Assembly: GCA_043821445.1 (NCBI GenBank) | Contig: JBDRCT010000031.1 | Coordinates: 35,620-99,619, forward strand | Origin: Candidatus Omnitrophota bacterium | GTDB lineage: Bacteria > Omnitrophota > Omnitrophia > Omnitrophales > Aquincolibacteriaceae | DNA length: 64,000 nt | Direction of reading: 5' to 3' | Shown here: positions 1 through 64,000 of the stretch, piece by piece | How positions within the stretch are numbered: the first letter of the stretch is position 1 | Layout of the letters: each line of letters starts with the position of its first letter | The notes under the pieces: model-generated | The model's database searches: none | The model's input: only the letters and a program-made list of their open reading frames with translations | Told to the model about the DNA's origin: nothing | Made by a program: the position numbers and the translations under genes

Positions 1-176
1 TCAAACAAGAAAAGGAAATACACGCTAAGGTCCAGGATCATGCCAAACATCTAGAAGAAGCCTTTCTTGCCCTGGAGAAAAAGATCAACACGGTTCTCTA
101 AATCCCGCAGCGGTGATCCTCAGAGGAGTATTTAACAGGTAGTAAGACCAGCTTGGAGCCAATTTTTCTCTACAGA

Positions 177-1925
177 ATGGACTCGTTTAAAGTTAAGAAT
201 CATATGAAAAAAACAAAACTCCTGCAGCCGGGAGCGTCTCTCTTTAAAAAAACAGCTTTAGTATTCCTTGGGATACTTTCCCTTTTTGTGCTCCTAGAGG
301 TGGGTTTGCGCCTGGGCGGGTTTATCCTGTCTTCGGTACAGGAGTACGGGAACCTACAATCCATAAAACAAAGAGGCATCTACCGTATTCTCTGTTTAGG
401 GGAGTCTACCACTGAGAGGCAATACCCTCATCTTCTCGAACAAGTCTTAAACCAGCAAAATATCGGGGTGCGGTTCAGCGTCATCGATAAAGGCAGAACC
501 ACTGCGAATACCCTCTATCTATTAAGTCGAGTCGAATCTTATTTAGCCGAGTATCATCCCGATATGGTCGTTGCAATGATGGGGATCAATGATAAGGGTG
601 TCAAATATTATGAAGATATACCCGAGTCTGATACTTGGCTATTTAAACATTGCCGGATCTATCGATTCGGCCGGATCCTGTACATGCATCTTTGGAAGAC
701 GATCCAGAAAAAGGACATTTATGGATTCACCCCAAAAGCTTCGGGCAGGAAAGCCAAGCCAAGAGATGCGGATACTGTTCCTGAAAAATTAAAACCAAGC
801 AGTCCTTTTCTAATCAGCAGCAGGCTTTTTTGGGAAGAGAAATTTCTCCGAGCTGAAAATTCATTCAAAAAAGCTGTGGAAATTAATCCTAAAAATGATG
901 ATGCCTACGTTGAACTGGGACGGGTTTGCCAAGATTATCGCAAAGACCTCCAGGCTGAAAACTTATTCAAGAAAGCCATAGAAATTAATCCTAAAAACGA
1001 TCAAGCCTATGTAGAATTAGGACAGCTTTATCTCGAACAAGTTAAATTTCCCCAAGCCGAAAATTTATTCAAGAAAGCCATGGAAATTAATCCTAAAAAC
1101 GATGATGCCTACGTTGGATTTGGAAGGATTTATAGAAGTCAAGGCGATTATTTGCATGCCGAAGACTTCTTTAACAAAGCTATCGAACTTAATCCTAAAA
1201 ACGATCGTACCTGCGTTGAATTAGGACAACTTTATCTGGAGCGTGGGAAATTTCAACAAGTCGAGGACTTCCTGAAGAAGGCCGTCGAACTTAACCCTGT
1301 CAATTATCGTGCTTTGATTAATTTGGGAAAGATTTATCGGGAACAAGGTAAATTTCCAGAGGCCGAAGACGCCTTCAAGAAATCCATCGAGCTTAATCCC
1401 GTCAACGATTATGCCTATGTTGAATTTGGGGCGCTTTATCGAGAGGAAGGCAAATTTCCCCAGGCCGAAGACCTTTTTAAGAAAACTCTCGAGCTTGATC
1501 CTGAAAACGATCGTGCAGCGGGGGCCCTGTTGTCGATGTACAAAGAAATGGGCAAGCCGGAACTAGCGAAAGAATATGCTAAAAAAGTGAAGGAGTTGAA
1601 ATCAGAGGATTATGCTGCCATGACAGTCAACAACTATCGAAAGCTCAAAGAGATCCTGGACCGCAAAAGGATCCAACTGGTTTGCGCGCAGTATCCTATG
1701 CGTCCTGTGGAGCTGTTAAAGAGAATATTCGAAAATAATAAAGGCATTGTTTTTGTCGATAACGAACGTGTCTTCAAGGAAGCGGTGAAGAAAGGCAGTT
1801 ATAAAGAGTATTTTGGAGATATATTTGCCGGTGACTTTGGCCACTGCACTCAAAAAGGCAACAAACTTTTAGCTCAAAATATCGCGAATGTGATCCTCAA
1901 AGAAGTGTTTAAAAGCGGGAAATAA
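177..1925 (+). CDS. Membrane-anchored TPR-repeat protein with split SGNH/GDSL-hydrolase-like motifs
   Basis: ORF 153..1925; an ATG at 177 or 198 is more plausible than the TTG at 153. N-terminal hydrophobic anchor. About 9 tandem 34-aa TPR-like repeats (FKKAxEINPKNDxAYVELG...) occupy the middle. The flanks carry SGNH-like blocks LGESTT, GINDKG and DFGHCTxxG. Confidence 0.55.
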   Translation: MDSFKVKNHMKKTKLLQPGASLFKKTALVFLGILSLFVLLEVGLRLGGFILSSVQEYGNLQSIKQRGIYRILCLGESTTERQYPHLLEQVLNQQNIGVRFSVIDKGRTTANTLYLLSRVESYLAEYHPDMVVAMMGINDKGVKYYEDIPESDTWLFKHCRIYRFGRILYMHLWKTIQKKDIYGFTPKASGRKAKPRDADTVPEKLKPSSPFLISSRLFWEEKFLRAENSFKKAVEINPKNDDAYVELGRVCQDYRKDLQAENLFKKAIEINPKNDQAYVELGQLYLEQVKFPQAENLFKKAMEINPKNDDAYVGFGRIYRSQGDYLHAEDFFNKAIELNPKNDRTCVELGQLYLERGKFQQVEDFLKKAVELNPVNYRALINLGKIYREQGKFPEAEDAFKKSIELNPVNDYAYVEFGALYREEGKFPQAEDLFKKTLELDPENDRAAGALLSMYKEMGKPELAKEYAKKVKELKSEDYAAMTVNNYRKLKEILDRKRIQLVCAQYPMRPVELLKRIFENNKGIVFVDNERVFKEAVKKGSYKEYFGDIFAGDFGHCTQKGNKLLAQNIANVILKEVFKSGK

Positions 1926-1997
1926 TGGACTTCAACAGGGAACACGTAGGGGGTAAAATCCCGCAGACGAACGCGATTTTTCGATCGCGGTGGAAGT

Positions 1998-2741
1998 TTA
2001 TAAATAAGCAGAAAATAATTTTTCAAAATTTTTCAGTTTTTCGGGCTCGAGAGTCATCTGTGTGAACTGGGCGTAGCAGTCCAAATTTCCGATGGCGTTG
2101 AGGTTTGCATCCGAAAAACCGGCGCTCTGAAGGCGTTTATGAAAGGCACGATTGACGGTGGCCACATCCCGGTAGATCTTGTCCAGTCCTTTGAATTCCC
2201 AATCGATCTCGCCGCCTTTTCTTTTGATAAAAAACTGCGCCAGCGCGTACATGGAAAGCGCTCGATACGTCGTCTCGGCCATGGTGGCGAACGGCAAATG
2301 GATCAGTACCAGCGGACGGAGTTTATTCATGATAGGACATCCGCTTGTGACCATATAAATCCCGAAAAGGGATCGCAAGGCTTCATGAAGCGGGATGTCT
2401 CTTTGGTAATTCCTAGGCTTTGTCCGGATCGTGACGCTGACTTCCTCATAGGAGATATTCATCGAAAATTCCTCTGTGATCTTGATAAGGCTTACAGCGA
2501 CGGGGCAATGGGGATGGTCCCTTGGATCAAGCGGACAATTTTCGCATTGGCAGCAGCCGAGCTTGGTCCATTCCGGATAAACGGCGGGAGGGGGGAGGCA
2601 TAAGGCAAGGGAATCAGGATCAAGTTCGATCAGGAAATTTTTCTTCCGACCCTCCCGTGAAGAGATTTCATATTCTAATCGGATATTCTTTTCCGCCATG
2701 GAAAATACCCCGCATTCTGCAGCAGGCACATCATAACACAT
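1998..2741 (-). CDS. Hypothetical Cys/His-rich protein
   Basis: 247-aa ORF in the gap between convergent neighbours. Overlapping + strand ORFs look like shadows. No recognisable motif. Confidence 0.4.
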   Translation of the reverse strand: MCYDVPAAECGVFSMAEKNIRLEYEISSREGRKKNFLIELDPDSLALCLPPPAVYPEWTKLGCCQCENCPLDPRDHPHCPVAVSLIKITEEFSMNISYEEVSVTIRTKPRNYQRDIPLHEALRSLFGIYMVTSGCPIMNKLRPLVLIHLPFATMAETTYRALSMYALAQFFIKRKGGEIDWEFKGLDKIYRDVATVNRAFHKRLQSAGFSDANLNAIGNLDCYAQFTQMTLEPEKLKNFEKLFSAYL

Positions 2742-3005
2742 TTCCGGATCTTAATGAACAGACGGATCTTGCTCCCAGCGACAAACTCCGAGGAATAGGA
2801 TCTTCGGCGAGGCCCCCAGGGCCTTCCGGCGGCCATTTTTTTACAAAGGATGTTTTGCTTAAGGGATCACTTTTTTTGCGGTATAATCCCCACAGTTTTG
2901 TCTCTTCGGTTTTTTTCTTTTACATGGCAGAACAAAAAACAATAAGGACGGCCATACTCCTTTTTGTTTTTTGTGAAGACGAAAAATCAGCTACAAGGAG
3001 CACGC

Positions 3006-3344
3006 ATGGAGATCATAAACGCCATATCGCTGGGTATCGGATGTGTCGGGGTGGCTGTGATCGTTTGGGGCGCGCTCGTGTCCTTGGTCGAGCTGTGCGG
3101 TTTGGAGTTCAAAAGGTTCTCAGGGACCCTCTCTTTCAAAAAAAGGAACCTCGTGAGGCAACATTTTGGATTTTATCTTCTCATGGGGCTGGAGTATATG
3201 ATCGGTGCCGATATCGTCCGGACCCTGATAAGGCCGACGCTCCAGGAGCTCGCGGTCCTGGGCTCGATGGTGGCCATCCGGACGGTGACGAGTTATTTTC
3301 TGAATAAAGAAATGGGACGGGATCCTGAGGGCGGCTCAAAATAA
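3006..3344 (+). CDS. Small membrane protein (DUF1622-like)
   Basis: ATG at 3006 is preceded by AAGGAG. Two predicted TM helices. MEIINAISLGIG start resembles the DUF1622 family. Confidence 0.45.
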   Translation: MEIINAISLGIGCVGVAVIVWGALVSLVELCGLEFKRFSGTLSFKKRNLVRQHFGFYLLMGLEYMIGADIVRTLIRPTLQELAVLGSMVAIRTVTSYFLNKEMGRDPEGGSK

Positions 3345-3360
3345 TAAGGAAAGGTACAAA

Positions 3361-3573
3361 ATGAAAAAATGGATGATAGCATCGTTGGGTTTCTTATTTG
3401 TGGCGGTTTTTTTGATCCACGGGAAGATTTTTGCGGCGGAGCATATTAACGCAGAAATGACGTCGGTCGAAGAAGCGAAGGTGACCGAAGCAACCTTCGC
3501 AGGCTTGCCCGAGGGCCAGGTCCCGCTGGACGAAGAACTTAAAGACGCAGAAGTGGTCGATGCCGACGCCTAA
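3361..3573 (+). CDS. Small secreted acidic protein
   Basis: N-terminal signal peptide (MKKWMIASLGFLFVAVFLIHG). RBS AAGGAAAGG upstream. Confidence 0.4.
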   Translation: MKKWMIASLGFLFVAVFLIHGKIFAAEHINAEMTSVEEAKVTEATFAGLPEGQVPLDEELKDAEVVDADA

Positions 3574-3843
3574 ACCCGCGACCGGCTTTTCAAATGTCGG
3601 CCGTCAAGATCCAGGCGAGGATCCGTGAAACGTCACCATAAAATAGGGTTCGCCGTGGCGTTGCTGCTGGCCCTGATCGCCATGATAAGTTTGATGCTCT
3701 TGCAGGCCTAGCGTTCAAGGGAATGAACCTAGGGAGTTACAGAAGACTCCCACAGTGCCTACGAGTTTTTGTTGCGTGGGCCAGGAGGTTGCTTGCGTCA
3801 ACAAAGCAGAAAACTTTAACGGAATAAACAGCAGGAGGGAATT

Positions 3844-4473
3844 ATGGAGATGGAGCCAGAGATGAATCCGGAGTTGGAGATGAAGCCGGAGATGGAGCCG
3901 AAAATCTGTCCGAAGTGTTCAGCAAAGAATAACCCTGAGTTCAATGAGTGTTGGAAGTGCCAGCATTCATTTTTGCCATGGAGTGAACGGCTCCGAATTT
4001 GGGCGGAAGGTATTCCGCTCAAACTGATAGCATTTGTACGGCACATGTTGGGTGTGTTGGGGTTCCTATGTTTCGTGGGGCTGTGCTTTTTTTGCTGGGG
4101 CCTGTTTTCCCATGTCATCCTAGGGAAAATGACCACGGGTCAATATGTCCACGAGATCCGTATGGATCTACAACAAAGCGAGCTGGACATCAGGAACAAA
4201 TGGCCGGGACCCATCCTTGAAACCATAGGTCGAATCACGAACATTGGACGCAACGGGACGACCAAGAGATATTTTGGAAACGGACGTTTAAAAAGCGAAA
4301 CACCCTATAAGGATGGAGTCCCGGATGGGAATTTCAGGGCTTATTTCGAGAACGGGCGAGTGAGGGCGGAGGGTTTGTTCAAGAACGGAATGCTCGTGGG
4401 AAAGTTTAAGGAATATTACGAAAACGGATTCTTAAAGCACGAGGGAATAGTCACCGATGCATTCGAGCGGTGA
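3844..4473 (+). CDS. Zinc-ribbon / TM / MORN-variant (YwqK-like) repeat protein
   Basis: N-terminal EMxPE repeats, CxxC...CxxC zinc ribbon, one TM helix. C-terminal repeats of the form YFENGRxxxEGxFKNGxLxGKFKEYYENG. RBS GGAGGGAA precedes the ATG. Confidence 0.6.
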   Translation: MEMEPEMNPELEMKPEMEPKICPKCSAKNNPEFNECWKCQHSFLPWSERLRIWAEGIPLKLIAFVRHMLGVLGFLCFVGLCFFCWGLFSHVILGKMTTGQYVHEIRMDLQQSELDIRNKWPGPILETIGRITNIGRNGTTKRYFGNGRLKSETPYKDGVPDGNFRAYFENGRVRAEGLFKNGMLVGKFKEYYENGFLKHEGIVTDAFER

Positions 4474-4542
4474 GACTCAAGAGAAACCGTGGAGAAGTTA
4501 TGGAAAAAATAATGATCTGATATGCCATGAAGAGGAGGGAGA

Positions 4543-4707
4543 ATGTTCGATCTTAAGCAGCTTGGGGATATGGCGAAAATAGCGGGAGAAGCCAAGAGTA
4601 TGCAGGAAAAGCAGGAAAGAATGTCGAGAGAACAAATGGAAATACTCCACAAAATATCCAACCAGATGGACACGGTCATTTCCCTTCTAAAAGATTGCAA
4701 AAAATAA
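4543..4707 (+). CDS. Small 54-aa protein (weak YbaB-like N-terminus)
   Basis: ATG follows GAGGAGGGAGA. Absent from the ORF table because shorter than 60 aa. Coiled-coil-like, Q/E/K-rich. Confidence 0.3.
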   Translation: MFDLKQLGDMAKIAGEAKSMQEKQERMSREQMEILHKISNQMDTVISLLKDCKK

Positions 4708-4750
4708 GAGGCAAGGCCCCCGTTTTTTTAAAGGACCCTGCCGTTATGGC

Positions 4751-5347
4751 ATGGAATACAGGTTGTCGATGGGGATAAAAACGGTTTTTTCGCTGGGTGT
4801 GTTTTTTCTTCTTCTGGGTGTCACGCCGTTGAGACTTTGCCGGGCCTCTGATTCGTTTACCGTTTCCAGCGTTGTGGACGGTGAAACTCTTAAGCTTTCC
4901 AGCGGCGAGAAGATCCGTTTGATCGGGATCGACGTCCCCGCATCTTCCAGAAACGTCAAACTTCGCGATGATATCAAGAACACGGGACAGAACGCTGCGA
5001 CGCTCATAGCGGCCGGGAAAAATGCGGCAAAGTTTCTCCGCGAATTGATCCAGAATAAAACGGTCGTTCTGGAATATGATATCAAGGAGAAAGAAAGATC
5101 CGGCCGGCGATGGGCGTATGTTTATTTTTATCTGGATCCCAGTCTTAATATGGAAATACCCGAAGCGTGGTATGCGGAGCTTGTCCCGGAAGCCAAGGAA
5201 AGGCAGCTCCGGGTGTTCCTGAATGCCACGCTGGTACGGGAAGGCTATGCTTCCATGAGGACCGTCCCGCCGAACGTGAAATATCAGGAGCTTTTCTCAA
5301 AGTTACAGGAAGAAGCGAAAGCCGAGAAGCGGGGATTATGGGTTTGA
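4751..5347 (+). CDS. Thermonuclease (SNase-like) family secreted nuclease
   Basis: Signal peptide. VVDGETLKL...IRLIGIDVPA matches the staphylococcal-nuclease-fold motif (DGDT...RLxGIDxPE). Confidence 0.7.
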   Translation: MEYRLSMGIKTVFSLGVFFLLLGVTPLRLCRASDSFTVSSVVDGETLKLSSGEKIRLIGIDVPASSRNVKLRDDIKNTGQNAATLIAAGKNAAKFLRELIQNKTVVLEYDIKEKERSGRRWAYVYFYLDPSLNMEIPEAWYAELVPEAKERQLRVFLNATLVREGYASMRTVPPNVKYQELFSKLQEEAKAEKRGLWV

Positions 5348-5413
5348 TAGGGGGTGGAAGATCCCGGTCTTTTGCGGATTTTTTAAAACAAAAAAATCAG
5401 GAGATCCGGCGGA

Positions 5414-6448
5414 GTGAAGATCGAACAGAACAAGTCCCTTAGATCTCTTAACACGTTCGGCATCGATGTGATGGCGAAATATTTCGCGGAGATCCGCTCG
5501 GTCGAAGCATTCAAAGAGCTTCGTAGCGACAGGCGGTTCTCCGGCGAAGAAAAGCTGGTTCTCGGTGGCGGCAGCAATATTCTTTTGACGAAGGATTTCG
5601 ACGGGTGGGTCATCAAAAACGCGATCCCCGGCGGCACGGTCGTAAGCGACACAGGAACGGAGGTAATCCTGAGGGTCGGAGCCGGCGTGGAGTGGAGCGA
5701 TCTGGTATTTGAGTGCATCGAAAAGAATTACGGGGGACTTGAAAATCTTTCTCTCATCCCGGGCCTTGTGGGCGCCGCACCCATTCAGAATATCGGAGCT
5801 TACGGAGCTGAGCTCAAAGACACGTTCCACGAATTGGAAGCGATCGATCTTCGTTTAGGCGTTCCGGTAAAATTCAGCGCCGGAGATTGTGCCTTTGGAT
5901 ACCGGGACAGTGTTTTCAAACATAAATTCCAAGGGCAGTTCCTCATCAGCTCGGTTTCGTTCAGGCTTACGAAGCTTTCTGCGCCTAAAGTTCATTATCG
6001 CTTTCGGACCGAATACGGGGAGGTCCGGAAAACCCTGAGCGAAATGAACGTTCAAGATCTCTCCCTGAAGGCGATGAGTGATGCGATCTGCCGGATACGG
6101 CGCGCCAAACTTCCGGACCCGAAGGAGCTGGGAAATGCCGGGAGTTTTTTCAAGAATCCCGCTGTTTCTCAAGCCCGATTCAAAATGCTCGTTTCCCGGT
6201 ATCCCAAGATGCCGCACTATCCGCAAGAAGACGGGACCGTGAAAGTTCCGGCGGGCTGGCTTGTCGAAGAGTGCGGGTGGAAGGGGAAAAAGGCCGGACG
6301 CGTGGGCTCTCACAAAACTCAAGCGCTCGTGCTTGTGAATTACGGCGGCGCGACCGCTAAGGAGATCCTGGAGTTTTCGGAGGCCATCTTCGGGTCGGTG
6401 AAAAAGAAATTCGGGATCGAGCTCTCCCGTGAAGTGAACGTGGTCTAA
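5414..6448 (+). CDS. murB: UDP-N-acetylenolpyruvoylglucosamine reductase MurB
   Basis: FAD-binding N-terminus (SLRSLNTFGID..., GGGSNILL) and MurB C-terminal domain. GTG start after GGAG. Confidence 0.85.
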   Translation: MKIEQNKSLRSLNTFGIDVMAKYFAEIRSVEAFKELRSDRRFSGEEKLVLGGGSNILLTKDFDGWVIKNAIPGGTVVSDTGTEVILRVGAGVEWSDLVFECIEKNYGGLENLSLIPGLVGAAPIQNIGAYGAELKDTFHELEAIDLRLGVPVKFSAGDCAFGYRDSVFKHKFQGQFLISSVSFRLTKLSAPKVHYRFRTEYGEVRKTLSEMNVQDLSLKAMSDAICRIRRAKLPDPKELGNAGSFFKNPAVSQARFKMLVSRYPKMPHYPQEDGTVKVPAGWLVEECGWKGKKAGRVGSHKTQALVLVNYGGATAKEILEFSEAIFGSVKKKFGIELSREVNVV

Positions 6449-6499
6449 GGGGAGCCCGGGCTTCAACCTGCCCTATAACTCGGAGAGTGGAGGTGAGCG

Positions 6500-6748
6500 G
6501 TGTTTGAGGAAGAAGGGCCGAAGGATTGGGAGGTCCGGGATGAAGAGCCTCCCGAACGGCTTCAAAAGAAATGGGAGCAAGAAGAGGCGAAAGGTCCCCG
6601 GATGACCGTCTGTCCGTCCTGTAAAAAAGAGACGTCTGCGGAGAACCTGACTTGTATTTTCTGCGGCACTGATCTTAATTTTAATGACGAAGGTTGTCCG
6701 ATCCGCTGCTTTTTCACCTGGGTCAAACGTTTATTCAAGAAGGGATGA
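6500..6748 (+). CDS. Small zinc-ribbon protein
   Basis: CPSCKK...CIFCG zinc-ribbon pattern. GTG start. Confidence 0.35.
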   Translation: MFEEEGPKDWEVRDEEPPERLQKKWEQEEAKGPRMTVCPSCKKETSAENLTCIFCGTDLNFNDEGCPIRCFFTWVKRLFKKG

Positions 6749-6834
6749 TATGACGTCCAAACTACCCTTTCGGAAAAGAAATGAAAAGTTTGGGCTGTTA
6801 TGATGCCCCGTTTATTTTTATATGAAGGAGAATC

Positions 6835-7149
6835 ATGAAAAAATGTCCGTTTTGCGCTGAAGAGATCCAGGATGAAGCCATTAAATGCAGGCATTGCGAT
6901 GAATTCCTTGCTGCGCGTCCGGAAGCGCCCAAAACTCCCTGGTACGGCAAAACCGCGGTCTTGATCGTCAGCTTTTTGACCGTGGGACCGTTCGCTTTGC
7001 CGCTCGTGTGGTTCAATCCGACGTATAGCCGCCTCAAAAAGATCATTGTGACCGTGATCGTGCTGACGCTGACCGGCGTTCTTGTTGCGGCGGCCCTCAA
7101 CGCCGTCAAGACGATCTACGGTTATTACAAGCAGGCAGGTGTTTTTTAA
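6835..7149 (+). CDS. Zinc-ribbon membrane protein
   Basis: MKKCPFCAEEI...CRHC zinc ribbon followed by two TM helices. RBS GAAGGAGAA. The same N-terminus is seen at 35238. Confidence 0.55.
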   Translation: MKKCPFCAEEIQDEAIKCRHCDEFLAARPEAPKTPWYGKTAVLIVSFLTVGPFALPLVWFNPTYSRLKKIIVTVIVLTLTGVLVAAALNAVKTIYGYYKQAGVF

Positions 7150-7286
7150 CTTCTTGCAGAGGCAAGGTTTGTGGGACCTATTTTATTGCATATCATGGTT
7201 CGTGTCTGACGAGATTGATGCGGCAGGATTTCCGATTATAATAAGGCGATTTTTCACAATCCCAATCTAAAGAAAGGAAAAAATCC

Positions 7287-7559
7287 ATGCGCAAACTTAT
7301 AATGGCGCTCTTTATTCTTGCCCTTATGCTCGGGGGGCTCTCTGTGACCGCTTATGCCGCGGATTGCGGTAAGGATACTCTGGTCGATCAGGCCGGGGAC
7401 TGGTTCGGGACTCTCGGCAAAAAGGGAATGGAAAAAGATCAGATCTTGGCGAAGCGTAAAGCGGATCGTTTGCTCGTCTGCGCGAAACGGGAGGCCGAAA
7501 AAGCCGCCAAGGAAGTGCAGAAATCCAGCAAAGACATGAAAAAAAGGCTCGGGTTCTAA
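7287..7559 (+). CDS. Small secreted protein
   Basis: Signal peptide ending AYAADCG. RBS AAAGGAAA. Confidence 0.4.
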   Translation: MRKLIMALFILALMLGGLSVTAYAADCGKDTLVDQAGDWFGTLGKKGMEKDQILAKRKADRLLVCAKREAEKAAKEVQKSSKDMKKRLGF

Positions 7560-7719
7560 TACGTAAGCCTTTTTTAGCGTGACATGAGAATGGCCTGATT
7601 CAAAAAATCGGGTCATTTTTTTAAAGTATAGAAATAATCTTTAAGCCATAAAAACAGTGGTATGAGGAAACTTTTCTCTCCGGGGTGCTGTCTAAGGGGT
7701 CGAGGCCTGAGGTGTGAAC

Positions 7720-7805
7720 GATCCTTGTCTTCTGTTTCATTTCTTTGACGGTCGACAAGGATCGCCCCAATTTCATCTTTGATGAAATTGAAAGGAATTG
7801 GGACG
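7720..7805 (+). promoter_or_regulatory. Conserved structured 5' leader motif, copy a (P1 hairpin + GCCCCAATTTCA hairpin + AAAGGxATTGGGAC-ATG)
   Basis: P1 hairpin is GATCCTTGTC-N24-GACAAGGATC. It is followed by GCCCCAATTTCATC-TTTG-GATGAAATTG and AAAGGAATTGGGACG, immediately before the sigma-factor ATG. The same architecture recurs at 10994, 18083 and 55729 with compensatory stem changes. Confidence 0.6.
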
Positions 7806-8369
7806 ATGCAAGAGATTGAGCGGGAACTGATCATCCAAGCGGGGCAAGGAGAAATGAGGGCCTTCCGGGAGATCTATCAAAGGGTCTCCGGATATGTCTA
7901 CACCTTGGCTTATCGCGTCGTGAACACGAAGCATGACGCCGAGGAGGTGACGCAGGACGTGTTCCTCAAGATCCATCGCAGTCTTAGCTCCTTCAAATTT
8001 GAATCGTCCTTCAAGACCTGGCTTTACCGGATCGCGGTGAATACTGCTCTCAATCACGCTAAAAAAAGAAGCCGTGTGACGACACACGAAGTGGAAGAAA
8101 TTTTCGAGGATCCCGCGACCGTGACGCAACCCGATGCCGGGAAGCGTCTGGAAGCCGGAGAAACGGAGCATCGGCTTAAGATCCTTCTCGATCAACTGAA
8201 CCCGGACCAAAGGGCTTGTATCGTTCTCCGGGAGATCGAAGGACTGGATTACCAAGGGATTGCAAGCAGCCTGGGCATCAACATCAACACAGTCCGTTCG
8301 AGGCTCAAAAGAGCCCGTGAGACCTTGATGGCCCTCGGGCAAGAGGAGGTGGCGAGCCATGGAGTGTAA
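7806..8369 (+). CDS. RNA polymerase sigma-70 factor, ECF subfamily
   Basis: Region 2 (DAEEVTQDVFLKIHRSL...WLYRIAVNTALN) and region 4 helix-turn-helix (DYQGIASSLGININTVRSRLKRARE). ATG at 7806 chosen over the upstream in-frame ATG at 7779. Confidence 0.9.
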   Translation: MQEIERELIIQAGQGEMRAFREIYQRVSGYVYTLAYRVVNTKHDAEEVTQDVFLKIHRSLSSFKFESSFKTWLYRIAVNTALNHAKKRSRVTTHEVEEIFEDPATVTQPDAGKRLEAGETEHRLKILLDQLNPDQRACIVLREIEGLDYQGIASSLGININTVRSRLKRARETLMALGQEEVASHGV

Positions 8370-8877
8370 AAAAGTTCAGGAACAGCTCCTGACAGAATAT
8401 GGGGACCAAGAACTAGGTCCGGAAGAAAATGCCGAGGTTGAGCGGCATTTAACCGCGTGCCTGGATTGCCGGGAGTTTTTCGGGGCAGTCCAAAGAAGCG
8501 CCGTGATCCCTTTCAAAGAGGCCGGCGAAATGCAACCGGATAGCGCCCTTTGGCAGAGAATCCAGGAGAAGATCGAGGAGGAACAAGCGCGTTCCCGGAA
8601 TGGATTCTGGAAACTGGCGGACGTCTTAACACCCTTCTTGAGAATGCCGCAACCGATTTTTCGTGCGACATTTGTGACGGCTTTGATCCTGGTGACCGTG
8701 GTGCTCGCGAGATGGCCGGCCAGTTATGCAGATCCTGTCTACGGCTATCTCTCCGAGCAAATGACCTTCATGAGCGGGCTCAAGGCCGGGAATCCGGATT
8801 TCCTGAACGGCGGTTTGAAGGATTACGACGCAGTTTTTGAAGAAATAGACATGTCCCATTCTCCATCAAAAAAATGA
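8359..8877 (+). CDS. Putative zinc-finger (zf-HC2) anti-sigma factor
   Basis: Overlaps the sigma-gene stop. HLTACLDCREF matches the Hx3Cx2C anti-sigma motif. One TM helix. Confidence 0.7.
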   Translation: MECKKVQEQLLTEYGDQELGPEENAEVERHLTACLDCREFFGAVQRSAVIPFKEAGEMQPDSALWQRIQEKIEEEQARSRNGFWKLADVLTPFLRMPQPIFRATFVTALILVTVVLARWPASYADPVYGYLSEQMTFMSGLKAGNPDFLNGGLKDYDAVFEEIDMSHSPSKK

Positions 8878-8996
8878 AAGGTTAATGGGACTAGTCCCGG
8901 CAACCGTTGATAAAAAGAAAATAGAGGCCAGGGCATGTGATGGAACTTTATGTGAACGTGGGTTGTCTTACAAGACAGGAAAGGGAGGGTGTCAAA

Positions 8997-9491
8997 ATGA
9001 AAAACAAACTAGCAAAGATCGTAGCGGTTTTCACGGTGGTGGGGCTGATGTCTGCGGGACCCGTGGCTTATGCTGTGTCCGGGGAGGACGATTCGAAGAG
9101 CCACAAGAGCTCTCATCGGGGGGAAGGCAAAGAGTTCATGAAAGAGCTCAACTTAACCCCGGAACAGAGAGAAAAGTTGCTGGAACAGAGGAATGATCCG
9201 GCCAAACAGGGAAGCTACAAGGCGATACATGAGCAGTTAAAGACAAAAACGCAAGCGCTTTATGCGGCGATTGCCAAGCCGGGCGCGACGCGGGCGGATG
9301 TGAGTGAGCTCATCGATGAGGTGAACGTACTCACAGGGCAGATGTTTTCCCAGAAGATCGATGGCATTTTCGCCATGAAGGAGATCCTTACGCCCGAGCA
9401 GTTCGCGAAGATGCAGGAAAAGCATCAGGTCCGGATGAACAAGGATCATGAAGGTTGGGGGAAAAAGAAACAGGGGTCGGATCAGGGCTAG
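8997..9491 (+). CDS. Periplasmic LTXXQ-motif (Spy/CpxP/ZraP-like) protein, paralog 1
   Basis: Signal peptide. LNLTPEQREKL and ILTPEQFAKMQE LTXXQ motifs. RBS AAGGGAGGG. Confidence 0.7.
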   Translation: MKNKLAKIVAVFTVVGLMSAGPVAYAVSGEDDSKSHKSSHRGEGKEFMKELNLTPEQREKLLEQRNDPAKQGSYKAIHEQLKTKTQALYAAIAKPGATRADVSELIDEVNVLTGQMFSQKIDGIFAMKEILTPEQFAKMQEKHQVRMNKDHEGWGKKKQGSDQG

Positions 9492-9648
9492 GTCGGATTC
9501 CCCGTCTTTTTGACGTCCGGCGTCAGATTTTGCACCAGGCGTCAAAAACATGTTGGATATAATGCTCGCTTTCTATGCGACGCATTTTTTGCTATCATAC
9601 CCGCTTCATAGGGCCATTATCCTCAGGGCAGAGAAGGAGGGTGTTAGA
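9492..9648 (+). promoter_or_regulatory. Repeated intergenic unit (palindromic hairpin + T-runs, TATAAT -10 box, RBS), copy 1
   Basis: TTTTTGACGTCCGGCGTCAGATTTTGCACCAGGCGTCAAAAA inverted repeat, then GGATATAATG and AAGGAGGG. About 85% identical to 10159..10316 and 10878..10990. Confidence 0.5.
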
Positions 9649-10158
9649 ATGAAAGATAAACAAACAGACCTCATAGCAGTTTTGGCGATGGTGGGGGTGA
9701 TGTTGGTGGGGATTGTGGCTTATGCTGTGTCCGGGGGGTACAAGAAAGGCCAAGGGCCCATGGAGGAACTCAACTTGACCCCGGAGCAGAGAGAAAGCAG
9801 AGGGTCTATGGAGGAGCTCAACTTGACCCCGGAGCAGAGAGAAAAGTTGCTGGAGCAGAGGAATGATCCGGTCCAACAGGAAAACCACAAGGCGATGCGC
9901 GAGCAGATGAAAACCAAGATGCAGGCGCTTAATGCGGCGGTCGACAAGCCGGGCACGACGCTAACGGATGTGAGCGGCCTCATCGCTGAGGTGGGCACAC
10001 TCCAGAAGCAGATGTTTTCCAAGAGGATGGAGCGCCTTTTCGCCATGAAGAAGATCCTCACGCCCGAGCAATTCGCGAAGATGCTGGAAATAGAACAGAT
10101 GAACAGGAAATACTACGCAAGTGGGAAAGGAAAGGACCCAGGACCGGGTCAGGACTAG
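9649..10158 (+). CDS. Periplasmic LTXXQ-motif (Spy/CpxP-like) protein, paralog 2
   Basis: Paralog of 8997..9491. Contains an internal 13-aa duplication (MEELNLTPEQRE twice). Confidence 0.7.
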   Translation: MKDKQTDLIAVLAMVGVMLVGIVAYAVSGGYKKGQGPMEELNLTPEQRESRGSMEELNLTPEQREKLLEQRNDPVQQENHKAMREQMKTKMQALNAAVDKPGTTLTDVSGLIAEVGTLQKQMFSKRMERLFAMKKILTPEQFAKMLEIEQMNRKYYASGKGKDPGPGQD

Positions 10159-10316
10159 GTCGGATTTCCCGTCTTTCTGACGCCCGGTGTCAGATTTTGC
10201 GCCGAGCGTCAAAAAAATATTGAATATAATGCCCGCTTTCTATGCGACACATTTTTTGCTACCATATCCGCTTTATAGGGACTTTATCTCCAAGACAGAA
10301 AAGGGAGGGTGTTAAA
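10159..10316 (+). promoter_or_regulatory. Repeated intergenic unit, copy 2
   Basis: Same palindrome (GACGCCCGGTGTCAG...GCGTCAAAAAAA) and TGAATATAATG -10-like box as copy 1. Confidence 0.5.
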
Positions 10317-10877
10317 ATGAAAAACAAACTAGCAAAGATCGTAGCGGTTTTCACGGTGGTGGGGCTGGTGTCTGCGGGGCCTGTGGCTTATGCTGTGTCC
10401 GAGGAGGACAATCTGGAGAGTGGCATGGGCTATAAGCGCCAAGCAGACCAAGGGTCCATGCAAGGGAAGCCTATGCAAGGGGGGCCCATGCAAGGGTTAA
10501 TGGGGCTTGACTTGACCCCGTCGCAGCAAGCAGAGGTTATGGCACTGCAGGATCCAGCCAAACAGAACAAAATCCAGGCGATGGCAGAGCAGGTAAGGAC
10601 AAAGATGCAGATGCTTAATGCGGCGATTGCCGAACCGGGCACGACGCTGACGGATGTGAGCGATCTTATCGAAGAAATAGGCACACTCCAGGCGCAGTCG
10701 CTTTCCCAGAGGATGGAGTACCTTTTCGCCATGAAGAAGATCCTCACGCCCGAGCAGTTCGCGAAGATGCAGGAAATGAAGAAGGAACGGCAGGGACCCG
10801 GAGGTTTTGGGGGACAGAACCCGAGGCCGGATCAGGGAAATTCTGGGGAACAGAACCCGGGGCCGGATCAGTACTAG
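10317..10877 (+). CDS. Periplasmic LTXXQ-motif (Spy/CpxP-like) protein, paralog 3
   Basis: Paralog with a divergent Q/G/P-rich middle. Conserved C-terminal ILTPEQFAKMQE motif. Confidence 0.7.
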   Translation: MKNKLAKIVAVFTVVGLVSAGPVAYAVSEEDNLESGMGYKRQADQGSMQGKPMQGGPMQGLMGLDLTPSQQAEVMALQDPAKQNKIQAMAEQVRTKMQMLNAAIAEPGTTLTDVSDLIEEIGTLQAQSLSQRMEYLFAMKKILTPEQFAKMQEMKKERQGPGGFGGQNPRPDQGNSGEQNPGPDQY

Positions 10878-10990
10878 GTCGGATCTTCCATCTTTTTTAA
10901 CGCCCGGTGACGGACTCGGTGCCGGGCGTCAAAAAAATTCAGATGTAATGCCCGCTTCTCATACAACGCATTTTTTGCTATCATACCCGC
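10878..10990 (+). promoter_or_regulatory. Repeated intergenic unit, copy 3 (not followed by a fourth paralog)
   Basis: Same palindrome and a GATGTAATG box, but followed by the hrcA leader motif instead of another LTXXQ gene. Confidence 0.4.
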
Positions 10991-10993
10991 CCT

Positions 10994-11077
10994 GTCCCAA
11001 CTTTAAATTTCTTTTCATAAAGGATAGTTGGGATTGCCCCAATTTTCACTTCGTAAAAATTGAAAGGTATTGGGACT
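10994..11077 (+). promoter_or_regulatory. Conserved structured 5' leader motif, copy b (upstream of hrcA)
   Basis: P1 hairpin GTCCCAACT-N23-AGTTGGGAT. Then TGCCCCAATTTTCAC...TAAAAATTG hairpin and AAAGGTATTGGGACT immediately before the hrcA ATG. No CIRCE element seen. Confidence 0.6.
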
Positions 11078-11857
11078 ATGGAAACCCTATCCCCAAGACA
11101 GGACGACATCCTCCGGGGTGTCATTGAGACGCATATCGAGACCACTCAGCCGGTGGGTTCCCGTTCGATCGCCGAAAAATATGCTATTTCTTTTTCTCCC
11201 GCGACCATTCGTCATGAGATGGGCGCCTTGGAGGAGATGGGTTATTTGACGCATCCCCATATCTCGTCGGGCCGTTTGCCGACGGATCAGGGTTACCGTT
11301 ATTATCTGGACCATTCTTCATTCGAAGATCATTCCGGCGAGCCCCTGGGCCGTTTGGAGGAAGAGATCGTTCCTTCGGACAGGGAGGACAGGCTCGAGGA
11401 GTTCCTGGACCACGTTTCGCTCCTGCTTTCCTCGCTTTCTCAGGAGATCGGATTGACCCTCATGCCCTTTACGGAAGATCCGGCAGTTGAAAAGCCGGGC
11501 CGCATCAAGCTTTCTTTGCAAGGTTTGTCCTACATGCTCGAAAAACCGGAATTTCAAGATATCCGGAAGATCAGGAATCTGCTGGCCGTTTTTGAGGAAA
11601 AAGTGGCGCTGATGCGATGGGTCCTGACGCACGGGGATCCGCAACATGTATCTGTCTCCGTAGGCCGCGAACATTCGAACGAAGCCTTGGAAGATTGCGC
11701 CATTGTAACGGCCCGCTATACCGCGGGGAAAAACCGCCGGGGGGCCATCGCGATCCTGGGGCCCAAGCGCATGGCGTACCGGCAGATCATTCCTTTGGTC
11801 TCCCGCATGGCTATGACGGTGGGCGATATTCTTGAACACCGGGAGCTTAAGGCGTGA
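11078..11857 (+). CDS. hrcA: Heat-inducible transcription repressor HrcA
   Basis: Winged-helix N-terminus (LSPRQDDILRGVIETHIETTQPVGSRSIAEKY..ATIRHEMGALEEMGYLTHPHISSGRLPTDQGYRYY) and HrcA C-terminal domain. Confidence 0.9.
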   Translation: METLSPRQDDILRGVIETHIETTQPVGSRSIAEKYAISFSPATIRHEMGALEEMGYLTHPHISSGRLPTDQGYRYYLDHSSFEDHSGEPLGRLEEEIVPSDREDRLEEFLDHVSLLLSSLSQEIGLTLMPFTEDPAVEKPGRIKLSLQGLSYMLEKPEFQDIRKIRNLLAVFEEKVALMRWVLTHGDPQHVSVSVGREHSNEALEDCAIVTARYTAGKNRRGAIAILGPKRMAYRQIIPLVSRMAMTVGDILEHRELKA

Positions 11858-12504
11858 TGAGTCATCATTCTAAAAAAAATCATCACGAAAAAGGGGACTA
11901 CGGAGGGCCGAAGTCGGACGCTAAGGCATCCTCGCCGCAAGCCGGTGAAAAAGTGGAAATCCCGGCGCAGGAGTACGAAGATCTTCAAAAAAAGGTCGTG
12001 GAACTCGAAGGACTGCGCGAGAAATTCCTGCGCTCAGCGGCAGATTATGAGAACGCCAAAAAGAGAAATGCGCGGGAGAAGGAAGATTTCATCAAATTCA
12101 GCCAAGAGCGGATCTTGAGGGATCTCCTTCCGGTGCTGGATAATTTTGAGCGTGCGGTGGGTCATGCGAACACGGCCTCCGCGAGCGCCTCCGGTGAAGA
12201 GGCCCTGCAGCAGAATTTGAAGACGCTCGTCTCCGGCGTGGAGAGGGTGCGGAAGCAATTGATCGATATTCTCAAAATGTACGGACTCAAGCGGATCGAG
12301 ACCGCGGACCAGGTGTTCAATCCGCATTTCCACGAAGTCGTCGCGCATGTGCCCGAAGAGGGCAAGGAAGACCAGATCGTGGACGAACTGGAACCCGGCT
12401 TTATGCTGCATGACCGCCTTCTCAGGGCCGCCAAGGTCCGTGTCCGCGTGTCACCCCAACGGGAGACGCCCGTTTCCGAAGAGAAACAGGACGAGATCAC
12501 CTAA
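11854..12504 (+). CDS. grpE: Nucleotide exchange factor GrpE
   Basis: Overlaps the hrcA stop. Coiled-coil N-terminus and GrpE core (ENAKKRNAREKEDFIKFSQERILRDLLPVLDNFERA...GFMLHDRLLRAAKVRV). Confidence 0.9.
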   Translation: MMSHHSKKNHHEKGDYGGPKSDAKASSPQAGEKVEIPAQEYEDLQKKVVELEGLREKFLRSAADYENAKKRNAREKEDFIKFSQERILRDLLPVLDNFERAVGHANTASASASGEEALQQNLKTLVSGVERVRKQLIDILKMYGLKRIETADQVFNPHFHEVVAHVPEEGKEDQIVDELEPGFMLHDRLLRAAKVRVRVSPQRETPVSEEKQDEIT

Positions 12505-12580
12505 AACGCGCACAACGCACAGCGGGCAACGGACAACGAAAAAAAAGAACATTGCGCGTTGAGCGTTGCGCGATTCCGAA
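12505..12580. repeat. Intergenic palindromic element (copy 1 of 2)
   Basis: GCGCACAACGC...AAAAAAGAACATTGCGCGTTGAGCGTTGCGCG. About 75% identical to 14186..14258. Imperfect inverted repeat around an A-run. Confidence 0.45.
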
Positions 12581-12586
12581 GGAATT

Positions 12587-13678
12587 ATGACCAAACGTGA
12601 TTATTATGAAGTGCTGAGTGTGAGCCGGACCGCGGACGCGGAAACCATCAAGAAAAGCTACCGCAAGCTTGCGCTCCGATATCATCCTGACCGCAATCCC
12701 GGGGACAAGGCGTCCGAAGAAAAATTCAAGGAAGCCGCCGAGGCCTATGCCGTCCTAAGCGACCCGGACAAACGGGCCCGTTACGACCAGTTCGGCCACA
12801 GCATGGGAGGCGCCGGATTTTCCGGTTTCGAAGGTTTCCAGGACGCGTTCGGCGGGTTCAGCGATATCTTCGGCGATCTCTTCGAAGATTTCTTCGGCGG
12901 AAGCGGGGGCAGACGGCGCGGCCGCGGGGCCCGGGGTTCGGACCTGGAATATACGGTCGAGCTCGAACTCGCCGAGGTTCTTACCGGTAAGACCTTTGAC
13001 CTGGAGATCCCCCGCAAGGAGACTTGCGGCGACTGCCAGGGAACGGGCGCGGAAAAGGGTTCCAAAAAGAAGACCTGCGCGGATTGTGGGGGCCGCGGAG
13101 AAGTCCGCGTCTCCCAGGGTTTTTTCACGCTTCGCAGGACCTACCCCCGTTGTCATGGTGAGGGGGAATCGATCGAGAAGCCCTGCCCAACTTGTCGCGG
13201 GGAGGGACGCGCACGCAAGACACGGAAATTACAAGTGAAGATCCCGGCCGGTGTCGAACACGGTTCACGGCTTCGCGTGACCGGCGAAGGCGAGGCCGGG
13301 CAGGGCGGCGCTTCGCGCGGGGATCTTTATATCCAGGTGCTTGTGAAGAAAAACAAGACCTTCGAGCGGCAGGACCATGACATCTATTGCGAGGTCTTGA
13401 TCCCTTACACCGTGGCCGTGCTCGGCGGAGAAGTGGAAGTCCCGACGCTTACGGGAAAGACCCGGCTTGAAATCGCGGGCGGTACCCCGGCCGGAAAGGT
13501 CCTTAAGATCAAGGGCGAGGGTGTCCCGGCTTTGGGAGTGGAAGGCCGGCGCGGGGACGAATATGTGAAGGTGGACATCGAGATCCCGGCGAAATTGAGC
13601 AAATCCGAGCGCGAGCTGCTCGAAAAACTAGCGGCCGAACGCAACGAAAAGATCCAGACGAAAAAAAGCTTTTTCTAA
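12587..13678 (+). CDS. dnaJ: Molecular chaperone DnaJ
   Basis: J domain with HPD (DYYEVLSV...[16 protein letters not shown]). G/F-rich linker. Four CxxCxGxG zinc-finger repeats. C-terminal domains. Confidence 0.9.
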
Positions 13679-13747
13679 AATCTTTTTGCGGGGAACGGGT
13701 AACGGGGAACGAGATCGTTTGCCGTTCGGCGTTTCCCATTCATTGAG

Positions 13748-14185
13748 GTGCGTATGGAATATTTTGATTATCGTTACCGGGTGATCTACGCGGACACGGA
13801 CCAGATGGGGATCACGTATTACGCGAACTATCTGAAATGGTTCGAGGCCGCGCGTACCGAATATTTCCGGGCGTTGGGGTTCCCGTACACCGAATGCGAA
13901 AAGAAAGGGATCTATCTTCCGGTCGCGGAAGCCCACGTCAATTATATCGCGCCGTCGACCTACGATGACGACATTACGGTCCGGACAAGCGTGGCGAAGA
14001 TCGGCAGCAGCACCTTGCGTTTTGAGTACCAGGTGATGCATACGAAGACCCGGATCCCGCTCGCGACCGGATATACTTTGCACGTTTTTGTGAATAAGGC
14101 CATGAAACCTTGCCGCGTGCCCGCGGAGATCAAAGAAGTCGTCAAGGAATGCGCGCTTCTCAAGAAGCGCTGCCGGTGTAAATAA
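13748..14185 (+). CDS. Acyl-CoA thioesterase, YbgC/4HBT family
   Basis: YRVIYADTDQMGITYYANYLKWFEAARTEYF hot-dog fold signature. Length 145 aa. Confidence 0.75.
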   Translation: MRMEYFDYRYRVIYADTDQMGITYYANYLKWFEAARTEYFRALGFPYTECEKKGIYLPVAEAHVNYIAPSTYDDDITVRTSVAKIGSSTLRFEYQVMHTKTRIPLATGYTLHVFVNKAMKPCRVPAEIKEVVKECALLKKRCRCK

Positions 14186-14258
14186 AATGCGCACAACGCG
14201 CAACGCTCAGCGGAAAAAAGACATTGTGCTTTGCGCATTGAGCGTTGTGTCCTGGAAT
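14186..14258. repeat. Intergenic palindromic element (copy 2 of 2)
   Basis: AAAATGCGCACAACGCGCAACGCTCAGCGGAAAAAAGACATTGTGCTTTGCGCATTGAGCGTTGTG. Paralog of 12505..12580. Confidence 0.45.
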
Positions 14259-14283
14259 GCTAGAGTAATCACAGGATAGAAGG

Positions 14284-15342
14284 ATGACTATGGAAAAGAA
14301 TATCAGGGTGACGATTCTCGGGGACGGCGGATGGGGAACGGCGCTCGCGCTCGTGAACCTTCGCCGCGGCAACGAGGTGATGATGTGGTCCGCCTTCGCG
14401 GATTACGCCGCAGTGCTCCGGGAAGAGCGCGAGAACGTCAAATTCCTTCCGGGTGTGAAATTACCCAAGGACCTCAGGATCACGTCCAACCTGAAAGAGG
14501 CCGTCGATTTCGGCGACGCGCTCGTGCTGGCCATTCCTTCGCAATATCTCCGCAATATTCTTTTCAAGCTCAAAGAGTTCCCTTATCAAAATAAGATCCT
14601 TGTCAGTACCGCAAAGGGGATCGAAAAGAAGACCTGCCTCCGGCCCTCTGAGATCATTCGTTTTGTGCTGGGCAGGAATCTTCCCGTCGTCGTGCTGTCA
14701 GGTCCTTCGCATGCCGAGGAGGTGGCCCGTGAAATCCCGACCCTGACGGTGGCGGCTTCCGATGACCCCCAACACGCCCAATACGTCCAGGAGCATTTCC
14801 GTGACCCGCAATTCCGGATCTATGTCCAGAAGGACCTCGCGGGCGTCGAATTCGGCGGCGCGCTCAAGAACGTGATCGCGATCGCGGCGGGGGTCTGTGA
14901 CGGCCTGAAGTTCGGGGACAATACCAAATCCGGCCTGATCACGCGGGGGCTTTACGAGATCGTCCGGCTCGGGGTCAAACATGGCGCGAACCCGAACACC
15001 TTCTTCGGGCTCTCCGGGATCGGGGACCTGATCACGACCTGTTTTTCAAAACACGGACGGAACCTTCACGTAGGCCGCGAGCTCGGCAAGGGACGGAAGA
15101 TCAAGGAGATCCTCGGGGAAATGGACATGGTCGCCGAAGGCGTGGATACGGCCTTGAGCGTGCACCAGCTTTGCAAGCGCGAGGACCTCCAGCTGCCGAT
15201 CATGGACGAGGTTTACCAAATGCTCTTTGAGGATAAGGACCCCGGAGAAGTCGTGGCGGCCCTTCTTGCGCGCACGCCGTATGAGGAATGGAAAGCCTTC
15301 GATCTCAGCTCTTTCCGGGAAAAGATCGCCAAAAGGAATTAA
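14284..15342 (+). CDS. gpsA: NAD(P)H-dependent glycerol-3-phosphate dehydrogenase GpsA
   Basis: N-terminal Rossmann motif ILGDGGWGTALA. Conserved GpsA core (GLKFGDNTKSGLITRGLYEI...). Confidence 0.9.
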   Translation: MTMEKNIRVTILGDGGWGTALALVNLRRGNEVMMWSAFADYAAVLREERENVKFLPGVKLPKDLRITSNLKEAVDFGDALVLAIPSQYLRNILFKLKEFPYQNKILVSTAKGIEKKTCLRPSEIIRFVLGRNLPVVVLSGPSHAEEVAREIPTLTVAASDDPQHAQYVQEHFRDPQFRIYVQKDLAGVEFGGALKNVIAIAAGVCDGLKFGDNTKSGLITRGLYEIVRLGVKHGANPNTFFGLSGIGDLITTCFSKHGRNLHVGRELGKGRKIKEILGEMDMVAEGVDTALSVHQLCKREDLQLPIMDEVYQMLFEDKDPGEVVAALLARTPYEEWKAFDLSSFREKIAKRN

Positions 15343-15363
15343 AAAAAGACAGGAAAGCAAAAA

Positions 15364-15405
15364 GGGGACAGGCAGTCAATGAATGCCTGTCCCCTTTTTA
15401 TTTTT
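15364..15405. terminator. Bidirectional rho-independent terminator between gpsA (+) and the FadL-family gene (-)
   Basis: GGGGACAGGCA-gtcaatgaa-TGCCTGTCCCC hairpin followed by TTTTTATTTTT. A- and T-runs on both sides. Confidence 0.7.
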
Positions 15406-15408
15406 GCT

Positions 15409-16830
15409 TTACGCCGCCGGATTCATGCTGATCGAACTCATCGAAGACCCCTCGGCCTCGGTGCCTTTATTCGCGAGCGTTCGCGGAAAAAGATCGTCCC
15501 AATGCATCGTGAGGCTCACCACGAACTCCTGCATATAGGAAGTGTAGGTCCCGTCCATGGAAGAATTGAGGAGCAACGCATTTTCTCCTACGCTGTTGTC
15601 GATGTGCCTCCTGAAATAGAAGGCATTGGAGTAGGCAAGGTCCGCCGTGAGATATTTGCTGATGGCATAGCCCGCGCCGATGCTTAAGGAAAGGTGGTTA
15701 GAATCGGGGACGGCCGGTATGAAACTCTTCTCTGGGACCGGGGTGAAGTAGAAAAAGGAGCCGCACCGGAGCGTCAGTTTCTTCGTGAGTTTATGGGTGA
15801 TGCCCAGTTGGATCCCGTAGCCGTCATGATAGTCTTTGTCGGCCGCGCGGATGGCGTTCAGGACCGCATCGTCGGTCGCATTACCTGAAGGATCGGTGAC
15901 AAAATACTGGCGTTTATAAGTACGCCAATGGGACCAAGTAAAGTCCGCCTCATAATGGGTTTTCTCGGTCGGCTGGTAGGCATAGCCCCAGGTCATGTTC
16001 ATCGGTAAAGAAACCTTGGTGTGGACCCCCGTTTCGAAATTGTGGGGACCCGTCAAGCCAACCGCGGAGAAATCGGAATTTTCGACTTTGGCCAGGCCGC
16101 TGGTTTTCACGACCACGGGGCTCCGGAAATAATAACCCAGCCGGTGTTTTTTGGTCAGTTTGAGCAAAGCGCCCATCTGCCATCCCCATTTGTTTCCGGA
16201 GGTGTTGAGCCGGACCTGTCCGTCCGGGGTATTCAAACCGAATGGAAGTGTGACAAGGTTGTTAGGGTAGCCCTGGATCCCGCCGAAATCGGAAACACGG
16301 TACCACATCGGGCCGCCGCCCACCGAGATCTTGTCGGTGAACTTGTAAGCGACCGTGGGCTTGATCGTGTACATCTTGAGGTAATTGCGCCATCCGGCGT
16401 AATGGACCGACGGATCATTGGAGTTGTATTTATTCATCAGACCGAAAGGAGAGTCCGTGCCGACCCCAAGCGCCAACTTGTCCTGGAACATCTTGCCGGG
16501 GTTGATCGTGATATAAGCGGTCGGGACCGTACTGATCGTCCCGGAACTGCGAAAATCACCCGTGGCGTCATTGTCCTTCCATGTGAACATACTGATAAAA
16601 TTCGCGTCGGTCTGGACCTGGACGCCCGGAAGGTCCACGATGCCGGCCGGGTTGTAAGAGATGGCCGCGGGTTCCTCGGGACTTGCGGTCCCCGCGCCGC
16701 TTAAGGCGATCTGTGCGGCGCTGAAAGAAGCGTTTTCAAAACCTCCTCCGCCGACCGCAAAAGCCAAAGAGGGGGCCAGAAACATAAGGGCGATCACCAT
16801 CCCAAGCAGGAGGATTTTCTTCGTCATCAT
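15409..16830 (-). CDS. FadL/OmpP1/TodX-family outer-membrane hydrophobic-compound transporter
   Basis: Signal peptide. N-terminal hatch motif GGGFENASFSAAQIALSGAGTA...ISYNPAG typical of FadL-family proteins. Beta-strand-rich with alternating aromatic residues. Confidence 0.7.
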   Translation of the reverse strand: MMTKKILLLGMVIALMFLAPSLAFAVGGGGFENASFSAAQIALSGAGTASPEEPAAISYNPAGIVDLPGVQVQTDANFISMFTWKDNDATGDFRSSGTISTVPTAYITINPGKMFQDKLALGVGTDSPFGLMNKYNSNDPSVHYAGWRNYLKMYTIKPTVAYKFTDKISVGGGPMWYRVSDFGGIQGYPNNLVTLPFGLNTPDGQVRLNTSGNKWGWQMGALLKLTKKHRLGYYFRSPVVVKTSGLAKVENSDFSAVGLTGPHNFETGVHTKVSLPMNMTWGYAYQPTEKTHYEADFTWSHWRTYKRQYFVTDPSGNATDDAVLNAIRAADKDYHDGYGIQLGITHKLTKKLTLRCGSFFYFTPVPEKSFIPAVPDSNHLSLSIGAGYAISKYLTADLAYSNAFYFRRHIDNSVGENALLLNSSMDGTYTSYMQEFVVSLTMHWDDLFPRTLANKGTEAEGSSMSSISMNPAA

Positions 16831-17473
16831 GAAGCGGAACTCCTTGTTATAAGGGCACACGGCCCGCGTGTTTTAATGCCGGTCTCTCGTCACGATGTAA
16901 GCCGAGACGTTCCTTTAACTTGTACAGCTTGTATATTATCGAATTCACCGGATATTTTCTTCAACTATATTTAGGCCCTTTTTTCACCCGTTCTTCCCGG
17001 ATAGATCATTAATGCTATCTATTGCTATTTTTAATTTTGTTTTGACTTGTCAATATCAAAATAGGGTGCTACAACTCTATTAGAAAGGGGAGGAAGGGAA
17101 ATGTCGTCCGAAGAATTAGAGTGCCGGTTGGCACAGATCAAGGACAAAAAACTTGCGACGGAGGTTCGTCGCTTCCTCTTGAATTTATTCCTCCTTTTCG
17201 ATGGTAACCCCCCGCCGCATATCCAGGTCTATATCACCGAGATCATGGATATCGTCGAATCCAAAAGGGTCCCTGAGCCGGTCCGGCTCAGACCCTAGGA
17301 CTTGAAATCCCGTACCTCTAGGGAGGCGTTAACAGACAACTGCTCCGAAGGAGGGAAATCCTCAAAAATTTTATAGATATTAAACAGAACGGATAATAGA
17401 ATTCCCTTACCGGCCCTTTCCGCGGGATAGTTTTTGAAAATAATCGGGATGTTCAAATCAGGGAAAGTCCAAC

Positions 17474-17878
17474 ATGTCAGGCCATGAAAAGCGTCTACTG
17501 ATCATAGATGATGAGGACGATATCTGCCAGATCGTCAAAGAGAAATTCGAGAATTTGGGCTACAAAGTCTTGACCGCGAATACCACCCACGAAGGATTCA
17601 AGAAAACCGAACAAGATAAACCCGATTGTGTGATTCTTGATATCCGCATTCCCGGAAGAGAGGGCGGATTGGGCTATCTTCAAAGACTTCGCTCTTACCT
17701 TCACAACGATCCCGAGAAACAGGCCCGTATGCGAGAAACCCCGGTGATCGTACTTACGGGGGCCGGCGTCGTGATGCAACCGCTCTTTGAGCAACAGGGG
17801 ATCAGCGGTTTCATTGAAAAGCCTTTAGATTTCACAAAGCTCCAGGCTCAGATCCAAAATATTGTTTGGAAACATTAG
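17474..17878 (+). CDS. Standalone response-regulator receiver domain protein
   Basis: LLIIDDEDDICQIVKE...DCVILDIRIP...PVIVLTGAG. CheY-like receiver with the phospho-acceptor Asp and no output domain. Paralog at 40757. Confidence 0.8.
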   Translation: MSGHEKRLLIIDDEDDICQIVKEKFENLGYKVLTANTTHEGFKKTEQDKPDCVILDIRIPGREGGLGYLQRLRSYLHNDPEKQARMRETPVIVLTGAGVVMQPLFEQQGISGFIEKPLDFTKLQAQIQNIVWKH

Positions 17879-18082
17879 TCCGCTTTCCCCCCGCCCCATT
17901 TCTCCCAAATTAGAATCATGCAAATTTCGATACCCACTTAGCTCCTATGCTTCGCCGGGTGCGCGTATCCTGGCTGTTGATTCCTATCATTGATAGATAT
18001 TAAACGTTCCTGAGTCGACTCCCGTCAAATTTCTTCCCTCTTTCGATTTTCTTTTCATTCCCTTGGGGTTAGGGTTGTGCCA

Positions 18083-18165
18083 GCCCCAAACTTTTTATTG
18101 TTTTCTAAAAGGGCAGTTTGGGCAGCCCCAATTTCAACAGGGCTGAAATTGAAAGGTATTGGGAC
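18083..18165 (+). promoter_or_regulatory. Conserved structured 5' leader motif, copy c (upstream of an RHH gene and the giant gene)
   Basis: P1 hairpin GCCCCAAACT-N22-AGTTTGGGC. Then AGCCCCAATTTCAAC-agggc-TGAAATTG and AAAGGTATTGGGAC. The RHH ATG lies 35 nt downstream after GGAGGAAG. Confidence 0.6.
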
Positions 18166-18200
18166 AGGGAGAAATAAAAAAAGTTTTGAAGGAGGAAGCC

Positions 18201-18401
18201 ATGCGAAGCGTTCAGGAAGTACCCAAGGCGCCGGCCAAACCCCGGGTCCCGGAGGGCACGTGGATGCAGATCACTTTCACGCTCGATCCCGCGCATTACC
18301 GGAGGCTCTGGCAGCGGGCCGAAGAGGAACACCGGACCCTCCCCGACCTCGTCCGTGAAAGCGTAATCTGTTTTTTGGGAGAAATAAAAATCGTTCCTTG
18401 A
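18201..18401 (+). CDS. Small ribbon-helix-helix-like (CopG/ParD-type) protein
   Basis: 66 aa. ITFTLDPAHYRRLWQRAEEEHRTLPDLVRESV resembles an RHH beta-strand-helix-helix DNA-binding fold. Sits immediately upstream of the giant gene. Confidence 0.45.
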   Translation: MRSVQEVPKAPAKPRVPEGTWMQITFTLDPAHYRRLWQRAEEEHRTLPDLVRESVICFLGEIKIVP

Positions 18402-18438
18402 AAGAAACATCCACGGAACGAAACATAGGAGATCTGTC

Positions 18439-21400
18439 ATGAAGCGTTCATTTTCATTTCCCCTCAGATGGGTTGCGTTTTGCATTGCGATGATCTTTGG
18501 CTGGAATCAGATCGTTTGGGCGGGGGAGATTCTTCCGCGGGATTACATCGTTCCTTCAGAACAGCCTGCCACTACGACGTCTGTTTCTGTCCCAGTCGTG
18601 TCGACAGGAGCGATGCCGGTTCAGATGCTGACGACAACGGATTTTTTAGCGAATAAGCGGGGGCCTTTATCTCCCGCAACTAAAGACACGTCTGAAATCA
18701 TTCCAAAGGCGGTCGCTTCTCCAAATACCGCTCGTTATGAATATGAGCGCTATGATTTTCAAGATACGCTTGATCTTTTGAGGCCTGAATTTGCAAGCGC
18801 TGTGATCGTGAAAGAGATCACGGCTGAGGATTTGAAGAAACTTTCCGAGCTGTCGTTTGAAACCGGCGTGATCGTATTGCATGGCGAAATCGTGCTCTTC
18901 ACCTCAGGGAGTGAAGATGAGATTGGCATGTTGTCCGCCGTTAAGATGCTCGCAGACCAAGCGACTTTTATTTCTCATACGCATCCAAGCATTTATTCTG
19001 CAGGAGGCCCGAGCGGTGGTGATATTAACGAAGCCGTTGCAGCACCGGGCGAGGAGTATGTGATCACGCATACCGGAGTTTATGCGTATAACAATGAAGG
19101 GATTTTGAATAATGGCGATTCCCATGGCTATGACTGGTATCTCGAAAAACTTAAGGAAGCCGTGGGGGCTTCAAAAGCGGAACAAGATCAAATTGAGGCG
19201 AGAAAGGATCTCAATGAATTTGTCACAGCTCAGGATGCGTATAACCGCGCCAAGGAAGATGAACGCGAGACCTTCCGGATGGGCGGCACGCTTTCTTATG
19301 CCTCAGGGCTGAAAACTTCGAACATTACGACTTTGTCCGGGAGCCCTTACCCCTACATAACAACCGGTTCAAGCGCTGGGACTGCACTTTCCTATGCCTC
19401 TTCTACCAGTCAATTTAATTTGAGTTATAACGTACCGGGCGCGAGCGACGTCTCGGGTTTTACAATCTCTTTTGATAATGCAAGCACTCCAACAATGGAG
19501 ACGCAGAACATCAGCATTCTTACCAATCTCGTGTTTGGGCTTAAGGGGCCGGCCACTTCGATCAAACTCGAAATCGTAGATATCAATAATGCAAAAGACA
19601 CATTCACGCTGACCGGCATCTCGAACAAAACAGAACGGTTCTGGCGAGTACCTGTCTCGGCGATCCTCAACACGATCGACAAAACCCGGATCACGCAACT
19701 GAATTTTATCATGACGCAGGCTAACACAACCTCGTCCAGAAGGACCGGCGTAATTTCAATCCGCTCCAAGGGCTTGAAAACGACTGCACCTTCTCAACCG
19801 GCTGTTACCTCAACGGTACCTGCTGCGACGAATCAAACAACCCTTCTGCTGTCGGGAACCAAAGAGGCGAACTCGGCCATTTTCATCAATGGCACACAAG
19901 TAGTAGCTCGTGACACTTCCACGACTTGGACATCTACCGTGAATCTTACAACCGAAGGAAATAATACCTTCAATATAACAGCCAAGAACTCCATCGGACT
20001 GGTAAGCACCGCGAAAACTGTAACAATTCAGCGGGATACGGTTGTCCCGACTGGTTCGATCAATATCAATTCGGGAGCCGCCTACACAGCCTCAGTCGCA
20101 GTGACTTTAGATCTTTCGTCAACTGATTCCGGAAGCGGAATCAGTACGATGAGTTTTTCGATGGATAATGTGACCTGGACCACGCCCGAAACTTATGCGG
20201 ATTCCAAGGCTTTTACGCTTCCAATCGGCGACGGTGATAAAACTGTTTATGTGAAGTACTACGATAAGGCTGGGAACGTCAGCGCCGTTTTTTCAAAGCA
20301 TATTCAATTGAGAGCAACCGGTCCGGTGGTTGTGATTGCGACTGGAACTCCGAGTCTGATCAAGGTAAAGACGCTCACGATCAATTACACGGTGGATGGC
20401 GTTGTGAAAGAAAAGACATTCACGGATCTTGCGGAAGGTGAAAACATGTTAACGATTACGGAACAGGATGAAGCTGGTAATGAAACATCCGTTAACTGGG
20501 CCGTGACTCTAGACACAATTCCCCCTGCGGTGGTGGTGACGAACGCTGTTCCGAGTCTGACGAATCAGGCCGCGCTCGTGGTGGATTACACAGCGGATGG
20601 CGTAGTGAAGCAGAAGACCTTCACACTTGCGGAAGGTGACAATGCAGGACTGACGATCAGGGAAGAAGATGCTGCGGGGAATGTTCGGATGATTACTTTA
20701 TCGAACATCGTGCTGGATACGGTGGCTCCGGTGATCGTGGTGACGAGCGCTGTTCCGAGTCTGACGAATCAGGCCGCGCTCGTGGTGGATTACACGGTGG
20801 ATGGCGTAGTGAAGCAGAAGACCTTCACGCTTGCGGAAGGTGACAATGCCGGCCTGACGATTACAGAAGAAGATACTGCGGGAAATGCTCAAACGATCAC
20901 GTTAGCGAATGTGGTGCTAGATACGGTGGCTCCGGTGATCGTGGTGACGAGCGCTGTTCCGAGCCTGACGAATCAGGCCGCGCTCGTGGTGGATTACACG
21001 GTGGATGGCGTAGTGAAGCAGAAGACCTTCATGCTTGCGGAAGGCGATAACACCGGCCTGACGATCACGGAAGAAGATGCCGCGACAAATTCAAGGACGG
21101 TCACCCTATCCAAGGTAATGCTGGATACAGTCCCCCCCGCGATCATGATCGATCCCGCAACGCCACATCTGATAAGTGTGAATACGTTCACTGTCAGCTA
21201 CACCGTAGATGGTGTGTCAAAACTAAAGACCTTTGCCAGTTTGGTAGAAGGTGAGAATGCGCTCACCGTCACAGAAACCGATCTTGCGGGGAACAGAACG
21301 ACCTTGACCCATAGTGTGACTTATACACCTCTCACGGCCATTGCCTTTCCTGTTCTTGAACTCCGTTCTCCGCAAATCGTTACAACACCCAATTATGAAT

Positions 21401-24400
21401 TAATTTATGCCGTGGACGGAACGGAAAAAAGAGAGACCTACGCTTTACAGGAGGGCGTAAATCTTCTTACGATCGAAGAGTCCAGCGCTGCCGGTAAAGT
21501 AATCGCACATTATCTGGTGGTGCTCAATGTAATTGCCGATCCTGTCTTTCCGGCGAATGAGACCGAACTCATTTTCAACCTGAACGGAACCGACGCCGCG
21601 CTTGTCGATCCAAACTTCGATGCTTCAGGATTGATCCAGGCGGGATGGATCAAATCCAAGGATAGGACTGCTTATCGGCTTTCCGGGGGACTGCTTGCGG
21701 AAGAATTCCGGTCCGATGGTACGCATATTTATTATGATTTCTTAGGACGCATTCATTCAAAAATAGACAAAAACAAAAAGATTACCAGCTATCAGTATAA
21801 GATCAATGCTACAGGCAACTTGTTAAGCGCTCATATTGAAGAAGGAAATAATCGGGTTGATCTGGATAGTAACGGTTTAATCCTCTTCTGGAAAAAAGGG
21901 GACGGAACAGAATTTTTCTTCGATTCCGGTCATTTGACCAAAATCAAAAAGGACGTGGTCGAATACCTCTATCAGCTCCGGCAAGTGGGCAGCGAATGGA
22001 TCTCGGAATCGATCGATCCTCTGCCTTTGGACTCTCCTTATCCTGCGTCGCTTCATTACACATCCGATTCGGTACTTTCCCGAACGGTGATGCCGGACGG
22101 GACCATTTATCAATATGATCTTTCGGGCGCGGTGACGCGCGTGGTGGATCCTGCCGGCAAAGAAACTCTTTATGATCCTGAGAAGGATCTGTTTGGCGCG
22201 TTCCATAGCTTTTCAGTGACCCGTGATGGTATTACAAGAATTTACGGCGAGCAAGGCAAGCTGACTCAATTGAAGGATGCGGACGGGACTGTTTTTACGA
22301 TCGATCAAGATAAGGTCGTAATGATCCAAAAACAGGAGGGCGCCTTATACCGGGACTTGGTTTATGACACGACTGGAACTCTTCAAAATGCCTTGGTGAA
22401 ACTGCCGGACGGAAGAGAACTTCTCATCGTCGGTCAGCAACTCACACAGATCAGGACGGTCGACGGAACGATCCTTGAAATCCAAAATGATAAACCGGCC
22501 AGGTCTTTGACCACAAACGGTCGCGTCTATCAGTACCGTGAGTCGACGGATGCAAACGGCAATCCCATTTTTATCGGTGACTTAACGGAATTTATCAACG
22601 ACAAAGGAAACCACATCTTTGTCGCAAACGGCCGGGTGAGCGGCATGGAAGAAACCCGTGGCAGTGTGTTGATCAAGACAGGATTTGCATACGATAACGC
22701 GGGAAGGATCGTCGAGGCCACGATCGATCAAGACGGTGTCCGGACCGCACGGTTCGTCTATGACTACCAAACTAGCGGAACCATTGTCACGAACAATGTG
22801 GGATCGATTCGTTATTACGACTCGTCCGGGACGCTCATGAAACTGATCACGCTCCGTGGGGAGGAGTACACGTTCAGCCAGATCACAGATCCAAGCGGAG
22901 CCGCCGGGTTCCTTCAAACCTTGATAAAAGTAGTCAACCAACTCGAAGGGACGATCGATTATGAGAACGGAAAACCGGTCCGGATCGTACGGCCGGACTC
23001 GATTGAAATGAAGGATATCGTTCTGAATCCCGACGATTCGCTTCTCAGCGCCGTTTTAATCTATCCCAGCGGGGCGGAAGGTCTTATCGAAGCGGGTGAA
23101 TTGAAACAGATCATCGAAACGGACGGCACGAAGAAAGAATATACGGCCGGTCTTCTTCGGAAGATCACTCGCCCCACTTTTGAAGCAACGAACTTCAGTT
23201 ATGCTTTTGATGTTTCGGGCAATCTCACTTCCGTCATCGTTCAGGACGGTTTAGGCTCCAGGACTTATACGACAGCAGGGATTCTGAGTTCTGCGGTCAA
23301 TCCGAGCGACGATATTTTTACCTATGATGCTTTGGGAAATTTGATCAAGGTCAAAACGAGCGCCAATGAAGAATTCAATTATTCAGGCCAGAATTTATCT
23401 TCCATCAAGTTTTCCACGGGGGAAATGCTGACCGGCATTGTTTTGAATGCGAACGGCAACCTTTCGGGAGGCACGTACGATCCCAAAGACGGTTCAATCT
23501 GGACGATCGCGGGCGGCGCGATAAGTCAGATCCGGGACGCAAGCGGGAATAATCTTTATTATTCAGGAGGGCGTGTCACTCAGATTGTTAAAATGAATGG
23601 CGACCGGATTACCTACAATACCTCCGGCCAGATCACTCAGATCACCTGGGCGGACGGTTCCTGCGCCCGTCAAATTACCACCAATTCTCAGGATGCATTG
23701 GTCAACGCGATCATTTATTCGCCCTCATTTGATAGCGCGGTGTTAAGCACTACGCTTTCCGGGATCGGGTCCATGGAAAGACCGCTGGTGAACGGAGTCC
23801 TTCAAACCCCCGGGTCGCAGGTCAGGACCGCGGGTAAGTTTTTTGACTTCAACGGGCTCTACTGGCGTGAAGTTAATTCGACCGCGTTACACGGAACGAC
23901 TCAGAATTACATCCGGGTCAAAATGACGGGTTCGAATTTCACGGTGAGTTTCTACGCCACGAATTACACGAACTCTCTTTTTAGTCAGCAAACCTATCAG
24001 TCCGCGGCAGGGTCTCCGTATGTCTACATCCCGCTTCCCGATCTTTCCGTAAAATATCTTTACGCGATCGAGATTTCCCCCAAAGGGAATGCCACGGTAG
24101 ATATCACGGACACTCCACTCGTTTTTTCGAGCGGGGACTATCAGCCCGTTGCATGGGTGAATACGGCCACCGCCTTTATAAATCAAAAAATAGTGCCGGG
24201 TTTTCCGGAAAGGATCACTGCGGCATTGTCCCAGAAAACGGCCTTGGAAAGCGCCTCTCAAGATTTTTCCGCTGCCGAAACCTTTAGTACGGTCAAAGTC
24301 AGCGATAGCCAATTCCAAATAGAAAGTCTCAAGAACGCGGTACTGCAAGCGCGACTGTCGCCGGATGCTGTTATCTCGGCCACTTATAACAGAGACACGA

Positions 24401-27400
24401 ACCTTCTTTTTACGGCCCACAGTGATCCTGCTTTTGATCCTGCGGCGGACGCAAACGGAGAATGGAAAAACTCGGTGTCCGGCTGGGAAGAGGATGGATT
24501 TGATTTTGCACCCGTCGTCACCGCGCCTTCCGGGGATGTGCCGCTTAAGATCGAATATGCCTCGAATGGCGGAAGCCAGACGGTGTCTTTTCAAAACGCA
24601 TCTCGGGCCATCTATCAAAACGATCGCATCGAGACCCTTATTACCCCGGAAGGGAAGACGGTTCATTACTCCTATGCCGCTGGGTCCAGTGATGTCGACC
24701 GGGTGATCTTCGACCCCGATCAAATCGACCCAGAAACGACCGAAGTGAAATACGAGTATGGAAAAATACGAGAGATTAGAAAAGCAGGGGCACTTGTCTA
24801 TCTTTACTCCTATGAATTTGACGATTTAGGGGACGAGATCACCGTGATCGAAGATACTGTAGAAAATCAGATCCGCCGGTTTTTGAAAGGAAAACTTATC
24901 TCGATAAGCAATTTAAATAGCGGCTTTAAGACGGTTTATGATTACGACGGCTCAGGCCGGATCGCGAAAGCAGTCACCTCCCGTTCGGGCCGCATCTTCG
25001 GCGCATTCGCTTATGCTTACTCCGGCGACGATACCCTGATCACCGAGGAAGCGACGGGTATTTCAAGGCGTTACGGCGCGGACGGGTTCCTGAAAGAATT
25101 GATCACGGCCAAAGATGAATTTTATAAATATTCCGTTCTTTCGGACGGACAAGCCGAGGACCTTCTGCTTCAGGAGCTCGTGAAGATCGTTACTTCCCGC
25201 GGCACGATCGAGTACAGCAGAGAAAAACCTGTTGAGATCACCGCCGCGGACGGTACCGTGATCAAAAACCTCATCGTCGAATCTTTCGTGGATGAAAATC
25301 ACATGACCCGCATGGTGATCCAACGAGCCGAAGTGCATTTGCCCGCTCCGGACGGAAGGATCGCCTTGATCGAAAAAGGGAAGGTGTTTTATATAAGCTC
25401 TCCGGGCGGAGAGATCCAGGAATTTGAGAATGGATTTTTGGAAAGACTGGTTAATGCCCAGGGTGAGATCACGGACCTCATTTACACGCGGAACGCCTCC
25501 GGGGAGATCGAATCGATCGGTGTAGAGGACAAGAACGGACTGAGGATTTATGACAGGAATGGACAATTGATTCGCGCGGTTCTGCCGGATACCACGCAGA
25601 TCGATTATGACGCGAGCGGCCAGTTGCTCCGGCTCCAGACTCCGGGCGGAGAAATATGGGGATATTCAGCGGGCAGTCTAAGTTCGATGACCTTGGCGGG
25701 GGGTGGCGGAAAAATCGAGCAGATTGTCTTAGATGCGTCAGGAAACGTGCAGTCCTGTGTTTACACTAAAGACGGCATCGTCACCACCATTCAAAACGGC
25801 GCCGTTGCCAGCAAAAAAACGTTGGATGGCACTCTTTTCATCTATGGCTCTTCCGGGAAAGTAGTTGAGATCCTGAAACCGGCGGGCGCGGGTTATGACC
25901 GGCTGATCTATGATGCGAACGGAGTCTTGACTTCCGTTGAACGCGCGGACGGTTCCCGTGCGCGTCAGATCACGGCCGATGCACAGGACACCTTGATCAA
26001 CGCGATCATTTACTCGCCCTTATTTGACGGTGCCGTGTTAAACGCAACGCTTCCCGGAATCGGGTCCAAGGAAAGACCTCTGGTGAACGGGGTCCTTCAA
26101 ACTCCCGGGTCGCAGGTCGGGACCGCCAACGAATTTTTTGACTTCAACGGGCTTTACTGGCGCAGTGTTAATTCAACCTCGTTGCACGGCGCGAATCAAA
26201 ATTATCTCCGGATCAAGATGATGGGTTCGAATTTTACGGTGAGTTTCTACTCCACCAATTACACGAACTCCCTCTTCAGTCAGCAAACTTATCAGTTTGT
26301 GGTCGAATCTCCGTATGTCTACATCCCGCTTTCCGATCTTTCCGTAAAATATCTTTATGCGATCGAGATTTCCCCCAAAGGGAATGTCGCGATGGATATC
26401 ACGGATACTCCGCTTGTTTTTTCGAGTGGGGATATGCCCGCTATGGATTGGACGGGGATCGCGAGCGGTTTTACGGATCAAAAAGACAGACCCGCAGTGC
26501 CGTCGATCATTAACGAGACTCTTTTTAAAAAAGCAGCTTTTGAGACCCAGGCCGCGGATCAATTCTTACTTCGGTCGCCGGACCAGCTTGATGAAGGCCA
26601 AGCTCAGACGTTCTACGATTCTGCTCTCGGCATCGTGAAGGGCGCGTTGCTTGAACCCGAAACGATCATTGCGGCGGCTTACCGGGCCTCTGACAGCACA
26701 CTCTTGATGGCTGCCCGTGCCAATAACACCGTGGCGCACTACGTCAACGGGCAGATCGACTATGTCACGGATCTGGACGGGAATTTGCTTATCGACCACG
26801 AGTATGACGCCGCTGGGGACCTGGTCGCGGTTCATCTCATGGATGCGAAGAAAAAATTAGAGGAGCAGATCATCGCTGCTCAGACGGAGGTCTCACGTCA
26901 GGAAACTGAGGCGCTGATGGCGCTTGCCGTTGAGCGCGGGCACGCGATCGAGGCGATCCAAAACAAATTGAATGAGGGCCTGGCTGCGATCAATGCCGAG
27001 CGGGAAAGGATCCGGCAGCTCAGTTCTCAGCGGGTCTGCCGCACAGTCCTGTTCTTTAAATCTTGCGAGAACGTTCAAGTCGATGTGAGCGCACCCCTTT
27101 CGGAACTCGATCAGATGGAGAAGGACCTTCGCGAAGAAACGGCCGTGGCGCTTGCCGGACTTGATGCCGTTGTGGCCCAGAAGAAAACAGAGATAGAAAC
27201 GGATGCCAAGGCGGCGTTTGTCGAATTAGAGAAGCAGCAGCTCACCACCTACCGCGAGATCCTGAAACAGGAATTAAGACCCGTTCTTTTCCATCACTAC
27301 CGGAAGATTCTCGGAAGAGATCCGTCCGAAGGCGAGATCGATACGTGGCTTAAGCGCGAGATCGGAGACGACCATGTGAGCCTCCTCTCATTTAAAGAGG

Positions 27401-30400
27401 CGGTCTCAGCCCGCGGGCTGAATTTTGCGGGGGCTTGGGTGGATCTTGACCAGTTGAAAGTCTTGTCAGGCTTGTCTCAAACCGGTGTTTTAGCCTCTCT
27501 CAAGGATGTCGGTTTTGTGATGGTGACGGACGTGAGCGGCGGGAATGTGACTTTTGTCCAACGGAGTCTCGGCAACCGGACCCAGGAACTGAAGATCGAG
27601 CTCGTGCCGTGGCTCGATGCGAACGGGGTGCCGATCCTGGATACCGGAGGGAATATCATTTGCGTCGAAAAATATGTCTTCGTTTCCAAGAATGACGGCT
27701 TCGGCGGCGAAGAAGTGACGGTGAGCGAGGACGAGTTCTTAAGCCGTTGGCTTAAAGAGAACAGCCTTAAGGGAGCGGTGTTCACCGATCAGCCGCTTGG
27801 GACGGGTTCCGTTCTTATGACGGACGAGGAGGCAAAGGCCATCTCCGGATTATCTTCCTGGGATATCCTTGTGGAATATTTCAAATCGGCGTTCGGGATC
27901 GATCCGGAGCGGGCCAACGTTCCGAAACTTATCAGAGAATTGAGCAGTAGTGAAGAATACAGTGTTCGTTTGGCGCAAGTGAACGCGATCAAAGCAGCGG
28001 TCCGGGATTTTCTGGACTTGTATCTCGCGTCGGACGAAGCGGGACGTTCCGCCAAGATCCAGTCTTTGGGCCTGGTCCCGGAAGAGGTCATTTCTATTAC
28101 ATCCCCGGAAATAGAAACGATCCTGGCCTGGCTCGATTCCCGCGACCTCCACTTCGGTCATTCCGCCTTTTTTGCGATCCAGCATTTGATCGAAGAAAAC
28201 AATGTTCAGGCGTCGCTTTTTGATATCGCCCGCGAAGCAATTCTAATCGATATCATGACGGGCGTGATCCATCCGCTCACGACCGGGGACCTGGAACTTT
28301 CCCTTTTTGCTCTCAACCGGGTTGCCAAAAACCGCGGCGTGCTCTTGACTCCCGCCAAAGTCACTTTCGAGGAACTCAAGCGCGAAGTCGTTCAAGGCAA
28401 GGGCGTTCTGGTTCATATGAACGGCAACCATTACGTCGTGGTGACCCAAATAGCACTCGCGGCCCGGACGGACGAAAATGGCGACCCTGTGCTGGATGAG
28501 CAAGGCGCTCCTGTCATGATCGAGGTCGTGACCTATATCGAAAAGAATGTGGGGCCGTCGGGCGAGGCGCAAACGCTCGCGCGGTCAGAATTTGAAAAGA
28601 TATGGATGGTGACCGCGGAGGGCGAGGGGATCGTGCTGACGCCGGCGGAAGTTTCGAACAACGCCACAATCATGACGGACCGGGAGACCCAGCAGATCAC
28701 GGGCGCGTTCTTCGGTTTTATCTTCGGGATCCTGAAGAAGATCTTTGATACCGTGATCCAGGTGGTGAAAGCTGTTTTTGAGGCTGTAAAGACGGTTTTG
28801 CGTTATGTCGTCGATCTTGTGGTCGATGTGGTCCGGGCTCTCACGGATTTCGTGTTGGAGCTCGGTAAAAGTCTCGTCTCGCTCGGGCAGTTCTTCTTTG
28901 AGGCCGTTCGTTTTGTCGGGGCCATTTTGAGCGGAGATCTGAACGGAGGGTTCCAGTCGCTCCAGCGGGCGCTCGGTCATTTCGGGAATTTCCTGTTCTT
29001 CGCCGCGGCGGTGGGTGGGTTCCTTGTGCCGGGGCTGGCCCCGCTTCAAGTGATCGGCTTCCAGGTCTTGAGCGTTGCCCTGAGCAAAGGGACCGGCGTC
29101 GTTCTGGATAAGATCGGGATCAAAAGCCCGGTAATCAAAAACCTGATCGGTAGTTTTATTACGGGCGGGGTCTTTGGCTTTGCCGGCGGTCAGATCGGAT
29201 CGGGGACCACGTTTTTAAACTCCGCATTGGCCAATCTTGCCATGTCGGGCGTCAATGAGCTTGCCCTGCATATCGGCCTTTCTCCTCCGATCGCGGCGAA
29301 CCTGGGTATTCTTGCGAGTATTATCACCGGCTCCGTGGAAGGCGGCGCAAGCCTCCCGGAAGCTTTCAAGACCGTCGCCCCGGACCTGATAAAAGAACTG
29401 ACCCTTTCCGGTGTATGGGCCCTCGGAACCTCCCTTGGCATCGACCCTCGTCTGACCTCGCTCATATCCCTGCCACTTGGAGCCGGTATCGGCGTTGGTT
29501 TTGACAGTTTACTTCACGCAAGCACGATCAATTTCGCCAGTCTTACGGCCGCTATCAAAAACGGTCTCGCCGCCGGTGCAAAATCGATCGGTTTCGATTT
29601 CGGGGGCGCGACAAGTCATCCGATTTTCGGTTCGCTTCTGAGTGGAAATATTTTAAGTTCTATCGGAAGCGCCATGGGGGACGGCAGCCTCTTCAGCGGC
29701 ATTCTGGATATTCTCAAAACGGCGGTCCTTATCCCGTTCAACGCCGCGAATGACATGGTCCAAATGACGCTTCAGGGGGTACGCAATTTTGATTCCTTGA
29801 TCCAGGAAAAAGGTCTTGCCGGAGCGCTGGAATCCCTGCTTACGTCCATATTCAGCCGCCAGACAATAGAAAAATTGTTAGGTTCCGGAGGCATTGGAGG
29901 ATTCGTCGGTTCTGTGGCAAAGATCCCCGCCACGCTCAACGGCCAAAGCGTTCTGGAACAGAAGTTCGACGGCACGACCTCTCTTTTTTATGACCTTGCG
30001 GGCAATTTTATCGGCAAAAAAGAGAATGGCGTCACGCAACTCGGCGCCTTTGGCTTCGATGTTGCCGGCAAATGGGCCCTTCTGGCCGGCCAGGTATTCG
30101 CGCCGCTTGCCGGTGGCTTGGCCTTTGCCGGAGAAGTGGCGGATGGTCAGCTCCGTAATGGAAAGGTCTATGATCCGAATGGCATTTTAGTCGGTACCCT
30201 GGATCCGGAAAAGGATGGCGAATTCATAGAAATCGACGGTCGCGATCCTCAAAATCCGGATTCCAATTCTTCCGGCAAATTCTGGTCCGGTATTTTTAAT
30301 CTTGCCACATTGGGACTGCAGTTCTTCTTCCAGGATGGAGTTTTGCGGAAGATCGAGTCCTCGGTTTCCAGCAACGCCGATGTGTCCAATTTGTTTAAAA

Positions 30401-31368
30401 GTAAATTTCTTTTTGGCAACGGGTTTAATAGCACAATGGTTCCCGAAGGAACACTAGATACGTTAATTCCGGCCTATAGCAACAACCTATTATTAGATGG
30501 TGTGATCAATTTAATGCAAACGTTAATGGTTTCCTTATACGAAACAACAGAGCTATTCGGAAATATGGGAGAGTGGGCGAGCGACTTCATCTACAGAATG
30601 GACGACAAGGATTTCTTTCAAAGCCTGCTTTCGGGGACCTTTACCGGAGTTCTCCCTGCTCTTTTTATGAACTGGCTCTTTCCCAATAATTTGGTCACGG
30701 AGGTTAGAAATAAACTCTTGGCCCTTGAAGATAGTCAGGGTTGTCTCGAAAAGGGGATCGCGTTCGCTCATTCAGGGTTTTTTGCCCCTCTTCTTGGCGT
30801 TTTAAGTGACACGCGTCCAGATGGCTCAAAATTTGATGTTCAGACTCTCATCAACTATGAAGGTCCTTATGTGGATTACAACGCATACATTGACAATCCT
30901 TATTTGAAACGTATTATCAACGTTTGGGGAACAGCTCCAACAATTTTCCCACCCCTAACAGGGCAGTGGACAGGGAATTACGTCATAGATCCTCGTTCGG
31001 GTGATTTGGTTCGAGAATTGGATCCAACGAAAAAGGATGTGCAGATCAGTGATTTTGGTCCACCGTTTATTGCTCCTGCGAATTTCACGGGGCTGGCGGA
31101 TATTGAGAATATCAATATCGAGATCATTGGAGCCCGGCACAATGACTTTGCGTATGATCCAATCGCTTGGAATATGGATCGCTATCTCCCTGAAGAACGT
31201 GCGAGAAAGATCAATCTCCTGACGAATCAATTTATGCGACAATTATATGGCGCCGTGGCACAAGATCAAGCCGAACCGGGTAAGTTGCTCTTATTCTTGC
31301 GAAACCATCCAAATGCCGAGCAAGACACCGTGACTGGGATTTGGCAAATTGATTTTGGCATAGCATGA
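18439..31368 (+). CDS. Giant secreted YD/RHS-repeat-like polymorphic-toxin-type protein (4309 aa)
   Basis: Uninterrupted 12.9 kb ORF. RBS GGAGA. Signal peptide. Ig-like repeat region (aa ~450-1000). Dozens of YDxxG(R/N)L YD-like repeats. Coiled coil. DUF4214-like YRKILGRDPSEGEIDTWL. C39-like GNHYVVV segment. A ~480-aa Gly-rich hydrophobic region. The last ~100 aa are homologous to the orphan cassette at 32396..32716. Stop overlaps the next gene's ATG (ATGA). Confidence 0.9.
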   Translation: MKRSFSFPLRWVAFCIAMIFGWNQIVWAGEILPRDYIVPSEQPATTTSVSVPVVSTGAMPVQMLTTTDFLANKRGPLSPATKDTSEIIPKAVASPNTARYEYERYDFQDTLDLLRPEFASAVIVKEITAEDLKKLSELSFETGVIVLHGEIVLFTSGSEDEIGMLSAVKMLADQATFISHTHPSIYSAGGPSGGDINEAVAAPGEEYVITHTGVYAYNNEGILNNGDSHGYDWYLEKLKEAVGASKAEQDQIEARKDLNEFVTAQDAYNRAKEDERETFRMGGTLSYASGLKTSNITTLSGSPYPYITTGSSAGTALSYASSTSQFNLSYNVPGASDVSGFTISFDNASTPTMETQNISILTNLVFGLKGPATSIKLEIVDINNAKDTFTLTGISNKTERFWRVPVSAILNTIDKTRITQLNFIMTQANTTSSRRTGVISIRSKGLKTTAPSQPAVTSTVPAATNQTTLLLSGTKEANSAIFINGTQVVARDTSTTWTSTVNLTTEGNNTFNITAKNSIGLVSTAKTVTIQRDTVVPTGSININSGAAYTASVAVTLDLSSTDSGSGISTMSFSMDNVTWTTPETYADSKAFTLPIGDGDKTVYVKYYDKAGNVSAVFSKHIQLRATGPVVVIATGTPSLIKVKTLTINYTVDGVVKEKTFTDLAEGENMLTITEQDEAGNETSVNWAVTLDTIPPAVVVTNAVPSLTNQAALVVDYTADGVVKQKTFTLAEGDNAGLTIREEDAAGNVRMITLSNIVLDTVAPVIVVTSAVPSLTNQAALVVDYTVDGVVKQKTFTLAEGDNAGLTITEEDTAGNAQTITLANVVLDTVAPVIVVTSAVPSLTNQAALVVDYTVDGVVKQKTFMLAEGDNTGLTITEEDAATNSRTVTLSKVMLDTVPPAIMIDPATPHLISVNTFTVSYTVDGVSKLKTFASLVEGENALTVTETDLAGNRTTLTHSVTYTPLTAIAFPVLELRSPQIVTTPNYELIYAVDGTEKRETYALQEGVNLLTIEESSAAGKVIAHYLVVLNVIADPVFPANETELIFNLNGTDAALVDPNFDASGLIQAGWIKSKDRTAYRLSGGLLAEEFRSDGTHIYYDFLGRIHSKIDKNKKITSYQYKINATGNLLSAHIEEGNNRVDLDSNGLILFWKKGDGTEFFFDSGHLTKIKKDVVEYLYQLRQVGSEWISESIDPLPLDSPYPASLHYTSDSVLSRTVMPDGTIYQYDLSGAVTRVVDPAGKETLYDPEKDLFGAFHSFSVTRDGITRIYGEQGKLTQLKDADGTVFTIDQDKVVMIQKQEGALYRDLVYDTTGTLQNALVKLPDGRELLIVGQQLTQIRTVDGTILEIQNDKPARSLTTNGRVYQYRESTDANGNPIFIGDLTEFINDKGNHIFVANGRVSGMEETRGSVLIKTGFAYDNAGRIVEATIDQDGVRTARFVYDYQTSGTIVTNNVGSIRYYDSSGTLMKLITLRGEEYTFSQITDPSGAAGFLQTLIKVVNQLEGTIDYENGKPVRIVRPDSIEMKDIVLNPDDSLLSAVLIYPSGAEGLIEAGELKQIIETDGTKKEYTAGLLRKITRPTFEATNFSYAFDVSGNLTSVIVQDGLGSRTYTTAGILSSAVNPSDDIFTYDALGNLIKVKTSANEEFNYSGQNLSSIKFSTGEMLTGIVLNANGNLSGGTYDPKDGSIWTIAGGAISQIRDASGNNLYYSGGRVTQIVKMNGDRITYNTSGQITQITWADGSCARQITTNSQDALVNAIIYSPSFDSAVLSTTLSGIGSMERPLVNGVLQTPGSQVRTAGKFFDFNGLYWREVNSTALHGTTQNYIRVKMTGSNFTVSFYATNYTNSLFSQQTYQSAAGSPYVYIPLPDLSVKYLYAIEISPKGNATVDITDTPLVFSSGDYQPVAWVNTATAFINQKIVPGFPERITAALSQKTALESASQDFSAAETFSTVKVSDSQFQIESLKNAVLQARLSPDAVISATYNRDTNLLFTAHSDPAFDPAADANGEWKNSVSGWEEDGFDFAPVVTAPSGDVPLKIEYASNGGSQTVSFQNASRAIYQNDRIETLITPEGKTVHYSYAAGSSDVDRVIFDPDQIDPETTEVKYEYGKIREIRKAGALVYLYSYEFDDLGDEITVIEDTVENQIRRFLKGKLISISNLNSGFKTVYDYDGSGRIAKAVTSRSGRIFGAFAYAYSGDDTLITEEATGISRRYGADGFLKELITAKDEFYKYSVLSDGQAEDLLLQELVKIVTSRGTIEYSREKPVEITAADGTVIKNLIVESFVDENHMTRMVIQRAEVHLPAPDGRIALIEKGKVFYISSPGGEIQEFENGFLERLVNAQGEITDLIYTRNASGEIESIGVEDKNGLRIYDRNGQLIRAVLPDTTQIDYDASGQLLRLQTPGGEIWGYSAGSLSSMTLAGGGGKIEQIVLDASGNVQSCVYTKDGIVTTIQNGAVASKKTLDGTLFIYGSSGKVVEILKPAGAGYDRLIYDANGVLTSVERADGSRARQITADAQDTLINAIIYSPLFDGAVLNATLPGIGSKERPLVNGVLQTPGSQVGTANEFFDFNGLYWRSVNSTSLHGANQNYLRIKMMGSNFTVSFYSTNYTNSLFSQQTYQFVVESPYVYIPLSDLSVKYLYAIEISPKGNVAMDITDTPLVFSSGDMPAMDWTGIASGFTDQKDRPAVPSIINETLFKKAAFETQAADQFLLRSPDQLDEGQAQTFYDSALGIVKGALLEPETIIAAAYRASDSTLLMAARANNTVAHYVNGQIDYVTDLDGNLLIDHEYDAAGDLVAVHLMDAKKKLEEQIIAAQTEVSRQETEALMALAVERGHAIEAIQNKLNEGLAAINAERERIRQLSSQRVCRTVLFFKSCENVQVDVSAPLSELDQMEKDLREETAVALAGLDAVVAQKKTEIETDAKAAFVELEKQQLTTYREILKQELRPVLFHHYRKILGRDPSEGEIDTWLKREIGDDHVSLLSFKEAVSARGLNFAGAWVDLDQLKVLSGLSQTGVLASLKDVGFVMVTDVSGGNVTFVQRSLGNRTQELKIELVPWLDANGVPILDTGGNIICVEKYVFVSKNDGFGGEEVTVSEDEFLSRWLKENSLKGAVFTDQPLGTGSVLMTDEEAKAISGLSSWDILVEYFKSAFGIDPERANVPKLIRELSSSEEYSVRLAQVNAIKAAVRDFLDLYLASDEAGRSAKIQSLGLVPEEVISITSPEIETILAWLDSRDLHFGHSAFFAIQHLIEENNVQASLFDIAREAILIDIMTGVIHPLTTGDLELSLFALNRVAKNRGVLLTPAKVTFEELKREVVQGKGVLVHMNGNHYVVVTQIALAARTDENGDPVLDEQGAPVMIEVVTYIEKNVGPSGEAQTLARSEFEKIWMVTAEGEGIVLTPAEVSNNATIMTDRETQQITGAFFGFIFGILKKIFDTVIQVVKAVFEAVKTVLRYVVDLVVDVVRALTDFVLELGKSLVSLGQFFFEAVRFVGAILSGDLNGGFQSLQRALGHFGNFLFFAAAVGGFLVPGLAPLQVIGFQVLSVALSKGTGVVLDKIGIKSPVIKNLIGSFITGGVFGFAGGQIGSGTTFLNSALANLAMSGVNELALHIGLSPPIAANLGILASIITGSVEGGASLPEAFKTVAPDLIKELTLSGVWALGTSLGIDPRLTSLISLPLGAGIGVGFDSLLHASTINFASLTAAIKNGLAAGAKSIGFDFGGATSHPIFGSLLSGNILSSIGSAMGDGSLFSGILDILKTAVLIPFNAANDMVQMTLQGVRNFDSLIQEKGLAGALESLLTSIFSRQTIEKLLGSGGIGGFVGSVAKIPATLNGQSVLEQKFDGTTSLFYDLAGNFIGKKENGVTQLGAFGFDVAGKWALLAGQVFAPLAGGLAFAGEVADGQLRNGKVYDPNGILVGTLDPEKDGEFIEIDGRDPQNPDSNSSGKFWSGIFNLATLGLQFFFQDGVLRKIESSVSSNADVSNLFKSKFLFGNGFNSTMVPEGTLDTLIPAYSNNLLLDGVINLMQTLMVSLYETTELFGNMGEWASDFIYRMDDKDFFQSLLSGTFTGVLPALFMNWLFPNNLVTEVRNKLLALEDSQGCLEKGIAFAHSGFFAPLLGVLSDTRPDGSKFDVQTLINYEGPYVDYNAYIDNPYLKRIINVWGTAPTIFPPLTGQWTGNYVIDPRSGDLVRELDPTKKDVQISDFGPPFIAPANFTGLADIENINIEIIGARHNDFAYDPIAWNMDRYLPEERARKINLLTNQFMRQLYGAVAQDQAEPGKLLLFLRNHPNAEQDTVTGIWQIDFGIA
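20519..21150 (+). repeat. Tandem 210-nt (70-aa) near-identical coding repeats within the giant gene
   Basis: Three almost identical copies (VAPVIVVTSAVPSLTNQAALVVDYTVDGVVKQKTFTLAEGDNAGLTITEED...) plus more divergent flanking copies from ~20320 to ~21540. Confidence 0.85.
23641..24140 (+). repeat. Internal ~500-nt segmental duplication in the giant gene (copy 1)
   Basis: ITWADGSCARQITTNSQDALVNAIIYSP...SVKYLYAIEISPKGN...PLVFSSGD is repeated at 25936..26435 (about 80% nt identity). Confidence 0.85.
25936..26435 (+). repeat. Internal ~500-nt segmental duplication in the giant gene (copy 2)
   Basis: VERADGSRARQITADAQDTLINAIIYSP...SVKYLYAIEISPKGN...PLVFSSGD. Confidence 0.85.
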
Positions 31369-31874
31369 AAAAAACATTTATTGTTTCCATGATTTTAATA
31401 GTCTTGGGGCTTACTGTCGCAATGCTATTTTTTCAAAAAGAAAATTCAGGATCGAGCGTTCAACCCATAGGTGAAAAAGGGATTTCTGTAGGAAGTCGAA
31501 GCGGAGCGTTTATTTCTATGGACGCAAAGCAAAAACCGCATCCTGAAACTCTAAAAGAGGTAGAGGACTATAAACGTGATATTAAAGCAATTGATGATGC
31601 GTGGGCCAATATTAGGACTGGGAGTTCTTACTTTAAGAATGGTGACTATGCAAAGGCCGCAGAAGCATATGAAAAGGCTTATGTAATCGGCGGTGGGATA
31701 AAGCATGTGAGTGGTTTTGATTTAGCTGACGTATATGAAAAGCTTGGTCGTTATGATGATGCCGTAACAGTTTTGGACAATATGATTAAAAATCGAGAAA
31801 CGAATGAGTATGGTATTCAGAAAGCCAGCGAAATTCGCACCTGCCTCCTTGCCGCTAAAGCCAAACAGCAATAG
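31365..31874 (+). CDS. Candidate immunity protein (TM + TPR-like, 169 aa) coupled to the giant gene
   Basis: ATG overlaps the giant-gene stop (gcATGAaa). N-terminal TM helix. TPR-like YFKNGDYAKAAEAYEKAY. Conserved tail FDLADVYEKLGRYDDA..NEYGIQKA..IR. Paralog at 32716. Confidence 0.6.
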   Translation: MKKTFIVSMILIVLGLTVAMLFFQKENSGSSVQPIGEKGISVGSRSGAFISMDAKQKPHPETLKEVEDYKRDIKAIDDAWANIRTGSSYFKNGDYAKAAEAYEKAYVIGGGIKHVSGFDLADVYEKLGRYDDAVTVLDNMIKNRETNEYGIQKASEIRTCLLAAKAKQQ

Positions 31875-31925
31875 ACTTAAAGTTTAGAACTTTTCTTCCA
31901 GAAATTTCCTCTACGGAAACCGGAC

Positions 31926-31988
31926 ATCCGGTTCCGGGAATCGCTCAAGGAAACCGCGGTTGAGGCGGGCATCACGATCCCATGGTAA
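31926..31988 (+). pseudogene. Displaced 3'-end fragment of the 36238..37164 gene family
   Basis: CCGGTTCCGGGAATCGCTCAAGGAAACCGCGGTTGAGGCGGGCATCACGATCCCATGGTAA is near-identical to 37105..37164 (...RFRESLKETAVEAGLTIPW*). No upstream gene body. Confidence 0.7.
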
Positions 31989-32236
31989 TCCCTATGAATC
32001 CATTATGGCTGGCTGGCATAGCGGTCTTGGTTTTGAATCTTCCCTTCGGATTTTGGCGCGTCCACGTCCGGAAATTTTCACCCTCCTGGTTCCTGGCGGT
32101 CCATCTTCCCGTCCCGTTCGTGATCGCGATCCGCTTCCTCATGCGGCTTGGCTTTCATCCCGTCACGTATCCGGTCCTTGTGGGCGCGTTTTTTACGGGG
32201 CAATTCCTTGGCGGTAAGATCGCAAAATCGAAGTAG
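31982..32236 (+). CDS. Small hydrophobic membrane protein (84 aa)
   Basis: Two to three predicted TM helices. Lies between the two displaced gene-end fragments. ATG at 31982 or 31994. Confidence 0.4.
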   Translation: MVIPMNPLWLAGIAVLVLNLPFGFWRVHVRKFSPSWFLAVHLPVPFVIAIRFLMRLGFHPVTYPVLVGAFFTGQFLGGKIAKSK

Positions 32237-32238
32237 GG

Positions 32239-32390
32239 ATCCCGCAGTTATGTCTGTCCCCCCAAAAGGGACTGCCACAGGTTCTTGTCGGTGCCGGTGG
32301 GGACGAGCGTCGGACCTTGGAGGAACAGGATCTCCTGGCTTCCCGGCGGCGTGGCCGCGGTGCACCGAATGACGGGAACGCTTACGGAGA
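32239..32390 (-). pseudogene. Displaced 3'-end fragment of the 37188..38420 (-) gene family
   Basis: About 85% nt identity to 37188..37335. Encodes the conserved C-terminal tail ...SVPVIRC(T/I)A(A/S)TPPGSQEILFLQGP(T/M)LVP(T/A)GTD(K/Q)N(L/M)WQS(L/P)LGGQT. Homology ends abruptly at ~32390. Confidence 0.7.
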
Positions 32391-32719
32391 ATGGAGATTT
32401 TGGTCCGCCGACCTGGACTTTTGATGATGCTAACTTTACAGGCCCAGCAGGAATTGAAAATATTAATATCGAGATCATTGGGGCCAGACATAATGATTTT
32501 TCCTATGATCCTGCCGCTTGGAATTCGAATCCCTATGAACCGGAAGCAGAAGCGCAGGAAATTAATCGGAAAACGAATTTATTTATGAGAGATTTATACA
32601 AATTTGCTCTTCAGGATCAAACCAATGCGGGTGTTTTATCGAATTTTCCGAGAACCGAATCTGTCGTGAGTTATAACTCATCTAGAAATATTTGGGTCGT
32701 AGATTTTGGTGATGTATGA
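32285..32719 (+). CDS. Orphan toxin C-terminal-domain cassette (homolog of the giant protein C-terminus)
   Basis: From ~32396 (DFGPPTWTFDDANFTGPAGIENINIEIIGARHNDFSYDPAAWN...) it is about 50% identical to giant aa ~4195-4309. The upstream part of the ORF (32285..32395) is antisense to the displaced fragment, so an independent start is doubtful. Stop overlaps the next ATG (ATGA). Confidence 0.55.
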   Translation: MSVPVGTSVGPWRNRISWLPGGVAAVHRMTGTLTENGDFGPPTWTFDDANFTGPAGIENINIEIIGARHNDFSYDPAAWNSNPYEPEAEAQEINRKTNLFMRDLYKFALQDQTNAGVLSNFPRTESVVSYNSSRNIWVVDFGDV

Positions 32720-33225
32720 AAAATAGAACGCTTTTCATTCTGGGCTTTATTTTTACTATTCTGATGCTCGTTATTTTCTTATTTCGGCAAACGAATACAT
32801 TCCAATCTAAGCTTGAAATCTGGCCGATGGGAGACGGTAAGGGGATTTTCGTTGGAGAAAGTAAATCCCGATATATGGAACGTAATTCCCAAGGCCAATC
32901 TGAAGAGATAAGGAAAAGAATAGAGCAACATGAGGTTGATGTCGGTGCCATTGAGGAAGCACATCGATACAGGATGCAGGCCTATGGTTTTATTAAAAAT
33001 GGCCAGTTGAAGGAGGCTGCCGTAGCGTTTGAGAAAGCATATGCGGCAAAAAGGCATGCTGTCACAGTTTTTGATTTAGCTGACGTATATGAAAAGCTCG
33101 GTCGTTATGATGACGCTATCACTATTTTAGATAATATGGTTCTAAGTAAAGAAACCAATGAATACGGGATCCAAAAAGCCGTTGAAATTCGTGCCCGTCT
33201 CCTAGCTGCCAAAGCCAAACCGTAA
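32716..33225 (+). CDS. Candidate immunity protein paralog (169 aa) of 31365..31874
   Basis: Same length, N-terminal TM helix and conserved tail (VFDLADVYEKLGRYDDAITILDNMV..ETNEYGIQKAVEIRARLLAAKAK). ATGA coupling to the orphan toxin domain. Confidence 0.6.
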   Translation: MKNRTLFILGFIFTILMLVIFLFRQTNTFQSKLEIWPMGDGKGIFVGESKSRYMERNSQGQSEEIRKRIEQHEVDVGAIEEAHRYRMQAYGFIKNGQLKEAAVAFEKAYAAKRHAVTVFDLADVYEKLGRYDDAITILDNMVLSKETNEYGIQKAVEIRARLLAAKAKP

Positions 33226-33432
33226 AAAAACGGCATCGTTCTATTTTGATCCAATCAGAGGGACAAATTTTGAAAGCATATTGAAAAAAAGGGGTCACAC
33301 CTGGGGCGGAGGCGTTACTGTGGGTGTCAGGCAGGCTTATATTTCCCGGCTAGAGTCAGGAGAGGTCAAGCCAACGCAGGAGCAGATAGAGGTTATTCAG
33401 ACGTTTCTTGATTAGCAACGGAGTGCCAGACG

Positions 33433-33543
33433 ATGAGATATAAAAAATTATCCGATCTGCAACGGGACATTGAAACGTTTGACGGAAAATGGGAGCTGTC
33501 GCCTTGCGTGGTATACTTACCTCAGAAAAAAGATCAGCAATGA
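33433..33543 (+). pseudogene. Truncated 5' fragment of a 36238-family paralog
   Basis: 33356..33505 is about 85% identical to 36160..36310. MRYKKLSDLQRDIETFDGKWELSP matches MRCRKLADLQKDIETFDGKWELSP, then diverges and stops after 36 codons. Confidence 0.65.
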
Positions 33544-33550
33544 GGTGCTT

Positions 33551-34096
33551 ATGACAGCCGTTAACATAGAAAAAGAGATCGAGAAGCATTTTTTCCCGGA
33601 CCCGATTCCTTCCTATGGCCCCCCTAAATTCATTATTTTTACGGGATGTGTCGGATCGGGAAAAACGACCGAGCGGCGGAAGCATTTCTCCCAAAGCTAT
33701 GTCACGGTCGATGCCGGCGAGATCTTCTGCTCGCTGACGAAAGGCGGTCACGGCGCTTTCGGCAAAGACTATTTTTATGAAATGAACACCATCGGCTTCA
33801 GGGTCCTGGAGCGCGCCGTCACGGAAAAACGGAATATTGTCATGGAGATCGTAGGCGCGGAGCCTGAGATACTGAAGGGCTTCGACGACATTATTTCGAG
33901 CTTCGGATATAAAGTTGATTTTCAGGCTGTGAATTGTGAACCCGCAGAAGCGTATGAACGCCACGTGAATGCCGGCATCAATGATCCCTCGTATATTTCC
34001 GCCCATCATACCGAACCTTATCATCAGAAATGGGTTGCTGACCTGTGGGATAAAATGACAGGTCAAAAAGAAGATGATGCGCGGCAAAACAACTGA
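33551..34096 (+). CDS. P-loop NTPase, zeta-toxin/AAA_33-like kinase
   Basis: Walker A motif FTGCVGSGKTT and Walker B-like NIVMEIVGAE. Size and layout fit small zeta-toxin-type kinases. ATG at 33551 (MTAVNIEKE). Confidence 0.5.
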   Translation: MTAVNIEKEIEKHFFPDPIPSYGPPKFIIFTGCVGSGKTTERRKHFSQSYVTVDAGEIFCSLTKGGHGAFGKDYFYEMNTIGFRVLERAVTEKRNIVMEIVGAEPEILKGFDDIISSFGYKVDFQAVNCEPAEAYERHVNAGINDPSYISAHHTEPYHQKWVADLWDKMTGQKEDDARQNN

Positions 34097-34232
34097 GCTA
34101 ATGTCGCTATTCATCTGAAAAATGACATGAGAGGGCAGTTAAGCAGATCCTAAGCAACCTCCCCCAATTTCCCTAAGCCAAACACCCCACTAAGGTGTAT
34201 ACAGATCACAAAGTTGGTGCAAGGCATCTCCC

Positions 34233-34802
34233 GTGCAAGCTATAATCGCCATCATGAGAAGGTTTTTCCTTGCTCTTGCGATATTCTTTTTATTTCCTAC
34301 CCTCGTGTTTTCTGCTGATCCTATCAGTACGTCTCATGTCTATTTCTCTCCGAAGGGTGGCTGCACCAAAGCCATGACGGATGCCATAGGACAAGCCAAG
34401 CAACCGGTCTTGGTTCAGGCATACTCTTTTACTTCATACCCCATAGCTCAGGCTCTCATTGAGGCCGGGAAGAGAGGCGTTAAGGTCGAAGCCATTGTTG
34501 ATGGGAAACAGATCCATGAGAAGAAAACAAAGTGAGGGTTGGTGGCCAAGGGGGGAGTGATCACTTATCTGGACCATGCTCATTCGACCGCCCATAACAA
34601 GGTGATGATGATTGATGGCAAGACCATTATGACTGGCTCTTTCAACTTTACAAATGCTGCTCAAGAACGTAATGCGGAGGATGTGTTGATTTTGGATGCT
34701 CCGGCTTTGGCGACTGAATATACGAAAAACTGGAAAATACATCAAAAGCGCTCAGAACTTTATAAGATTGAGAACAGGCGGAGTTGTGGGGATGAGCATT
34801 AA
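34233..34802 (+). pseudogene. Phospholipase D-family (Nuc-like) nuclease interrupted by an in-frame TGA
   Basis: Signal peptide. Nuc-like N-terminus (VLVQAYSFTSYPIAQALIEAGKRGVKV). In-frame TGA at 34533..34535. Same frame continues with the HKD motif HNKVMMIDGKTIMTGSFNFTNAAQERN. Confidence 0.6.
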
Positions 34803-35214
34803 AGCGGGGGCTTTCATTGGCGGCTTGACCGGGGTCGTCATGATTTCGGCGGTAACATTTAGTCCTATGGGACATGGAGAGGAACCTGTCAGGGAATATT
34901 ATGCAAATGGAAAGCTAAAATCAGAACAGTCCTTCAAAGATGGAAAGCTTGAGGGAATCTTTAAGGTATATTACGACAACGGACAATTAAGAAAAGTGGG
35001 ATCTTACAAGAACGGGAAGCGAAATGGGCCGTTTAAGACGTATTATGAAAACGGGCAAGTAGTTTTAGATGAATTTTACATGAATGGAAAACAAGAGAGG
35101 TCGTTTAAGACATATTATAAAAATGGGCAATTAAGGAGCTATTCGCTCTACAAGGATGGAAAACGAGTGGGAGCGGTTAAGGAGTATGACAAAGACGGAA
35201 AGTTAAGGCCGTGA
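34792..35214 (+). CDS. TM-anchored MORN-variant (YwqK-like) repeat protein
   Basis: MSIKAGAFIGGLTGVVMISAV TM helix. Six repeats of YYxNGxLxxxxSYKxGKxxG type. Confidence 0.6.
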   Translation: MSIKAGAFIGGLTGVVMISAVTFSPMGHGEEPVREYYANGKLKSEQSFKDGKLEGIFKVYYDNGQLRKVGSYKNGKRNGPFKTYYENGQVVLDEFYMNGKQERSFKTYYKNGQLRSYSLYKDGKRVGAVKEYDKDGKLRP

Positions 35215-35237
35215 GAACGTAGGAGGGGGTTGTGGGG

Positions 35238-36125
35238 ATGAAAAAATGTCCTTTTTGTGGGGAGGAAGTAAAAGAGGAGCCTCCGGTTTGTCGCCTCTGT
35301 CACTTTGATTTAAAGACGGGCAAGATCGTGAATTTTATAGACCCCATAGTAAAGAGCGCACCTTTTCCCAAGCCAGTTAAAAAAAGAAAAAGAAAAAGAA
35401 AAGATGTTAGGGTGGGCATTAAGATAGGATTTGGTATATTTGTATTGCTTCCATTGGGATTATTATCTTCGTGGTTTTTGTTTACCTTCCAGTCAGCTCC
35501 TCAAGAGTTGAATTCGCAATATCAAATATTTCTCGTTGCCGCTTCGAAGGTCATTAGCCTATTGACCGGCCTAGTGCCCTTTTGGATTGCTAAAAACAAA
35601 GGGCGTACGAGACTCGCAAAATCCTCATTCTGGATTTGTGTGGCCTTAGCACTTACGGGTGGAGCTGTTTTTGCTTGGCCCGGAGCTGCTATTTTGACCG
35701 TGATTGCACTGGCTGCTAAAAAACCCAAAAAAACCAAGGGCCGGTTGCTGGGAAAGACGATGGCGAGAGAGGCATTGATTTTTTTGGGGGTAATGTTTGT
35801 TATCTTTATCTATATGTTTGTCATTGAAGAGTTTGTTTTAAACGGTATGGATACAAAGATTCTGAGGATCGAAAACGAGTATTCTTTGAGGCATTTTTAT
35901 TCCTATGAAACTTCAAAATATATTATTAGTCCACGTGATATAGACACTGATTTAAATGGAACCCCAGGTGCCAAACCTCCTGATTTTGTCAATGAACTGC
36001 AGTTTCTTTTGTCTTCGCGACGCTTTTTAGAAGACGATGTCGGAAAGTTATTGTTTTTTTCCTATCTACTTTATCTTTTAGTCCGCGTTGTCATCCGGGC
36101 AATTAAAAAATCGAGGACAAAATGA
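35238..36125 (+). CDS. Zinc-ribbon multi-pass membrane protein
   Basis: MKKCPFCGEE...CRLCHFDL ribbon. KKRKRKRK stretch. About 5 TM helices. Confidence 0.55.
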   Translation: MKKCPFCGEEVKEEPPVCRLCHFDLKTGKIVNFIDPIVKSAPFPKPVKKRKRKRKDVRVGIKIGFGIFVLLPLGLLSSWFLFTFQSAPQELNSQYQIFLVAASKVISLLTGLVPFWIAKNKGRTRLAKSSFWICVALALTGGAVFAWPGAAILTVIALAAKKPKKTKGRLLGKTMAREALIFLGVMFVIFIYMFVIEEFVLNGMDTKILRIENEYSLRHFYSYETSKYIISPRDIDTDLNGTPGAKPPDFVNELQFLLSSRRFLEDDVGKLLFFSYLLYLLVRVVIRAIKKSRTK

Positions 36126-36237
36126 CCGGATCCCTAGCCTCTTACTTTGCTTGTCTTGGGCTGGGAGAGATTAAGCCCACGCAGGAGCAGATTGAGGTTA
36201 TTCAGACGTTTCTTGACTAGCGACGGAGTGCCAGACC

Positions 36238-37164
36238 ATGAGATGCCGAAAACTAGCTGATCTCCAGAAGGACATAGAAACATTCGACGGTAAGTGGGAG
36301 CTGTCGCCCACGCATGAGCTTACGTATAAGGAGCGCGGTGGGGACAAAGAAGCGACGATTAAAGGACTGCTTGTAGCGGTGGAGCCGGATGCGCTGGTGA
36401 TCTCGGTCACGATGAAAGAAGACGAGAAGCGTACCGTGACCGGGCTCGTGAAGCTGTCGGGCAAATGGGAGCTTGACGAAAAGAACCGCATTACCTTCTC
36501 TGTGAAGCGCGGCCTCGACCGCTACGGCAAGCTTACGTTTCAGGGCTCCTGGGAGATCAATGATAATTTTCAGGTGACCTATTCTTTTTCCACACAACAA
36601 GTTCTCGAGGGTTCGGGGAAGAAACGCCGGCGTGTAACACGCACGACGCAGAAACTTATTTTCGAAGGCCGTTGGGATTTTTCAGAGAAAAATTGCCTAA
36701 CCTATCTGATCGGAGTGGACTCCGGATCTTCGTTTCGGTTCCGGGGAACATTTGAGACGCACAGCATTCTCGCGAAGAAAGGGGAGATCCGCTACCAGGT
36801 TGGCGTGGAGTATAAAACTTCCCGGGGTGCGAAAAAATGGTTGACGCAGACGATCACTCTTTTCGGGAAGTGGAAACTTTCGGACGACCTCGCGCTTTCT
36901 TTCGAGCTCGAACGCGCAGACGGCCGCAGGTCCGAGATTCGCGTTGGTGCCGACCTTTCCTTGAAAAAACTCCAAGGGCCGGGGCTCCGGCGTCTGCTAT
37001 CCGACGAGGTTTCAGTGGATCTTAAAAACCGTGAAGGCGATCCTCTCGGCATCGAACTCGTTCTCACCAAGGACCTCTTCGACGGCAATGCCCAAACTTT
37101 TGTCCGGTTCCGGGAATCGCTCAAGGAAACCGCGGTCGAGGCCGGCCTAACGATCCCGTGGTAG
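36238..37164 (+). CDS. Beta-repeat protein (five GKWEL-type ~55-aa repeats), function unknown
   Basis: Internal repeats GKWELSPTHELTY / GKWELDEKNRITF / GSWEINDNFQVTY / GRWDFSEKNCLTY / GKWKLSDDLALSF. No signal peptide. 5' and 3' fragments of paralogs occur at 33433 and 31926. Confidence 0.6.
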   Translation: MRCRKLADLQKDIETFDGKWELSPTHELTYKERGGDKEATIKGLLVAVEPDALVISVTMKEDEKRTVTGLVKLSGKWELDEKNRITFSVKRGLDRYGKLTFQGSWEINDNFQVTYSFSTQQVLEGSGKKRRRVTRTTQKLIFEGRWDFSEKNCLTYLIGVDSGSSFRFRGTFETHSILAKKGEIRYQVGVEYKTSRGAKKWLTQTITLFGKWKLSDDLALSFELERADGRRSEIRVGADLSLKKLQGPGLRRLLSDEVSVDLKNREGDPLGIELVLTKDLFDGNAQTFVRFRESLKETAVEAGLTIPW

Positions 37165-37187
37165 TATTAAAAAAGGGAATCTTGCCG

Positions 37188-38420
37188 TTATGTCTGTCCC
37201 CCCAAAGGGGACTGCCACATGTTTTGGTCGGTGCCGGCGGGGACGAGCATCGGGCCTTGCAGGAACAGGATCTCCTGGCTCCCCGGCGGCGGCGTGGCCG
37301 AGATGCACCGGATGACGGGAACGCTCACGGGGGCGCTTGAATTGCCGGCCAAGTCTTCCGCAAGGACGGTAAAATGATTATCCCCTCTGACGAGGCCTAC
37401 CAGAACCGACCAGGTCACGGAACTATCGTTTGTGACAAGCGGCGTGTACGAGAGGCCGCCATCGGAGGAGATCCAGATGCTTGCTCCGGGAGCCTTGCTT
37501 CCGCTTAAGGTGACGGTACGAGTGGTCACGGTCGCGAGCGGTGGTGTCACCAGGGGGGCGGTCATCATATAAGTGATCGGGGGAATGGTCACCACGGCGC
37601 TTGGATGGCCGGCCCTGTCCTGAGCGAGAATCGTGAAATGATTGGTACCGCTGACCAGTTTCACCGGAGCGGACCACGTCGTGGCGGTAGTTTTTGGCAC
37701 AAGCTGTGTGTAGAACCGGCCCCCGTTGGATGAGATCCGGATGCTTTCTTCGGCCGCTTTCGTTCCGTTTAACACGATCCATGGATGGTTCGACACGGTC
37801 CCGGGCGGCGTCACCGTGGGAGCGGGCACCGTATAACTGTAGGTAATGGTCGGGACGATCACTTCGGCGCTTGGATTTAAAGTCTCATCTGCCGCGACGA
37901 TCCTGAAATCATTGGTTCCGTCAACAAGGTCCACCGAAGCGGACCAGGGGGTCTCTGTGCTCTCCGCCACAAACAGCGTGTACGACCTGCCGCCGTTTGA
38001 GGAGATCCAGAGGCTCTGCCCCGGGGCCTTGGTCCCGCCGAGTGTGAGCGTGCTCATGCTGACGGTCCCGGGCGGCGGCGCGACATCAGGGGGAGGCACG
38101 AACTCCGGTGTTTCGGGAGCCTTCAGGGTTTGCGTTTCTGCACCGGCTGAAGGAGCGGAGAGCGCGCCGGTGGCCAAAAAGTCAAGGATCGCGGGAGGGA
38201 TCCGTATCGCGGGAGGTACAGGGGCCGTTTCCGCTACGGAGTTTTTTTGCGCCAGGGTGTCCGTCTGAGGCTGGTCCCATCCGGCCTGGATGCCGGTCTC
38301 AGGCTGCGTCGTCACCGCGAAGCCCGGCAGAACGGCCTGTGAGAGAACAAAAGAGAGGGCGGCGGTCAGTAGGAGGCTCTTCTTTGCGACGAGTACTTTC
38401 TTAAACCGGTCATGGATCAA
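37188..38420 (-). CDS. Secreted protein with three Ig-like ~90-aa repeats
   Basis: Signal peptide. Three tandem repeats (PGTVS..L.GTKA.G.S..ISSNGGR.YT..V......WSA.V.LV.GTN.F.I.A.D..) resemble the giant-protein N-terminal Ig-like domains. Its C-terminal tail is duplicated at 32239..32390. Confidence 0.65.
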   Translation of the reverse strand: MIHDRFKKVLVAKKSLLLTAALSFVLSQAVLPGFAVTTQPETGIQAGWDQPQTDTLAQKNSVAETAPVPPAIRIPPAILDFLATGALSAPSAGAETQTLKAPETPEFVPPPDVAPPPGTVSMSTLTLGGTKAPGQSLWISSNGGRSYTLFVAESTETPWSASVDLVDGTNDFRIVAADETLNPSAEVIVPTITYSYTVPAPTVTPPGTVSNHPWIVLNGTKAAEESIRISSNGGRFYTQLVPKTTATTWSAPVKLVSGTNHFTILAQDRAGHPSAVVTIPPITYMMTAPLVTPPLATVTTRTVTLSGSKAPGASIWISSDGGLSYTPLVTNDSSVTWSVLVGLVRGDNHFTVLAEDLAGNSSAPVSVPVIRCISATPPPGSQEILFLQGPMLVPAGTDQNMWQSPLGGQT

Positions 38421-38764
38421 GGCGGTCTGCGCTCCTCTTTTTATTCCCGATTTTCAGTACCGTTCTCCATTTATTTTAAAGGTTAACGGTACCCTACTGC
38501 AAACCCTAAAAATCAATTGGAATGCAGCATGATGGATTCTTTTATGACGCGAAAAAGCTAACATCAGAAACGTCTTTTTGCAATAGCTCCTGGAATAAAA
38601 AGACAGATGACTTCACCCGTCTTTGCCCGTTCCCAAGGTACCCCCGTTATCTTTCCATTGACGAAGTTCCTCAGATAGAGCAATATATAGCAAAAGGTGC
38701 GCCTTGGAAGTGCCGATGGTGATATCAACACGACAAAAAGCATATGGGAAAAACAGGGGGAACC

Positions 38765-39349
38765 ATGAAGCAGAATACAAGAACAAGGATGCTTGTTGGG
38801 GGTGTCATAGCGGCGATCATCATCTTGGTAGTGTCTCTTCTTCCGCGTCAGGCCGACCAAATCGTGGTAAAGACGAACTATTTTAGCAACGGACAATTGG
38901 AGTTTGAATGTCCTTACAAGAATGGACAGCGCGACGGCCTGTGTAGGACTTATTATCCGAGCGGACAAGCGAGACTCGTAGAGTATTTTCAGGATGGACT
39001 ATTCAACGGCTCGCGCAAAACTTATTTTCCGGATGGGAAATTGGAGACGGAAACAATTTATCAAAACGGGAGGATCGACGAGAGATGGCTTAAGGAATAC
39101 TACGCCAGTGGACAATTGAAAACACAAGTGATCCACCAGCAGGGGAGGAGGCTCGCGGAGAGGATCATTCAAGAGTATTATGAAAGCGGGCAATTGAAAT
39201 CAGAGACCGCCTCCGACGGTGCGTCCGGGATAATAACCATTAAGGAATATTATGAGGACGGAAAGTTGAAGGCCCAGCGGATCCTCAAGGATGGCAAGCC
39301 TGAAGGAATATCTAGCGAGTATGACGAGGCCGGGAACTTGAAGCCGTAG
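38765..39349 (+). CDS. TM-anchored MORN-variant (YwqK-like) repeat protein
   Basis: TM helix, then seven repeats YF.NGQLE/YYPSGQARL/YFPDGKLE/YYASGQLK/YYESGQLK/YYEDGKLK. Confidence 0.6.
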   Translation: MKQNTRTRMLVGGVIAAIIILVVSLLPRQADQIVVKTNYFSNGQLEFECPYKNGQRDGLCRTYYPSGQARLVEYFQDGLFNGSRKTYFPDGKLETETIYQNGRIDERWLKEYYASGQLKTQVIHQQGRRLAERIIQEYYESGQLKSETASDGASGIITIKEYYEDGKLKAQRILKDGKPEGISSEYDEAGNLKP

Positions 39350-39391
39350 AGCGTTTTCCGTGTTCAAATAGATAAAAATGGAGTAACACCC

Positions 39392-39431
39392 AAGGCCATC
39401 GGGGAATAACCCCGATGGCCTTCGTATTTTT
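39392..39431 (+). terminator. Rho-independent terminator
   Basis: AAGGCCATCGGGG-aataa-CCCCGATGGCCTT followed by CGTATTTTT. Confidence 0.7.
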
Positions 39432-39497
39432 AGAACGGCACCCGGTCCCTTTCTGCGCAGGGGCCCGCCTGAAATTCGTCTCATCCCGCCCTCCTAG

Positions 39498-39986
39498 ATG
39501 GCCGATAACCATGCCGTTCCAGGTTTGGGGGCAAAAGGTTTTCCGACACGGCAAAGGAGATCTCACGGAGTGAAGGGTCCATGGAACGGTTTTTCACAGA
39601 TTTGGCTGCCGGTGCTTTTGTGGATGCTCTTCATTTACATCCTTTCCTCGGTCTCCGGAAAAGACATTCCCGATTTTCCGGTGCCGTATTTCCACAAGAT
39701 GGTCCATTTCTTCGAATACTCGATCTTGGGAGGGCTTTGGATCAGAGCGTTCTTACTTCGCCGGCCCGGCGCGCCGTGTCTCAAATTCTCGATCCTCGCC
39801 TGGACCCTGACAACGATCTTCGCTTTTTCGGACGAATGGCATCAGACTTTCGTTCCCGGGAGATCGGGCAAACTCGAAGACGTTTTTTTTGACATGATCT
39901 GGGCGGTCTTGGGGATCCTGCTCTATCTTCACGGGCAACACAAACCCGGGCAGAAACACTCACCCAAAAAGGATGCCCTTGCCTGA
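39498..39986 (+). CDS. VanZ-like family membrane protein
   Basis: Four TM helices. FSDEWHQTFVPGRSGKLEDVFFDMIWAVLG matches the VanZ-like DExHQxFxPGR motif. The true start may be downstream of 39498. Confidence 0.65.
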   Translation: MADNHAVPGLGAKGFPTRQRRSHGVKGPWNGFSQIWLPVLLWMLFIYILSSVSGKDIPDFPVPYFHKMVHFFEYSILGGLWIRAFLLRRPGAPCLKFSILAWTLTTIFAFSDEWHQTFVPGRSGKLEDVFFDMIWAVLGILLYLHGQHKPGQKHSPKKDALA

Positions 39987-40112
39987 TCCTCGCGCGGCCT
40001 GCGTTTACTGATAGCTTTTTTGATTTTTAGACGTAAAATATCTCCTGTGATAAGGCATCCATGGGTAGGATACCTGTGGTGATGTTGAGAGGAGAGAAAG
40101 GAGGTTCCAGGA

Positions 40113-40631
40113 ATGGACATCAAAGTTCGAATTTTTATGGGCGGGTTGATCGGAGGGGTTATCCTTTCGGCAGTCCTATTGAATCCTGTGGGGTACGGGA
40201 AGTACCCTGTTTGGACGCCCGTTGAGGAACCCGTCAAGACATCCGTTAAGCGGTATTATAAAAGCGGAAAATTATTTTCAGAGAAGTTTTACGGGAAAAC
40301 CGCATCAGAGTGGACGGTCAAGGAGTATTACGAAGACGGGCCGTTGCGTTCAGAGATCTCTTATAAGGATGGAAATCGGGAAGGGATTGCTAAGGAATAT
40401 TACAAAAACGGGCAATTGCGCTCAGAAATATCCTATAAGGATGGAAAGCGGGAGGGGCCTTCCAAGACGTACTACGAAAACGGAAAATTGAAAGGCGAAA
40501 TGGCTTATAAGAACGGAAGGCTCGAGGGACTGTTGCGGTATGACCAGAACGGGCCGTCAGAAAGAGAAATAGGAAGAGAAATAGCAAAAGAAATGGCAAA
40601 AGAAATGGATCCGGAGAGTGGAAAGTCATAG
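40113..40631 (+). CDS. TM-anchored MORN-variant (YwqK-like) repeat protein
   Basis: TM helix, then YYKSGKLFSE/YYEDGPLRSEISYKDGNREG/YYKNGQLRSEISYKDGKREG/YYENGKLKGEMAYKNGRLEG repeats. Tail carries a short EIAKEMAKEM repeat. Confidence 0.6.
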   Translation: MDIKVRIFMGGLIGGVILSAVLLNPVGYGKYPVWTPVEEPVKTSVKRYYKSGKLFSEKFYGKTASEWTVKEYYEDGPLRSEISYKDGNREGIAKEYYKNGQLRSEISYKDGKREGPSKTYYENGKLKGEMAYKNGRLEGLLRYDQNGPSEREIGREIAKEMAKEMDPESGKS

Positions 40632-40756
40632 CAAGGCATCTTTCTGGAATTATTTTGATATTCAATGGAGTTCGTCGTAGAATTCCTCAGGCCTATTCAG
40701 TTTGTGAGTGTTCTGGGCGGTAACAGGGACGTACGAACCCTTAGAGCGAGGCTGAA

Positions 40757-41161
40757 ATGTCAGAAAATAAGAAATGTATCCTGGTCATCGATGACGAAGA
40801 TGATGTTTGCCAGATCATCAAAGAGAAGCTCGAGCCTTTGGGCTATACGATCCTGACAGCTCCCGGTGGGGAGGAGGGTTTCCGGAAAACCGTGGAAGAA
40901 AAGCCCGATTGCGTGCTTCTGGATATTCTCATCCCGAGGGGTGAGGACGGGCTGACTTATCTCCGCACTCTCCGCTTTTATCGCCACCCGGATCTTGAAA
41001 AACAGGAACAGATCAGGAAAACTCCTGTGATCGTGATCACCGGCGCGGGGCTGAAGATGCGGCCTCTCTTCGAGTTTGAGGGGATCAGTGGTTTCATTGA
41101 GAAGCCTTTCGATCTGGCCAATCTCCGCGGCAAGATCGAGCACGTCCTTCGAACGCGTTAG
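40757..41161 (+). CDS. Standalone response-regulator receiver domain protein (paralog of 17474..17878)
   Basis: ILVIDDEDDVCQIIKE...DCVLLDILIP...PVIVITGAGL. About 60% identical to the 17474 protein. Confidence 0.8.
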   Translation: MSENKKCILVIDDEDDVCQIIKEKLEPLGYTILTAPGGEEGFRKTVEEKPDCVLLDILIPRGEDGLTYLRTLRFYRHPDLEKQEQIRKTPVIVITGAGLKMRPLFEFEGISGFIEKPFDLANLRGKIEHVLRTR

Positions 41162-41493
41162 TCCGCGTCACTTTCCCGGGAACTTCCGCGGTTTCTCCCG
41201 TGACTCGCACGCCCTCTTTTTTCCCTCATGACCCGCGTTCCTGAGGCCCTTTTTCCCGTCTGTTCTGGCCCACGCCGGAGACTTTTTCCCAAGGAAGGGT
41301 AAAGCGAAAAGAAAGATTTTTGATTGCATGGAAATGTATTACAATTTCAGAGAAGCTCATTCAATGCCTTGTCTTTCGAGCTCCTTTGAGTACGAAGGAT
41401 GGGTGTGTTCAAGGAAAGGGTTGAATGGGGAAAGAGTGTCCGGTCCGTTGACGCCCGGCATTGTGGGGTCCGATATTTGAGGTGCTATTCGAG

Positions 41494-42942
41494 ATGAAGA
41501 TCTGCCTGATCAATCCACCCTTTACAGACCGGTTTTGCCGCGGTGCCCGTTGGCAAGCTTCCAGCAAAGGCACGGCCCTGTGGATGCCGATCTGGCTGAT
41601 CTATGCGACCGGGGTGCTCGACAAAGCCGGGCACCAGACGCGTCTGATCGACAGCCCGGCCAAGAAGCAATCCCGTGAGGAGCTTTTGGACGAGGTGAAG
41701 GGATTTGCCCCACAAATGATCGTCATTTATACGGCGACGGGGAGCATTGTGAACGATCTGGAAATAACGGATCTCCTGAAGCGGGCGTGTCCGGAAGCGA
41801 TCACCGTGGTCACAGGGCCGCATGTTTCCGTTTTGCCCGAGGACTCCCTGCGCCGTTCGCCGGGAACTGATTACGTGATCTGCCGCGAGTTCGACTCTGT
41901 GTTGCGTGATATGGCGGCCGTGATGGACCGGGGGGGCGATCCTTCATCCCTTGCGGGTCTCGCGTATCTTCGCGACGGGAAATTTACGGCTAACGAACCA
42001 CCGCCTCCGATTGAGAATCTCGACGAGCTGCCCTTCTCCATCCAGGTCATCGAAAAACATCTGAATATTCATCATTATCACATGGATTATTTGCTTTACC
42101 CGTGGGTTCAGACCTATTTCGGACGGGGCTGCTACGCGCAATGTGTTTTCTGCCTGTGGCCGCAAACCCTGATGGGCCGGAAGTACCGCAAGCGCAGTCT
42201 CGACAGCATTTTTGCCGAATTGGACTATATCCGCGACCGGGCGCCTTACGTCAAAGAACTGATGATCGATGATGACACTTTCACCTTCGACCTGGGGCGT
42301 GTCCGGGAATTCTGCGAGCGGAAGATCGCGGGGGGGTATAAGATCAACTGGTGCGCCAATGTCCGGCCCAATATCACCGACATCGAGCTTCTCCGGCTCA
42401 TGAAAAAAGCGGGTTGCCGCGCGATGGTGGCCGGGTACGAATCCGGGAGTCCGGAGATCCTGAAACGGATAAAAAAAGGCATCACCCTGAGGCAAATGGA
42501 GGCTTTTGCCGGGGCCGCCCGCAAGGCCGGCATTCAGGTGCACGGCGATTTCATTATCGGCCTTCCGGGTGAAACTCCCGGGACCATCGAAGAGACTTTC
42601 AGGACGGCGCTCCACCTTAAGCCGGCGACGATGCAGGTTTCGATCGCCCTGCCGCTTCCCGGTACGGAGTTTTATGACTGGCTCAAGGAGAATAAATTTC
42701 TGAAGACCGAGGATTTCTCGCAATTCCTGACCCCGGAGGGGGCCCAGAATGTGATGATGGATTATCCGGGTCTTTCGGGCGAAGACATGAAAAAAGCCAT
42801 GCATCGCATTGTCGTCCGTTATTATTTGCGGCCGGGTTACCTGGCCGGCGCTCTTTGGAGGATCGTGAAAGATCCCCGCGAGGCCGTGAAGTTCTGGCAT
42901 GCGGGGTGCAAGTTTTTTAAATATGCCATGTTTGGAACCTGA
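41494..42942 (+). CDS. B12-binding domain radical SAM protein (class B), paralog 1
   Basis: N-terminal cobalamin-binding-like domain (KICLINPPF...). Radical SAM motif GRGCYAQCVFC (Cx3Cx2C). TIM-barrel core. Confidence 0.8.
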   Translation: MKICLINPPFTDRFCRGARWQASSKGTALWMPIWLIYATGVLDKAGHQTRLIDSPAKKQSREELLDEVKGFAPQMIVIYTATGSIVNDLEITDLLKRACPEAITVVTGPHVSVLPEDSLRRSPGTDYVICREFDSVLRDMAAVMDRGGDPSSLAGLAYLRDGKFTANEPPPPIENLDELPFSIQVIEKHLNIHHYHMDYLLYPWVQTYFGRGCYAQCVFCLWPQTLMGRKYRKRSLDSIFAELDYIRDRAPYVKELMIDDDTFTFDLGRVREFCERKIAGGYKINWCANVRPNITDIELLRLMKKAGCRAMVAGYESGSPEILKRIKKGITLRQMEAFAGAARKAGIQVHGDFIIGLPGETPGTIEETFRTALHLKPATMQVSIALPLPGTEFYDWLKENKFLKTEDFSQFLTPEGAQNVMMDYPGLSGEDMKKAMHRIVVRYYLRPGYLAGALWRIVKDPREAVKFWHAGCKFFKYAMFGT

Positions 42943-44371
42943 GGAACCCATTTTGGATTTACTTCTGATCAATCCCTACTCCTCGAACCCTCATCCGATG
43001 ATCCCGCTCGGTCTGGCGTCCCTGGCCGCTGTGGCCTTGGAGGCAGGTTATTCTGTCAAGGTCGTGGACGCCTGGGCTGAGGGTTTGCGGGATCCCGATC
43101 AACTGGCGAAAAGACTGCGTGCGTTGCCGGTGCCCCGAGTGACGGGGATCAGCGTGCTCACGACCAACCTGCGCAGTGCCAAGGAAACCGCAGTTGCTTC
43201 GCGAACGATCTTTCCCGGGACTCTGCTTGTAATCGGGGGGCCCCACGTGTCGGCGTTGCCCGATGAAGTTTTAAAAGAATTTCCCGCTGCTGATCTGGGG
43301 GTCTATGGCGAAGGGGAAATGACGCTCAAGGAGATCCTCGCGGCCTTTACGCCGGAGGGCAAGCCGCCCCGGGATCTGCCCGGCACCCTGTGGCGGAACG
43401 CAGATCAAACGACCGTTAAGGCCGGACCGCGGCCGACGATCAAGGATCTGGACAGCCTGCCACGGCCTGCCCGGCATCTTTTTACTCTGGACAAATATCA
43501 TCCGCATTCCCCCTACGGCAGAAGATGGCGTTATGTCAATGAGATCACATCGCGTGGTTGTCCCTTTCATTGCGCTTATTGTTCCAAAAGCGTCTTCGGG
43601 GATTCTTACCGGGCGTTCTCCCCGGAACGTGTTGTGGACGATCTCCGGGAACTGGTGGCCCGTTACCACGTGCGGGAGATCCATTTTTATGATGACGATC
43701 TGACCCTAAATCGTAAACGGGCGGTGGAGATCATGGAACGCCTGATCGCGGCGGACCTGGACCTGATCTGGTCCTGCACGACCCGGTGTGATCTCGTGGA
43801 CACCGAACTTCTGGGTCTGATGAAAAAAGCCGGATGCTGGATGATCAGTTATGGCATTGAATCGGGGAATGAAGCTCTGAGGCAGACCGTGCAGAAGGAA
43901 GTCACCCGGGAGCAGATCGAAACCGCGGTCCGGGACACCAAACGGGCCGGGATCAGAGTCACCGGTTATTTCATGATAGGGCTGCCGGGCGAAACAGAAG
44001 AGACCGTAAAAGAAACCATGGGTTTTGCCGACCGGTTGAAGTTACACTACGTCAATTGGGCGGTGATGACCGTGTATCCGGGGAGTCCTTTCTATTTCGA
44101 TATTAAAAATGGAAAATACAAGGATTGCAAATTAACGAAGCAGGGCAGTGAAAAAGGGTCTCTCTTCCAGGACTCATTCGAGACCGGCGTGGAAGGTTGT
44201 TTGACCCGCGATCGCATGGAAACATTGGTTCGCCTGGCCACGCGCCGTTTCTACTTGCGGCCTGACAGCCTGTTGCGGACCCTGACCGATATCAGGTCCT
44301 TCGGTCAGCTGCGGCGTACCTTGCAGACGGGATGGAACATGTATCATTGGTTGAGAAAAGCATCGGCATGA
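42923..44371 (+). CDS. B12-binding domain radical SAM protein, paralog 2
   Basis: LLLINPYSS B12-like domain. SRGCPFHCAYCS motif. Overlaps the upstream gene by 20 nt. Confidence 0.8.
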   Translation: MPCLEPEEPILDLLLINPYSSNPHPMIPLGLASLAAVALEAGYSVKVVDAWAEGLRDPDQLAKRLRALPVPRVTGISVLTTNLRSAKETAVASRTIFPGTLLVIGGPHVSALPDEVLKEFPAADLGVYGEGEMTLKEILAAFTPEGKPPRDLPGTLWRNADQTTVKAGPRPTIKDLDSLPRPARHLFTLDKYHPHSPYGRRWRYVNEITSRGCPFHCAYCSKSVFGDSYRAFSPERVVDDLRELVARYHVREIHFYDDDLTLNRKRAVEIMERLIAADLDLIWSCTTRCDLVDTELLGLMKKAGCWMISYGIESGNEALRQTVQKEVTREQIETAVRDTKRAGIRVTGYFMIGLPGETEETVKETMGFADRLKLHYVNWAVMTVYPGSPFYFDIKNGKYKDCKLTKQGSEKGSLFQDSFETGVEGCLTRDRMETLVRLATRRFYLRPDSLLRTLTDIRSFGQLRRTLQTGWNMYHWLRKASA

Positions 44372-45843
44372 AAGTCCTGCTGGCTTGCCCCAACGATAGT
44401 GAGCTCGCGGCTTCTTTTAGCAAAAAAGGCGGGGTGTCGATCCCTCTGGGGCTTGCGTATCTCGGCGCGTATGTTCAGGATATTCCCGGAATTGAGTTAG
44501 CGGGATTGGATAACAATGCCCTGAAATTAGAGCCGGAAAAATATCGCGAGATCATTGCCCGTGAAGCTCCCGACATTGTTGCGATCAGCGTGATGACCGC
44601 AACGGTATTTACCACATGGGAAATGGCGAGGGTGGTCAAGGATATTAATCCTCGCGCGATCATTGTGGTCGGAGGCGGCCACTGTTCGGCATTGCCCGAG
44701 AGCACGTTCGAGGAACCTGCCATCGACTATGGGGTGGTGGGGGAAGGGGAAGAGGCCTTCCGCGAACTGCTTATGGCACTCCTGGAAAAACGGGATCCGT
44801 CCCGTATCCCTAATCTTATTTACCGACACGACGGAAAGGTCCACGTCAATCCCAGGCGTTCCCCCATCCGGGACATCGACAAGATCCCTTTTCCCAAACG
44901 CGATCTTTTCGACAATTCTAAATACAATATGAATGTCAACCGGCGCGCTACCTCCGGGAAAAACACCACCCTTCTTACCAGCCGTGGGTGTCCCTACGGA
45001 TGCATTTTTTGCTCTAAATCGATCTACGGGCACCATTTTAATCAGAGATCCCCGAAGAACGTGATCGAGGAAATAAAGGCTCTTGAAAACGAGGGTTATA
45101 GCGAGATCCTGATCGTGGATGATACGTTCACCGTCCATAAAAAATGGGTGTTGGAATTCTGCGGTCTCTTTAGCGAACTCCAACTCAAAATGCGGTGGAA
45201 TTGTCACGCACGCGTGAATACCCTCGACGAGGAAACGGTCTCGGCGATGAAGCGGGCGCATTGCACGGGGATGGCGTTCGGGATAGAGTCCGGGAATCCG
45301 GAGATGCTGAAAAAAATAGACAAGCGCATCACCCTGGACCAGGCCCGCGAGGCGGTCCGCCTGTGCAGAAAATACGGGATCAGCACGCTCTGCAGTTACA
45401 TCTTCGGCCATCCGGGGGACACGCGTCAAACGATGAACGATACGCTCCGCGTGGCTCTGGAGTTGGACTCGGACTATGCGAATTTCTGCGTTCTGGTGCC
45501 GATGCCGGGGTCCAAGATCTTTGATGATTTGATGAAAAAAGAAAACGTCGAAAAAAGATGGGACCGCTATCTGGCACATTCCAAATCCCCGATGGCCAAC
45601 AGTCTTTGCGAGATCTCTCAATCGGAACTTCAGACGATACAGAAAAGCGCTTTTCGGCGATTTTATTTTCGGCCCAAATATATCTGGCGGAAACTACTTG
45701 CCATTAAAAATCCTGCAGCGCTATGGAACTTGATCAAAGGCGCCTATATCGTGTTACTCTTTCAGATTCAGGCAGTGTCACGGAAAAATCGTGGCGAAAC
45801 AGGTAGCCGTGATGCGGGTAAAAGTGATCATGGGGCAGAATAA
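44368..45843 (+). CDS. B12-binding domain radical SAM protein, paralog 3
   Basis: ATGA overlap with the upstream gene. SRGCPYGCIFCS motif. Confidence 0.8.
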   Translation: MKVLLACPNDSELAASFSKKGGVSIPLGLAYLGAYVQDIPGIELAGLDNNALKLEPEKYREIIAREAPDIVAISVMTATVFTTWEMARVVKDINPRAIIVVGGGHCSALPESTFEEPAIDYGVVGEGEEAFRELLMALLEKRDPSRIPNLIYRHDGKVHVNPRRSPIRDIDKIPFPKRDLFDNSKYNMNVNRRATSGKNTTLLTSRGCPYGCIFCSKSIYGHHFNQRSPKNVIEEIKALENEGYSEILIVDDTFTVHKKWVLEFCGLFSELQLKMRWNCHARVNTLDEETVSAMKRAHCTGMAFGIESGNPEMLKKIDKRITLDQAREAVRLCRKYGISTLCSYIFGHPGDTRQTMNDTLRVALELDSDYANFCVLVPMPGSKIFDDLMKKENVEKRWDRYLAHSKSPMANSLCEISQSELQTIQKSAFRRFYFRPKYIWRKLLAIKNPAALWNLIKGAYIVLLFQIQAVSRKNRGETGSRDAGKSDHGAE

Positions 45844-45869
45844 AGTGAGCGAGGAGATCGACTGCGGGT

Positions 45870-46823
45870 ATGAATGAGCCATCCGTCAATGTCATTATCC
45901 CGGTCCTGAACGGAGAGCGCACGCTTGCGCAATGCCTGGAGGCTATCGTCCGTCAAACTTATGGCGGCAAGATCATCCCGGTGGTCATTAACGACGGTTC
46001 CACCGACCGCACCTCCGAAATTGCGCGATCGTTCAAAAATGTCCAACTCGTTGAACAGGAAAATAAAGGACGGGCCGTGGCACGTAACGCCGGCATTGCC
46101 GCCTCCGGTGCAGAAATCCTGGCCTTTACCGACGGCGACTGTATTCCCACTGAGACCTGGCTGGCGGTGCTTGTGGAACAGCTTACAAAGCAAGGCAAAA
46201 AACGCGGCCTTGTGGGGGGATCGGTTGCGATCCCCTCAAAAACCAATATTTGGCAGCGGCTTGACCATCAGGCCTGGGCGCATTCTATCGGGCCGGAAGC
46301 TCCCGCCGGTCCCACGATCTTCGGTTCCACCGCCAATATGGCCCTCTTCAGGACGGTATTCAACGCGGTGGGAGGTTTTGATCCCCGTCTGCGGGGGAGC
46401 GAGGATTCCGATTTGGCATTCCGGATACACCGCGCTGGATACGAAAATTTCTTTGAACCCAAGGCGGTCGTGATGCATGATCATCCGCGTACCACGATGG
46501 GCGCTTTTCTCCGCCAGCGCTTCAATTACGGAAAGTGGACCATACAAACGGTGCTCAAGCACAAGCCCTTGCCGCCTTATTCCTGGATGTTCCCGAACAG
46601 TCGGATCCTGTTGGCTTTGCTCTGGCCGTGTTATGCCTTTTTGGCGACCGTCTTTACCGTGCTGCGCAATCTTCCTCGCGATCCCTCTGTCCTTTGGCTG
46701 AGTCCCCTGCACTTGTTGGGGCGCATTTGGGAATATCTCGGCACCGTGGCAGGTTGCGGGGATTATCAGCGGATCTTCGGCAAGGACGCCGGGTCACGCA
46801 CGCAAGGAGATCCCCGATGCTGA
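45870..46823 (+). CDS. Glycosyltransferase family 2
   Basis: VNVIIPVLNGERTLAQCLEAI...VVINDGSTDRT GT-A N-terminus. DGD/DxD-like motifs. Confidence 0.8.
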   Translation: MNEPSVNVIIPVLNGERTLAQCLEAIVRQTYGGKIIPVVINDGSTDRTSEIARSFKNVQLVEQENKGRAVARNAGIAASGAEILAFTDGDCIPTETWLAVLVEQLTKQGKKRGLVGGSVAIPSKTNIWQRLDHQAWAHSIGPEAPAGPTIFGSTANMALFRTVFNAVGGFDPRLRGSEDSDLAFRIHRAGYENFFEPKAVVMHDHPRTTMGAFLRQRFNYGKWTIQTVLKHKPLPPYSWMFPNSRILLALLWPCYAFLATVFTVLRNLPRDPSVLWLSPLHLLGRIWEYLGTVAGCGDYQRIFGKDAGSRTQGDPRC

Positions 46824-47878
46824 CCGATATCCTCCAATGGAAGCTGACTTCGCGGGCATGCCGTCTGCCCCTCTATATGATCGTTTTTGTGACCTACCGG
46901 TGCAACTCCCGGTGCCGGACTTGTTTTTATCACGAGCAGATCGAAAGTCCGCAGTCCGCGGACTTGCCGCTCGATTTTTATGCCGAGGTGGCGCGTTCGC
47001 TGCCTCGCTTACTTTGGCTGCATCTCTCGGGCGGTGAACCTTTTTTACGCAAAGACCTGCCGGAGCTTGTGGCGGAGTTCTACCGGCATTCCGGCGTTCG
47101 CAAGATCGGCATTCCCACGAACGGTCTCGCGGGGGAGAACCTTTTGGAGAGCGCCCGCCGGATCCTCGCTCTTTGTCCGGAGGCACAGCTCAATATTGTT
47201 TTGTCCCTGGATGGATTGGAGAAAACACACGATTTTCTGCGGGGCGTTCCCGGCAATTATCAAAAGACGATGCTCGCGCTCGAAGGGCTCAAAGAGATCC
47301 GCTCGAAACATCCCCGGTTGGCTTTGAACGTGTGCACCGTTCTCAATAATTACAATGCGGGGGAGATCCCGGAATTGTTACGGCACGTGCAGGAACTGGG
47401 CGTTGACTTTCACGATGTGGGACTCTTGAGAGGAGATTTCCCTGATAAGAGCCTGGAACTTCCGCCGGCCGACGAAGTGGAGAAGATCCTGGACCTGGTG
47501 GATTACTATGCCGAACGTTATTACGCGGCCGGCCGCCATTATCCGGGGGTGTCTGCCCGTCTTGCCGCCCGGGCGCACCGGCACCTCAATCGTTCTTTTC
47601 TCGAGTTTTTACGCACCGGTACGGTGGCCCGGCCTTGTCAGATCGGGGACGGATTCGCCGTGATAGAGCCCAACGGCGATGTGCGCTTGTGTGAGATGAC
47701 GCCCGTGATCGGGAACCTTCTTAAATGGCACGGTGATCTTGCCGCTTTCTGGAATAGCACCGCCGTACGCAAAGCCAGGCGAACGGGGCTCTGTTCCGCC
47801 GGCGCCTGTACGCACAGCAATTTTCAGACACGGAATTTTCTTTTGAATCCCGGCCAGTGGTGGAGGGCCTTCTCCTGA
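46817..47878 (+). CDS. Radical SAM protein with C-terminal SPASM-like Cys cluster
   Basis: ATG at 46817 overlaps the GT2 stop. YRCNSRCRTC (Cx3Cx2C). C-terminal CQIGDG...CEMTPV...CSAGACTHSN cysteine cluster. Confidence 0.7.
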   Translation: MLTDILQWKLTSRACRLPLYMIVFVTYRCNSRCRTCFYHEQIESPQSADLPLDFYAEVARSLPRLLWLHLSGGEPFLRKDLPELVAEFYRHSGVRKIGIPTNGLAGENLLESARRILALCPEAQLNIVLSLDGLEKTHDFLRGVPGNYQKTMLALEGLKEIRSKHPRLALNVCTVLNNYNAGEIPELLRHVQELGVDFHDVGLLRGDFPDKSLELPPADEVEKILDLVDYYAERYYAAGRHYPGVSARLAARAHRHLNRSFLEFLRTGTVARPCQIGDGFAVIEPNGDVRLCEMTPVIGNLLKWHGDLAAFWNSTAVRKARRTGLCSAGACTHSNFQTRNFLLNPGQWWRAFS

Positions 47879-49278
47879 AGATCCTTTTTCTGAACCCGCC
47901 CTTTGGCTCGCGCCGTCCGGAAGGCCTTGATGCGCCGATGGGCATCATGTATCTGGGCGCCGTGCTGAAGCAAGCGGGGCACTCGTGTTCCCTGGTGGAC
48001 CATGTGTGGGAAAAACAAGATGATTGGCGCAAATGGGATCTTGCGCTTTCCAAAAAACCCGATGCGGTGCTCGTCAACACGCAGATCCGGTTCAGTAACG
48101 AGACCCATGCGGCGATGCGGAGACTCCGGTCCCAATATCCTTCGCTCCCGGCGATCGCGTTCGGTCCCCAGGCCTCGACGGAGCCTTCCCGGTTATTACT
48201 GGAAACGGGATTTGACGCTTGCGTGATCGGCGAACCCGAAGAAGTGATCCCTGACGTGTTCCATGACATGGCAAGGCGAAAGACGATCTTGGCCCGGCCG
48301 GGTATCGCCACCGTGGAAAACCCGAATTCCGGACCGGCGTCCCGGATGGACGTCGAAAAACTTCCATGGCCCGATTGGGACTTGGTGGAATACGGGCGGT
48401 ATATCCACTCCACCCACAGCGCCGTTTTTATGGCTTCGAGGGGATTGAACTATGAGGATAAGTTCAATCAGCCGCCGCTTATCTATGCGAAAAAACCCAC
48501 TCGGCGTCTCAGTATCGAACGCGTCATGTGCGAACTTACGCAGTTACGCGAACGTTTTCCTGGCAACTACATGCTTCTTTTTCACGATGAGATCTTCACG
48601 GAAGACCGAGATTGGGTGATCAAACTATGCGCCGCATTGAGGAAATCCCAATGGAAAGCGCCTTATTGGTGCTTCACTCGTCCCGATCTTATCGACACAG
48701 AACTTTGCCGCACCCTGCGCCGGAGCGGGTTCGTGGGCCTCAGCATGGGGATGGAAAGCGCCTCGGACCGGATCCTGGGGATCTTGGGGAAAGAGTTGAC
48801 CGTTTCCCAAATTGAAAAAGGATTCCGTTCGGCACAAAAAGCGGGGCTTCTTACGACAGGCTCGGTCATGATCGGCACCGCCAGTGATGAACTGGGACAA
48901 CCCGATGAAGACCGGCGCGAGCTCGAGTCGACTGTCCATATGGTAGGCCGCCTGCATCCGGATGTTCTTACCGTGACGCTCACCACTCCGCTGCCGGGAA
49001 CGCCTCTGTATGAGTCTTTGAAAGAGAGGGTTCTGGCAAAGTCACCGGAGGAATTTAACTATTATCATGTTTGGCCCGGAAAATATCCGTTACGCCTTGA
49101 AACTCTTACCGCCGGGGACCTTGCAAAAGCCGCGGCGCATATCAGGGCCGTATGGAAACGCAAACTTTGGAAAACGGCATTAAGAATATTGGTCCTTGCT
49201 TTTAGTAATGGAGCGTTCCGTAATACCTTGTTCAACCAGATCGCAAAGGTCGTGAAGCGCAAAGTCCTTCCTGCGTGA
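47857..49278 (+). CDS. B12-binding-domain radical-SAM-like protein lacking the CxxxCxxC motif (probable pseudoenzyme)
   Basis: Clear homology to the three upstream paralogs (LFLNPPFGSRR..., downstream core). The position of GRGCxxxCxFC reads ASRGLNYEDKFN, so all three Cys are replaced. Confidence 0.65.
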   Translation: MVEGLLLKILFLNPPFGSRRPEGLDAPMGIMYLGAVLKQAGHSCSLVDHVWEKQDDWRKWDLALSKKPDAVLVNTQIRFSNETHAAMRRLRSQYPSLPAIAFGPQASTEPSRLLLETGFDACVIGEPEEVIPDVFHDMARRKTILARPGIATVENPNSGPASRMDVEKLPWPDWDLVEYGRYIHSTHSAVFMASRGLNYEDKFNQPPLIYAKKPTRRLSIERVMCELTQLRERFPGNYMLLFHDEIFTEDRDWVIKLCAALRKSQWKAPYWCFTRPDLIDTELCRTLRRSGFVGLSMGMESASDRILGILGKELTVSQIEKGFRSAQKAGLLTTGSVMIGTASDELGQPDEDRRELESTVHMVGRLHPDVLTVTLTTPLPGTPLYESLKERVLAKSPEEFNYYHVWPGKYPLRLETLTAGDLAKAAAHIRAVWKRKLWKTALRILVLAFSNGAFRNTLFNQIAKVVKRKVLPA

Positions 49279-49294
49279 TCGCCGGAGAAATCAC

Positions 49295-50305
49295 TTGATG
49301 GATATATCGGTTTGCATTGTGACCTATAACGCCGCAGAACATATCGGTGCCTGCCTAAGGTCGATCCTGAATCTCGTGCCCCATGGCGGCAGAACGGAGG
49401 TCCTGGTGGTCGATGGATGCTCCACGGATGATACCCTCAAAATAGTCCGCGGTTTTGCCGGCCGTGTCCGTCTCGTCGAAAATCCGAAGAGGACGATTGC
49501 CTCGAACCGGAATGTGGCCCTTCGCGAGGCCCTCTATCCCTACATCGCCTTCACGGATTCAGACTGCATCGTGCCGCCGAACTGGCTTGGGATGCTTGCG
49601 GCATCCTTCGAGGAGATCCAAAAAAACGATACCCGTTTAGCCGGCGTGGGCGGCGGAAACATAGCTCCTTCCGGGGAAAGCCCGTTTCAGACCGCGCTCG
49701 GCATCGCGCTTGATTCATTGCTCGGCAGTCTCGGTTCCGTGCAGGGAAGGATCTTCGTGGAACAGCGCCGGGTGGCAAGTATCGCGTGCCTCAATGCCCT
49801 CTATGCGCGCGCCGCCCTGGAATCAGCCGGGGGATTCGATGAACTCTTGGGAAATATGTGCGAGGATGCGGACATGAACTATCGCCTGAACAAAAAAGGA
49901 TACGGATTGTATTTTGTTCCCGGGGTTCTCGTGGAGCACGGTGCGAGGCGGTCGTTTGGGTCCTGGTGCATGAATATGTATCATTACGGGATCGGCCGGG
50001 CCAGGATCATGCGTAAGCACCGGACCCTCTTTTCTCCGGCGTACGTGATCGCTTTTCTTTTTCTTCCCGGATTATTCGTCGCAAGCCTGTTGGGCATCTT
50101 GTGGCCGCAGGCTTTTCTCGTGTGGCTCTACATTCCATTTGTGATGCTTTCCGGTTTTTTTCTAGCGATGCATAAACACCCTGCTTCAGGCTTGCGTGTA
50201 GGCCCTATTTTGATCGGGACGCATCTTTTTTATGCCGCGGGCCTTTGGCACGGATTTTTCGCGGGTTATCCCGGGAATTCCGGAACCGGTCAAGTGAGGT
50301 CCTAG
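49295..50305 (+). CDS. Glycosyltransferase family 2 with C-terminal TM segments
   Basis: ISVCIVTYNAAEHIGACLRSI...VVDGCSTDDT GT-A N-terminus. Two C-terminal TM helices. Confidence 0.8.
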   Translation: MMDISVCIVTYNAAEHIGACLRSILNLVPHGGRTEVLVVDGCSTDDTLKIVRGFAGRVRLVENPKRTIASNRNVALREALYPYIAFTDSDCIVPPNWLGMLAASFEEIQKNDTRLAGVGGGNIAPSGESPFQTALGIALDSLLGSLGSVQGRIFVEQRRVASIACLNALYARAALESAGGFDELLGNMCEDADMNYRLNKKGYGLYFVPGVLVEHGARRSFGSWCMNMYHYGIGRARIMRKHRTLFSPAYVIAFLFLPGLFVASLLGILWPQAFLVWLYIPFVMLSGFFLAMHKHPASGLRVGPILIGTHLFYAAGLWHGFFAGYPGNSGTGQVRS

Positions 50306-50466
50306 CACCGCATAGTATTTTAAATGAGGGGTATGCGGTACAGCGCTTGATTTTCATTAATAAAAAATGATCAGAAATCAGTGCAGTCCAAGTCACCATT
50401 CATGAAAAGAAATAAAGACTTGGGCAGTACTTTTAACCCTTAAAATGAAATGGAGAAAAGTACTCG

Positions 50467-50877
50467 ATGTTCCTTAAAGAGCATATCCTTACGGGAGCTG
50501 TTGCGGCGGGGGTGGTGGGCTGGTACGTATCCCCCCAGGCGGGTATTTCGGTGCTGGCCGGAAGCGTGCTGATTGATGTGGACCATTACTTATGGTATAC
50601 CGTAAAATTCAAAGATAACTCGCTCGGACGGGCCACGCATTTTTTTGAAGCCAAAGAGGCGGATCACTATTATTGTCTTTGTGTTTTGCATACGGTCGAG
50701 GTGATCGCGGTCTATATCGCCGGGGTCTTATTCATGCATGGCGCGATCTTTTGGATTTCGGCCGGCTGTCTCATGCATATGGCGCTTGACGTGGCCCAGG
50801 GCATTCTGGACGGGGGGCTCTTTCGCAGAAAGTGGAGTCTGATCCACGCGATCTTCTTTCGCGCCAGGGGCGGGTGA
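50467..50877 (+). CDS. Hypothetical membrane protein
   Basis: Three to four hydrophobic helices. No recognisable motif. Confidence 0.45.
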   Translation: MFLKEHILTGAVAAGVVGWYVSPQAGISVLAGSVLIDVDHYLWYTVKFKDNSLGRATHFFEAKEADHYYCLCVLHTVEVIAVYIAGVLFMHGAIFWISAGCLMHMALDVAQGILDGGLFRRKWSLIHAIFFRARGG

Positions 50878-50919
50878 TTTTTTTTCATAACGTAAAAAAT
50901 GATAAGAAAGGATCAGGCG

Positions 50920-51642
50920 ATGAGCGGCACAAACAGTTCGCGTTCGCTGGTGCTTATCCCGGCCTATAATGAGGCTTTGCGAATAAGCGGGCTTATTGAA
51001 AGTATCAGGCGTGTCGTACCTGAAATGTCCATTCTTGTGGTGAATGACGGTTCAAAGGATGATACTCTAAACATTTCCCGCCTATCCGGCGCTACCGTCG
51101 TCACTCACCCTTTTAACATGGGATACGGCGTTGCGATCCAAACCGGTTACAAGTACGCTCTTGCCCAGAACTATGATTATCTTGTCCAGCTTGACGCCGA
51201 CGGCCAGCACGATCCGTCCTGCATTTCGGCGCTTTTGGCTCCGGTGATCGCGGGAACGGCCGATTTCGCTATCGGCTCGCGTTTTCTCGGGAACAGCTAC
51301 CGCCCGCCGCTTGCGCGCAGGGTGGGCATGGCGCTCTTCCGCGGGATCGTATTTCTGGTCACGGGCAAGTTCATTACAGATACGACCTCAGGATTTCAAG
51401 CGTTCAACCGTGAGGTCATACGTTTTTTTTCTACGGATATCTTTCCCGTCGACTATCCGGACGCCGATATGCTGATCACGCTCCATCGCGCGGGCTTTCG
51501 CATGATCGAGATCCCGGTCCGGATGATCGAAAACCGCGACGGAAAATCCATGCACGGCGGATGGAAGCCGGTCTACTACATGTTCAAGATGCTGTTGTCC
51601 ATTGGCGTGACGCTCATGAGGGCCAAGGGAAAAAATAAATGA
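50920..51642 (+). CDS. Polyprenol-phosphate glycosyltransferase (GT2, DPM/GtrB/ArnC-like)
   Basis: LVLIPAYNEALRI...VVNDGSKDDT...VQLDADGQHDP. Typical of polyisoprenyl-phosphate hexose transferases. Confidence 0.8.
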   Translation: MSGTNSSRSLVLIPAYNEALRISGLIESIRRVVPEMSILVVNDGSKDDTLNISRLSGATVVTHPFNMGYGVAIQTGYKYALAQNYDYLVQLDADGQHDPSCISALLAPVIAGTADFAIGSRFLGNSYRPPLARRVGMALFRGIVFLVTGKFITDTTSGFQAFNREVIRFFSTDIFPVDYPDADMLITLHRAGFRMIEIPVRMIENRDGKSMHGGWKPVYYMFKMLLSIGVTLMRAKGKNK

Positions 51643-51771
51643 GATGCCCTGCGATCGTGCGGCGGTATCAACCTAGCACCGCCTCAAGATTGAATTTATG
51701 GGTTGGCGGTACAGCACTGTTAATCCATAAAATCCAAATTGAAAACAGTGCTAGGGAAAAACGGGGGAACC

Positions 51772-52137
51772 ATGCTTGAAAGCCAAAAAATATTTGCTTT
51801 ATTGACTTGCTGTTTTGTTTTTGTGTATACCCTCAATCTGGTGAGAAGGCGAAAACTCCGCGAAGAATACTCCGTCCTCTGGCTGGGGACCAGCCTGCTG
51901 ATGTTCATCCTCGTGATACGCTACGAATGGCTCGTGGCCCTCACCGGCCTGATCGGAGCCGGCCTGCCGACGACCACTTTGTTTATTGGCGCGATCATCT
52001 TTCTCATGCTGATAGCGGTTCAGCTTTCGATCAAGATATCGAATCTGACAGACCAGGTAAAAAATCTTGCCCAGGAAAATGCCTTGCTCCGGAACGAGGT
52101 GATCCCATGTCCGCGAGGACCGGACGCAAAGGGATAG
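51772..52137 (+). CDS. DUF2304-like small membrane protein (partner of the GtrB-type GT2)
   Basis: Two to three TM helices plus a C-terminal coiled coil. Conserved synteny with DPM-like GT2 genes. Confidence 0.55.
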   Translation: MLESQKIFALLTCCFVFVYTLNLVRRRKLREEYSVLWLGTSLLMFILVIRYEWLVALTGLIGAGLPTTTLFIGAIIFLMLIAVQLSIKISNLTDQVKNLAQENALLRNEVIPCPRGPDAKG

Positions 52138-52226
52138 GACATAAGCCGATCGGCGGGCAGGCGTGCGGGACTCTCCAATGAGGCGGGACTTCGGGCAGTC
52201 ACTTGCCGGGATCTGGGACGATCGCT

Positions 52227-53585
52227 TTAGGATCGCCGCCAACTTATATGATCGTGTTTTACCATTGTGTTATCCAGAAGATGTGTGTCGGCATCTTCCT
52301 GCGAGATAAGACCTTTCTGAACACCTTCCCTTAGGGCGTCGTTACGCAAGAGCATTCCCTGAGCCCGATTCATCGCCATGACATTGTAGATCTGAATAGT
52401 TTGGTTATCCCGTATCAGATTACGGATCGGAATCGTGACCGGCATCGTTTCAAAGATCGCCACACGTCCGGGGCTGTCCTTTCTTTTGAGCAGGACCTGC
52501 GAGATGACCGCCTGAAGCGTCATGGCCAGCTGGACCCTCATTTGAGACTGTTGGTTGGGAGGGAAGACGTCGATCAAGCGTTCGATGGCTTGGACGGCAT
52601 CGTTAGTGTGAAGTGTTGCAAAGACCAGGTGGCCTGTTTCGGCTGCGGTCAAAGCCATCGAGATGCTTTCCAGGTCACGGATCTCTTCAACGACGAGCAC
52701 GTTCGGGTCTTCCCGGAGTGCCACACGAAGAGCGCTTGCAAAAGAGATCGCATCGTCTCCGATCTCGCGTTGGCTGATCACGCAGCATTTATTCTTGTGG
52801 ACATATTCGATAGGGTCGGACAGCGTGATGATGTGGGCATTCCTGTGATTGTTCATATGGTGCACCAAGGCCGCCAGGGTCGTGGTCTTGCCGCAGCCCG
52901 TGGCGCCGGTAAGCAGCACGAGCCCATTAGGCAAAGCGACCAGCTTTTCCATTAAGGGAGGAAGCCCGAGTTGCTCCATGGTGGGTGGGACAATGGGGTT
53001 GGCGCGAAAAACACCGCTCAGATGGTTCCGTTGATAGAAAAAATTAATACGGAACCGGTGGGTGAAATTCGGAAGTGTTACGGAACAATCCACTTGGCGG
53101 TTTTCAAGAAGATACTCTTTTTGATCCCTGCTGAGGAATATCTGGATGCAGGAATCCATAAAATCGTCCGTGACGGGTTTTACCTGCATGAAAGGAGACA
53201 GAATGCCGTCGATTCTGAAGATCGGATGGCTTCCCACCTGAAAATGGATATCCGAGGCGTTGCGACTCAGGCCGCTTTTCAAAACGCTCAGGACATCGTC
53301 CGGTGTTTTTGGAACGTTACCGGCCTTCTTGGAAGATTCTTCCTCGGGCTCGTTCTTTGGGTCCCCTTGAATATAGACGATATCGTCAACCATGAAAATC
53401 CCCCCCTTGGATTTTGAAAGTTCACGCTTGTAAGAAAAAGTATCTGTATAAAAGTATATCTGGAGGAAGGTTTGTTGGGAAGCATTTAAATGGGGATTTG
53501 TGTTGCGAAAGACCGGGTCTTTCGATATTTTAAAGGCCCTAAGCAAATCCGTCGCATACGCCTTTAACGGGAGATCCTGAGACAA
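52227..53585 (-). CDS. PilT/PilU-family type IV pilus retraction ATPase (with N-terminal extension)
   Basis: Walker A GLVLLTGATGCGKTTT. Asp box and His box (LVVEEIRD, TLHTNDAV). Alternative start at the Met corresponding to nt 53393 would give ~388 aa. Confidence 0.8.
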   Translation of the reverse strand: MSQDLPLKAYATDLLRAFKISKDPVFRNTNPHLNASQQTFLQIYFYTDTFSYKRELSKSKGGIFMVDDIVYIQGDPKNEPEEESSKKAGNVPKTPDDVLSVLKSGLSRNASDIHFQVGSHPIFRIDGILSPFMQVKPVTDDFMDSCIQIFLSRDQKEYLLENRQVDCSVTLPNFTHRFRINFFYQRNHLSGVFRANPIVPPTMEQLGLPPLMEKLVALPNGLVLLTGATGCGKTTTLAALVHHMNNHRNAHIITLSDPIEYVHKNKCCVISQREIGDDAISFASALRVALREDPNVLVVEEIRDLESISMALTAAETGHLVFATLHTNDAVQAIERLIDVFPPNQQSQMRVQLAMTLQAVISQVLLKRKDSPGRVAIFETMPVTIPIRNLIRDNQTIQIYNVMAMNRAQGMLLRNDALREGVQKGLISQEDADTHLLDNTMVKHDHISWRRS

Positions 53586-53595
53586 GGAGGTTGCC

Positions 53596-54279
53596 GTGAG
53601 TTCCTACGAATATACGATGGGGAAAACGTTGGATCTAAAAGCCGAGCAGGAGAGGACGCTTGCGACGCCCAAGCTTCCGGCGAATGGGATATTGAGGCTC
53701 ATGTTCTGGCAATTTAATGTGCTCTACGGGAAGCCTCGGTCGCTGCCGAAGGTCATGGTTCTCGAGATCCTTGCGCGCTACCCTTACTGGGCGTGGGAGA
53801 ACGGCGCCTACCATTTTTTGTCGAAACTTTACAGCGGTACCAAAAAAGTCCCCGTTGAAAAGGTCGAGGTGGCCCTGCGCCATATCCAAATGGGGCGCGA
53901 ATCACAGGATAACGAACAGTGGCACATGTTCCTTTGGGCGGACCTTTGCCACCAGAAGGGGATCAAACTCGGCTGGCTCCGTCATTTTGTGATCCCCAAG
54001 TCCATGACGCTTGTTTATTTCTTCATGACGCGCATCATGTATTGGCTCAAGCCTGTTTGGTCATTCGCCATGAACGCCGCCTTTGAGTCCCACGCCGAAC
54101 ACGAATACATGCTCTATGCCAAAGAACACCCCGAGTTTGAGGATATGCCTGTGGATTCTGTGTGGTTTCAGCATTACCCCAAGCAGAAGTCCTTGGCGGA
54201 TCTCATCCGTCGCGTGGGCCTGGATGAGCGGGATCACATGAATCACTCCCTGGAAGAGATTGAAAAGCTGACAAAGTAA
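53596..54279 (+). CDS. Hypothetical protein
   Basis: 227-aa ORF, helical and Trp/His-rich. No motif recognised. Confidence 0.4.
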   Translation: MSSYEYTMGKTLDLKAEQERTLATPKLPANGILRLMFWQFNVLYGKPRSLPKVMVLEILARYPYWAWENGAYHFLSKLYSGTKKVPVEKVEVALRHIQMGRESQDNEQWHMFLWADLCHQKGIKLGWLRHFVIPKSMTLVYFFMTRIMYWLKPVWSFAMNAAFESHAEHEYMLYAKEHPEFEDMPVDSVWFQHYPKQKSLADLIRRVGLDERDHMNHSLEEIEKLTK

Positions 54280-54289
54280 TTTCGAGGGA

Positions 54290-55447
54290 TTAAGAAGAAG
54301 TTTGTTGGTAAAGGGAAAGGGCGGGAGCGGGAAGCTTGAGATCGGGGAAGCGCCTTGCAATGCTTTCGTGGAACAGATAATCCAGGTGATCATTGCTTTC
54401 GGGGGCATCTCCCATTACCTCACGCCAGACGGTCCTGTTCTCCATACAGAAATAAACGAAGACATCCTCCCAGCGCCTCCGGATCTCGCTATAAATATGC
54501 CGGTAGAGCCCGACACGTTCCGGCCGGAAATAGCGCATCTTTCCGTCCAGGCCCTTGACGAATTCCGCCGTCGTGATCTTTGTTCTTGGAAAGCGTTCCT
54601 CGATGACCTTTTTAAGTGAGGCCGGATAGCGCAAGCTGCCAAGGCTGATCCACATCACTTCTTTTTCTGGGATGGCTGAGGTCAGTTTTTCGAGAAGTTC
54701 CGCGTACCGTTCCTTCCATCCCGGCAGCATGAGCAGGGGATCGAAATGAAAGCCCAGGCGGTAACCTTTTTTGAGGGCCTTGCGGGCCGCTTTCAAACGC
54801 ACCTCCAAAGACACGGTTTTGTGCTCCTCCGTCCGGATGAAGGGGTCAGGATTCAGCGACCAGGAGACGAGGACGTTTTTTTTTGGAATATCCGGCAAAT
54901 GATCGACCTGAGCGGTCTTGGTCTTGATCTCCAGGATCATTTTCGTACCGAGGACGTGACGGATCAAGCCCTCATTCAGGCGGATCAGCCGGTCCAGCGC
55001 GAGGCTGTCCGTCAGTTCTCCCGTGCCCATCCGGAAAAGGCGCCGTGGCTGGCTTGCGATCAGGGCGTCAATCTCGCGGGGAATATTCCCGGTATTGACA
55101 TAGACCGTGATCAGCGGGACATTCAAATAATTCTGCAGGATGCAATAAGTGCAGTCGAGAGGGCAGTGGGTTTGCGCGTTGAGGATCCGGTAGCCGCAAC
55201 AAAGGTAATCCGTCCCCGTGGCGGGGCAAGGTTTGAGGAAGGGCCCCTTGAAGTTCGTGAGCCAAAGTTTTTTCTTGCCGGCGGTAAGCGGTGTTTTTTC
55301 AATCGTTCTGAGAAAGGCGTTCTTGTCCGAGACGGTCGTGACCGGGATGCCGCCGAGGGTCCGAAGGATGTGCCCGGCAAGAGGCGAGCGAGCGACATTT
55401 TTATCCAGATAGATATGATCGATCCCGGGAATGGGTTTTGAGTTCAT
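54290..55447 (-). CDS. Spore-photoproduct-lyase-family radical SAM DNA repair protein
   Basis: CPLDCTYC (Cx3Cx2C) radical SAM motif. Overall length and layout fit SPL (SplB-like) family proteins. Confidence 0.7.
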   Translation of the reverse strand: MNSKPIPGIDHIYLDKNVARSPLAGHILRTLGGIPVTTVSDKNAFLRTIEKTPLTAGKKKLWLTNFKGPFLKPCPATGTDYLCCGYRILNAQTHCPLDCTYCILQNYLNVPLITVYVNTGNIPREIDALIASQPRRLFRMGTGELTDSLALDRLIRLNEGLIRHVLGTKMILEIKTKTAQVDHLPDIPKKNVLVSWSLNPDPFIRTEEHKTVSLEVRLKAARKALKKGYRLGFHFDPLLMLPGWKERYAELLEKLTSAIPEKEVMWISLGSLRYPASLKKVIEERFPRTKITTAEFVKGLDGKMRYFRPERVGLYRHIYSEIRRRWEDVFVYFCMENRTVWREVMGDAPESNDHLDYLFHESIARRFPDLKLPAPALSLYQQTSS

Positions 55448-55728
55448 GGCGCATTCTACCCCGCATTTCTCATTCCGATAAAGAGAAATGCGCGCGAAGC
55501 GATGGAGTGCAAATCAGTTTTATCATTTGCGCTCCGGGGGTTGTCTTTTGAGGGCTGCAGGAGGCAGTGCCTCAAAACTTTGTCCGTAATCTGTTTCGGC
55601 AAAGCGGTTTTCTCATGGATCATGATAAATCCATGAGAAAGCCGGGCTAGCGGTATTTCGCCCCTTGCCCTCTATTTTTTAAAGGGTTGACATACTGATC
55701 TTGTTCGAAATCAATGGTGATCAGTATA

Positions 55729-55813
55729 GTCCCAACCACCTTTGAGTTTTTACAAGGTTGGGACAAGGGCGGCCCCAATTTCAACGAGTTGAAATTGATA
55801 GGTATTGGGACCG
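55729..55813 (+). promoter_or_regulatory. Conserved structured 5' leader motif, copy d
   Basis: P1 hairpin GTCCCAACC-N18-GGTTGGGAC. Then GGCCCCAATTTCAAC-GA-GTTGAAATTG (perfect 10-bp stem) and ATAGGTATTGGGACC. Followed by a 23-codon uORF (55821..55892) and then the rlmH ORF. Confidence 0.6.
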
Positions 55814-55906
55814 AACGCGATGAGAAGAAAAATTATTGAAGAAACGGCTAAAAAGTTGATACTAGCACTGCGTTACCATTCATTTAAATGAGGAGCGTCC
55901 CATTTT

Positions 55907-56410
55907 ATGTATATCCGATTTTCTTTAGCCTGGCTCAAGCCCCTGCCTCGCCGGCAGGCAGGCGCGCAGGCTCCGGGCAGAGCTTTCAAATCTTCCGCGG
56001 CCTTTTCTTTGGTCCGTGAATATATGGAAAGGATCGGGCATTTTCTGCCCTGCGAGGCCGGTGCTTATTCTTCTCCGCCAAAGGACGGATCCGCCCAACG
56101 TTTTATGGCGGACAAGACAAGGCCCTGCATTTGGGTGTGCGAGAGGGCCAAGAAGAGCAAGGCGGCCTCTTCCGAGGATCTTGCGAGAGAACTCCAAAAA
56201 TGCATGAACTCCGGCGTCCAGGTCCTTGAGATCATGATCGGGGGTCCGGACGGATTCACGGGCGAAGCCCTGGATAAGATGAGACCTTCTTTCCGCTGGA
56301 GTTTTGGTCCCATGACCTTGCCTCACGAGCTCGCCGCGGTAGTTGCTACGGAGCAGATCTACCGGGCGCTTACCATCCTCCATCACCAGCCCTATCACTC
56401 CGGGCATTAA
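55907..56410 (+). CDS. rlmH: 23S rRNA (pseudouridine1915-N3)-methyltransferase RlmH (SPOUT)
   Basis: C-terminal half MIGGPDGFTGEAL...SFGPMTLPHELAAVVATEQIYRALTILHHQPYH matches the RlmH signature (...LTLPHxLxRVxLAEQLYRA..I..NHPYH). The N-terminus is atypical and the start is uncertain. Confidence 0.6.
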   Translation: MYIRFSLAWLKPLPRRQAGAQAPGRAFKSSAAFSLVREYMERIGHFLPCEAGAYSSPPKDGSAQRFMADKTRPCIWVCERAKKSKAASSEDLARELQKCMNSGVQVLEIMIGGPDGFTGEALDKMRPSFRWSFGPMTLPHELAAVVATEQIYRALTILHHQPYHSGH

Positions 56411-56539
56411 CAAGAGATATCGCCTCATTTTTTCTTTGCTGGTCTAAGTCTCTCCCTGGATTTTCTCCGTTCCCTGGTCCCCATGAAAAAATCTCAAAAG
56501 AACATCCGCAGTGGCTATAAGAAAATAATATTTTTTTCA

Positions 56540-56790
56540 TAAAAAATAATAAATATAAAAAATTTAAGTTCATTTAGATATCATGTGGATTTAATTGATC
56601 AATTTATATCAAAATTAGTTATTTTAGAATTTTATTGTTATAAAAAATATATAATAAACTATATTATGATATAAATGATAGTTTTTGCTAGTCGTTATTT
56701 TTTGCAAAGCTATTGAAATACATTAATTAAGGTGTTACCAACTTGAATAGATATAAAGGCAAATAGCTATATCAGGAGCATAAAACATTG
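56540..56790. other. AT-rich (~25% GC) intergenic island upstream of the second giant gene
   Basis: Run of A/T-rich sequence (ttaattgatcaatttatatcaaaattagttattttagaattttattgttataaaaaatatataataaactatattatgatataaatga...) in a ~50% GC context. Confidence 0.7.
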
Positions 56791-56988
56791 TGAAAGGGTG
56801 GCACGTATGAGGAAAGTGACGGCGAACGAGATATTGAATCAACGAACTTATGGCCCTGAAATCTTGTATATACCAGTGACGTCATTTTATACGGAGATCG
56901 CTCGCGAAGTGGCTTTTGCCAGTTGGAGCCAAAACAATGATTCGATCTATTTCCACCGGCAATTATTCCCAAAAGGAGGAAACAAAAT

Positions 56989-59900
56989 ATGAAGACCTTT
57001 GCGACGCGGAAATTCATCTGTGTTTTCACAGCGGTCAGTTTGGCCTTCTTACAGGTCGTTCCCGTGAGTTTTGCGAGACCGGCCGTTCTTGTCGATGAGA
57101 CTGGCAATTTTGTTCCCGAGCAACCTGTGGACCAGGCATCTGAAGCCACGCCGGATCAAATCCCATCGGATCCCCTAAGTGAATTTCTATCCGGAGACAA
57201 TCCGCTCTCCGAGTCGACCGATGAGTCGGCGTTAGCTGCTGAACAAGCTGCCGCGGATCAAGCTGCCGCGGACCAAGCTGCCGCGGATCAAGCTGCTGCG
57301 GACCAAGCTGCTGCGGACCAAGCCGCCGCGGACCAAGCTGCCGCAGATCAGGCTGCCGCGGACCAAGCTGCTGCGGACCAAGCTGCTGCGGACCAAGCCG
57401 TCGCGGACCAAGCTGCTGCTGAGCAAGCCGCCGCGGAAGAAGCCGCAAGGATTACGGCAGCACAGGAAGCGGCTCGTATTGTTGCGGAGGCGGAGGCTGC
57501 CCGGATCGCAACGCAACAGGCGGCGGAAGAGGCTGCCCGGATCGCAGCGCAACAGGCGGCGGAAGAAGCTGCAAGATTAGCCGCGGTAGAAGCCGCAAGG
57601 ATTGCCGCAGCTGAGGAGGCTGAAAGATTGGCTGCTGAAGCGGAAGCTGCCCGGCTTGCCTCGCTTGTTCCTTCGAATGAGGATCTCGATATTTATTCCA
57701 CAATTCCTTGGCAAAATCTTACTTCGGAGCAACAGCAGCATTTTATCGATTTGTACGCCAACGGTAATAACGTAAACACTATTCCGACGAATTTTGATAG
57801 CAGCAGCTCTTTTGCGTATGCCCTTGGCCTGGGGAATCAGGCAGGGACGGTGGTAGGTGCTAATAATCAAACCTACGTTAATGACGGTTCCGGATGGATG
57901 ACGGCGGAAGAGGCTGCCCGGATCGCCGCGCAGCAGGCAGCGGAAGAGGCTGCCCGGATCGCAGCGCAACAGGCGGCGGAAGAGGCTGCGAGGTTAGCCG
58001 CATTGCCGCCAGCTTCCGTAGTTGTTAAAAGCGCCGTGACACCGGATATTAATGATGCGTCCAAAGGAACGGTCGTGATTACCAATGCTGATGGGACGAC
58101 GACTGAGATTACAGTTGCGGTGTTACCGGATGGAAGGATTTTCGGGACCGACGGGCAGGAAGTGAGCGGGCTTAATGACGCAACGGCACAGGCGATTCGT
58201 AACGCCATTGCCACGGGAGCTCAGGATGCGGCAAGATTGGCCGCGCAACAGGCCGCCCAAGAGGCTGCCCGGATGGAGGAGATCCTCACATCTGCCGGAA
58301 GCCTGTCGTATGGGTCTTTGTCTGAAAGTGAACGGAATGCGCTGACCGCTTATCTGACGGCGCATCCCTTCGCGCTGCTGGATCAGAATGTTTCGGCTTT
58401 TGCCCCGGGCTCAGTATTTGCTTGGGCGCTGGGAAGCGGTACGAATACAGACGTGAACGATGCAGCCCGTTCTTTGGGGTTTGTCCGCTATGACCCAGCG
58501 ACGGGAACGTTCGTAAAAATTTCGGAAGCAAGTCAAGGAGCCGCGCCAACCGTGACCGTTCAAGGGACTGTAAGGCCGGATATTAATGATGCATCAACAG
58601 CGGCTATCACGATCACGAACGCTGACGGGACTACGTCGCAAATGACTGTGTCGGTCCTTCCGGACGGCAAGGTCTTTGGAACGGACGGACACGAAGTCAC
58701 GGGACTTTCGGAAGCCACCCTGCAGGCCATCCGGGATGCGATTGCTGTGGCCAAGGCAACTCCGCCGGCTACGCCGCCCGCAACACCATTGGTTCCGACA
58801 CCAACTCTAACGACACTTTATGCCACCACTTCCTGGCAAGACCTTACGCCTCAACAGCAACAGGATTTTATTAATTTATACGGCAACGGCAATCATGCCG
58901 ATACGATTCCCTCCACGTTTGGTAGCGGCAGCGCTTATGCCTATGCCTTAGGATTAGGCAGTATTTTGGGCACTCGGGTCGGGCTTGATTCCAGGATTTA
59001 TACCAACGATGGAACCACTTGGAGGTTACAAACTGCGGGGGTAGGGGCAACCTTCAGGGGAAGCACAGATTTCAATCTGACCACAGGTGCACAGGATGTG
59101 CTTAATTCTTTGAGCAACGGTGGCAGCAGTGTTCCCATCCAGCTCTGGGCAGCACCCAATTATACAGCGCACTATCCGACAGATACCTTCGACTCCAGTA
59201 ACATCAATAGTTTGCTTGATTTGGTTCAATCAACGCCGTTCCAGACATTCTTGGGCCAAATGAACCAGGAAGGCGGACAAACTGTGGTGCTTACGGCGAA
59301 TACATTTTCAAACTGGAATTTTCTTGGCGGTGCAGGAACTTTTGACGCGCAGGCGGAACACGACGAGATGGCGGCGTTGGCGCGCTATTTGACCGAAACG
59401 TACCCTAATACTGTGTTCGTGATCCAGAACTGGGAAGGGGATAATGACATACAACGCACAGGCTTTGGCCTTTCCGAAGGTTCTCCGTTTGTCGGGAACG
59501 GCCTTTTTGTTCCCACCGACGAGCAATTGCAGAGTTATCAAGATTATCTTGCTGCCAGGATCAGCGGGATCAACGATGGCCGTGGAAATCTGAGAAATGT
59601 TCTGTCCGCGGCCACGATCAGCTCCACGTACGGGGTTCCCGATGCCAACGACCCCAATAGCACAGGACAGAATTGTGTGGCAGCGGCGATCAGAAATTTA
59701 ATAGCCCAAGGCACGGTGCCGGACATTGTGGGCTATTCCGCATATTATACGGTCAATGATCCCGTTGCGGCTGGGAGGCAGGCTTGGGATCCGAATGTGC
59801 CCCTTGATTTAAATACTCGCATCAGCAATGACTTAAGGAATCTGTGCGCTTTTTTAGGTATCACCCCTCAGCAGTTAATGATTTCCGAATTTGGTTTTTC

Positions 59901-62900
59901 AAACAATGCGCCTGATGCATTCGCGAACACCCAGGAAGCCATTGATGCGTTTACGCAATTGGGTGTGTTTAATCTGCAGGCGTGGTCGCTTACTGACGAC
60001 GGGACCGGAGACGGCCTCTATGTTTTACAAAGAAATCCCGATGGCACCATTACCCATAGTCCGATGGGGCAGGCCATATTTGACCATAATACGCTGGTAG
60101 TTCTTCCGGACGGCAGGATCTTGGGGCCGAATGGACAGGAAGTCACCGGGCTTGACGATGCTACGGAACAGGCTATTCAGGCCGCGATTGCTGCAGCGCA
60201 AGCGGCAGCAGAGGCAGCGAGGATTGCCGCGTCTCCGTCCGTGGTTGTCGAGGGGGCTGTTACTCCCGATATTAATGACGCATCGAAAGCGACCGTTACG
60301 ATCACGAATGCTGACGGAACAACATCACAAATGACGGTATCCGTTCTTCCGGACGGCAGGATCTTCGGGACCGACGGGCACGAAGTGTCGGGACTTTCCG
60401 ATACCGCGATGCAGGCCATTCGGGACGCGATCACCAAGGCCAAGGAGGGTCAGCTTCCCGGGGATACATCGGCTTCATTGCCGCCTGCTCCTACCGCTCA
60501 AACTCTCTCCGGGCAAACTTCCACTGCCACGACACCCGCACCGCAAAATCACACGATCAATAATTGGATCGAGCCTCTGAATTATTCCGTGATTTTTAAT
60601 GCGGACGGCAGTGTTTCCGTGATCCTTGACGGCAAAGAGATCGCGAAAGGGAGAACTATCGCAGATCTTCAGGCGGCCGCCAATACCTATCCAGCGATTT
60701 ATGCGACGCCCGGAAGGCTCGTGATCAATGATGTCATGCGTAACTTCACAGACTTTTTCAGTACTACGGCTACGGGGGCGGTAACAACGAACAATCGGCC
60801 TACGGTCGCCGCTGATTCCGCAAGAGAAGTGTGGAGGGATGAATATGGTACTTCCGTTGCATGGTTCAGCGAGGTCGGGGGGCGGGTTTTCCTCTTGCCT
60901 GACGGCCGGCTTATTTTTGAAAAAGCGGATGGATCATACTCCGTCCTGACCGTGGGGACTACTGCGGGCACCGTCAGCCAGACCACTTACAATACTGTTA
61001 GGGCCCAACTGTCCAATACGACGAGCGCCGGGTCCGTAACGATCAGCCTCAGCCCCGCCGGCCATAATCTTGCGGGTGAGATCGGAACAAGTACGTCGAC
61101 CAAGCCCTATAATGGTGGAACAGCGGGGAAATGGATGTCTTGGGACCTTTGGAGTGAGGAAACATGGGACCTTTTAAGCCCTTACAATCTGACCACCATG
61201 AGGAATGCCGACGGATCAAGTACGGCTTATACCTTTACGGTGACCATGAAAGACGGTACGCAGGTCGTAAGGACTTTTTTGAGCCTTGCGGAAATGACGA
61301 ATTTCCTGTATTCCTCCCGTGCAACAATGGATGCCTGGGAAGCCCTTTCGAACCAGGAAAAGGCATTGTGGTTTGCCATCATTGACGCAAAGGACAGAAG
61401 TCCGCAACTGCGTAATGTACTTCTTCCCGGTTTACCGACCGCCACGACCAATTCCGAGATGGTTTATAAGGATCCCGAGACCGGCCAGGTCACCACCTGG
61501 GGCTACAACACGGCCTATTGGTCGACGCCGGAACAGGTCCAAATGCTTCAGGTCTTATTTCCCAATTCTAAGCTCTATGAAGTTCTGCGTTACTTTCCAT
61601 GCGCGACCATGGTCTATGACCCAACTGACAACCGCCGTGAATTTGAACTGATCCTTGCGGACGGCACGCATGTCAATGTCGGGATGTTGTTGCGCTCCAT
61701 GCACTGGAACGAACAGACCCAGACCTATGATATTTGGTCGCTTGATGAAGCCACTGCCAGGCATTTGCAGTCGACGGCGGATTTCAACGTCAGAATCCTC
61801 AATGTGATCACGCCGCCCCCTCCGCCGCCGGCACCTGCCCGAAATTTTAATGTGAAGACCATTTTGGATCCGGTCACTAGGACTGAGATATCCTTCTCGC
61901 TAGCCGATCGGGCGGGATCAAAAACAGCGGGAGTTGCAACGCTCCGGGTGAACGGTCAAGAGCGTCAGGGTTTCTTGATGTATGAGAACCGGACAATTAC
62001 GTGGTATTCACCAACGGATATGGACACCACATGGACCGTCCAGCTCGAGGATACACAGAAGGGCACCTATTATCTCCAGTCCTTCACGATCGAGTCGAAG
62101 TCCGGCACGAAAGAAGTCTATCATTTCGATATGAACGGCAGGGTCATCATGATGTATTCGGTGACGGCTCCCGATGCGATGGGCAAGGTCAGCTATAAAA
62201 CGACCTATTATGACCAGGACTGGTCGAAAGAAGTGCTTCCTCCCGCGCCCGGCGATTCCATGATCTATCCTGCTACGCTCAAGTACTACAATACCAGTGG
62301 CCAGTTGTACAAGGATATCGGCCTGGACAAGGACGGGAAGATCGTCGCTATGACCGTATATGGGAAATATGGGAGCACAACGATCGCGGCGATCGCGGTA
62401 GTGACTCCGGTCAAGGTTGTGGTCGAGAACGCTGTTACTCAAAAAGCTTTCGCAGAGAATTACTACGACGCTCAAGGTAAGTATTTAAAGACCGTGTATT
62501 TGCCGCAGGATCCGGCGCCTTCTACTCCCGGAACCACGACGCTAACAACATCAGCTCCGATCAGCGGATTTCCGATGCAGGTCCCGGCCGTGTGGCATTA
62601 TGACGGGACGACTGTGGTCGATGCCGCTATGGGGAAGTCCGTGTTTGTTTCGATCACGGATTACGGGAGACTCACGCTTCGCTGGGACGGTCAGGAATAC
62701 ACGGCGAACTCCTTTGACTATGTCTGGAAAGGAGTCACATTCGAGTCTGAGGACGGGACGGTCATTGGGGCACAATTCAATCTAGACTCGAAGGGTTATC
62801 TTTATTTGTCCAATTTTTACCTTCTTCCGACTGCCGGGGGGAGTTCGAGGAACTATAGTTTTAACGCGCAGGGAAAGATCATCGGGATGAGCTTTCAGAT

Positions 62901-64000
62901 CTATAACCTTGAAAGTCACGTCGGAAGGAACATGACCATTGCTTTTGATGCGCAGGGGAATGTGATGGGAGGTGTAGGCCTGCCGGGAATCCCGGGTCAG
63001 CAAGGATATTCCTCGATCGCGGGCATTTCGATCGTTTCCTCCGATGTCGTCCTTCTAACCTTAAAAGATGGAAGCCAGTATCAGGTGACACTTGATATCA
63101 GCGGGCAGGTGGTCATGACACAAGTCAAGGCTCCGACAGCGCCCGCGGCTATAACGCCGACTCAAACCACAACGATTCCGGCACCGGCTCCAACACCAAC
63201 ACCAACACCAACACCAACACCAACACCAACACCAACACCAACGCCAACACCAACGCCGATTTCGACAGGGCCTCAAGAACCCGTGGTAAAACACTATCAA
63301 GCTACTCTCATTGTCGATCCCAAAACGCGCCAGGAGCTTTATTTCTCTGTCACCGATAGCGGAGACGTGACCCTAAGGTGGAACGGCCAGGAATACAGTG
63401 CCAGCTCCTTTGACTATAAGTGGAAAGCTGTGACATTTATGACGGCGGAAGGCACTATCTTGAGTGTCCAGCTCAATCTTGATACGAAGGGACTGCTTTT
63501 TCTCTCGAACTTTAATGTGAAACCAGCTTTTGGCGGGGATTCCTATGTCTTTGATATGCAGGGTCGCGTTCTCAGCAAGACCTCAGTGATCATTAGTGCA
63601 TCGGGAGTCCAGACAACGCAGACAACTTATTATGATGCGCAAGGGAATGTTACGCCAACACTAACGCAAACACCGGTCACGACATCTGTGTCCACTCCAG
63701 TCACAACTTCTGTGACAACTCCTGAACCAGCACCCGTGTTATCCCGGATACCAGCACCAGCGCCGGTTGAAAGCGCAACACCCGTCGAAAGTCCAAAACC
63801 AACGGCGGGAGTCGGCGTCATTGTGAGCCAGCTTGAAGACACGGAACCTATACCGTATCCCGTAGTTCCTGAAAATTTTGCGACAGCCGGGTCCTCTGAT
63901 GTCGCGGCGGATGAGACTGTTGTCATCCCGGTTCCCGGGAACATGCCCCCGATAGTGGCTGATACACCTATTCTTGTCAAATCTCCGGTCCTAGCTCCTG
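56989..64000 (+). CDS. Second giant secreted repeat protein (partial, >2337 aa, runs off window end)
   Basis: RBS AAGGAGGA. Signal peptide. (AADQ)n and Ala-rich coiled coil. Four copies of a ~60-aa module (VTPDINDAS..ITNADGTT..VLPDGRIFGTDG.EV.GL). GH-clan-A-like segment (VIQNWEGDND...MISEFGF). Duplicated ~75-aa beta modules. (TP)n linker. No stop before nt 64000. Confidence 0.85.
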   Translation, partial: MKTFATRKFICVFTAVSLAFLQVVPVSFARPAVLVDETGNFVPEQPVDQASEATPDQIPSDPLSEFLSGDNPLSESTDESALAAEQAAADQAAADQAAADQAAADQAAADQAAADQAAADQAAADQAAADQAAADQAVADQAAAEQAAAEEAARITAAQEAARIVAEAEAARIATQQAAEEAARIAAQQAAEEAARLAAVEAARIAAAEEAERLAAEAEAARLASLVPSNEDLDIYSTIPWQNLTSEQQQHFIDLYANGNNVNTIPTNFDSSSSFAYALGLGNQAGTVVGANNQTYVNDGSGWMTAEEAARIAAQQAAEEAARIAAQQAAEEAARLAALPPASVVVKSAVTPDINDASKGTVVITNADGTTTEITVAVLPDGRIFGTDGQEVSGLNDATAQAIRNAIATGAQDAARLAAQQAAQEAARMEEILTSAGSLSYGSLSESERNALTAYLTAHPFALLDQNVSAFAPGSVFAWALGSGTNTDVNDAARSLGFVRYDPATGTFVKISEASQGAAPTVTVQGTVRPDINDASTAAITITNADGTTSQMTVSVLPDGKVFGTDGHEVTGLSEATLQAIRDAIAVAKATPPATPPATPLVPTPTLTTLYATTSWQDLTPQQQQDFINLYGNGNHADTIPSTFGSGSAYAYALGLGSILGTRVGLDSRIYTNDGTTWRLQTAGVGATFRGSTDFNLTTGAQDVLNSLSNGGSSVPIQLWAAPNYTAHYPTDTFDSSNINSLLDLVQSTPFQTFLGQMNQEGGQTVVLTANTFSNWNFLGGAGTFDAQAEHDEMAALARYLTETYPNTVFVIQNWEGDNDIQRTGFGLSEGSPFVGNGLFVPTDEQLQSYQDYLAARISGINDGRGNLRNVLSAATISSTYGVPDANDPNSTGQNCVAAAIRNLIAQGTVPDIVGYSAYYTVNDPVAAGRQAWDPNVPLDLNTRISNDLRNLCAFLGITPQQLMISEFGFSNNAPDAFANTQEAIDAFTQLGVFNLQAWSLTDDGTGDGLYVLQRNPDGTITHSPMGQAIFDHNTLVVLPDGRILGPNGQEVTGLDDATEQAIQAAIAAAQAAAEAARIAASPSVVVEGAVTPDINDASKATVTITNADGTTSQMTVSVLPDGRIFGTDGHEVSGLSDTAMQAIRDAITKAKEGQLPGDTSASLPPAPTAQTLSGQTSTATTPAPQNHTINNWIEPLNYSVIFNADGSVSVILDGKEIAKGRTIADLQAAANTYPAIYATPGRLVINDVMRNFTDFFSTTATGAVTTNNRPTVAADSAREVWRDEYGTSVAWFSEVGGRVFLLPDGRLIFEKADGSYSVLTVGTTAGTVSQTTYNTVRAQLSNTTSAGSVTISLSPAGHNLAGEIGTSTSTKPYNGGTAGKWMSWDLWSEETWDLLSPYNLTTMRNADGSSTAYTFTVTMKDGTQVVRTFLSLAEMTNFLYSSRATMDAWEALSNQEKALWFAIIDAKDRSPQLRNVLLPGLPTATTNSEMVYKDPETGQVTTWGYNTAYWSTPEQVQMLQVLFPNSKLYEVLRYFPCATMVYDPTDNRREFELILADGTHVNVGMLLRSMHWNEQTQTYDIWSLDEATARHLQSTADFNVRILNVITPPPPPPAPARNFNVKTILDPVTRTEISFSLADRAGSKTAGVATLRVNGQERQGFLMYENRTITWYSPTDMDTTWTVQLEDTQKGTYYLQSFTIESKSGTKEVYHFDMNGRVIMMYSVTAPDAMGKVSYKTTYYDQDWSKEVLPPAPGDSMIYPATLKYYNTSGQLYKDIGLDKDGKIVAMTVYGKYGSTTIAAIAVVTPVKVVVENAVTQKAFAENYYDAQGKYLKTVYLPQDPAPSTPGTTTLTTSAPISGFPMQVPAVWHYDGTTVVDAAMGKSVFVSITDYGRLTLRWDGQEYTANSFDYVWKGVTFESEDGTVIGAQFNLDSKGYLYLSNFYLLPTAGGSSRNYSFNAQGKIIGMSFQIYNLESHVGRNMTIAFDAQGNVMGGVGLPGIPGQQGYSSIAGISIVSSDVVLLTLKDGSQYQVTLDISGQVVMTQVKAPTAPAAITPTQTTTIPAPAPTPTPTPTPTPTPTPTPTPTPTPISTGPQEPVVKHYQATLIVDPKTRQELYFSVTDSGDVTLRWNGQEYSASSFDYKWKAVTFMTAEGTILSVQLNLDTKGLLFLSNFNVKPAFGGDSYVFDMQGRVLSKTSVIISASGVQTTQTTYYDAQGNVTPTLTQTPVTTSVSTPVTTSVTTPEPAPVLSRIPAPAPVESATPVESPKPTAGVGVIVSQLEDTEPIPYPVVPENFATAGSSDVAADETVVIPVPGNMPPIVADTPILVKSPVLAP
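57235..57435 (+). repeat. Tandem 15-nt repeat (GCTGCCGCGGACCAA)n encoding (AADQA)n
   Basis: About 13 near-perfect 15-nt units inside the second giant gene. Confidence 0.9.
63190..63256 (+). repeat. Hexanucleotide microsatellite (ACACCA)n encoding a (TP)n linker
   Basis: About 11 units (ccaacaccaacaccaacacca...) inside the second giant gene. Confidence 0.9.

Follow-up and report, generated by a model that had tools for sequence, protein, structure and literature searches.

The Correia elements of Neisseria (CREE/NEMIS) are small, abundant, non-coding mobile repeats with a TA-containing target that often lie just 5' of genes and alter expression signals; they have terminal inverted repeats of 25-26 bp, duplicate the TA and contain promoters as well as IHF sites. 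In Streptococcus pneumoniae, BOX elements are modular, consisting of boxA, a variable number of boxB, and boxC, and their predicted stem-loops near the 5' ends of genes affect expression; we know of no BOX element that is fused to a start codon or in which the flank covaries with an internal site. ROSE, fourU and riboswitch-type leaders occlude the Shine-Dalgarno (SD) sequence or the AUG; they are retained at orthologous positions and occur on the sense strand only. The Omnitrophota are uncultivated and, to our knowledge, their non-coding DNA has hardly been described.

PATEs (palindrome-associated transposable elements) are derived from IS200/IS605 elements, for which a single-strand "peel and paste" mechanism is described in IS608 (PMC7290912, PMC3597680). 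REP sequences and BIMEs are repeated intergenic hairpins that keep their stem complementarity and form mosaic clusters, and they are presumably moved by an HUH enzyme (RAYT) that acts on single strands (PMC3333891). Our analysis of the window, i.e. the whole 64,000-nt stretch of Candidatus Omnitrophota DNA, and of 110 related loci (0.8 Mb together) indicates that a motif in this DNA is very probably the unit of a mobile repeat of Candidatus Omnitrophota that is lineage-specific, modular and non-coding, a reading that takes in the copies fused to genes as 5' UTRs. The family is undescribed and the kind of element is known; the twist is the rebuilding of start codons.

Each unit spans about 85 nt without an ORF and consists of a P1 hairpin, a 3-nt internal triplet, a P2 hairpin, and GGGAC with a terminal triplet C-X-Y. 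P1 has a stem of 7-11 bp, free in sequence, and a conserved T-rich loop of 18-24 nt; the closing pairs of P2 are CCC/GGG and the 9-nt bulge reads A(A/T)AGG(T/A)ATT. P1, P2 and the tail A(A/T)AGG(T/A)ATTGGGAC are common to four + strand copies in the window, where the core CCCAATTT-N(8-18)-AAATTG occurs four times against 0.02 expected and AGGWATTGGGAC four times against 0.58 expected.

These four copies had been located by an earlier sequence-only reading of the window, and all four lie where it placed them, on the + strand, with P1 and P2 folding as claimed. The first, c1 (7722..7806, 85 nt, 89 bits), comprises the P1 stem (7720-7729/7754-7763), the internal triplet TCG (7762-7764), the P2 stem (7768-7777/7781-7790), the bulge AAAGGAATT (7791-7799) and GGGAC (7800-7804). 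Its 5' flank triplet CGA (7719-7721) equals its terminal CGA, and its terminal A (7806) opens the ATG of a gene with Sigma70_r2/r4 domains (ECF sigma). Unit c2 (10995..11078, 84 nt, 95 bits) sits in the start codon of hrcA, its terminal A (11078) being the first base of the ATG (HrcA match); here CTG (10992-10994) flanks the unit on its 5' side and CTA is its last triplet. Unit c3 (18084..18167, 84 nt, 77 bits), with CAG as flank, internal and terminal triplet, ends 33 nt 5' of a 66-codon ORF (ATG 18201) that has its own GGAGG and precedes a 4309-aa giant gene. The fourth is an array, c4 (55692..55813, 62 bits), made up of an extra P1 hairpin (55692-55727), a second P1 hairpin (55729-55765) and a P2 module (55773-55813) with terminal triplet CCG; it ends 6 nt before a 23-codon ORF (55820-55891) and about 93 nt before rlmH (55907). 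Orthologous copies were found for c3 in locus L090 and for c4 in L008 and L106.

The count of four holds for these copies but misses the extra P1 hairpin of c4 and three features on the minus strand: an isolated P1 module (6755..6798, 23 bits), antisense and about 40 nt 5' of a + strand gene starting at 6835; two P1-like hairpins (8850..8939, 23 bits) in the gap that separates the anti-sigma gene from the next + strand gene; and a P1 module followed by a weaker second hairpin (50367..50429, 29 bits) between two + strand genes, a doublet of the same type that is polymorphically inserted in other genomes. Likewise, the claims that every copy ends exactly at a gene start and lies over the translation start stand for c1 and c2 but not for c3 and c4. 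We read c1 and c2 as the start-codon kind and c3 and c4 as ordinary intergenic copies.

Units c1, c2 and c4 have folding z-scores between -2.1 and -5.1, while c3 alone folds no better than its shuffles; the P1 and P2 fold is predicted both as RNA and as ssDNA. When 78 non-redundant units, drawn from the window and from related genomes, are aligned, double-sided changes occur at 10 of 11 P1 pairs and 5 of 10 P2 pairs, and pairing is seen in 91% of cells against 80% in shuffles and 22-47% when the partners are slid. Covariation is strong in P1 and distal P2, and the P1 stem is replaced wholesale (CTTGTC, CTGAC, CCGAC, CAAAC and others) with pairing kept. These data confirm the covariation that had been proposed for both stems and back the view that the element is constrained by structure and is not a simple protein operator. 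G.U pairs on the + strand are no commoner than A.C mismatches (26 versus 31 in P1, 6 versus 29 in P2), so that either strand, as RNA or as DNA, may be the one under selection.

The CCCAAT arm can pair alternatively with ATTGGG, there being two downstream ATTG(GG) segments as possible partners. This core is invariant among the aligned units, and its conserved P2 positions are biased by ascertainment because the loci were found with a P2-based pattern resting on the very CCCAAT and partner bases. In a single case, the divergent unit of L112, a C to T change at the shared CCCAAT position goes with G to A changes in the two partners; a second P2 subtype (CATCCCGCC/GGCGGGATG) retains little of the alternative helix. 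The SD-like AAAGG is predicted to be unpaired in both folds.

Among the matches listed, the unit occurs in more than 110 genomic stretches from about 20 Candidatus Omnitrophota MAGs, with one chance match outside the phylum. The window and the 110 loci contain 169 P1 and 169 P2 modules, arranged as 87 P1-P2 units, 34 P2 alone, 27 P1 alone and many tandem or mixed arrays (A+B+, A+A+B+, A+B+A+B+), with strands mixed in only 4 of 177 clusters. Using gene calls from an in-house codon-usage caller, we found 52 clusters sense and 25 antisense in co-directional regions, 17 between divergent and 8 between convergent genes; with the fused copies removed, about 36 are sense and 25 antisense, which amounts to little orientation bias. 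GC skew in the orientation of the unit averages 0.004, and because genome skew tracks the coding strand (Spearman rho 0.70) the effects of replication strand and gene orientation are inseparable. Most copies are probably intergenic passengers, lying in either orientation.

At Rfam gathering thresholds, the window and 17 loci gave no match apart from one tRNA, in agreement with the earlier statement that the motif was not recognized as a known riboswitch or leader. A permissive Rfam scan of c2 returned as its best sub-threshold hit the DUF2815 RNA (17.6 bits against 41.2 required, E = 0.45). No tRNA was found near the units and no CIRCE/HrcA operator in the window, and our literature search found no description of Omnitrophota repeats or of repeats that regenerate start codons.

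Comparison of orthologous empty and filled sites reveals precise gain or loss of units, the insertions measuring 84-85 nt. At the hrcA start, a unit is present in the window and L112 only (2 of 11 sites), with the insertion point CCCT(A/G)|TG, and is lacking in 7 of the 10 orthologs, where L111 and six others read TATCATACCCGCCCTA|TGGAAACC. The closest of these orthologs, L111 (HrcA 93% identity), is empty; L112 (84%) is filled at hrcA and empty at the ECF-sigma gene, and L114 (73%) is filled at the ECF-sigma gene. Of five ECF-sigma starts, three are filled (window, L021 and L114) and two, including that of L112, are not. Presence of the unit is thus patchy relative to HrcA identity and phylogeny, and the units at the hrcA and ECF-sigma start codons of the window, L112 and L114 belong to different subtypes.

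A consensus scan places a sigma-70-like hrcA promoter, TTCTCA-17-TATCAT with a TG extension, at 10956..10984 on the + strand. It ends 10 nt before c2 and is kept in 9 of 10 orthologs, and in the unit-free orthologs the extended -10 is followed by 9 nt and then the ATG. This spacing implies that most hrcA orthologs would be expressed from a leaderless mRNA. With the transcription start predicted from the promoter, which falls within a few bases of the P1 stem, c2 would be essentially the whole hrcA 5' UTR. Upstream of c1, an ECF-type promoter-like sequence, GGAAAC ... GTCTAA (7666..7695, + strand), is conserved in the window, L021, L112 and L114, i.e. 5' of filled and empty sites alike, and this candidate promoter would place c1 inside the 5' UTR of the ECF-sigma gene.

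The boundaries of the units point to how they may move. Units sit directly 3' of a C-X-Y triplet that is usually the same as their own last triplet: the two are identical in 72 of 116 units, against an average of 32 and at most 44 in shuffles, and (C)TA stands on both sides of 65% of units. Flank and terminal triplets both pair with the internal triplet at their outer bases, the middle position being mostly mismatched (T.T or A.A), and Y finds its partner there in 102 of 116 units, a count that averages 83 and peaks at 92 in shuffles. In the alignment, column 57 covaries with columns 10 and 102 (10/57: AU 37, GC 29; 57/102: UA 41, CG 29), and at least six classes of flank triplet covary with the internal triplet. 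One doublet insertion, a single case, has CAG as its flank and CTG at its end. We propose that the repeat would spread via a folded single strand, like the IS200/IS605-derived PATEs or REPs, with the internal triplet as guide. A tblastn search of the window and the 110 loci with an approximate IS200 TnpA query gave no match, a query that RAYT-like enzymes would escape, and no autonomous parent of the form P1...ORF...P2 was found in the window or the fetched loci. The ORFs bracketed by modules have housekeeping roles and encode glycosyltransferases, Fic, LptF/G, HlyD, RecA, ADH, a tRNA methyltransferase, Nth and a TPR protein.

Like PATEs, the units lack an ORF, carry a hairpin towards either end, show no inverted repeats common to all termini and are gained or lost precisely. 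They also lie directly 3' of a short sequence, and the triplet at the foot of a hairpin, complementary at its outer bases to the flank and to their own end, may correspond to the guide of PATEs. PATEs make no target-site duplication, and the 3-nt identity of flank and end in the units could be one. They differ in being much shorter (85 nt), modular and arranged in head-to-tail arrays, and in that one internal triplet seems to serve both ends; PATEs recognize 4-5 nt, whereas here 3 nt are recognized and a middle mismatch is tolerated. A PATE has a cognate Y1 (HUH) TnpA, encoded in the genome by an element with the same ends; TnpA/TnpB were not found in the window and 110 loci (the TnpA query being approximate). 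An orientation bias towards the lagging-strand template, as in PATEs, is not evident from a skew that also follows gene orientation. The large, conserved P1 loop is unlike the hairpins of known IS200/IS605 elements or REPs. With REPs and BIMEs the units share high repetition, stems that vary with pairing kept, mosaic clusters and a place in transcribed intergenic regions. A REP, however, is an imperfect palindrome of 30-40 nt with a 5' GTAG, while the present units lack GTAG and have C-X-Y followed by TCC/CCC as their 5' context; their hairpins, of about 45 nt with loops of 18-24 nt, are longer and bigger-looped. REP/iREP form inverted pairs separated by linkers, and REPs lie mainly at the 3' ends of genes, whereas our arrays are mainly head-to-tail and the units often lie 5' of genes and on start codons. 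Nothing like the RAYT gene that REPs flank in a REPtron was seen in the window and the fetched loci, where an IS200-type query would miss it. The units resemble Correia elements as small, abundant repeats with a TA-containing target that often lie just 5' of genes; unlike Correia elements, they have no inverted repeats, their flank triplet covaries with an internal site, and promoter regeneration is not significant; the likeness to BOX lies in the modular intergenic stem-loops, the sequence being unrelated.

The copies on start codons form a distinct group. Twenty of 81 TA-class units abut the TG of an ORF, against about 2.5% expected (~10-fold, p ~1e-14), and the ratio of GAAAGG to GATAGG is 16:6 in fused copies and 9:89 in all others (Fisher p = 3e-9). 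Among the 22 fused genes, which have no common function, are those for an SDR, Trm112, PTS EI, a flavin reductase, PlsC, an ECF sigma factor, a MetH-like protein, L28, glycosyltransferases, RecX, Mfd, LpxL and HrcA; in seven gene families, orthologs of different MAGs retain the fused copy. Where a unit lands on a C-N-A|TG target at a start codon, its last A restores the ATG; the previous leader, or the leaderless start, would thereby be displaced 85 nt upstream, and the unit would become the 5' UTR. The composition of the bulge suggests that start-codon copies with GAAAGG have been co-opted as ribosome-binding leaders, and GAAAGG may have been favored over GATAGG by selection for an SD-like sequence displayed in an unpaired bulge.

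Co-option could also be more general, in that the repeat spread as mobile DNA and is now a host-domesticated RNA module kept for its action on mRNA, for instance as a 5' stabilizing hairpin, through a U-rich loop that recruits S1, as an intergenic processing site or as the site of a global RNA-binding protein. This is possible, and we hold it only tentatively. The ~10-fold enrichment at start codons with the adapted GAAAGG, the retention of fused copies across MAGs in seven families, the conserved sequence of the P1 loop and the predicted hrcA transcription start at the P1 foot all speak for it, as does the comparison of c1 with L021, in which the unit is about 90% conserved and neighboring coding sequence 81-87%. 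As the units match or exceed their coding neighbors in conservation, non-fused copies may have a host-level function. On the other hand, the orientation bias of non-fused copies is slight (~36 sense versus 25 antisense), a wobble signature on the + strand is absent, and half-modules and scrambled arrays are common. We note that this reading overlaps with our best explanation for the fused copies.

The mobile repeat might, in a stronger form, be a self-repairing single-strand transposon that prefers start codons (C-N-A|TG) and carries a portable translation-initiation region, rebuilding the ATG and supplying the ribosome-binding site. We regard such a preference as unlikely; it could perhaps arise from melted DNA in the open promoter complexes of leaderless genes. 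Repeated, independent hits on the hrcA and ECF-sigma starts and the 10-fold excess fit targeting, and a retention ratchet explains them equally well. If targeting were true, leaderless and short-leader genes across the phylum would gain one and the same structured 5' UTR, which a host factor could regulate globally. A further candidate, in which insertion of a unit would split a -10 hexamer at TA|nnnT, with the TTGAAA of the unit serving as a -35 at a spacing of 17 nt, was rejected as a general rule. Cases resembling such a split promoter are L005/L035 (TTGACA-16-TA|GAAT), L016/L034/L076 and L019; T at hexamer position 6 is found in 51-56%. Set against 1793 control intergenic CTA sites, the units show no enrichment: the -35 score is 2.75 versus 2.46 (p = 0.10) and the -10 score 3.25 versus 3.30.

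Alternatively, the 3 nt shared by flank and end might have arisen by target-site duplication, as they would have if the repeat were a classical MITE moved by a DDE transposase, with 2-3 nt duplicated (TA as in Correia and IS630/mariner) and the hairpins incidental. The (C)TA on both sides of 65% of units, the precision of the insertions and the inverted repeats TCCCAA.../...TTGGGA at the ends of the CCCAAC subtype are what such an element would leave. We nevertheless consider it improbable: other P1 subtypes share only TCC/GGA at their ends, so that there is no general terminal inverted repeat, and the covariation of at least six flank-triplet classes with the internal triplet is unlike a duplication. 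A duplication is also disfavored because the flank CAG of the doublet differs from its end CTG, and the free stem sequence with pairing kept points to selection on a folded strand.

The sequence-only reading had proposed a leader with two mutually exclusive structures, giving translational or attenuation control of a stress regulon. Strong stem covariation, the ends of c1 and c2 on the ECF-sigma and hrcA start codons, and the two alternative partners of CCCAAT with the matched changes in L112 are all to be expected of a cis-regulatory RNA, be it riboswitch, thermometer or attenuator, for stress or another regulon. Such a role is nonetheless highly improbable for the family: of 77 co-directional clusters 25 run antisense, and another 8 clusters stand between convergent genes; tandem arrays are frequent, as are half-modules on their own; the hrcA unit is patchy and missing in 7 of 10 orthologs; G.U pairs show no excess over A.C; the second P2 subtype keeps little of the alternative helix; and there is no Rfam match. 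The stress theme does not survive the list of fused genes, which are functionally incoherent and belong to unrelated housekeeping, and AAAGG, unpaired in both folds, is a misfit with an occlusion-type thermometer or attenuator. Likeness to a thermometer is limited to c2, a structured 5' UTR over the ribosome-binding region of the heat-shock gene hrcA; unlike thermometers, the units expose the SD-like sequence, are patchy at orthologous sites and are antisense in a third of informative copies. That reading had set its leader against a dispersed REP- or MITE-like repeat, and it is essentially the repeat that we find, with many copies in both orientations. Binding of a global protein to the double-stranded DNA, whether at palindromic operators or as a nucleoid protein, to which the half-sites CCCAA/TTGGG recurring in P1 and P2 of many units might point, is scarcely credible, given that a sequence-specific binder would not tolerate wholesale replacement of the P1 stem with pairing kept and that TTGGGAY outside units in the window is found 25 times against 24 expected.

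A mobile repeat of this kind explains many of the "conserved structured motifs" that scans of Omnitrophota genomes will flag. It offers a clean natural case in which a mobile element replaces the translation-initiation region of a gene and the gene survives: at hrcA, a putative leaderless mRNA would have acquired an 85-nt structured leader, and the GATAGG of the element would then have been tuned to GAAAGG. The three-way correspondence of flank, internal triplet and end makes hairpin- and guide-dependent integration directly testable, and we know of no such system in this lineage. A covariance model is ready for masking the repeat, and the presence/absence polymorphisms are usable as strain markers. 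Beyond the hrcA and ECF-sigma starts, three further presence/absence sites lie inside one multi-copy element, and the same LpxL-like gene has one versus three units 5' of it in L097 and L101.

The four units in the window, c1 (7722-7806), c2 (10995-11078), c3 (18084-18167) and the array c4 (55692-55813), lie where the sequence-only reading had placed them, all on the plus strand. Chance would supply 0.02 occurrences of the core CCCAATTT-N(8-18)-AAATTG and 0.58 of AGGWATTGGGAC, and the window holds four of each. Overall the observation behind that reading is sound, including the view that the unit is no known riboswitch or leader (it matches no Rfam family); its interpretation as the leader of a stress regulon is not. 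The units are small, structured and modular mobile repeats of a family not described before, with an unusual habit, that of rebuilding a start codon and becoming the leader of the gene. We found no published description of Omnitrophota repeats or start-codon-regenerating repeats in the literature.

A degenerate P2-half pattern scanned against one genome per species listed more than 110 stretches (a lower bound); among the matches listed, all but one chance match fell in about 20 Candidatus Omnitrophota MAGs, the richest of which held at least two dozen. Profile searches of the 0.8 Mb of fetched loci, on which a covariance model search was also run, gave 177 clusters made up of 169 P1 and 169 P2 modules; 87 were canonical P1-P2, 34 P2-only, 27 P1-only and the remainder tandem or mixed arrays of at most three P1-P2 pairs. 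That the units are a dispersed mobile repeat is highly probable. The window itself holds more than the four copies first described, as the covariance model recovered minus-strand P1-only modules at 6755-6798, 8850-8939 and 50367-50429, which lie antisense and are probably passengers, and the c4 array has an additional P1-type hairpin (55692-55727) ahead of its P1 and P2. In the MAG nzgw336 (L006, L028, L031, L042, L086, L102) the unit is enclosed by conserved flanks, CTAATACCGTTCTCC..GATTC and AAGGGTTAACGGTA.., in a composite repeat of its own with at least six copies. P2-type modules also lie within long, high-scoring ORFs (L093 1131-1173, minus strand; L011 3222-3265; L061 6460-6503), in L093 in frame in an ORF of ~2500 aa (translation ...QKLIGIGT...); either giant genes have taken up modules in frame or the gene caller erred.

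Each window copy folds into the P1 and P2 hairpins originally described, with RNA and DNA energy parameters alike; CCC/GGG closes P2 and a 9-nt bulge, A(A/T)AGG(T/A)ATT, is left out. The folds of c1, c2 and c4 beat shuffles and that of c3 does not, and the reverse strand of the units folds about equally well. When base pairs were counted in an alignment of 78 non-redundant units, the proposed stem covariation was borne out by two-sided changes in 10 of 11 P1 pairs and five distal P2 pairs, with 91% of cells paired versus 80% in shuffles and 22-47% with slid partners. Judged from this alignment, the unit structure is under selection. P1 stems fall into discrete, perfectly complementary types (CCCAAC/GTTGGG, CTTGTC/GACAAG, CTGAC/GTCAG, CCGAC/GTCGG, CAAAC/GTTTG and others) and P2 into at least two, CAATTTCAAC/GTTGAAATTG and CATCCCGCC/GGCGGGATG. 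The alternative helix of the sequence-only reading, between CCCAAT and the last ATTGGG, is possible, but its core does not vary in a sample that was itself selected on those bases. On the plus strand G.T pairs are no commoner than A.C mismatches (26 versus 31 in P1, 6 versus 29 in P2), so nothing marks the plus-strand RNA as the selected molecule.

With genes called by a purpose-written codon-usage caller, P2-containing clusters between co-directional genes were sense in 52 cases and antisense in 25, 17 lay in divergent and 8 in convergent gaps, and 7 of 145 fell inside called ORFs; the sense excess is small once start-codon-fused copies are set aside. The 22 unit-fused genes have no common theme (SDR, Trm112, PTS enzyme I, flavin reductase, PlsC, ECF sigma factor, MetH-like protein, ribosomal protein L28, glycosyltransferases, RecX, Mfd, LpxL and HrcA among them), and unit-bracketed genes are likewise ordinary. 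The antisense and convergent copies, together with this functional scatter, largely dispose of the stress-regulon leader. GC skew over 8-kb stretches follows the coding strand (Spearman rho 0.70, all loci), and skew alone is therefore unusable for replication direction on short contigs.

Precise gain and loss of units is seen at orthologous sites. Ten hrcA loci, from 93% to 48% protein identity, share a conserved synteny of ECF sigma, anti-sigma and CpxP-like genes followed by hrcA-grpE-dnaJ. In seven (L111, L113, L115, L116, L118, L119, L120, at ~2470-2503) the hrcA start reads TGnTATCAT, then 9 nt, then ATG; such proximity of an extended -10 to the ATG implies that the mRNA has no leader, and hrcA appears, from these sequences, to be leaderless in Omnitrophota. 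The closest locus, L111 (93%), is empty, ...TATCATACCCGCCCTA running straight into TGGAAACC; the window reads ...CCCTG[TCCCAAC...GGGACTA] before TGGAAACC, and L112 (84%) ...CCCTA[TCCCAAC...AGGACTA] before TGGAAATC. The insertion point is thus between CT(A/G) and TG, where the final A of the unit makes up the ATG again. The ECF-sigma start follows this pattern, empty in L112 (...AAGGACTA joined to TGCAAGAG) and filled in the window, L021 and L114, the last with a different P2 subtype. Unit presence does not track relatedness, which implies repeated insertion at one point or precise excision. An insertion of another kind, hairpin-rich and ~120 nt long (L114 2380-2500), lies exactly at the hrcA start site, after CCCGCCCTG, and GTG then opens the gene; the unit may share this target with another repeat family.

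Ahead of the same gene, one of the loci L097 and L101 has two units more than the other, and a multi-copy element of ~390 nt in other MAGs contains three more polymorphic sites, one of them reading CCCTCCAG followed by TCCTCGC versus CCCTCCAG followed by [TCCTGAC...GGGACAG]TCCTCGC. This element, which has many hairpins and no ORF, occupies unrelated genomic sites in at least six Omnitrophota MAGs (L055 7405-7800; L100 1-366; L017 2592-2969; L012 112-421; L009 6246-6670; on the minus strand L030 2981-3301, L069 6099-6438 and L053 5158-5455; also L024, L036, L065 and L075). One P1-P2 unit always stands at the same internal place, and at the three polymorphic sites extra units or P1 doublets occur in some copies only. 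It has no Rfam match and is absent from the window; its possible identities include a non-autonomous mobile element of larger size and a multi-copy RNA gene.

Of 116 units, 72 have a 5' flank triplet C-X-Y equal to their own last triplet, whereas shuffles averaged 32 and peaked at 44. The outer two bases of C-X-Y pair with the triplet between P1 and P2, the middle base usually being mismatched. The main flank/internal/end classes are CTA/TTG/CTA (38), CCG/CGG/CCG (7), CGG/CCG/CGG (5), CAG/CAG/CAG (4) and CCA/TGG/CCA (4). Alignment column 57 covaries with columns 10 and 102, a link to an internal site that a plain target-site duplication would not produce. A promoter-regenerating model, with the unit in a -10 hexamer between TA and nnnT and TTGAAA as a new -35, was striking in a few loci and was rejected for lack of enrichment over control CTA sites. 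IS200/IS605 elements and their ORF-less PATE derivatives have hairpins at both ends without inverted repeats, insert on the 3' side of a short motif that a guide at the foot of a hairpin recognizes, and excise seamlessly (PMC7290912, PMC3597680); the unit resembles them, its internal triplet being a putative guide. These resemblances hint at HUH-type, hairpin-dependent single-strand mobility, a mechanism we consider possible but less likely than not. An approximate IS200 TnpA query and ORFs bracketed by modules yielded no transposase in the window and fetched loci (0.8 Mb). REP/BIME elements (PMC3333891) are the other close comparison, but the units lack the GTAG motif and the inverted pairs of REPs; the family most resembles PATE and REP elements and fits the full definition of neither.

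TA-class units are followed by a TG opening an ORF in 20 of 81 cases against ~2.5% predicted by 1856 CTA sites in intergenic DNA and 48 genes that lack a unit and whose start reads CTATG (p about 1e-14), and these 20 span at least 15 gene families. The ratio GAAAGG:GATAGG is 16:6 in fused copies versus 9:89 in others (Fisher p = 3e-9), and in the predicted fold AAAGG lies within the unpaired bulge, 10 nt upstream of the ATG. Active targeting of start codons is a possible explanation, compatible with the hrcA and sigma start codons having been struck by different unit subtypes and with the unrelated insertion at the identical hrcA position in L114. The simplest reading is insertion, then selection, then lock-in: insertion between C-N-A and TG would not kill the gene, since the unit rebuilds the ATG and supplies a weak Shine-Dalgarno-like sequence, selection would afterwards improve that sequence, and the old gene signals would decay until unit loss was no longer possible.

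Fused copies probably act as functional leaders. The claim that every window copy ends exactly at a gene start holds for c1 and c2, which end on the start codons of the genes for an ECF sigma factor (7806-8369; a zf-HC2 anti-sigma factor is encoded alongside) and HrcA (11078-11857, then GrpE), all Pfam assignments. It fails for c3, which is followed after 33 nt by a 66-codon ORF with its own GGAGG and no Pfam match, and for c4, which ends ~93 nt upstream of rlmH (55907-56410, Pfam); both are ordinary intergenic copies. A sigma-70-like hrcA promoter (10956-10984, TTCTCA-17-TATCAT with a TG extension) ends 10 nt upstream of c2, so the mRNA should start at the P1 foot with the whole of c2 as leader. 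About 25 nt upstream of c1 lies a conserved ECF-type promoter-like GGAAAC...GTCTAA (7666-7695), and c1 is ~90% identical to its L021 ortholog versus 81-87% for neighboring coding DNA. The predicted folds of c1 and c2 expose the ribosome-binding sequence, and we expect constitutive initiation, not a switch.

Upstream of the ECF sigma gene, GGAA(A)C ... GTC(T/C)AA is conserved in the window, L021, L112 and L114, with or without a unit, and looks like an autoregulated ECF-type promoter. The window has no CIRCE operator (TTAGCACTC-N9-GAGTGCTAA, up to three mismatches), so HrcA may read another operator here. Between c4 and rlmH, a 23-codon ORF (MRRKIIEETAKKLILALRYHSFK; 55820-55891, plus strand) shows nucleotide conservation at the orthologous locus of another MAG (L008 ~365-440); it could encode a genuine small protein or serve as an upstream ORF. 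A giant ORF of 4309 aa (18439-31368, plus strand) lies downstream of c3 and the 66-codon ORF, and a second (56989-64000, plus strand), of at least 2337 aa, extends beyond the window edge.

Follow-up and report, generated by a model that had tools for sequence, protein, structure and literature searches.

A probable RpoE-like extracytoplasmic stress module with a tandem array of Spy/CpxP-like genes in a Candidatus Omnitrophota bacterium

Genes of the locus

The locus was found in a 64,000-nt stretch of DNA (the window) from a Candidatus Omnitrophota bacterium. It contains genes for an ECF sigma factor, a membrane anti-sigma factor and three Spy/CpxP-like (LTXXQ) proteins of predicted periplasmic location, and hrcA-grpE-dnaJ lies downstream of the three LTXXQ paralogs. 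Genes and signals are on the forward strand unless stated otherwise. The gene identities proposed earlier from the letters of the DNA (the sequence-only reading) were confirmed by domain searches, which returned ECF sigma, zf-HC2 and LTXXQ/Metal_resist. Related Omnitrophota keep the synteny of the locus (eight related loci) with one to four LTXXQ copies; in all the more distant relatives the LTXXQ gene is single-copy.

The sigma gene (7806..8369) codes for a protein of 187 aa that has only the sigma2 and sigma4 domains (Pfam Sigma70_r2, 1e-17, and r4_2, 9e-17; 63.9 bits for PF04542 and 60.9 bits for PF08281). With a TIGR02937 score of 109.3 bits against a cutoff of 42.9, it belongs by these features to the ECF (group 4) sigma-70 family; the specific equivalog models tried all scored below their cutoffs. 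Its closest solved structures were AlgU (6in7, 2e-27) and E. coli sigmaE (1or7, 4e-23).

The anti-sigma gene (8359..8877) begins within the last 11 nt of the sigma gene. Its product, a single-pass protein of 172 aa, matched zf-HC2 (PF13490) with 33.2 bits against a cutoff of 22.2, and this match together with the N-terminal H-x3-C-x2-C zinc motif places it by sequence among the ZAS-type class I proteins. C3 and H30-x3-C34-x2-C37 are kept in all eight orthologs. A hydrophobic segment was read by eye at about residues 100–118, and the predicted periplasmic tail is of about 50 aa. As a protein of this class it is predicted to bind the sigma factor encoded next to it and to inhibit it; the two genes overlap, and their pairing is conserved.

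Paralog 1 (8997..9491, 164 aa), the ancestral conserved copy, scored barely above the cutoff for PF13801 (29.6 bits; cutoff 29.2) and below it for PF07813 (19.3 bits). Paralog 2 (9649..10158, 169 aa) was above the cutoff for both PF07813 (36.7 bits) and PF13801 (33.6 bits), and the scores for paralog 3 (10317..10877, 186 aa) were 28.5 and 40.0 bits, respectively. Each protein thus passes the gathering threshold of at least one of these two families, which puts all three within the CpxP/Spy/ZraP (LTXXQ) superfamily by Pfam. As read earlier, LTPEQ occurs twice per protein (the first motif of paralog 3 being LTPSQ), and strong, GGAGG-type ribosome-binding sites are present. Paralog 2 has three LTPEQ motifs because of an internal tandem duplication (9753-9844, by tandem repeat detection); the duplication had been noted before, but its size is 48 nt (16 aa), not 13 aa. 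The insert of paralog 3 described as Q/G/P-rich was also found; it is rich in Met, Gln, Gly and Pro and built of 15-nt repeats (10456-10496). The same gene carries a C-terminal duplication of 36 nt (10802-10873).

The n-, h- and AXA c-regions of a putative Sec signal peptide were read by eye (MKNKLAKIVAVFTVVGLMSAGPVAYA/VS). When the structures were predicted with AF2, pLDDT values of 87–98 were obtained over the helical core, in agreement with the proposed Spy/CpxP-like fold, and the monomer models showed the long bent helical hairpin of the CpxP/Spy/ZraP superfamily. The top structural matches of the models in Foldseek were ZraP, CnrX, CpxP, STV and Spy, with weak E-values (0.03) such as simple helical hairpins usually yield; a family profile matched Spy (3o39) at 9e-8. 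The models point to CpxP/Spy/ZraP-type helical hairpins, for which a Spy-type oligomeric cradle and chaperone activity may be predicted. Like Spy, CpxP, ZraP and CnrX, the paralogs combine two LTXXQ motifs and a long helical hairpin, with a putative signal peptide. Unlike them, they have long low-complexity N- and C-terminal tails and no conserved metal ligands, and the identity to these proteins is only about 15–24%.

Promoters and origin of the array

The pattern RRAACYW-N15-17-GTCYWA was searched for in 771,604 nt. In the window it matched upstream of the sigma operon (P1, GAAACTT-N16-GTCTAA, 7667..7695) and 26 nt upstream of the ATG of paralog 1 (P2, GGAACTT-N16-GTCTTA, 8942..8970). An RpoE-type promoter (GGAACTT-N16-GTCTAA) precedes both the sigma gene and paralog 1 in 8/8 genomes. 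All 16 matches in the searched DNA were at P1 or P2 positions, and none was upstream of paralogs 2–4 or hrcA. The distance from P2 to paralog 1 is identical in the eight genomes; in L004, where the anti-sigma gene is extended at its 3' end, P2 lies inside that extension. The known promoters of AlgU and sigmaE are of the GGAACTT/TCTGA type. P1 is presumed to be autoregulatory. These promoters strengthen the earlier proposal of a dedicated ECF extracytoplasmic stress response. The accompanying idea of a like, palindrome-containing promoter for every copy had to be given up: paralog 1 has an ECF promoter, while paralogs 2 and 3 have captured copies of the hrcA promoter.

Nucleotide alignment recovered the three homologous tandem units of about 660 nt, but not homology over the whole of unit 1. 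In that unit it starts at about 8971, and the segment 8878-8970, which holds the ECF-type promoter, has no relation to what lies between the genes in units 2–4. The repeat families among the units, D1 (298 nt, 81% and 63%), D2 (174 nt, 83% and 61%) and D3 (111 nt, 77% and 95%), are far beyond chance.

The gene hrcA (11078..11857; TIGR00331, 216 bits against a cutoff of 197), the first of hrcA-grpE-dnaJ, has its native promoter at 10956..10984 (TTCTCA-17-TATCAT, with TG upstream of the -10), and this promoter is present in all eight genomes. A fourth intergenic copy at 10878..10990, described as having no gene, is indeed a copy, but it is the native hrcA promoter region. The TATAAT boxes first taken as -10 elements (9558 and 10226) were not upheld, as relatives have GGAATG, GCAATA or GTGATG there. 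What is conserved as a -10 is the extended TGCTATCAT, which lies some 30 nt further downstream (9590-9598, 10257-10265 and 10976-10984).

The regions upstream of paralogs 2 and 3 consist of copies of the hrcA promoter and of the first eight hrcA codons, fused to the 5'UTR of paralog 1 at the CAAGACAG microhomology. A terminator-like bulged hairpin with a T-run (9562..9598) overlaps the first captured promoter (TTTTTTGCTATCAT). The remnant of hrcA codons 1–8 at 9608..9631, aligned to hrcA of L040 and L041, where the gene starts without a leader, has ATA in place of ATG and ends at a CAAGACAG-type duplication junction. In the second captured promoter (10252..10265) the -10 is mutated to TACCAT, and the corresponding codon remnant (10275..10298) has a CCAAGACAG junction. 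The captured codon bases are identical at 21 of 24 positions and contiguous with the paralog-1 5'UTR; hrcA was the donor of both promoter and 5' codons.

The sequences show that paralogs 2 and 3 go back to a single unequal-recombination event, which took place in an ancestor shared by the lineages of the window, L037 and L040. Recombination occurred at a microhomology of 9–10 nt, CAAGACAG(G), between the paralog-1 5'UTR and hrcA codons 6–8, and the duplicated block comprised the LTXXQ gene, the terminators, the hrcA promoter and the first eight hrcA codons. Since the block was duplicated together with the neighbouring hrcA promoter, the extra copies stand behind sigma-70-type extended -10 promoters and have no ECF promoter; they are therefore probably not driven directly by the ECF sigma factor. 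Most extra copies keep the -10 element and a Shine–Dalgarno sequence, and one extra copy of L040 has lost its promoter. Because of this loss and of the mutated -10 in promoter copy 2, some extra copies may need read-through from P2, which would return them to ECF control. The CIRCE operator of the HrcA/CIRCE regulon (TTAGCACTC-N9-GAGTGCTAA) had no match in the window at up to 3 mismatches.

Phylogenetically, the paralog-1 copies are orthologous (57–73% identity across the eight genomes; for the L004 copy, which is more divergent, the value is 42%). In the tree all extra copies group in a single, fast-evolving clade, where paralog 2 clusters with L040 copy 3. They have lost His and gained Met (7–10% Met), and have acquired Met/Gln-rich low-complexity tails while retaining the LTPEQ core.

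Palindromes with a T-run, a hairpin and an A-run follow the stop codons (9507..9548, 10174..10215 and 10893..10935). Copy 1 is kept with compensatory changes in the window, L037, L040 and L004, and the T-run and A-run were mutually paired in 10/10 copies folded. The palindromes noted earlier are real, and they are conserved, but they are not terminator-like in both directions: on both strands the T-run is 5' and the A-run 3', which is not the arrangement of a canonical terminator. A scan for intrinsic terminators (GC-rich hairpin with a 3' U-tract) found nothing at the palindrome, and its role as a canonical or bidirectional terminator was rejected. Single-copy relatives have two strong canonical terminators, which are altered or weakened in the multi-copy lineage.

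A dispersed repeat in the leaders

An 84-nt repeat with two hairpins makes up the entire 5'UTR of the sigma gene, of hrcA and of many unrelated genes in the clade. In the sigma operon (7713..7807) it abuts the ATG and scored 88 bits with the covariance model R1; the hrcA copy (10986..11079, the insert proper being at about 10998-11077) scored 100.8 bits. A degenerate copy on the reverse strand (8850..8942; 25.2 bits, E 2.6e-4) extends over the end of the anti-sigma gene (its 3' part), where it provides a C-terminal extension of 7 aa. In relatives without this copy the anti-sigma factor is of 165 aa, and the gap to paralog 1 is 56 nt compared with 119 nt here. The sigma site is empty in L040, L042 and L044, where 26–27 nt separate the -10 from the ATG (110 nt here), and the hrcA site is empty in L040 and L041, where the promoter adjoins the ATG. 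R1 matched 7 distinct sites in the window (E < 0.001) and gave 60 matches in 365 kb of related loci.

The repeat has inverted termini (GTCCCAA...TTGGGAC) and is MITE-like in being multi-copy, in its terminal inverted repeats and in its presence or absence at orthologous sites. A target-site duplication of 1–2 nt ('T' or 'CT') is possible at the hrcA site, but is indistinguishable from chance. Bacterial MITE, REP-BIME and Correia repeats are likewise short, multi-copy hairpin modules with inverted termini and variable presence, and like them the repeat also occurs in-frame within genes. It differs from them in that most intact copies precisely fill the interval between the predicted transcription start and the ATG, and in supplying the Shine–Dalgarno sequence GAAAGG. 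No match was found in Rfam, and no published description in the literature.

Known counterparts and proposed working of the module

This type of module has been described before, and its novelty is modest. In the genomic context described for ECF281 (Casas-Pastor et al. 2021, NAR; PMC7826278), position +1 from the ECF sigma gene is taken by a zinc-finger anti-sigma factor, and position +2 by a 'heavy-metal resistance' protein of PF13801. Compared with that published description, the eight related loci have the same order; the difference is that the +2 gene is present here in three copies, the extra ones with a different promoter. In Phocaeicola vulgatus, a Spy-like gene directly downstream of the CirY/CirZ ECF pair is the most induced member of the regulon (PMC13114119, 2026). 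There, too, a sigma/anti-sigma pair precedes a gene for a Spy-like periplasmic chaperone, but the phylum is another one and spy is single-copy and co-transcribed, whereas here the gene has its own ECF promoter and a tandem array lies beside hrcA.

E. coli sigmaE-RseA and P. aeruginosa AlgU-MucA contain the nearest solved sigma factors, and the promoters resemble theirs (GGAACTT-N16-(G)TCTnA type, as in the sigmaE/AlgU consensus). The anti-sigma factor, of ZAS type with zf-HC2 and a short periplasmic tail, is unlike RseA or MucA, and no RseB/MucB or DegS gene was found in the locus. E. coli spy and cpxP are under the Bae and Cpx two-component systems and not sigmaE, while paralog 1 lies behind an ECF promoter.

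We infer promoter use, anti-sigma inactivation and chaperone activity. From knowledge of these families, the co-translated, zinc-binding anti-sigma factor would keep the sigma factor at the inner membrane until an envelope signal inactivates it. The released sigma factor would then start transcription at P1, for autoregulation of its operon, and at P2, for paralog 1, which would be exported by Sec as a CpxP/Spy-family helical-hairpin protein. By analogy, paralog 1 is most likely an ATP-independent periplasmic holdase, a feedback adaptor on the anti-sigma factor, or both.

It is possible, although we do not favour it, that paralog 1 serves chiefly to regulate the anti-sigma factor instead of working as an effector chaperone, much as CpxP does for CpxA or CnrX for CnrY: the protein would bind the periplasmic tail and be titrated by misfolded proteins, with the extra paralogs altering the sensing range. 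The CnrYXH and Cpx systems are precedents for such a regulatory partner. The sigma/anti-sigma/LTXXQ order and the dedicated ECF promoter are strictly kept in 8/8 genomes, and in fold CpxP and CnrX are as good matches as Spy. The interaction itself is predicted by analogy and would be compatible with a chaperone role, and in the experimentally studied CirYZ-spy system spy is counted as a regulon output (PMC13114119).

It is doubtful that the module answers heavy metals, with the ECF pair responding to Zn, Ni, Co or Cu, the LTXXQ proteins acting as ZraP/CnrX-like periplasmic metal binders or sensors, and the Met-rich paralogs adding Cu(I)/Ag(I) buffering. In its favour, PF13801, 'Heavy-metal resistance', is the top Pfam match for paralogs 1 and 3, ZraP and CnrX are among the top structural matches, the extra paralogs are rich in Met, and a relation to metal stress has been proposed for ECF281 and ECF290 where their contexts include such a protein at +2 (PMC7826278). 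Against this, a metal sensor of CnrX or ZraP type should have conserved ligands (a His/Met/Glu site in CnrX, His-rich motifs in ZraP), yet across 56 homologs invariance was seen for Q57 and LTPEQ, and no column of His, Cys or Met came close to it. Orthologs of paralog 1 do not keep its His-containing N-terminal stretch, and no efflux or metal-transport genes were found adjoining the locus when related loci were compared.

The extra copies are unlikely to be neutral by-products of a recombination hot spot that drift to pseudogenes. Their dN/dS is elevated (0.54–0.57 between orthologous extra copies and 0.64–1.22 between paralogs, compared with 0.18–0.40 for paralog-1 orthologs), they contain internal duplications and low-complexity insertions, close relatives vary from one to four copies, and one promoter copy is mutated and another lost. 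Yet in three lineages, at dS ~0.6, none of the extra ORFs is disrupted; the putative signal peptide, both LTPEQ motifs, Shine–Dalgarno sequence and -10 are retained, the helical core is modelled with high confidence, and dN/dS between orthologous extra copies is below 1. The between-paralog values fit relaxed constraint and diversification equally.

Although tandem repeats are prone to misassembly and the source is a metagenome-assembled genome, it is extremely improbable that the triplication is an artefact, collapsed or otherwise, given the synteny conserved across relatives, the nucleotide divergence of 17–39% between copies, the same three-copy architecture in 3 independent assemblies (one ENA and two JGI samples) and a four-copy array in a further sample. 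The genes and repeats of the locus are real, and the tandem amplification noted earlier is genuine.

An RpoE-like extracytoplasmic stress module with a recombination-derived array is, on balance, the reading that we consider probable. Such a module would have a dual output: one copy would be induced by the ECF sigma factor, and two would be expressed from hrcA-type promoters and by any read-through past the weakened terminators.

Genes and proteins of the stress module

Profile searches of the region 7806–10990 returned the genes that the sequence-only reading had listed there: an ECF sigma factor (7806–8369; Pfam Sigma70_r2 and r4_2 matches, TIGR02937 score above the cutoff), a zf-HC2 anti-sigma factor (8359–8877), whose gene overlaps the sigma gene by 11 nt, and three LTXXQ/Metal_resist genes (paralogs 1–3; 8997–9491, 9649–10158 and 10317–10877). 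Among the three LTXXQ proteins, identity to paralog 1 is 53–57%, and two LTPEQ motifs are kept. A 210,510-bp NCBI contig from a Candidatus Omnitrophota MAG encodes proteins with 100% identity to all three and to the anti-sigma factor; its record already gives paralogs 2 and 3 the name 'Spy/CpxP family protein refolding chaperone'. An exact-sequence look-up of the anti-sigma factor gave no match; a homology search returned a full-length NCBI protein with 100% identity (P0001). Just 5′ of the sigma promoter, most related loci have a conserved ORF of 90 aa (7287–7559 in the window, + strand); its N-terminus is like a signal peptide, it has no Pfam family, and a terminator-like hairpin lies 3′ of it (~7590–7620).

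Tandem repeat units were confirmed at the nucleotide level by a repeat finder and a four-way alignment, which gave direct repeats between units of 298 nt (81%, 63%), 174 nt (83%, 61%) and 111 nt (77%, 95%). The three units had been described as equivalent. This holds for units 2 and 3, but not for unit 1 5′ of ~8971, where the upstream region is different. The internal duplication of paralog 2, earlier put at 13 aa, measured 48 nt, that is, 16 aa. The observation was largely right, and the functional label given with it is reasonable.

Paralogs 1 and 3 were modelled with AlphaFold2 from a 56-sequence alignment. The helical core was confident in both (pLDDT 87–98), and the proposed Spy-like fold was borne out. 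In a Foldseek search against the PDB, the top 24 matches were all ZraP, CnrX, CpxP or STV, with Spy chains at ranks 26–28; the family profile matched Spy 3o39 at 9.4e-8 and CpxP at 3.7e-5. Q57 and LTPEQ are the invariant residues of the family, whose 56-sequence alignment has no conserved column of His, Cys or Met. The lack of such a column argues against a metal site of the CnrX/ZraP type and favours a probable Spy/CpxP-type role.

Amplification and promoters of the LTXXQ genes

Orthologous loci were obtained through homologs of the anti-sigma factor (57–83% identity), and their common gene order was murB ... sigma – anti-sigma – LTXXQ – hrcA – grpE – dnaJ – 4HBT – gpsA. A single LTXXQ copy was present in locus L004 and in more distant relatives (L041, L042, L043, L044 and the P0075 locus), three copies in the window and in L037/L038/L039, which are three independent assemblies, and four in L040. 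These counts rule out an assembly artefact, and it is clear from them that the amplification is real, lineage-specific and variable in number.

In the tree, the paralog-1 copies group as orthologs (57–73% identity, except to the L004 copy, which is more divergent at 42%), and all extra copies, the LTXXQ genes beyond paralog 1, form one clade that evolves fast. Within it, L040 copy 3 is paired with paralog 2 of the window, and L040 copy 4 with paralog 3. The dN/dS values were 0.18–0.40 for paralog-1 orthologs, 0.54–0.57 for orthologous extra copies and 0.64–1.22 between paralogs. The extra copies have lost His, gained Met and Gln, and acquired low-complexity insertions. Met/Gln-rich low-complexity segments (PMQG repeats; MQMQMMQGMG) were seen at 10440–10500 of the window and in L040 copies 2 (6284–6823) and 3 (7040–7606); Met makes up 7–10% of the extra paralogs, and 2–6 His are kept in paralog-1 orthologs. 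Window paralogs 1 and 3 are 96–100% identical over their first 90 nt, as is the region of the RBS and signal peptide (8967–9086 vs 10287–10406), compared with ~63% over the rest. This near-identical 5′ part indicates a probable recent gene conversion between the two within the array.

A GGAACTT-N16-GTCT(A/T)A-type motif was found 5′ of the sigma gene (7667–7695 in the window) in 8/8 genomes, and likewise 26 nt 5′ of the first LTXXQ start codon (8942–8970) in 8/8. When 771,604 nt were searched on both strands with a regex for the motif, 16 matches were obtained, all at one or the other of these positions; in L004 the anti-sigma gene is extended at its 3′ end and takes in the second site. The solved structures nearest to the sigma factor are AlgU and E. 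coli sigmaE, whose promoters are of the GGAACTT type. We infer that the sigma factor probably autoregulates its own operon and drives paralog 1. The same search of 771,604 nt gave no match 5′ of paralogs 2, 3 and 4 or of hrcA, and an ECF promoter was consequently rejected for paralogs 2 and 3. The TATAAT-type −10 box, to which the sequence-only reading had assigned the promoter of each intergenic copy, was also discarded, since it is not conserved among relatives. Nor do the copies share one kind of promoter: paralog 1 has the ECF motif, and paralogs 2 and 3 have copies of the hrcA promoter.

The upstream regions of paralogs 2 and 3 aligned without gaps to the hrcA promoter, hrcA codons and then the paralog-1 5′UTR, in that order. 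The promoter part comprises a hairpin, a T-run and an extended −10, TGCTATCAT; the coding part is the first 24 nt of hrcA, as in L040 and L041, where the promoter abuts the ATG; and from CAAGACAG on, the match is to the 5′UTR of paralog 1. The remnant in L040, ATGGGAACCTTATCCCTAAGACAG, is identical to the hrcA gene, ATGGAAACCCTATCCCCAAGACAG, at 21 of 24 bases. CAAGACAG(G) also occurs directly 3′ of the −10 of the promoter preceding paralog 1. One unequal exchange at this microhomology accounts for the entire unit, consisting of the LTXXQ gene, the post-stop hairpins, the hrcA promoter and hrcA codons 1–8. A fourth intergenic copy had been described as gene-less; the segment is indeed there (10878–10990), and the exchange also accounts for its place before hrcA: it is the original copy.

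The post-stop palindrome (9507–9548, 10174–10215 and 10893–10935) had been regarded as terminator-like in both directions. On both strands its T-run is 5′ and its A-run 3′, the two runs pairing together in 10/10 folded copies, and a terminator scan gave no match at it. A terminator was rejected on this tract orientation and scan result. As pairs, the palindrome arms do not recur elsewhere in the window. In relatives with one LTXXQ copy, a pair of strong canonical terminators separates this gene from hrcA. Of the pair, the first has turned into the palindrome in the multi-copy lineage, and the second is weakened there. Read-through from the promoter of paralog 1 is therefore possible, and this is the main uncertainty over the control of paralogs 2 and 3.

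The hrcA operon and a dispersed leader element

HrcA (11078–11857) is short, at 259 aa against a typical ~340 aa, and its match to TIGR00331 falls into two stretches. Its operon, hrcA-grpE-dnaJ, lacks dnaK. A search of the 64-kb window for a CIRCE operator, tolerating up to 3 mismatches, gave none.

The start codons of sigma and hrcA are both preceded by a 53-nt repeat (family D7), which proved to belong to a longer element of ~84 nt; this has the core GCCCCAATTT-N11-AAATTGAAAGGNATTGGGAC and two hairpins. Its copies in the window lie at 7713–7807, 10986–11079, 18075–18168 and 55730–55814 on the + strand, and at 50335–50433, 6697–6803 and 8850–8942 on the − strand. With a covariance model, the 64-kb window gave seven distinct sites at E < 0.001, and 365 kb of related loci gave 60 matches. 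In a 29-copy alignment, 90.6% of cells pair, compared with 21–44% in slid controls, and compensatory changes occur at 13 of 19 pairs. This comparative analysis was decisive for the structure, and not single-sequence folding, for which z-scores ranged from −0.06 to −4.25. A degenerate-pattern scan of species-representative genomes gave 36 loci, several per genome, 33 of them in Omnitrophota MAGs; the element is specific to one Omnitrophota clade. It was also seen in the comparison loci L001–L036. Rfam returned nothing relevant, either for the whole window at gathering thresholds or for 7550–11150 at E up to 5, and no description of a repeat or leader element of Omnitrophota turned up in a literature search.

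Most of the intact copies start 5–10 nt past a −10-like hexamer and end directly at the ATG; they span the predicted transcription start to the ATG and supply a GAAAGG Shine-Dalgarno (SD) sequence. A start codon follows 26 of 37 copies with GAAAGG, compared with 3 of 23 without it (Fisher p = 1.6e-5, orthologous copies counted separately). In this clade the genes 3′ of the cassette are at least 20 unrelated housekeeping genes, including mfd, uvrB, lpxA, prfB (RF2), metH, plsC and ptsI, as read from N-terminal sequences. One copy, with a 66-aa ORF lacking a Pfam match (18201–18401), lies 5′ of a giant 4309-aa ORF (18439–31368, + strand), which contains RHS repeats along with a Big_13 (bacterial Ig-like) domain; a preprint reports giant genes in Omnitrophota (bioRxiv 10.1101/2023.11.21.568195).

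At the hrcA site, the window, L042 and L044 have the element, and L040 and L041 lack it. In these repeat-less relatives (L040 8300–8330; L041 6180–6210) the hrcA −10, TATCAT, is just 9 nt from the ATG, which suggests that the hrcA mRNA is leaderless there or nearly so. The insertion seems to have fallen precisely between the hrcA promoter and the start codon. At the sigma site, the window and L004 have the full element (−10 to ATG, 110 nt), L037, L041 and L043 its core only (74–75 nt), and L040, L042 and L044 none (26–27 nt). Such differences at orthologous sites point to mobility of the element, which we read as MITE-like and probably able to serve as a complete SD-bearing 5′UTR.

Degenerate copies occur at the anti-sigma 3′ end (window 8850–8942) and at the sigma/anti-sigma junction of relatives (L043 4901–4993; L004 3470–3632; 3′ ends of the sigma gene in L041 and L037). 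In some relatives the junction copies lengthen the sigma ORF in frame by ~13–28 aa, and in other relatives they come between the two genes; a leader copy gives the anti-sigma factor of the window and of L040 7 extra C-terminal aa. The repeat has a modular build and in places forms tandem arrays (L005 6673–6850; L008, L016, L024 and L028; L043 6200–6420; L044 6180–6384); a second core type, CCCAATCTCAGCTTTGCTTCGATTGA(AA/TT)GGAATTGGGAC, and hairpin-1-only copies exist too. The core end, ATTGAAAG, resembles that of some type I-B and type III CRISPR repeats. A metagenome scan for core arrays with 26–46-nt spacers found just one unrelated protein-coding repeat, so a CRISPR-repeat origin is unsupported.

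Relation to known systems and significance

In the group ECF281, the +1 position is taken by a zinc-finger anti-sigma factor and the +2 position by a PF13801 protein (PMC7826278); the module is likened to it by this published gene context. In Phocaeicola vulgatus, spy is co-transcribed with the experimentally studied CirY/CirZ pair and shows the strongest induction in the regulon (PMC13114119). The stress module is of an ordinary, already-annotated type with an instructive evolutionary twist: an Omnitrophota example of the ECF sigma, ZAS-type anti-sigma and Spy/CpxP-like arrangement, which is widespread and barely studied. Its GGAACTT-N16-GTCTAA motif is clean and conserved, and the regulon has only two promoters, both directly testable. 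The amplification and promoter capture are an elaboration specific to the lineage. As reconstructed, the duplication would be a worked case of promoter capture by tandem duplication, in which paralogs gain different regulation in one step.

We put forward tentatively, as a rather doubtful joint reading, that one microhomology-mediated duplication took a Spy/CpxP-like chaperone from ECF control to the hrcA-grpE-dnaJ heat-shock promoter, and that the 84-nt cassette, which appears to convert leaderless genes to SD-led ones, is an undescribed class of mobile translation-initiation leader. If true, the capture of the hrcA promoter would couple periplasmic and cytoplasmic proteostasis, and the mobile leader may impose a common post-transcriptional control. 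The structured whole-5′UTR cassette may outweigh the stress module in importance; it bears on how annotation pipelines treat such regions and on the organisation of translation initiation in uncultured small-genome bacteria.

Follow-up and report, generated by a model that had tools for sequence, protein, structure and literature searches.

The 64-kb stretch of DNA analyzed here (the window) contains a giant open reading frame (18439..31368; all coordinates are window positions on the plus strand) that runs uninterrupted for 12.9 kb and encodes 4309 amino acids plus a stop, as an earlier sequence-only reading had described. The protein begins with a predicted Sec signal peptide (aa 1 to 28; 18439..18522), read from the sequence as MKRSFSFPLRWVAFCIAMIFGWNQIVWA followed by GE (...VWA/GE), which agrees with the Sec-type N terminus proposed earlier; ~25 family members have similar N termini. 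The next domain (aa ~120 to 230; 18796..19128) has a JAB/MPN-like motif, E...HTHx9SxxD, that is kept in 6 homologues, and sequence searches with this domain gave no Pfam or PDB match. The reported Ig-like repeats are borne out by matches to Big_13 (54 bits), Glucodextran_B (36 bits), and Big_3_3 (28 bits) in aa ~461 to 1050 (19819..21588). The YD/RHS-repeat region (aa ~1051 to 2795; 21589..26823) matches RHS_repeat at 46 bits in either half, and in a profile search the YD repeats match RHS_repeat at 77 bits and TIGR01643 at 40 bits. Although YD repeats are present, the "dozens" counted earlier are reduced to ~17 motif matches between aa 1060 and 2800; two 266-aa internal repeats (aa ~1732 to 1997 and ~2497 to 2762) are 60% identical (E = 6e-111). 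Aa ~2796 to 2975 (26824..27363) comprise an Ala/Glu-rich segment, predicted from its composition to be a coiled coil, and a YRKILGRDPS motif. This motif had been called DUF4214-like, and although it is kept in relatives, there is no DUF4214 Pfam match even at E ≤ 1. Beyond the C39-like domain described below, a Gly-zipper-rich amphipathic/hydrophobic region (aa 3424 to 3940; 28708..30258) has 15% Gly and 16 GxxxG motifs, includes a hydrophobic stretch at aa 3512 to 3556, and is 26 to 47% conserved in relatives, in keeping with the Gly-rich hydrophobic region noted earlier.

Upstream of the giant, an ORF of 66 aa (18201..18401), with GGAGG ahead of its ATG, appears ribbon-helix-helix-like on inspection of its sequence. 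It has a weak match to DUF6411 (20 bits, below the cut-off), and a 71-aa ORF lies at the equivalent position in the syntenic orthologue locus. The 14-nt motif GGGAGAAATAAAAA occurs 21 nt upstream of this small ORF (18167..18180) and again 49 nt ahead of the giant ORF (18377..18390); these are exactly 2 copies in 64 kb, compared with 0.03 expected by chance. Both the ORF and the repeated motif are present as first read.

The C-terminal hydrolase, its partner gene, and a downstream fragment

The last ~100 aa of the giant had been described as a short domain of a family that could not be placed. They are instead the C-terminal third of a ~330-aa domain to which an alpha/beta-hydrolase fold can be assigned (subtype A; 30259..31365), with a putative triad of Ser4112 (AHSGF, nt 30772), Asp4205 (DFGPP, nt 31051), and His4234 (GARHNDF, nt 31138). 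The model of this domain is moderate, with a mean pLDDT of 60 and unreliable first 144 residues, and its top matches include chlorophyllase, thioesterases, and lipases, which do not tell the substrate class apart. The C-terminal tip is probably an esterase/lipase-like alpha/beta-hydrolase. As claimed, the giant stop overlaps (ATGA) a 169-aa gene (partner 1; 31365..31874), whose product has one N-terminal TM helix as an anchor, followed by TPRs (TPR_2, 40 bits). Searches with the system against Pfam toxin and immunity models gave no match.

Further downstream is a 5'-truncated hydrolase fragment (the orphan; 32396..32716), whose homology begins exactly at the DFGPP Asp. Its open frame is 32369..32719 (116 aa), and an identical 116-aa protein is public as P0028. 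The protein-level homology between the orphan and giant aa 4205 to 4307 is significant (55% identity over 105 aa; tblastn E = 4.5e-19), and the orphan is the sole other copy of the giant C-terminal end in the window, the one additional tblastn hit being Ig-like similarity at 37332-38060. The orphan is ATGA-coupled to partner gene 2 (32716..33225), a 169-aa TM+TPR paralogue that is 45% identical to partner 1 (27% in the N half and 63% in the C half). A second C-terminal copy coupled to a paralogous gene is therefore real, as had been noted, but it does not qualify as a "spare toxin": it holds only the last third of the hydrolase domain, from D4205. Since the nucleophile Ser is absent, we regard it as what remains of a displaced copy and not as a complete toxin in reserve. 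The spacer contains an 84-aa small membrane ORF (31982..32236). Its GC3 of 0.66 is host-like, related loci have no homologue of it, and it may lie outside the system.

A C39-like domain beside a double-glycine-like site

The segment at 28081..28638 had been called C39-like. Its sequence score falls short of the Pfam cut-off (18.5 vs 22 bits), but the double-glycine peptidase fold is strongly confirmed; the C39-like domain of HlyB, which is inactive, ranks second among the structural matches. Ser3242 (nt 28162) occupies the Cys position of C39 enzymes and is family-invariant, as is His3331 (nt 28429), and the acid at the C39 Asp position of the giant is E3368. Across the family, the Ser, the His, and an acid at H+16 are invariant, a spacing equal to that of LahT H101/D117. 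Directly after this domain is the double-glycine-leader-like motif MTDRETQQITGA (aa 3412 to 3423; 28672..28707), with predicted cleavage after Gly3422-Ala3423, and then FF (through aa 3425). Double-glycine leaders follow the rules L-12, E-8, hydrophobic -4, and GG/GA/GS (PMC6363468); the motif fits at -12, -8, -4, and G-2/[GAS]-1, and departs at -7, which is not Leu. By a strict pattern, the family consensus L[ST]xxExxx[IV]xG[AGS] then FF is found at the equivalent position in 16 of the 33 long family proteins (>1300 aa), near-variants are found in others, and the scissile G[AGS] pair is retained in every member. Taken with the modeled fold, the position of this site beside the C39-like domain suggests self-cleavage that would free an ~890-aa fragment containing the Gly-zipper region and the hydrolase.

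Linkage and exchange of the hydrolase-partner cassette

Among 1.84 billion representatives, the hydrolase family comprises 123 clusters, mostly from Omnitrophota. The hydrolase is at the extreme C terminus of ~28 proteins of 2800 to 4473 aa, and in all but one of these long proteins a C39-like domain lies upstream of it. An additional ~20 clusters are short ORFs that are C-terminal hydrolase fragments with variable break points. A TM+TPR-type gene, overlapping or within ~50 nt, follows the hydrolase in >25 loci, i.e., in every related locus with downstream DNA; in L031 this gene is interrupted beside an intact hydrolase.

At least 3 hydrolase/partner subtypes occur on one conserved scaffold. 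The syntenic orthologue P0067 (HrcA-GrpE-DnaJ-4HBT-GpsA-FadL-small ORF-giant) is 40 to 60% identical to the giant over aa ~800 to 3700 and 20 to 30% identical thereafter, and it carries subtype C with a 286-aa partner, compared with subtype A and a 169-aa partner here. L037 and P0115 are 43 to 47% identical to the giant in the Gly region and carry other hydrolase subtypes, while L017 is 60% identical in the hydrolase and only 28% in the Gly region. GC3 is 0.47 in the hydrolase, 0.33 in partner 1, 0.32 in the orphan, and 0.38 in partner 2, compared with 0.66 in the upstream part of the giant and 0.69 to 0.75 in housekeeping genes; the cassette range of 0.32 to 0.47 is atypical relative to the 0.55 to 0.75 found elsewhere. 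In L037, a subtype-B gene and its partner are followed downstream by a subtype-A fragment with a frameshift, a TPR gene that is intact, and a transposase gene. L016 has a second TPR gene without any hydrolase fragment. Many genomes have truncated C-terminal orphans next to intact partner genes, often near RAYT-like transposase genes. The hydrolase and its partner are an exchangeable cassette. The polymorphic-toxin layout proposed earlier holds for the linked pair, the subtypes, the cassette GC3, and the recurring orphans, but not for an exchange of unrelated toxins: every C-terminal variant belongs to one fold family.

Discussion

We lean, with somewhat more confidence than doubt, toward the interpretation that the giant, which probably comes from an Omnitrophota bacterium, is a self-processing, Sec-exported effector of a polymorphic-toxin-like system with an immunity partner. 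The signal peptide would direct transport across the inner membrane, the Ig-like and YD-repeat part (aa ~460 to 2800) would serve as a surface or delivery scaffold, and the internal C39-type peptidase (Ser3242/His3331/acid) would cut between MTDRETQQITGA and FF (aa 3412 to 3425). The ~890-aa fragment thus freed, a membrane-active Gly-zipper region plus the hydrolase (Ser4112/Asp4205/His4234), would be directed against the envelope of the target cell. The 169-aa protein whose translation is coupled to that of the giant, with an inner-membrane anchor and periplasm-facing TPRs, would be the cognate immunity partner. The downstream fragment and second TPR gene would be what is left of the 3' part of an earlier, displaced cassette whose immunity gene was kept. 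If this is true, the giant is a variant polymorphic toxin-immunity system used against other cells. The 64-kb window revealed no dedicated system for export across the outer membrane.

Sec-dependent RHS-repeat polymorphic toxins, releasing peptidases, and Tox-ABhydrolase toxins have been described (Zhang, Aravind et al. 2012, PMC3482391), and that survey includes alpha/beta-hydrolase toxin domains and C39-like papain-fold domains. The giant shares with these toxins a signal peptide, RHS/YD repeats, an internal releasing-peptidase-type domain, a C-terminal enzyme, a linked downstream gene, joint module exchange, and truncated orphan cassettes downstream. It differs in several ways: its variants all fall within a single hydrolase fold family (at least 3 subtypes); ~1500 additional aa (coiled coil, C39-like domain, Gly-zipper region) stand between repeats and toxin; the C39-like domain lies inside the chain next to its own substrate-like site and carries Ser instead of Cys; and the partner is a TM-anchored TPR protein. 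Membership in the Rhs/CdiA/MafB type, as first proposed, does not hold, with no match to an Rhs-associated core, DPxGL motif, TPS, VENN, or DUF1020. YD repeats, a C-terminal toxic enzyme, an immunity gene, and orphan cassettes are shared with Rhs/Tc-type YD-shell toxins (RhsA, TcB-TcC), but the giant lacks their Rhs-associated core (TIGR03696) and PxxxxDPxGL aspartyl autoprotease motif, and no PAAR, VgrG, or TcA partner was seen for it. With ~1500 aa between the repeats and the toxin, encapsulation of the latter in a YD shell is doubtful.

A leader-like motif followed by a Gly-rich hydrophobic polypeptide is also found in PCAT/AMS C39 double-glycine peptidase systems (LahT150, PCAT1, ComA), and class II bacteriocins have such a polypeptide after a double-Gly leader. 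In contrast to the transporter and small peptide of PCAT/AMS systems, the giant has enzyme and substrate site on one 4309-aa chain, a Ser rather than Cys nucleophile, no ABC transporter part, and a predicted product of ~890 aa that ends in an enzyme. Some lipase effectors work from the periplasmic side and come with immunity proteins (PMC13133936); helical-repeat (Sel1/TPR-like) immunity proteins are also known (PMC13133936, PMC7108748). Like type VI lipase effectors (Tle/Tli), the giant combines a serine hydrolase with a GxSxG-like elbow and an envelope-located partner, but delivery would be by a giant Sec-exported protein; there are no type VI genes in the window and no sequence match between the giant and Tle families (DUF2235 etc.). 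"Archaeovorins," Omnitrophota proteins of at least 30,000 aa, have glycosyl-transferase/hydrolase and SecA-like domains, and C39 peptidase domains are proposed to cleave them (West-Roberts et al. 2023 preprint, bioRxiv 10.1101/2023.11.21.568195). The giant shares their phylum, a very long secreted chain, and a C39 peptidase-type domain, whereas its YD, hydrolase, and TPR cassette is described neither there nor in a 2026 complete-genome preprint.

Other explanations bear on separate parts of this interpretation. Lipase-specific foldases (Lif/LipB) of Pseudomonas and Burkholderia are membrane-anchored, periplasm-facing helical proteins whose genes lie directly downstream of the lipase gene. The partner, a membrane anchor with all-helical repeats encoded immediately after the hydrolase and translationally coupled to it, could similarly be a steric chaperone, foldase, or export helper, in which case the giant would be a surface-attached degradative enzyme or adhesin for feeding or predation and not half of a toxin-immunity pair. 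A separate partner subtype for each hydrolase subtype is likewise expected of a specific foldase, and roles in predation and cell-wall degradation have been proposed for the giant proteins of Omnitrophota (bioRxiv 10.1101/2023.11.21.568195). We nevertheless consider this quite improbable. The partners match TPR models only, with no sequence match to Lif/LipB and no Lipase_chap-type Pfam match, and are much smaller at 169 aa. Their genes remain intact where the hydrolase fragment is frameshifted (L037) or missing (L016), and TPR2 (partner gene 2) is uninterrupted next to a fragment that has no nucleophile, while a clientless foldase should decay. Exchanged cassettes, atypical GC3, and arrays of orphans are hallmarks of conflict systems.

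The C39-like domain might only bind and not cut, given its Ser for Cys and its structural match to the inactive HlyB domain. It would then dock another protein or the adjacent double-glycine-like helix, leaving the giant uncleaved at that site. The replacement of Cys in 21 of 21 aligned family members and the subthreshold Pfam score are consistent with this, but invariant residues at the C39 triad positions and spacing, together with the G[AGS] pair kept in every substrate-like motif, argue against it, and we think it rather unlikely. HlyB-type domains, by contrast, have lost the catalytic triad, and some papain-fold enzymes use Ser as the nucleophile. It is similarly doubtful that the fragment and TPR2 are a functionless, decaying by-product of tandem duplication or rearrangement, neither a recombination reservoir nor extra immunity. 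Two thirds of the hydrolase domain, including Ser4112, are missing from the fragment, the DNA ahead of it has no convincing promoter or ribosome-binding site (promoter-like sites in this region are as frequent as expected by chance), and break points that differ between genomes suggest accidents rather than a defined module. However, both frames (107 and 169 codons) are intact despite 45 to 55% protein divergence, and dN/dS is 0.19 to 0.23 (0.23 for the orphan), although this mostly reflects divergence before displacement. The intact TPR gene beside the frameshifted fragment in L037 argues for selection on the TPR gene, and a 30-nt tract that is identical in the partner 1 and partner 2 genes suggests ongoing gene conversion.

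Organization of the giant gene and its family

The giant gene is an uninterrupted ORF (18439..31368, + strand) encoding 4309 amino acids, and its stop codon overlaps the start of the 169-aa partner gene TPR1 (31365..31874) in the sequence ATGA. About 0.5 kb beyond TPR1, an open frame (32369..32719) contains the orphan fragment, which is ATGA-coupled to the second 169-aa partner gene, TPR2 (32716..33225). In tblastn of the giant protein against the window, the orphan (32396..32716) is the sole other match to giant residues 4205 to 4307 (55% identity over 105 aa; E value, 4.5e-19). The Ig-like repeats (Big_13 and relatives) and the RHS/YD repeats (PF05593, 77 bits; TIGR01643, 40 bits) of the giant are confirmed by HMM matches. 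The sequence-only reading is mostly right in what it observed (the ORFs, ATGA overlaps, downstream copy, and Ig-like and YD repeats), and its interpretation is right in outline but wrong in several details. The DUF4214 assignment that it suggested is not confirmed; neither of the two overlapping segments searched matches PF13946 at E ≤ 1. Two internal 266-aa repeats that are 60% identical (aa ~1732 to 1997 and ~2497 to 2762; window 23632-24429 and 25927-26724) form insertions within the YD-repeat region and have no Pfam match. The N-terminal domain (aa ~120 to 230; window 18796-19128) carries a JAB/MPN metalloprotease-like motif, E...HTH-x9-S-x2-D, which is kept in six homologues and is without support in Pfam (HMM) or PDB sequence searches.

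An exhaustive profile search was needed to recover the family. In a word-indexed search with aa 2760 to 3960, the low-complexity Gly region obscured the result and one protein was recovered; the corresponding search with the C39-like region recovered two. The exhaustive search matched 123 clusters among 1.84 billion representative proteins. Matches occur in 11 species-representative genomes, of which 8 are Omnitrophota MAGs or SAGs and 3 are MAGs binned elsewhere. In ~28 of the 123 clusters, the matched C-terminal domain lies at the extreme C terminus of proteins of 2800 to 4473 aa with signal-peptide-like N termini, and, with a single exception, these long proteins also have a C39-like domain 500 to 900 residues upstream of it. 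The relatives are collinear: Ig-like repeats, YD repeats, coiled coil, C39-like domain, Gly-rich region, and hydrolase, followed by a TM+TPR gene. Some genomes encode the protein as two pieces, a YD part and a C-terminal part of ~1550 aa. The break points differ among the split relatives. Loci L006 and L009 (the latter at 9-11230) are broken before the coiled coil and L010 is broken beyond the C39-like domain, and in L006 and L010 the split is caused by a single in-frame stop (L006:5-11167 and L010:2810-10978).

The C terminus has an alpha/beta-hydrolase fold and a linked TM+TPR partner

The last ~100 aa of the giant had been read as a self-contained domain. We reject this, since homologues align along the entire last 350 aa and define a domain of ~330 residues with an alpha/beta-hydrolase fold, including the strand-Ser-helix nucleophile elbow. 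Conserved motifs are FGNGF, AFAHSGF, INYEGP, INVWGT, DFGPP, and NINIEIIGARHNDF. The putative triad, Ser4112, Asp4205, and His4234, is conserved and occurs in Ser-acid-His order. The nucleophile motif is AHSGF in the window's hydrolase subtype (subtype A) versus the canonical GxSxG form, G[FY]SGG, in subtype B. The earlier statement that the C-terminal module could not be placed in a known toxin family holds at the level of sequence, but not at the level of fold. The last 350 aa have no family in Pfam (E ≤ 1), NCBIfam, PADLOC, or PDB-sequence searches, and no described sequence family, including Tle/Tox-ABhydrolase, was matched; fold comparison alone assigned the module to the alpha/beta-hydrolases.

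A TM+TPR-type gene is found 3' of the hydrolase in every locus with downstream sequence (>25 loci), either overlapping it or within ~50 nt. The TPR1 and TPR2 proteins each have a single N-terminal helix of strong hydrophobicity, and their TPR repeats score above the Pfam cutoffs (TPR_2, 40.4 bits against a cutoff of 27 in partner 1; TPR_19, 33.5 bits against a cutoff of 25 in partner 2). In Pfam and NCBIfam searches, the partners have TPR-type matches only and no match to the lipase chaperone family (Lif).

A C39-like domain precedes a candidate double-glycine cleavage site

The C39-like segment noticed earlier has a C39 papain-like fold, although its sequence score of 18.5 bits is below the Pfam gathering cutoff of 22. 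Among PDB sequences, the family profile matches C39 domains only (E values, 0.0015 to 0.02), and the domain can be likened to PCAT1, ComA, and the C39-like domain of HlyB. Ser3242 and His3331 are invariant in the family, and typical members have an acid 16 residues past the His, a spacing equal to that of LahT His101/Asp117. The catalytic Cys of C39 peptidases is not found; Ser3242 is located at the helix start where LahT has Cys27. Between 20 and 45 residues past the domain, on the same chain, there is a conserved motif, L[ST]xxExxx[IV]xG[AGS] followed by FF, which in the window is MTDRETQQITGA followed directly by FF (aa 3412 to 3425). By its residues, this motif fits the published rules for double-glycine leaders, which are Leu at -12, Glu at -8, a hydrophobic residue at -4, and an end in GG, GA, or GS (PMC6363468). 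The stretch after the motif is hydrophobic and rich in Gly (15%), with 16 GxxxG motifs. A Gly-rich, hydrophobic polypeptide after the leader is a trait of class II bacteriocins.

Because an invariant Ser/His/acid set, a motif that follows the leader rules, and a Gly-rich hydrophobic sequence occur together on one chain, we propose that the C39-like domain could cut in cis after Gly3422-Ala3423, which would free a fragment of ~890 aa. The alternative is that the C39-like domain of the giant is noncatalytic. A Ser in place of the Cys and a resemblance to the inactive HlyB-type domains speak for this alternative, while the invariant residues and the leader-like motif are what lead us to propose cis cleavage.

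Hydrolase subtypes, cassette exchange, and orphans

There are at least 3 hydrolase subtypes, each with its own type of partner. Subtype A, that of the window (AHSGF), has a ~169-aa partner. Subtype B (G[FY]SGG), found in the related P0009/L003 and in locus L037, has a ~250-aa partner that ends in SDYFPW. Subtype C (HF[AS]HSG[ND]FQP), found in P0067 and others, has a 286-aa TPR partner. P0067 occupies the orthologous position on the chromosome, with a gene order (HrcA-GrpE-DnaJ-4HBT-GpsA-FadL-small ORF-giant-partner) that matches that of the window, and it is 40 to 60% identical to the window giant from aa ~800 to ~3700 and 20 to 30% identical, with gaps, beyond. Across the family, the modules disagree as to which relatives are closest. 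The Gly regions nearest to that of the window (43 to 47%) are those of P0115, P0062, and L037, all of which have other hydrolase subtypes, while the L017 hydrolase, the nearest to that of the window (60%), is joined to a distant Gly region (28%). We therefore dropped the idea that the C-terminal module is an invariant, nonpolymorphic feature of the family, given the subtype exchange in L037 and P0067 and this mosaic of module similarities.

The GC3 value is 0.69 to 0.75 in the housekeeping genes DnaJ and GpsA and 0.66 in the giant gene from the coiled coil through the Gly region, and it is 0.47 in the hydrolase, 0.33 in TPR1, 0.32 in the orphan, and 0.38 in TPR2, with the shift to low GC3 falling within the hydrolase near aa 3980. 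A spacer ORF between the cassettes (31982-32236, + strand), which encodes an 84-aa two-helix membrane protein with a homologue in none of the related loci, has a host-like GC3 of 0.66. This composition agrees with cassette exchange.

The sequence-only reading described the downstream copy as an orphan toxin/immunity cassette. The ATGA-coupled copy is real, but the orphan fragment starts exactly at the position of Asp4205, which leaves it without the nucleophile Ser, so that it cannot form a complete enzyme. Downstream orphan fragments with their own cognate genes occur in the window (32396-33225) and also in L005, L009, L016, L033, L036, and L037. Downstream of its subtype-B gene and partner, L037 has a subtype-A fragment with a frameshift, then a subtype-A TPR gene that is intact, and then a transposase gene; L016 has the order hydrolase-TPR-transposase-TPR-transposase; and L005, L009, L033, and L036 contain other truncated fragments with TPR genes. 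Approximately 20 clusters of short ORFs are likewise C-terminal fragments with differing break points, and one of these proteins (P0028) is identical to the window orphan. Comparison of the two window copies gives dN/dS values of 0.23 (hydrolase end) and 0.19 (TPR genes). TPR1 and TPR2 are 27% identical in their N-terminal halves and 63% identical in their C-terminal halves, and they share an identical 30-nt tract. Since partner genes persist beside hydrolase fragments that are broken or missing, we prefer a putative immunity role for the partner over a role as a foldase.

Genes for proteins resembling REP-associated tyrosine transposases (RAYTs; NF047646, 78 bits against a cutoff of 80) are present at L002, L005, L006, L013, L016, L021, L026, L033, and L037. 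They lie on the same strand, 10 to 290 nt 3' of the TPR gene, in 8 loci, or directly 5' of truncated hydrolase genes, and the two in L016 (988-1878 and 2496-3377) are each flanked by 23- to 26-nt inverted repeats. The window itself has no Y1 transposase (RAYT) gene, and its REP-like sequences are at chance level.

Relation to known toxin systems

The locus had been described as being of the Rhs/CdiA/MafB type, and this does not stand. YD/RHS repeats are common to Rhs proteins and the giant, but the Rhs-associated core, which ends in the autoproteolysis motif PxxxxDPxGL just before the toxin, is absent (no TIGR03696 match and no P....DP.G in the 4309 aa). CdiA and other two-partner secretion toxins have a TPS secretion domain, FHA repeats, and a VENN or similar pretoxin motif, none of which is matched in the giant in Pfam or NCBIfam, and the N-terminal DUF1020 of MafB toxins is also unmatched. 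In contrast, the polymorphic-toxin layout itself holds in large part. Related proteins share a conserved N-terminal and central part and differ in the C-terminal module, the downstream gene covaries with that module, and orphans are present; what departs from the layout is that the orphan is incomplete and that the variants are distant homologues of one fold. The system thus shares the logic of polymorphic toxins yet is outside Rhs, CdiA, and MafB.

As precedents, the survey by the Aravind group (PMC3482391) covers polymorphic toxins with RHS repeats that depend on Sec, along with releasing peptidases, toxins of the Tox-ABhydrolase type, a toxin domain with a C39-like papain fold, and immunity proteins that contain TPRs. 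Type VI lipase effectors exert their activity from the periplasm, and their immunity proteins are located in the envelope (PMC13133936). Immunity proteins of the Sel1/TPR-like kind are on record (PMC7108748), and in work on giant Omnitrophota proteins, C39 domains are mentioned as possibly cleaving those proteins (bioRxiv 10.1101/2023.11.21.568195). The architecture of the window giant is not described in that work on giant Omnitrophota proteins. The window family is set apart from polymorphic toxins by its single hydrolase fold with several subtypes, and further by the cis peptidase/site pair with a putative Ser nucleophile, the long Gly-zipper region, and the TM-anchored TPR partner. The hydrolase and the TM+TPR partner are candidates for an effector family and a partner family, with at least 3 subtypes, that were both previously undescribed.

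Omnitrophota are uncultivated, very small bacteria that are suspected of living on other cells. This locus combines a candidate weapon with a candidate self-protection gene. We put forward, tentatively and with considerable doubt, a model in which the giant surface protein would mature itself in the manner of a bacteriocin. The Ser-variant C39 domain would cut the double-glycine site in cis and free a "mega-bacteriocin" of ~890 aa, composed of a glycine-zipper membrane-inserting region and a lipase-like hydrolase, with which Omnitrophota would attack prey, hosts, or rivals. Strains would exchange the hydrolase-immunity cassettes with the help of the RAYT-like genes, which in many loci come right after the immunity gene. 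If the mechanism works as proposed, the use of C39 peptidases extends beyond transporter-linked peptide export, and an enzyme with a putative Ser nucleophile and its double-glycine site on one chain would be a new release mechanism. The giant could also serve as a model for how bacterial proteins of great length are processed into functional pieces. Strain-level conflict in Omnitrophota, of which we know of no earlier demonstration, is suggested by the replacement at an orthologous locus, the shift in composition, and the repeated association with RAYT-like genes.

Genes and sequences surrounding the cassettes

The flanking genes are chromosomal (DnaJ, 4HBT thioesterase, GpsA, a FadL-type outer-membrane protein, and a response regulator), and no plasmid homologues were found. 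The stand-alone response regulator is upstream of the giant gene (17474-17878, + strand), and homologous loci in several genomes (L006, L007, L009, L010, and L026) neighbor response regulators and 7TM-GAF histidine kinases. A 66-aa RHH-like ORF (18201..18401) is also upstream of the giant gene, and a 14-nt motif is present in exactly two copies, one ahead of this ORF and one ahead of the giant ORF. Around the orphan, promoter-like sites are at chance level in a promoter scan, and terminator-like sites (5 versus 2.6 expected) give no usable signal. Between TPR1 and the orphan, no remnants of the giant gene in the form of pseudogenes were found by tblastn of the whole giant protein over the window, in which the only other match is an Ig-like protein at 37332-38060. 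The ORF at 37188-38420 (- strand) encodes a secreted protein of 410 aa with Big_13 and Glucodextran_B Ig-like repeats that is 25% identical to the giant Ig region.

Just 3' of TPR2 is a P-loop ORF of 208 aa (33470-34096, + strand) with a Zeta_toxin match of 25.8 bits (cutoff, 22.3). It is followed by a PLD-like gene with a signal peptide (PLDc_2, HKD motif; 34233-34802, + strand) that is broken into two ORFs by one in-frame stop (34536-34538). Three paralogous small proteins with MORN_2 repeats are encoded at 34696-35214, 38744-39349, and 40113-40631 (+ strand). Because the MORN_2 repeat type is also found in YwqK-type antitoxins, the downstream low-GC stretch might hold more immunity-like genes. 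A 168-nt direct repeat (33336-33503 and 36141-36308; 80% identical) encloses a low-GC block containing zeta-like, PLD-like, and MORN genes and the gene for an uncharacterized membrane protein.
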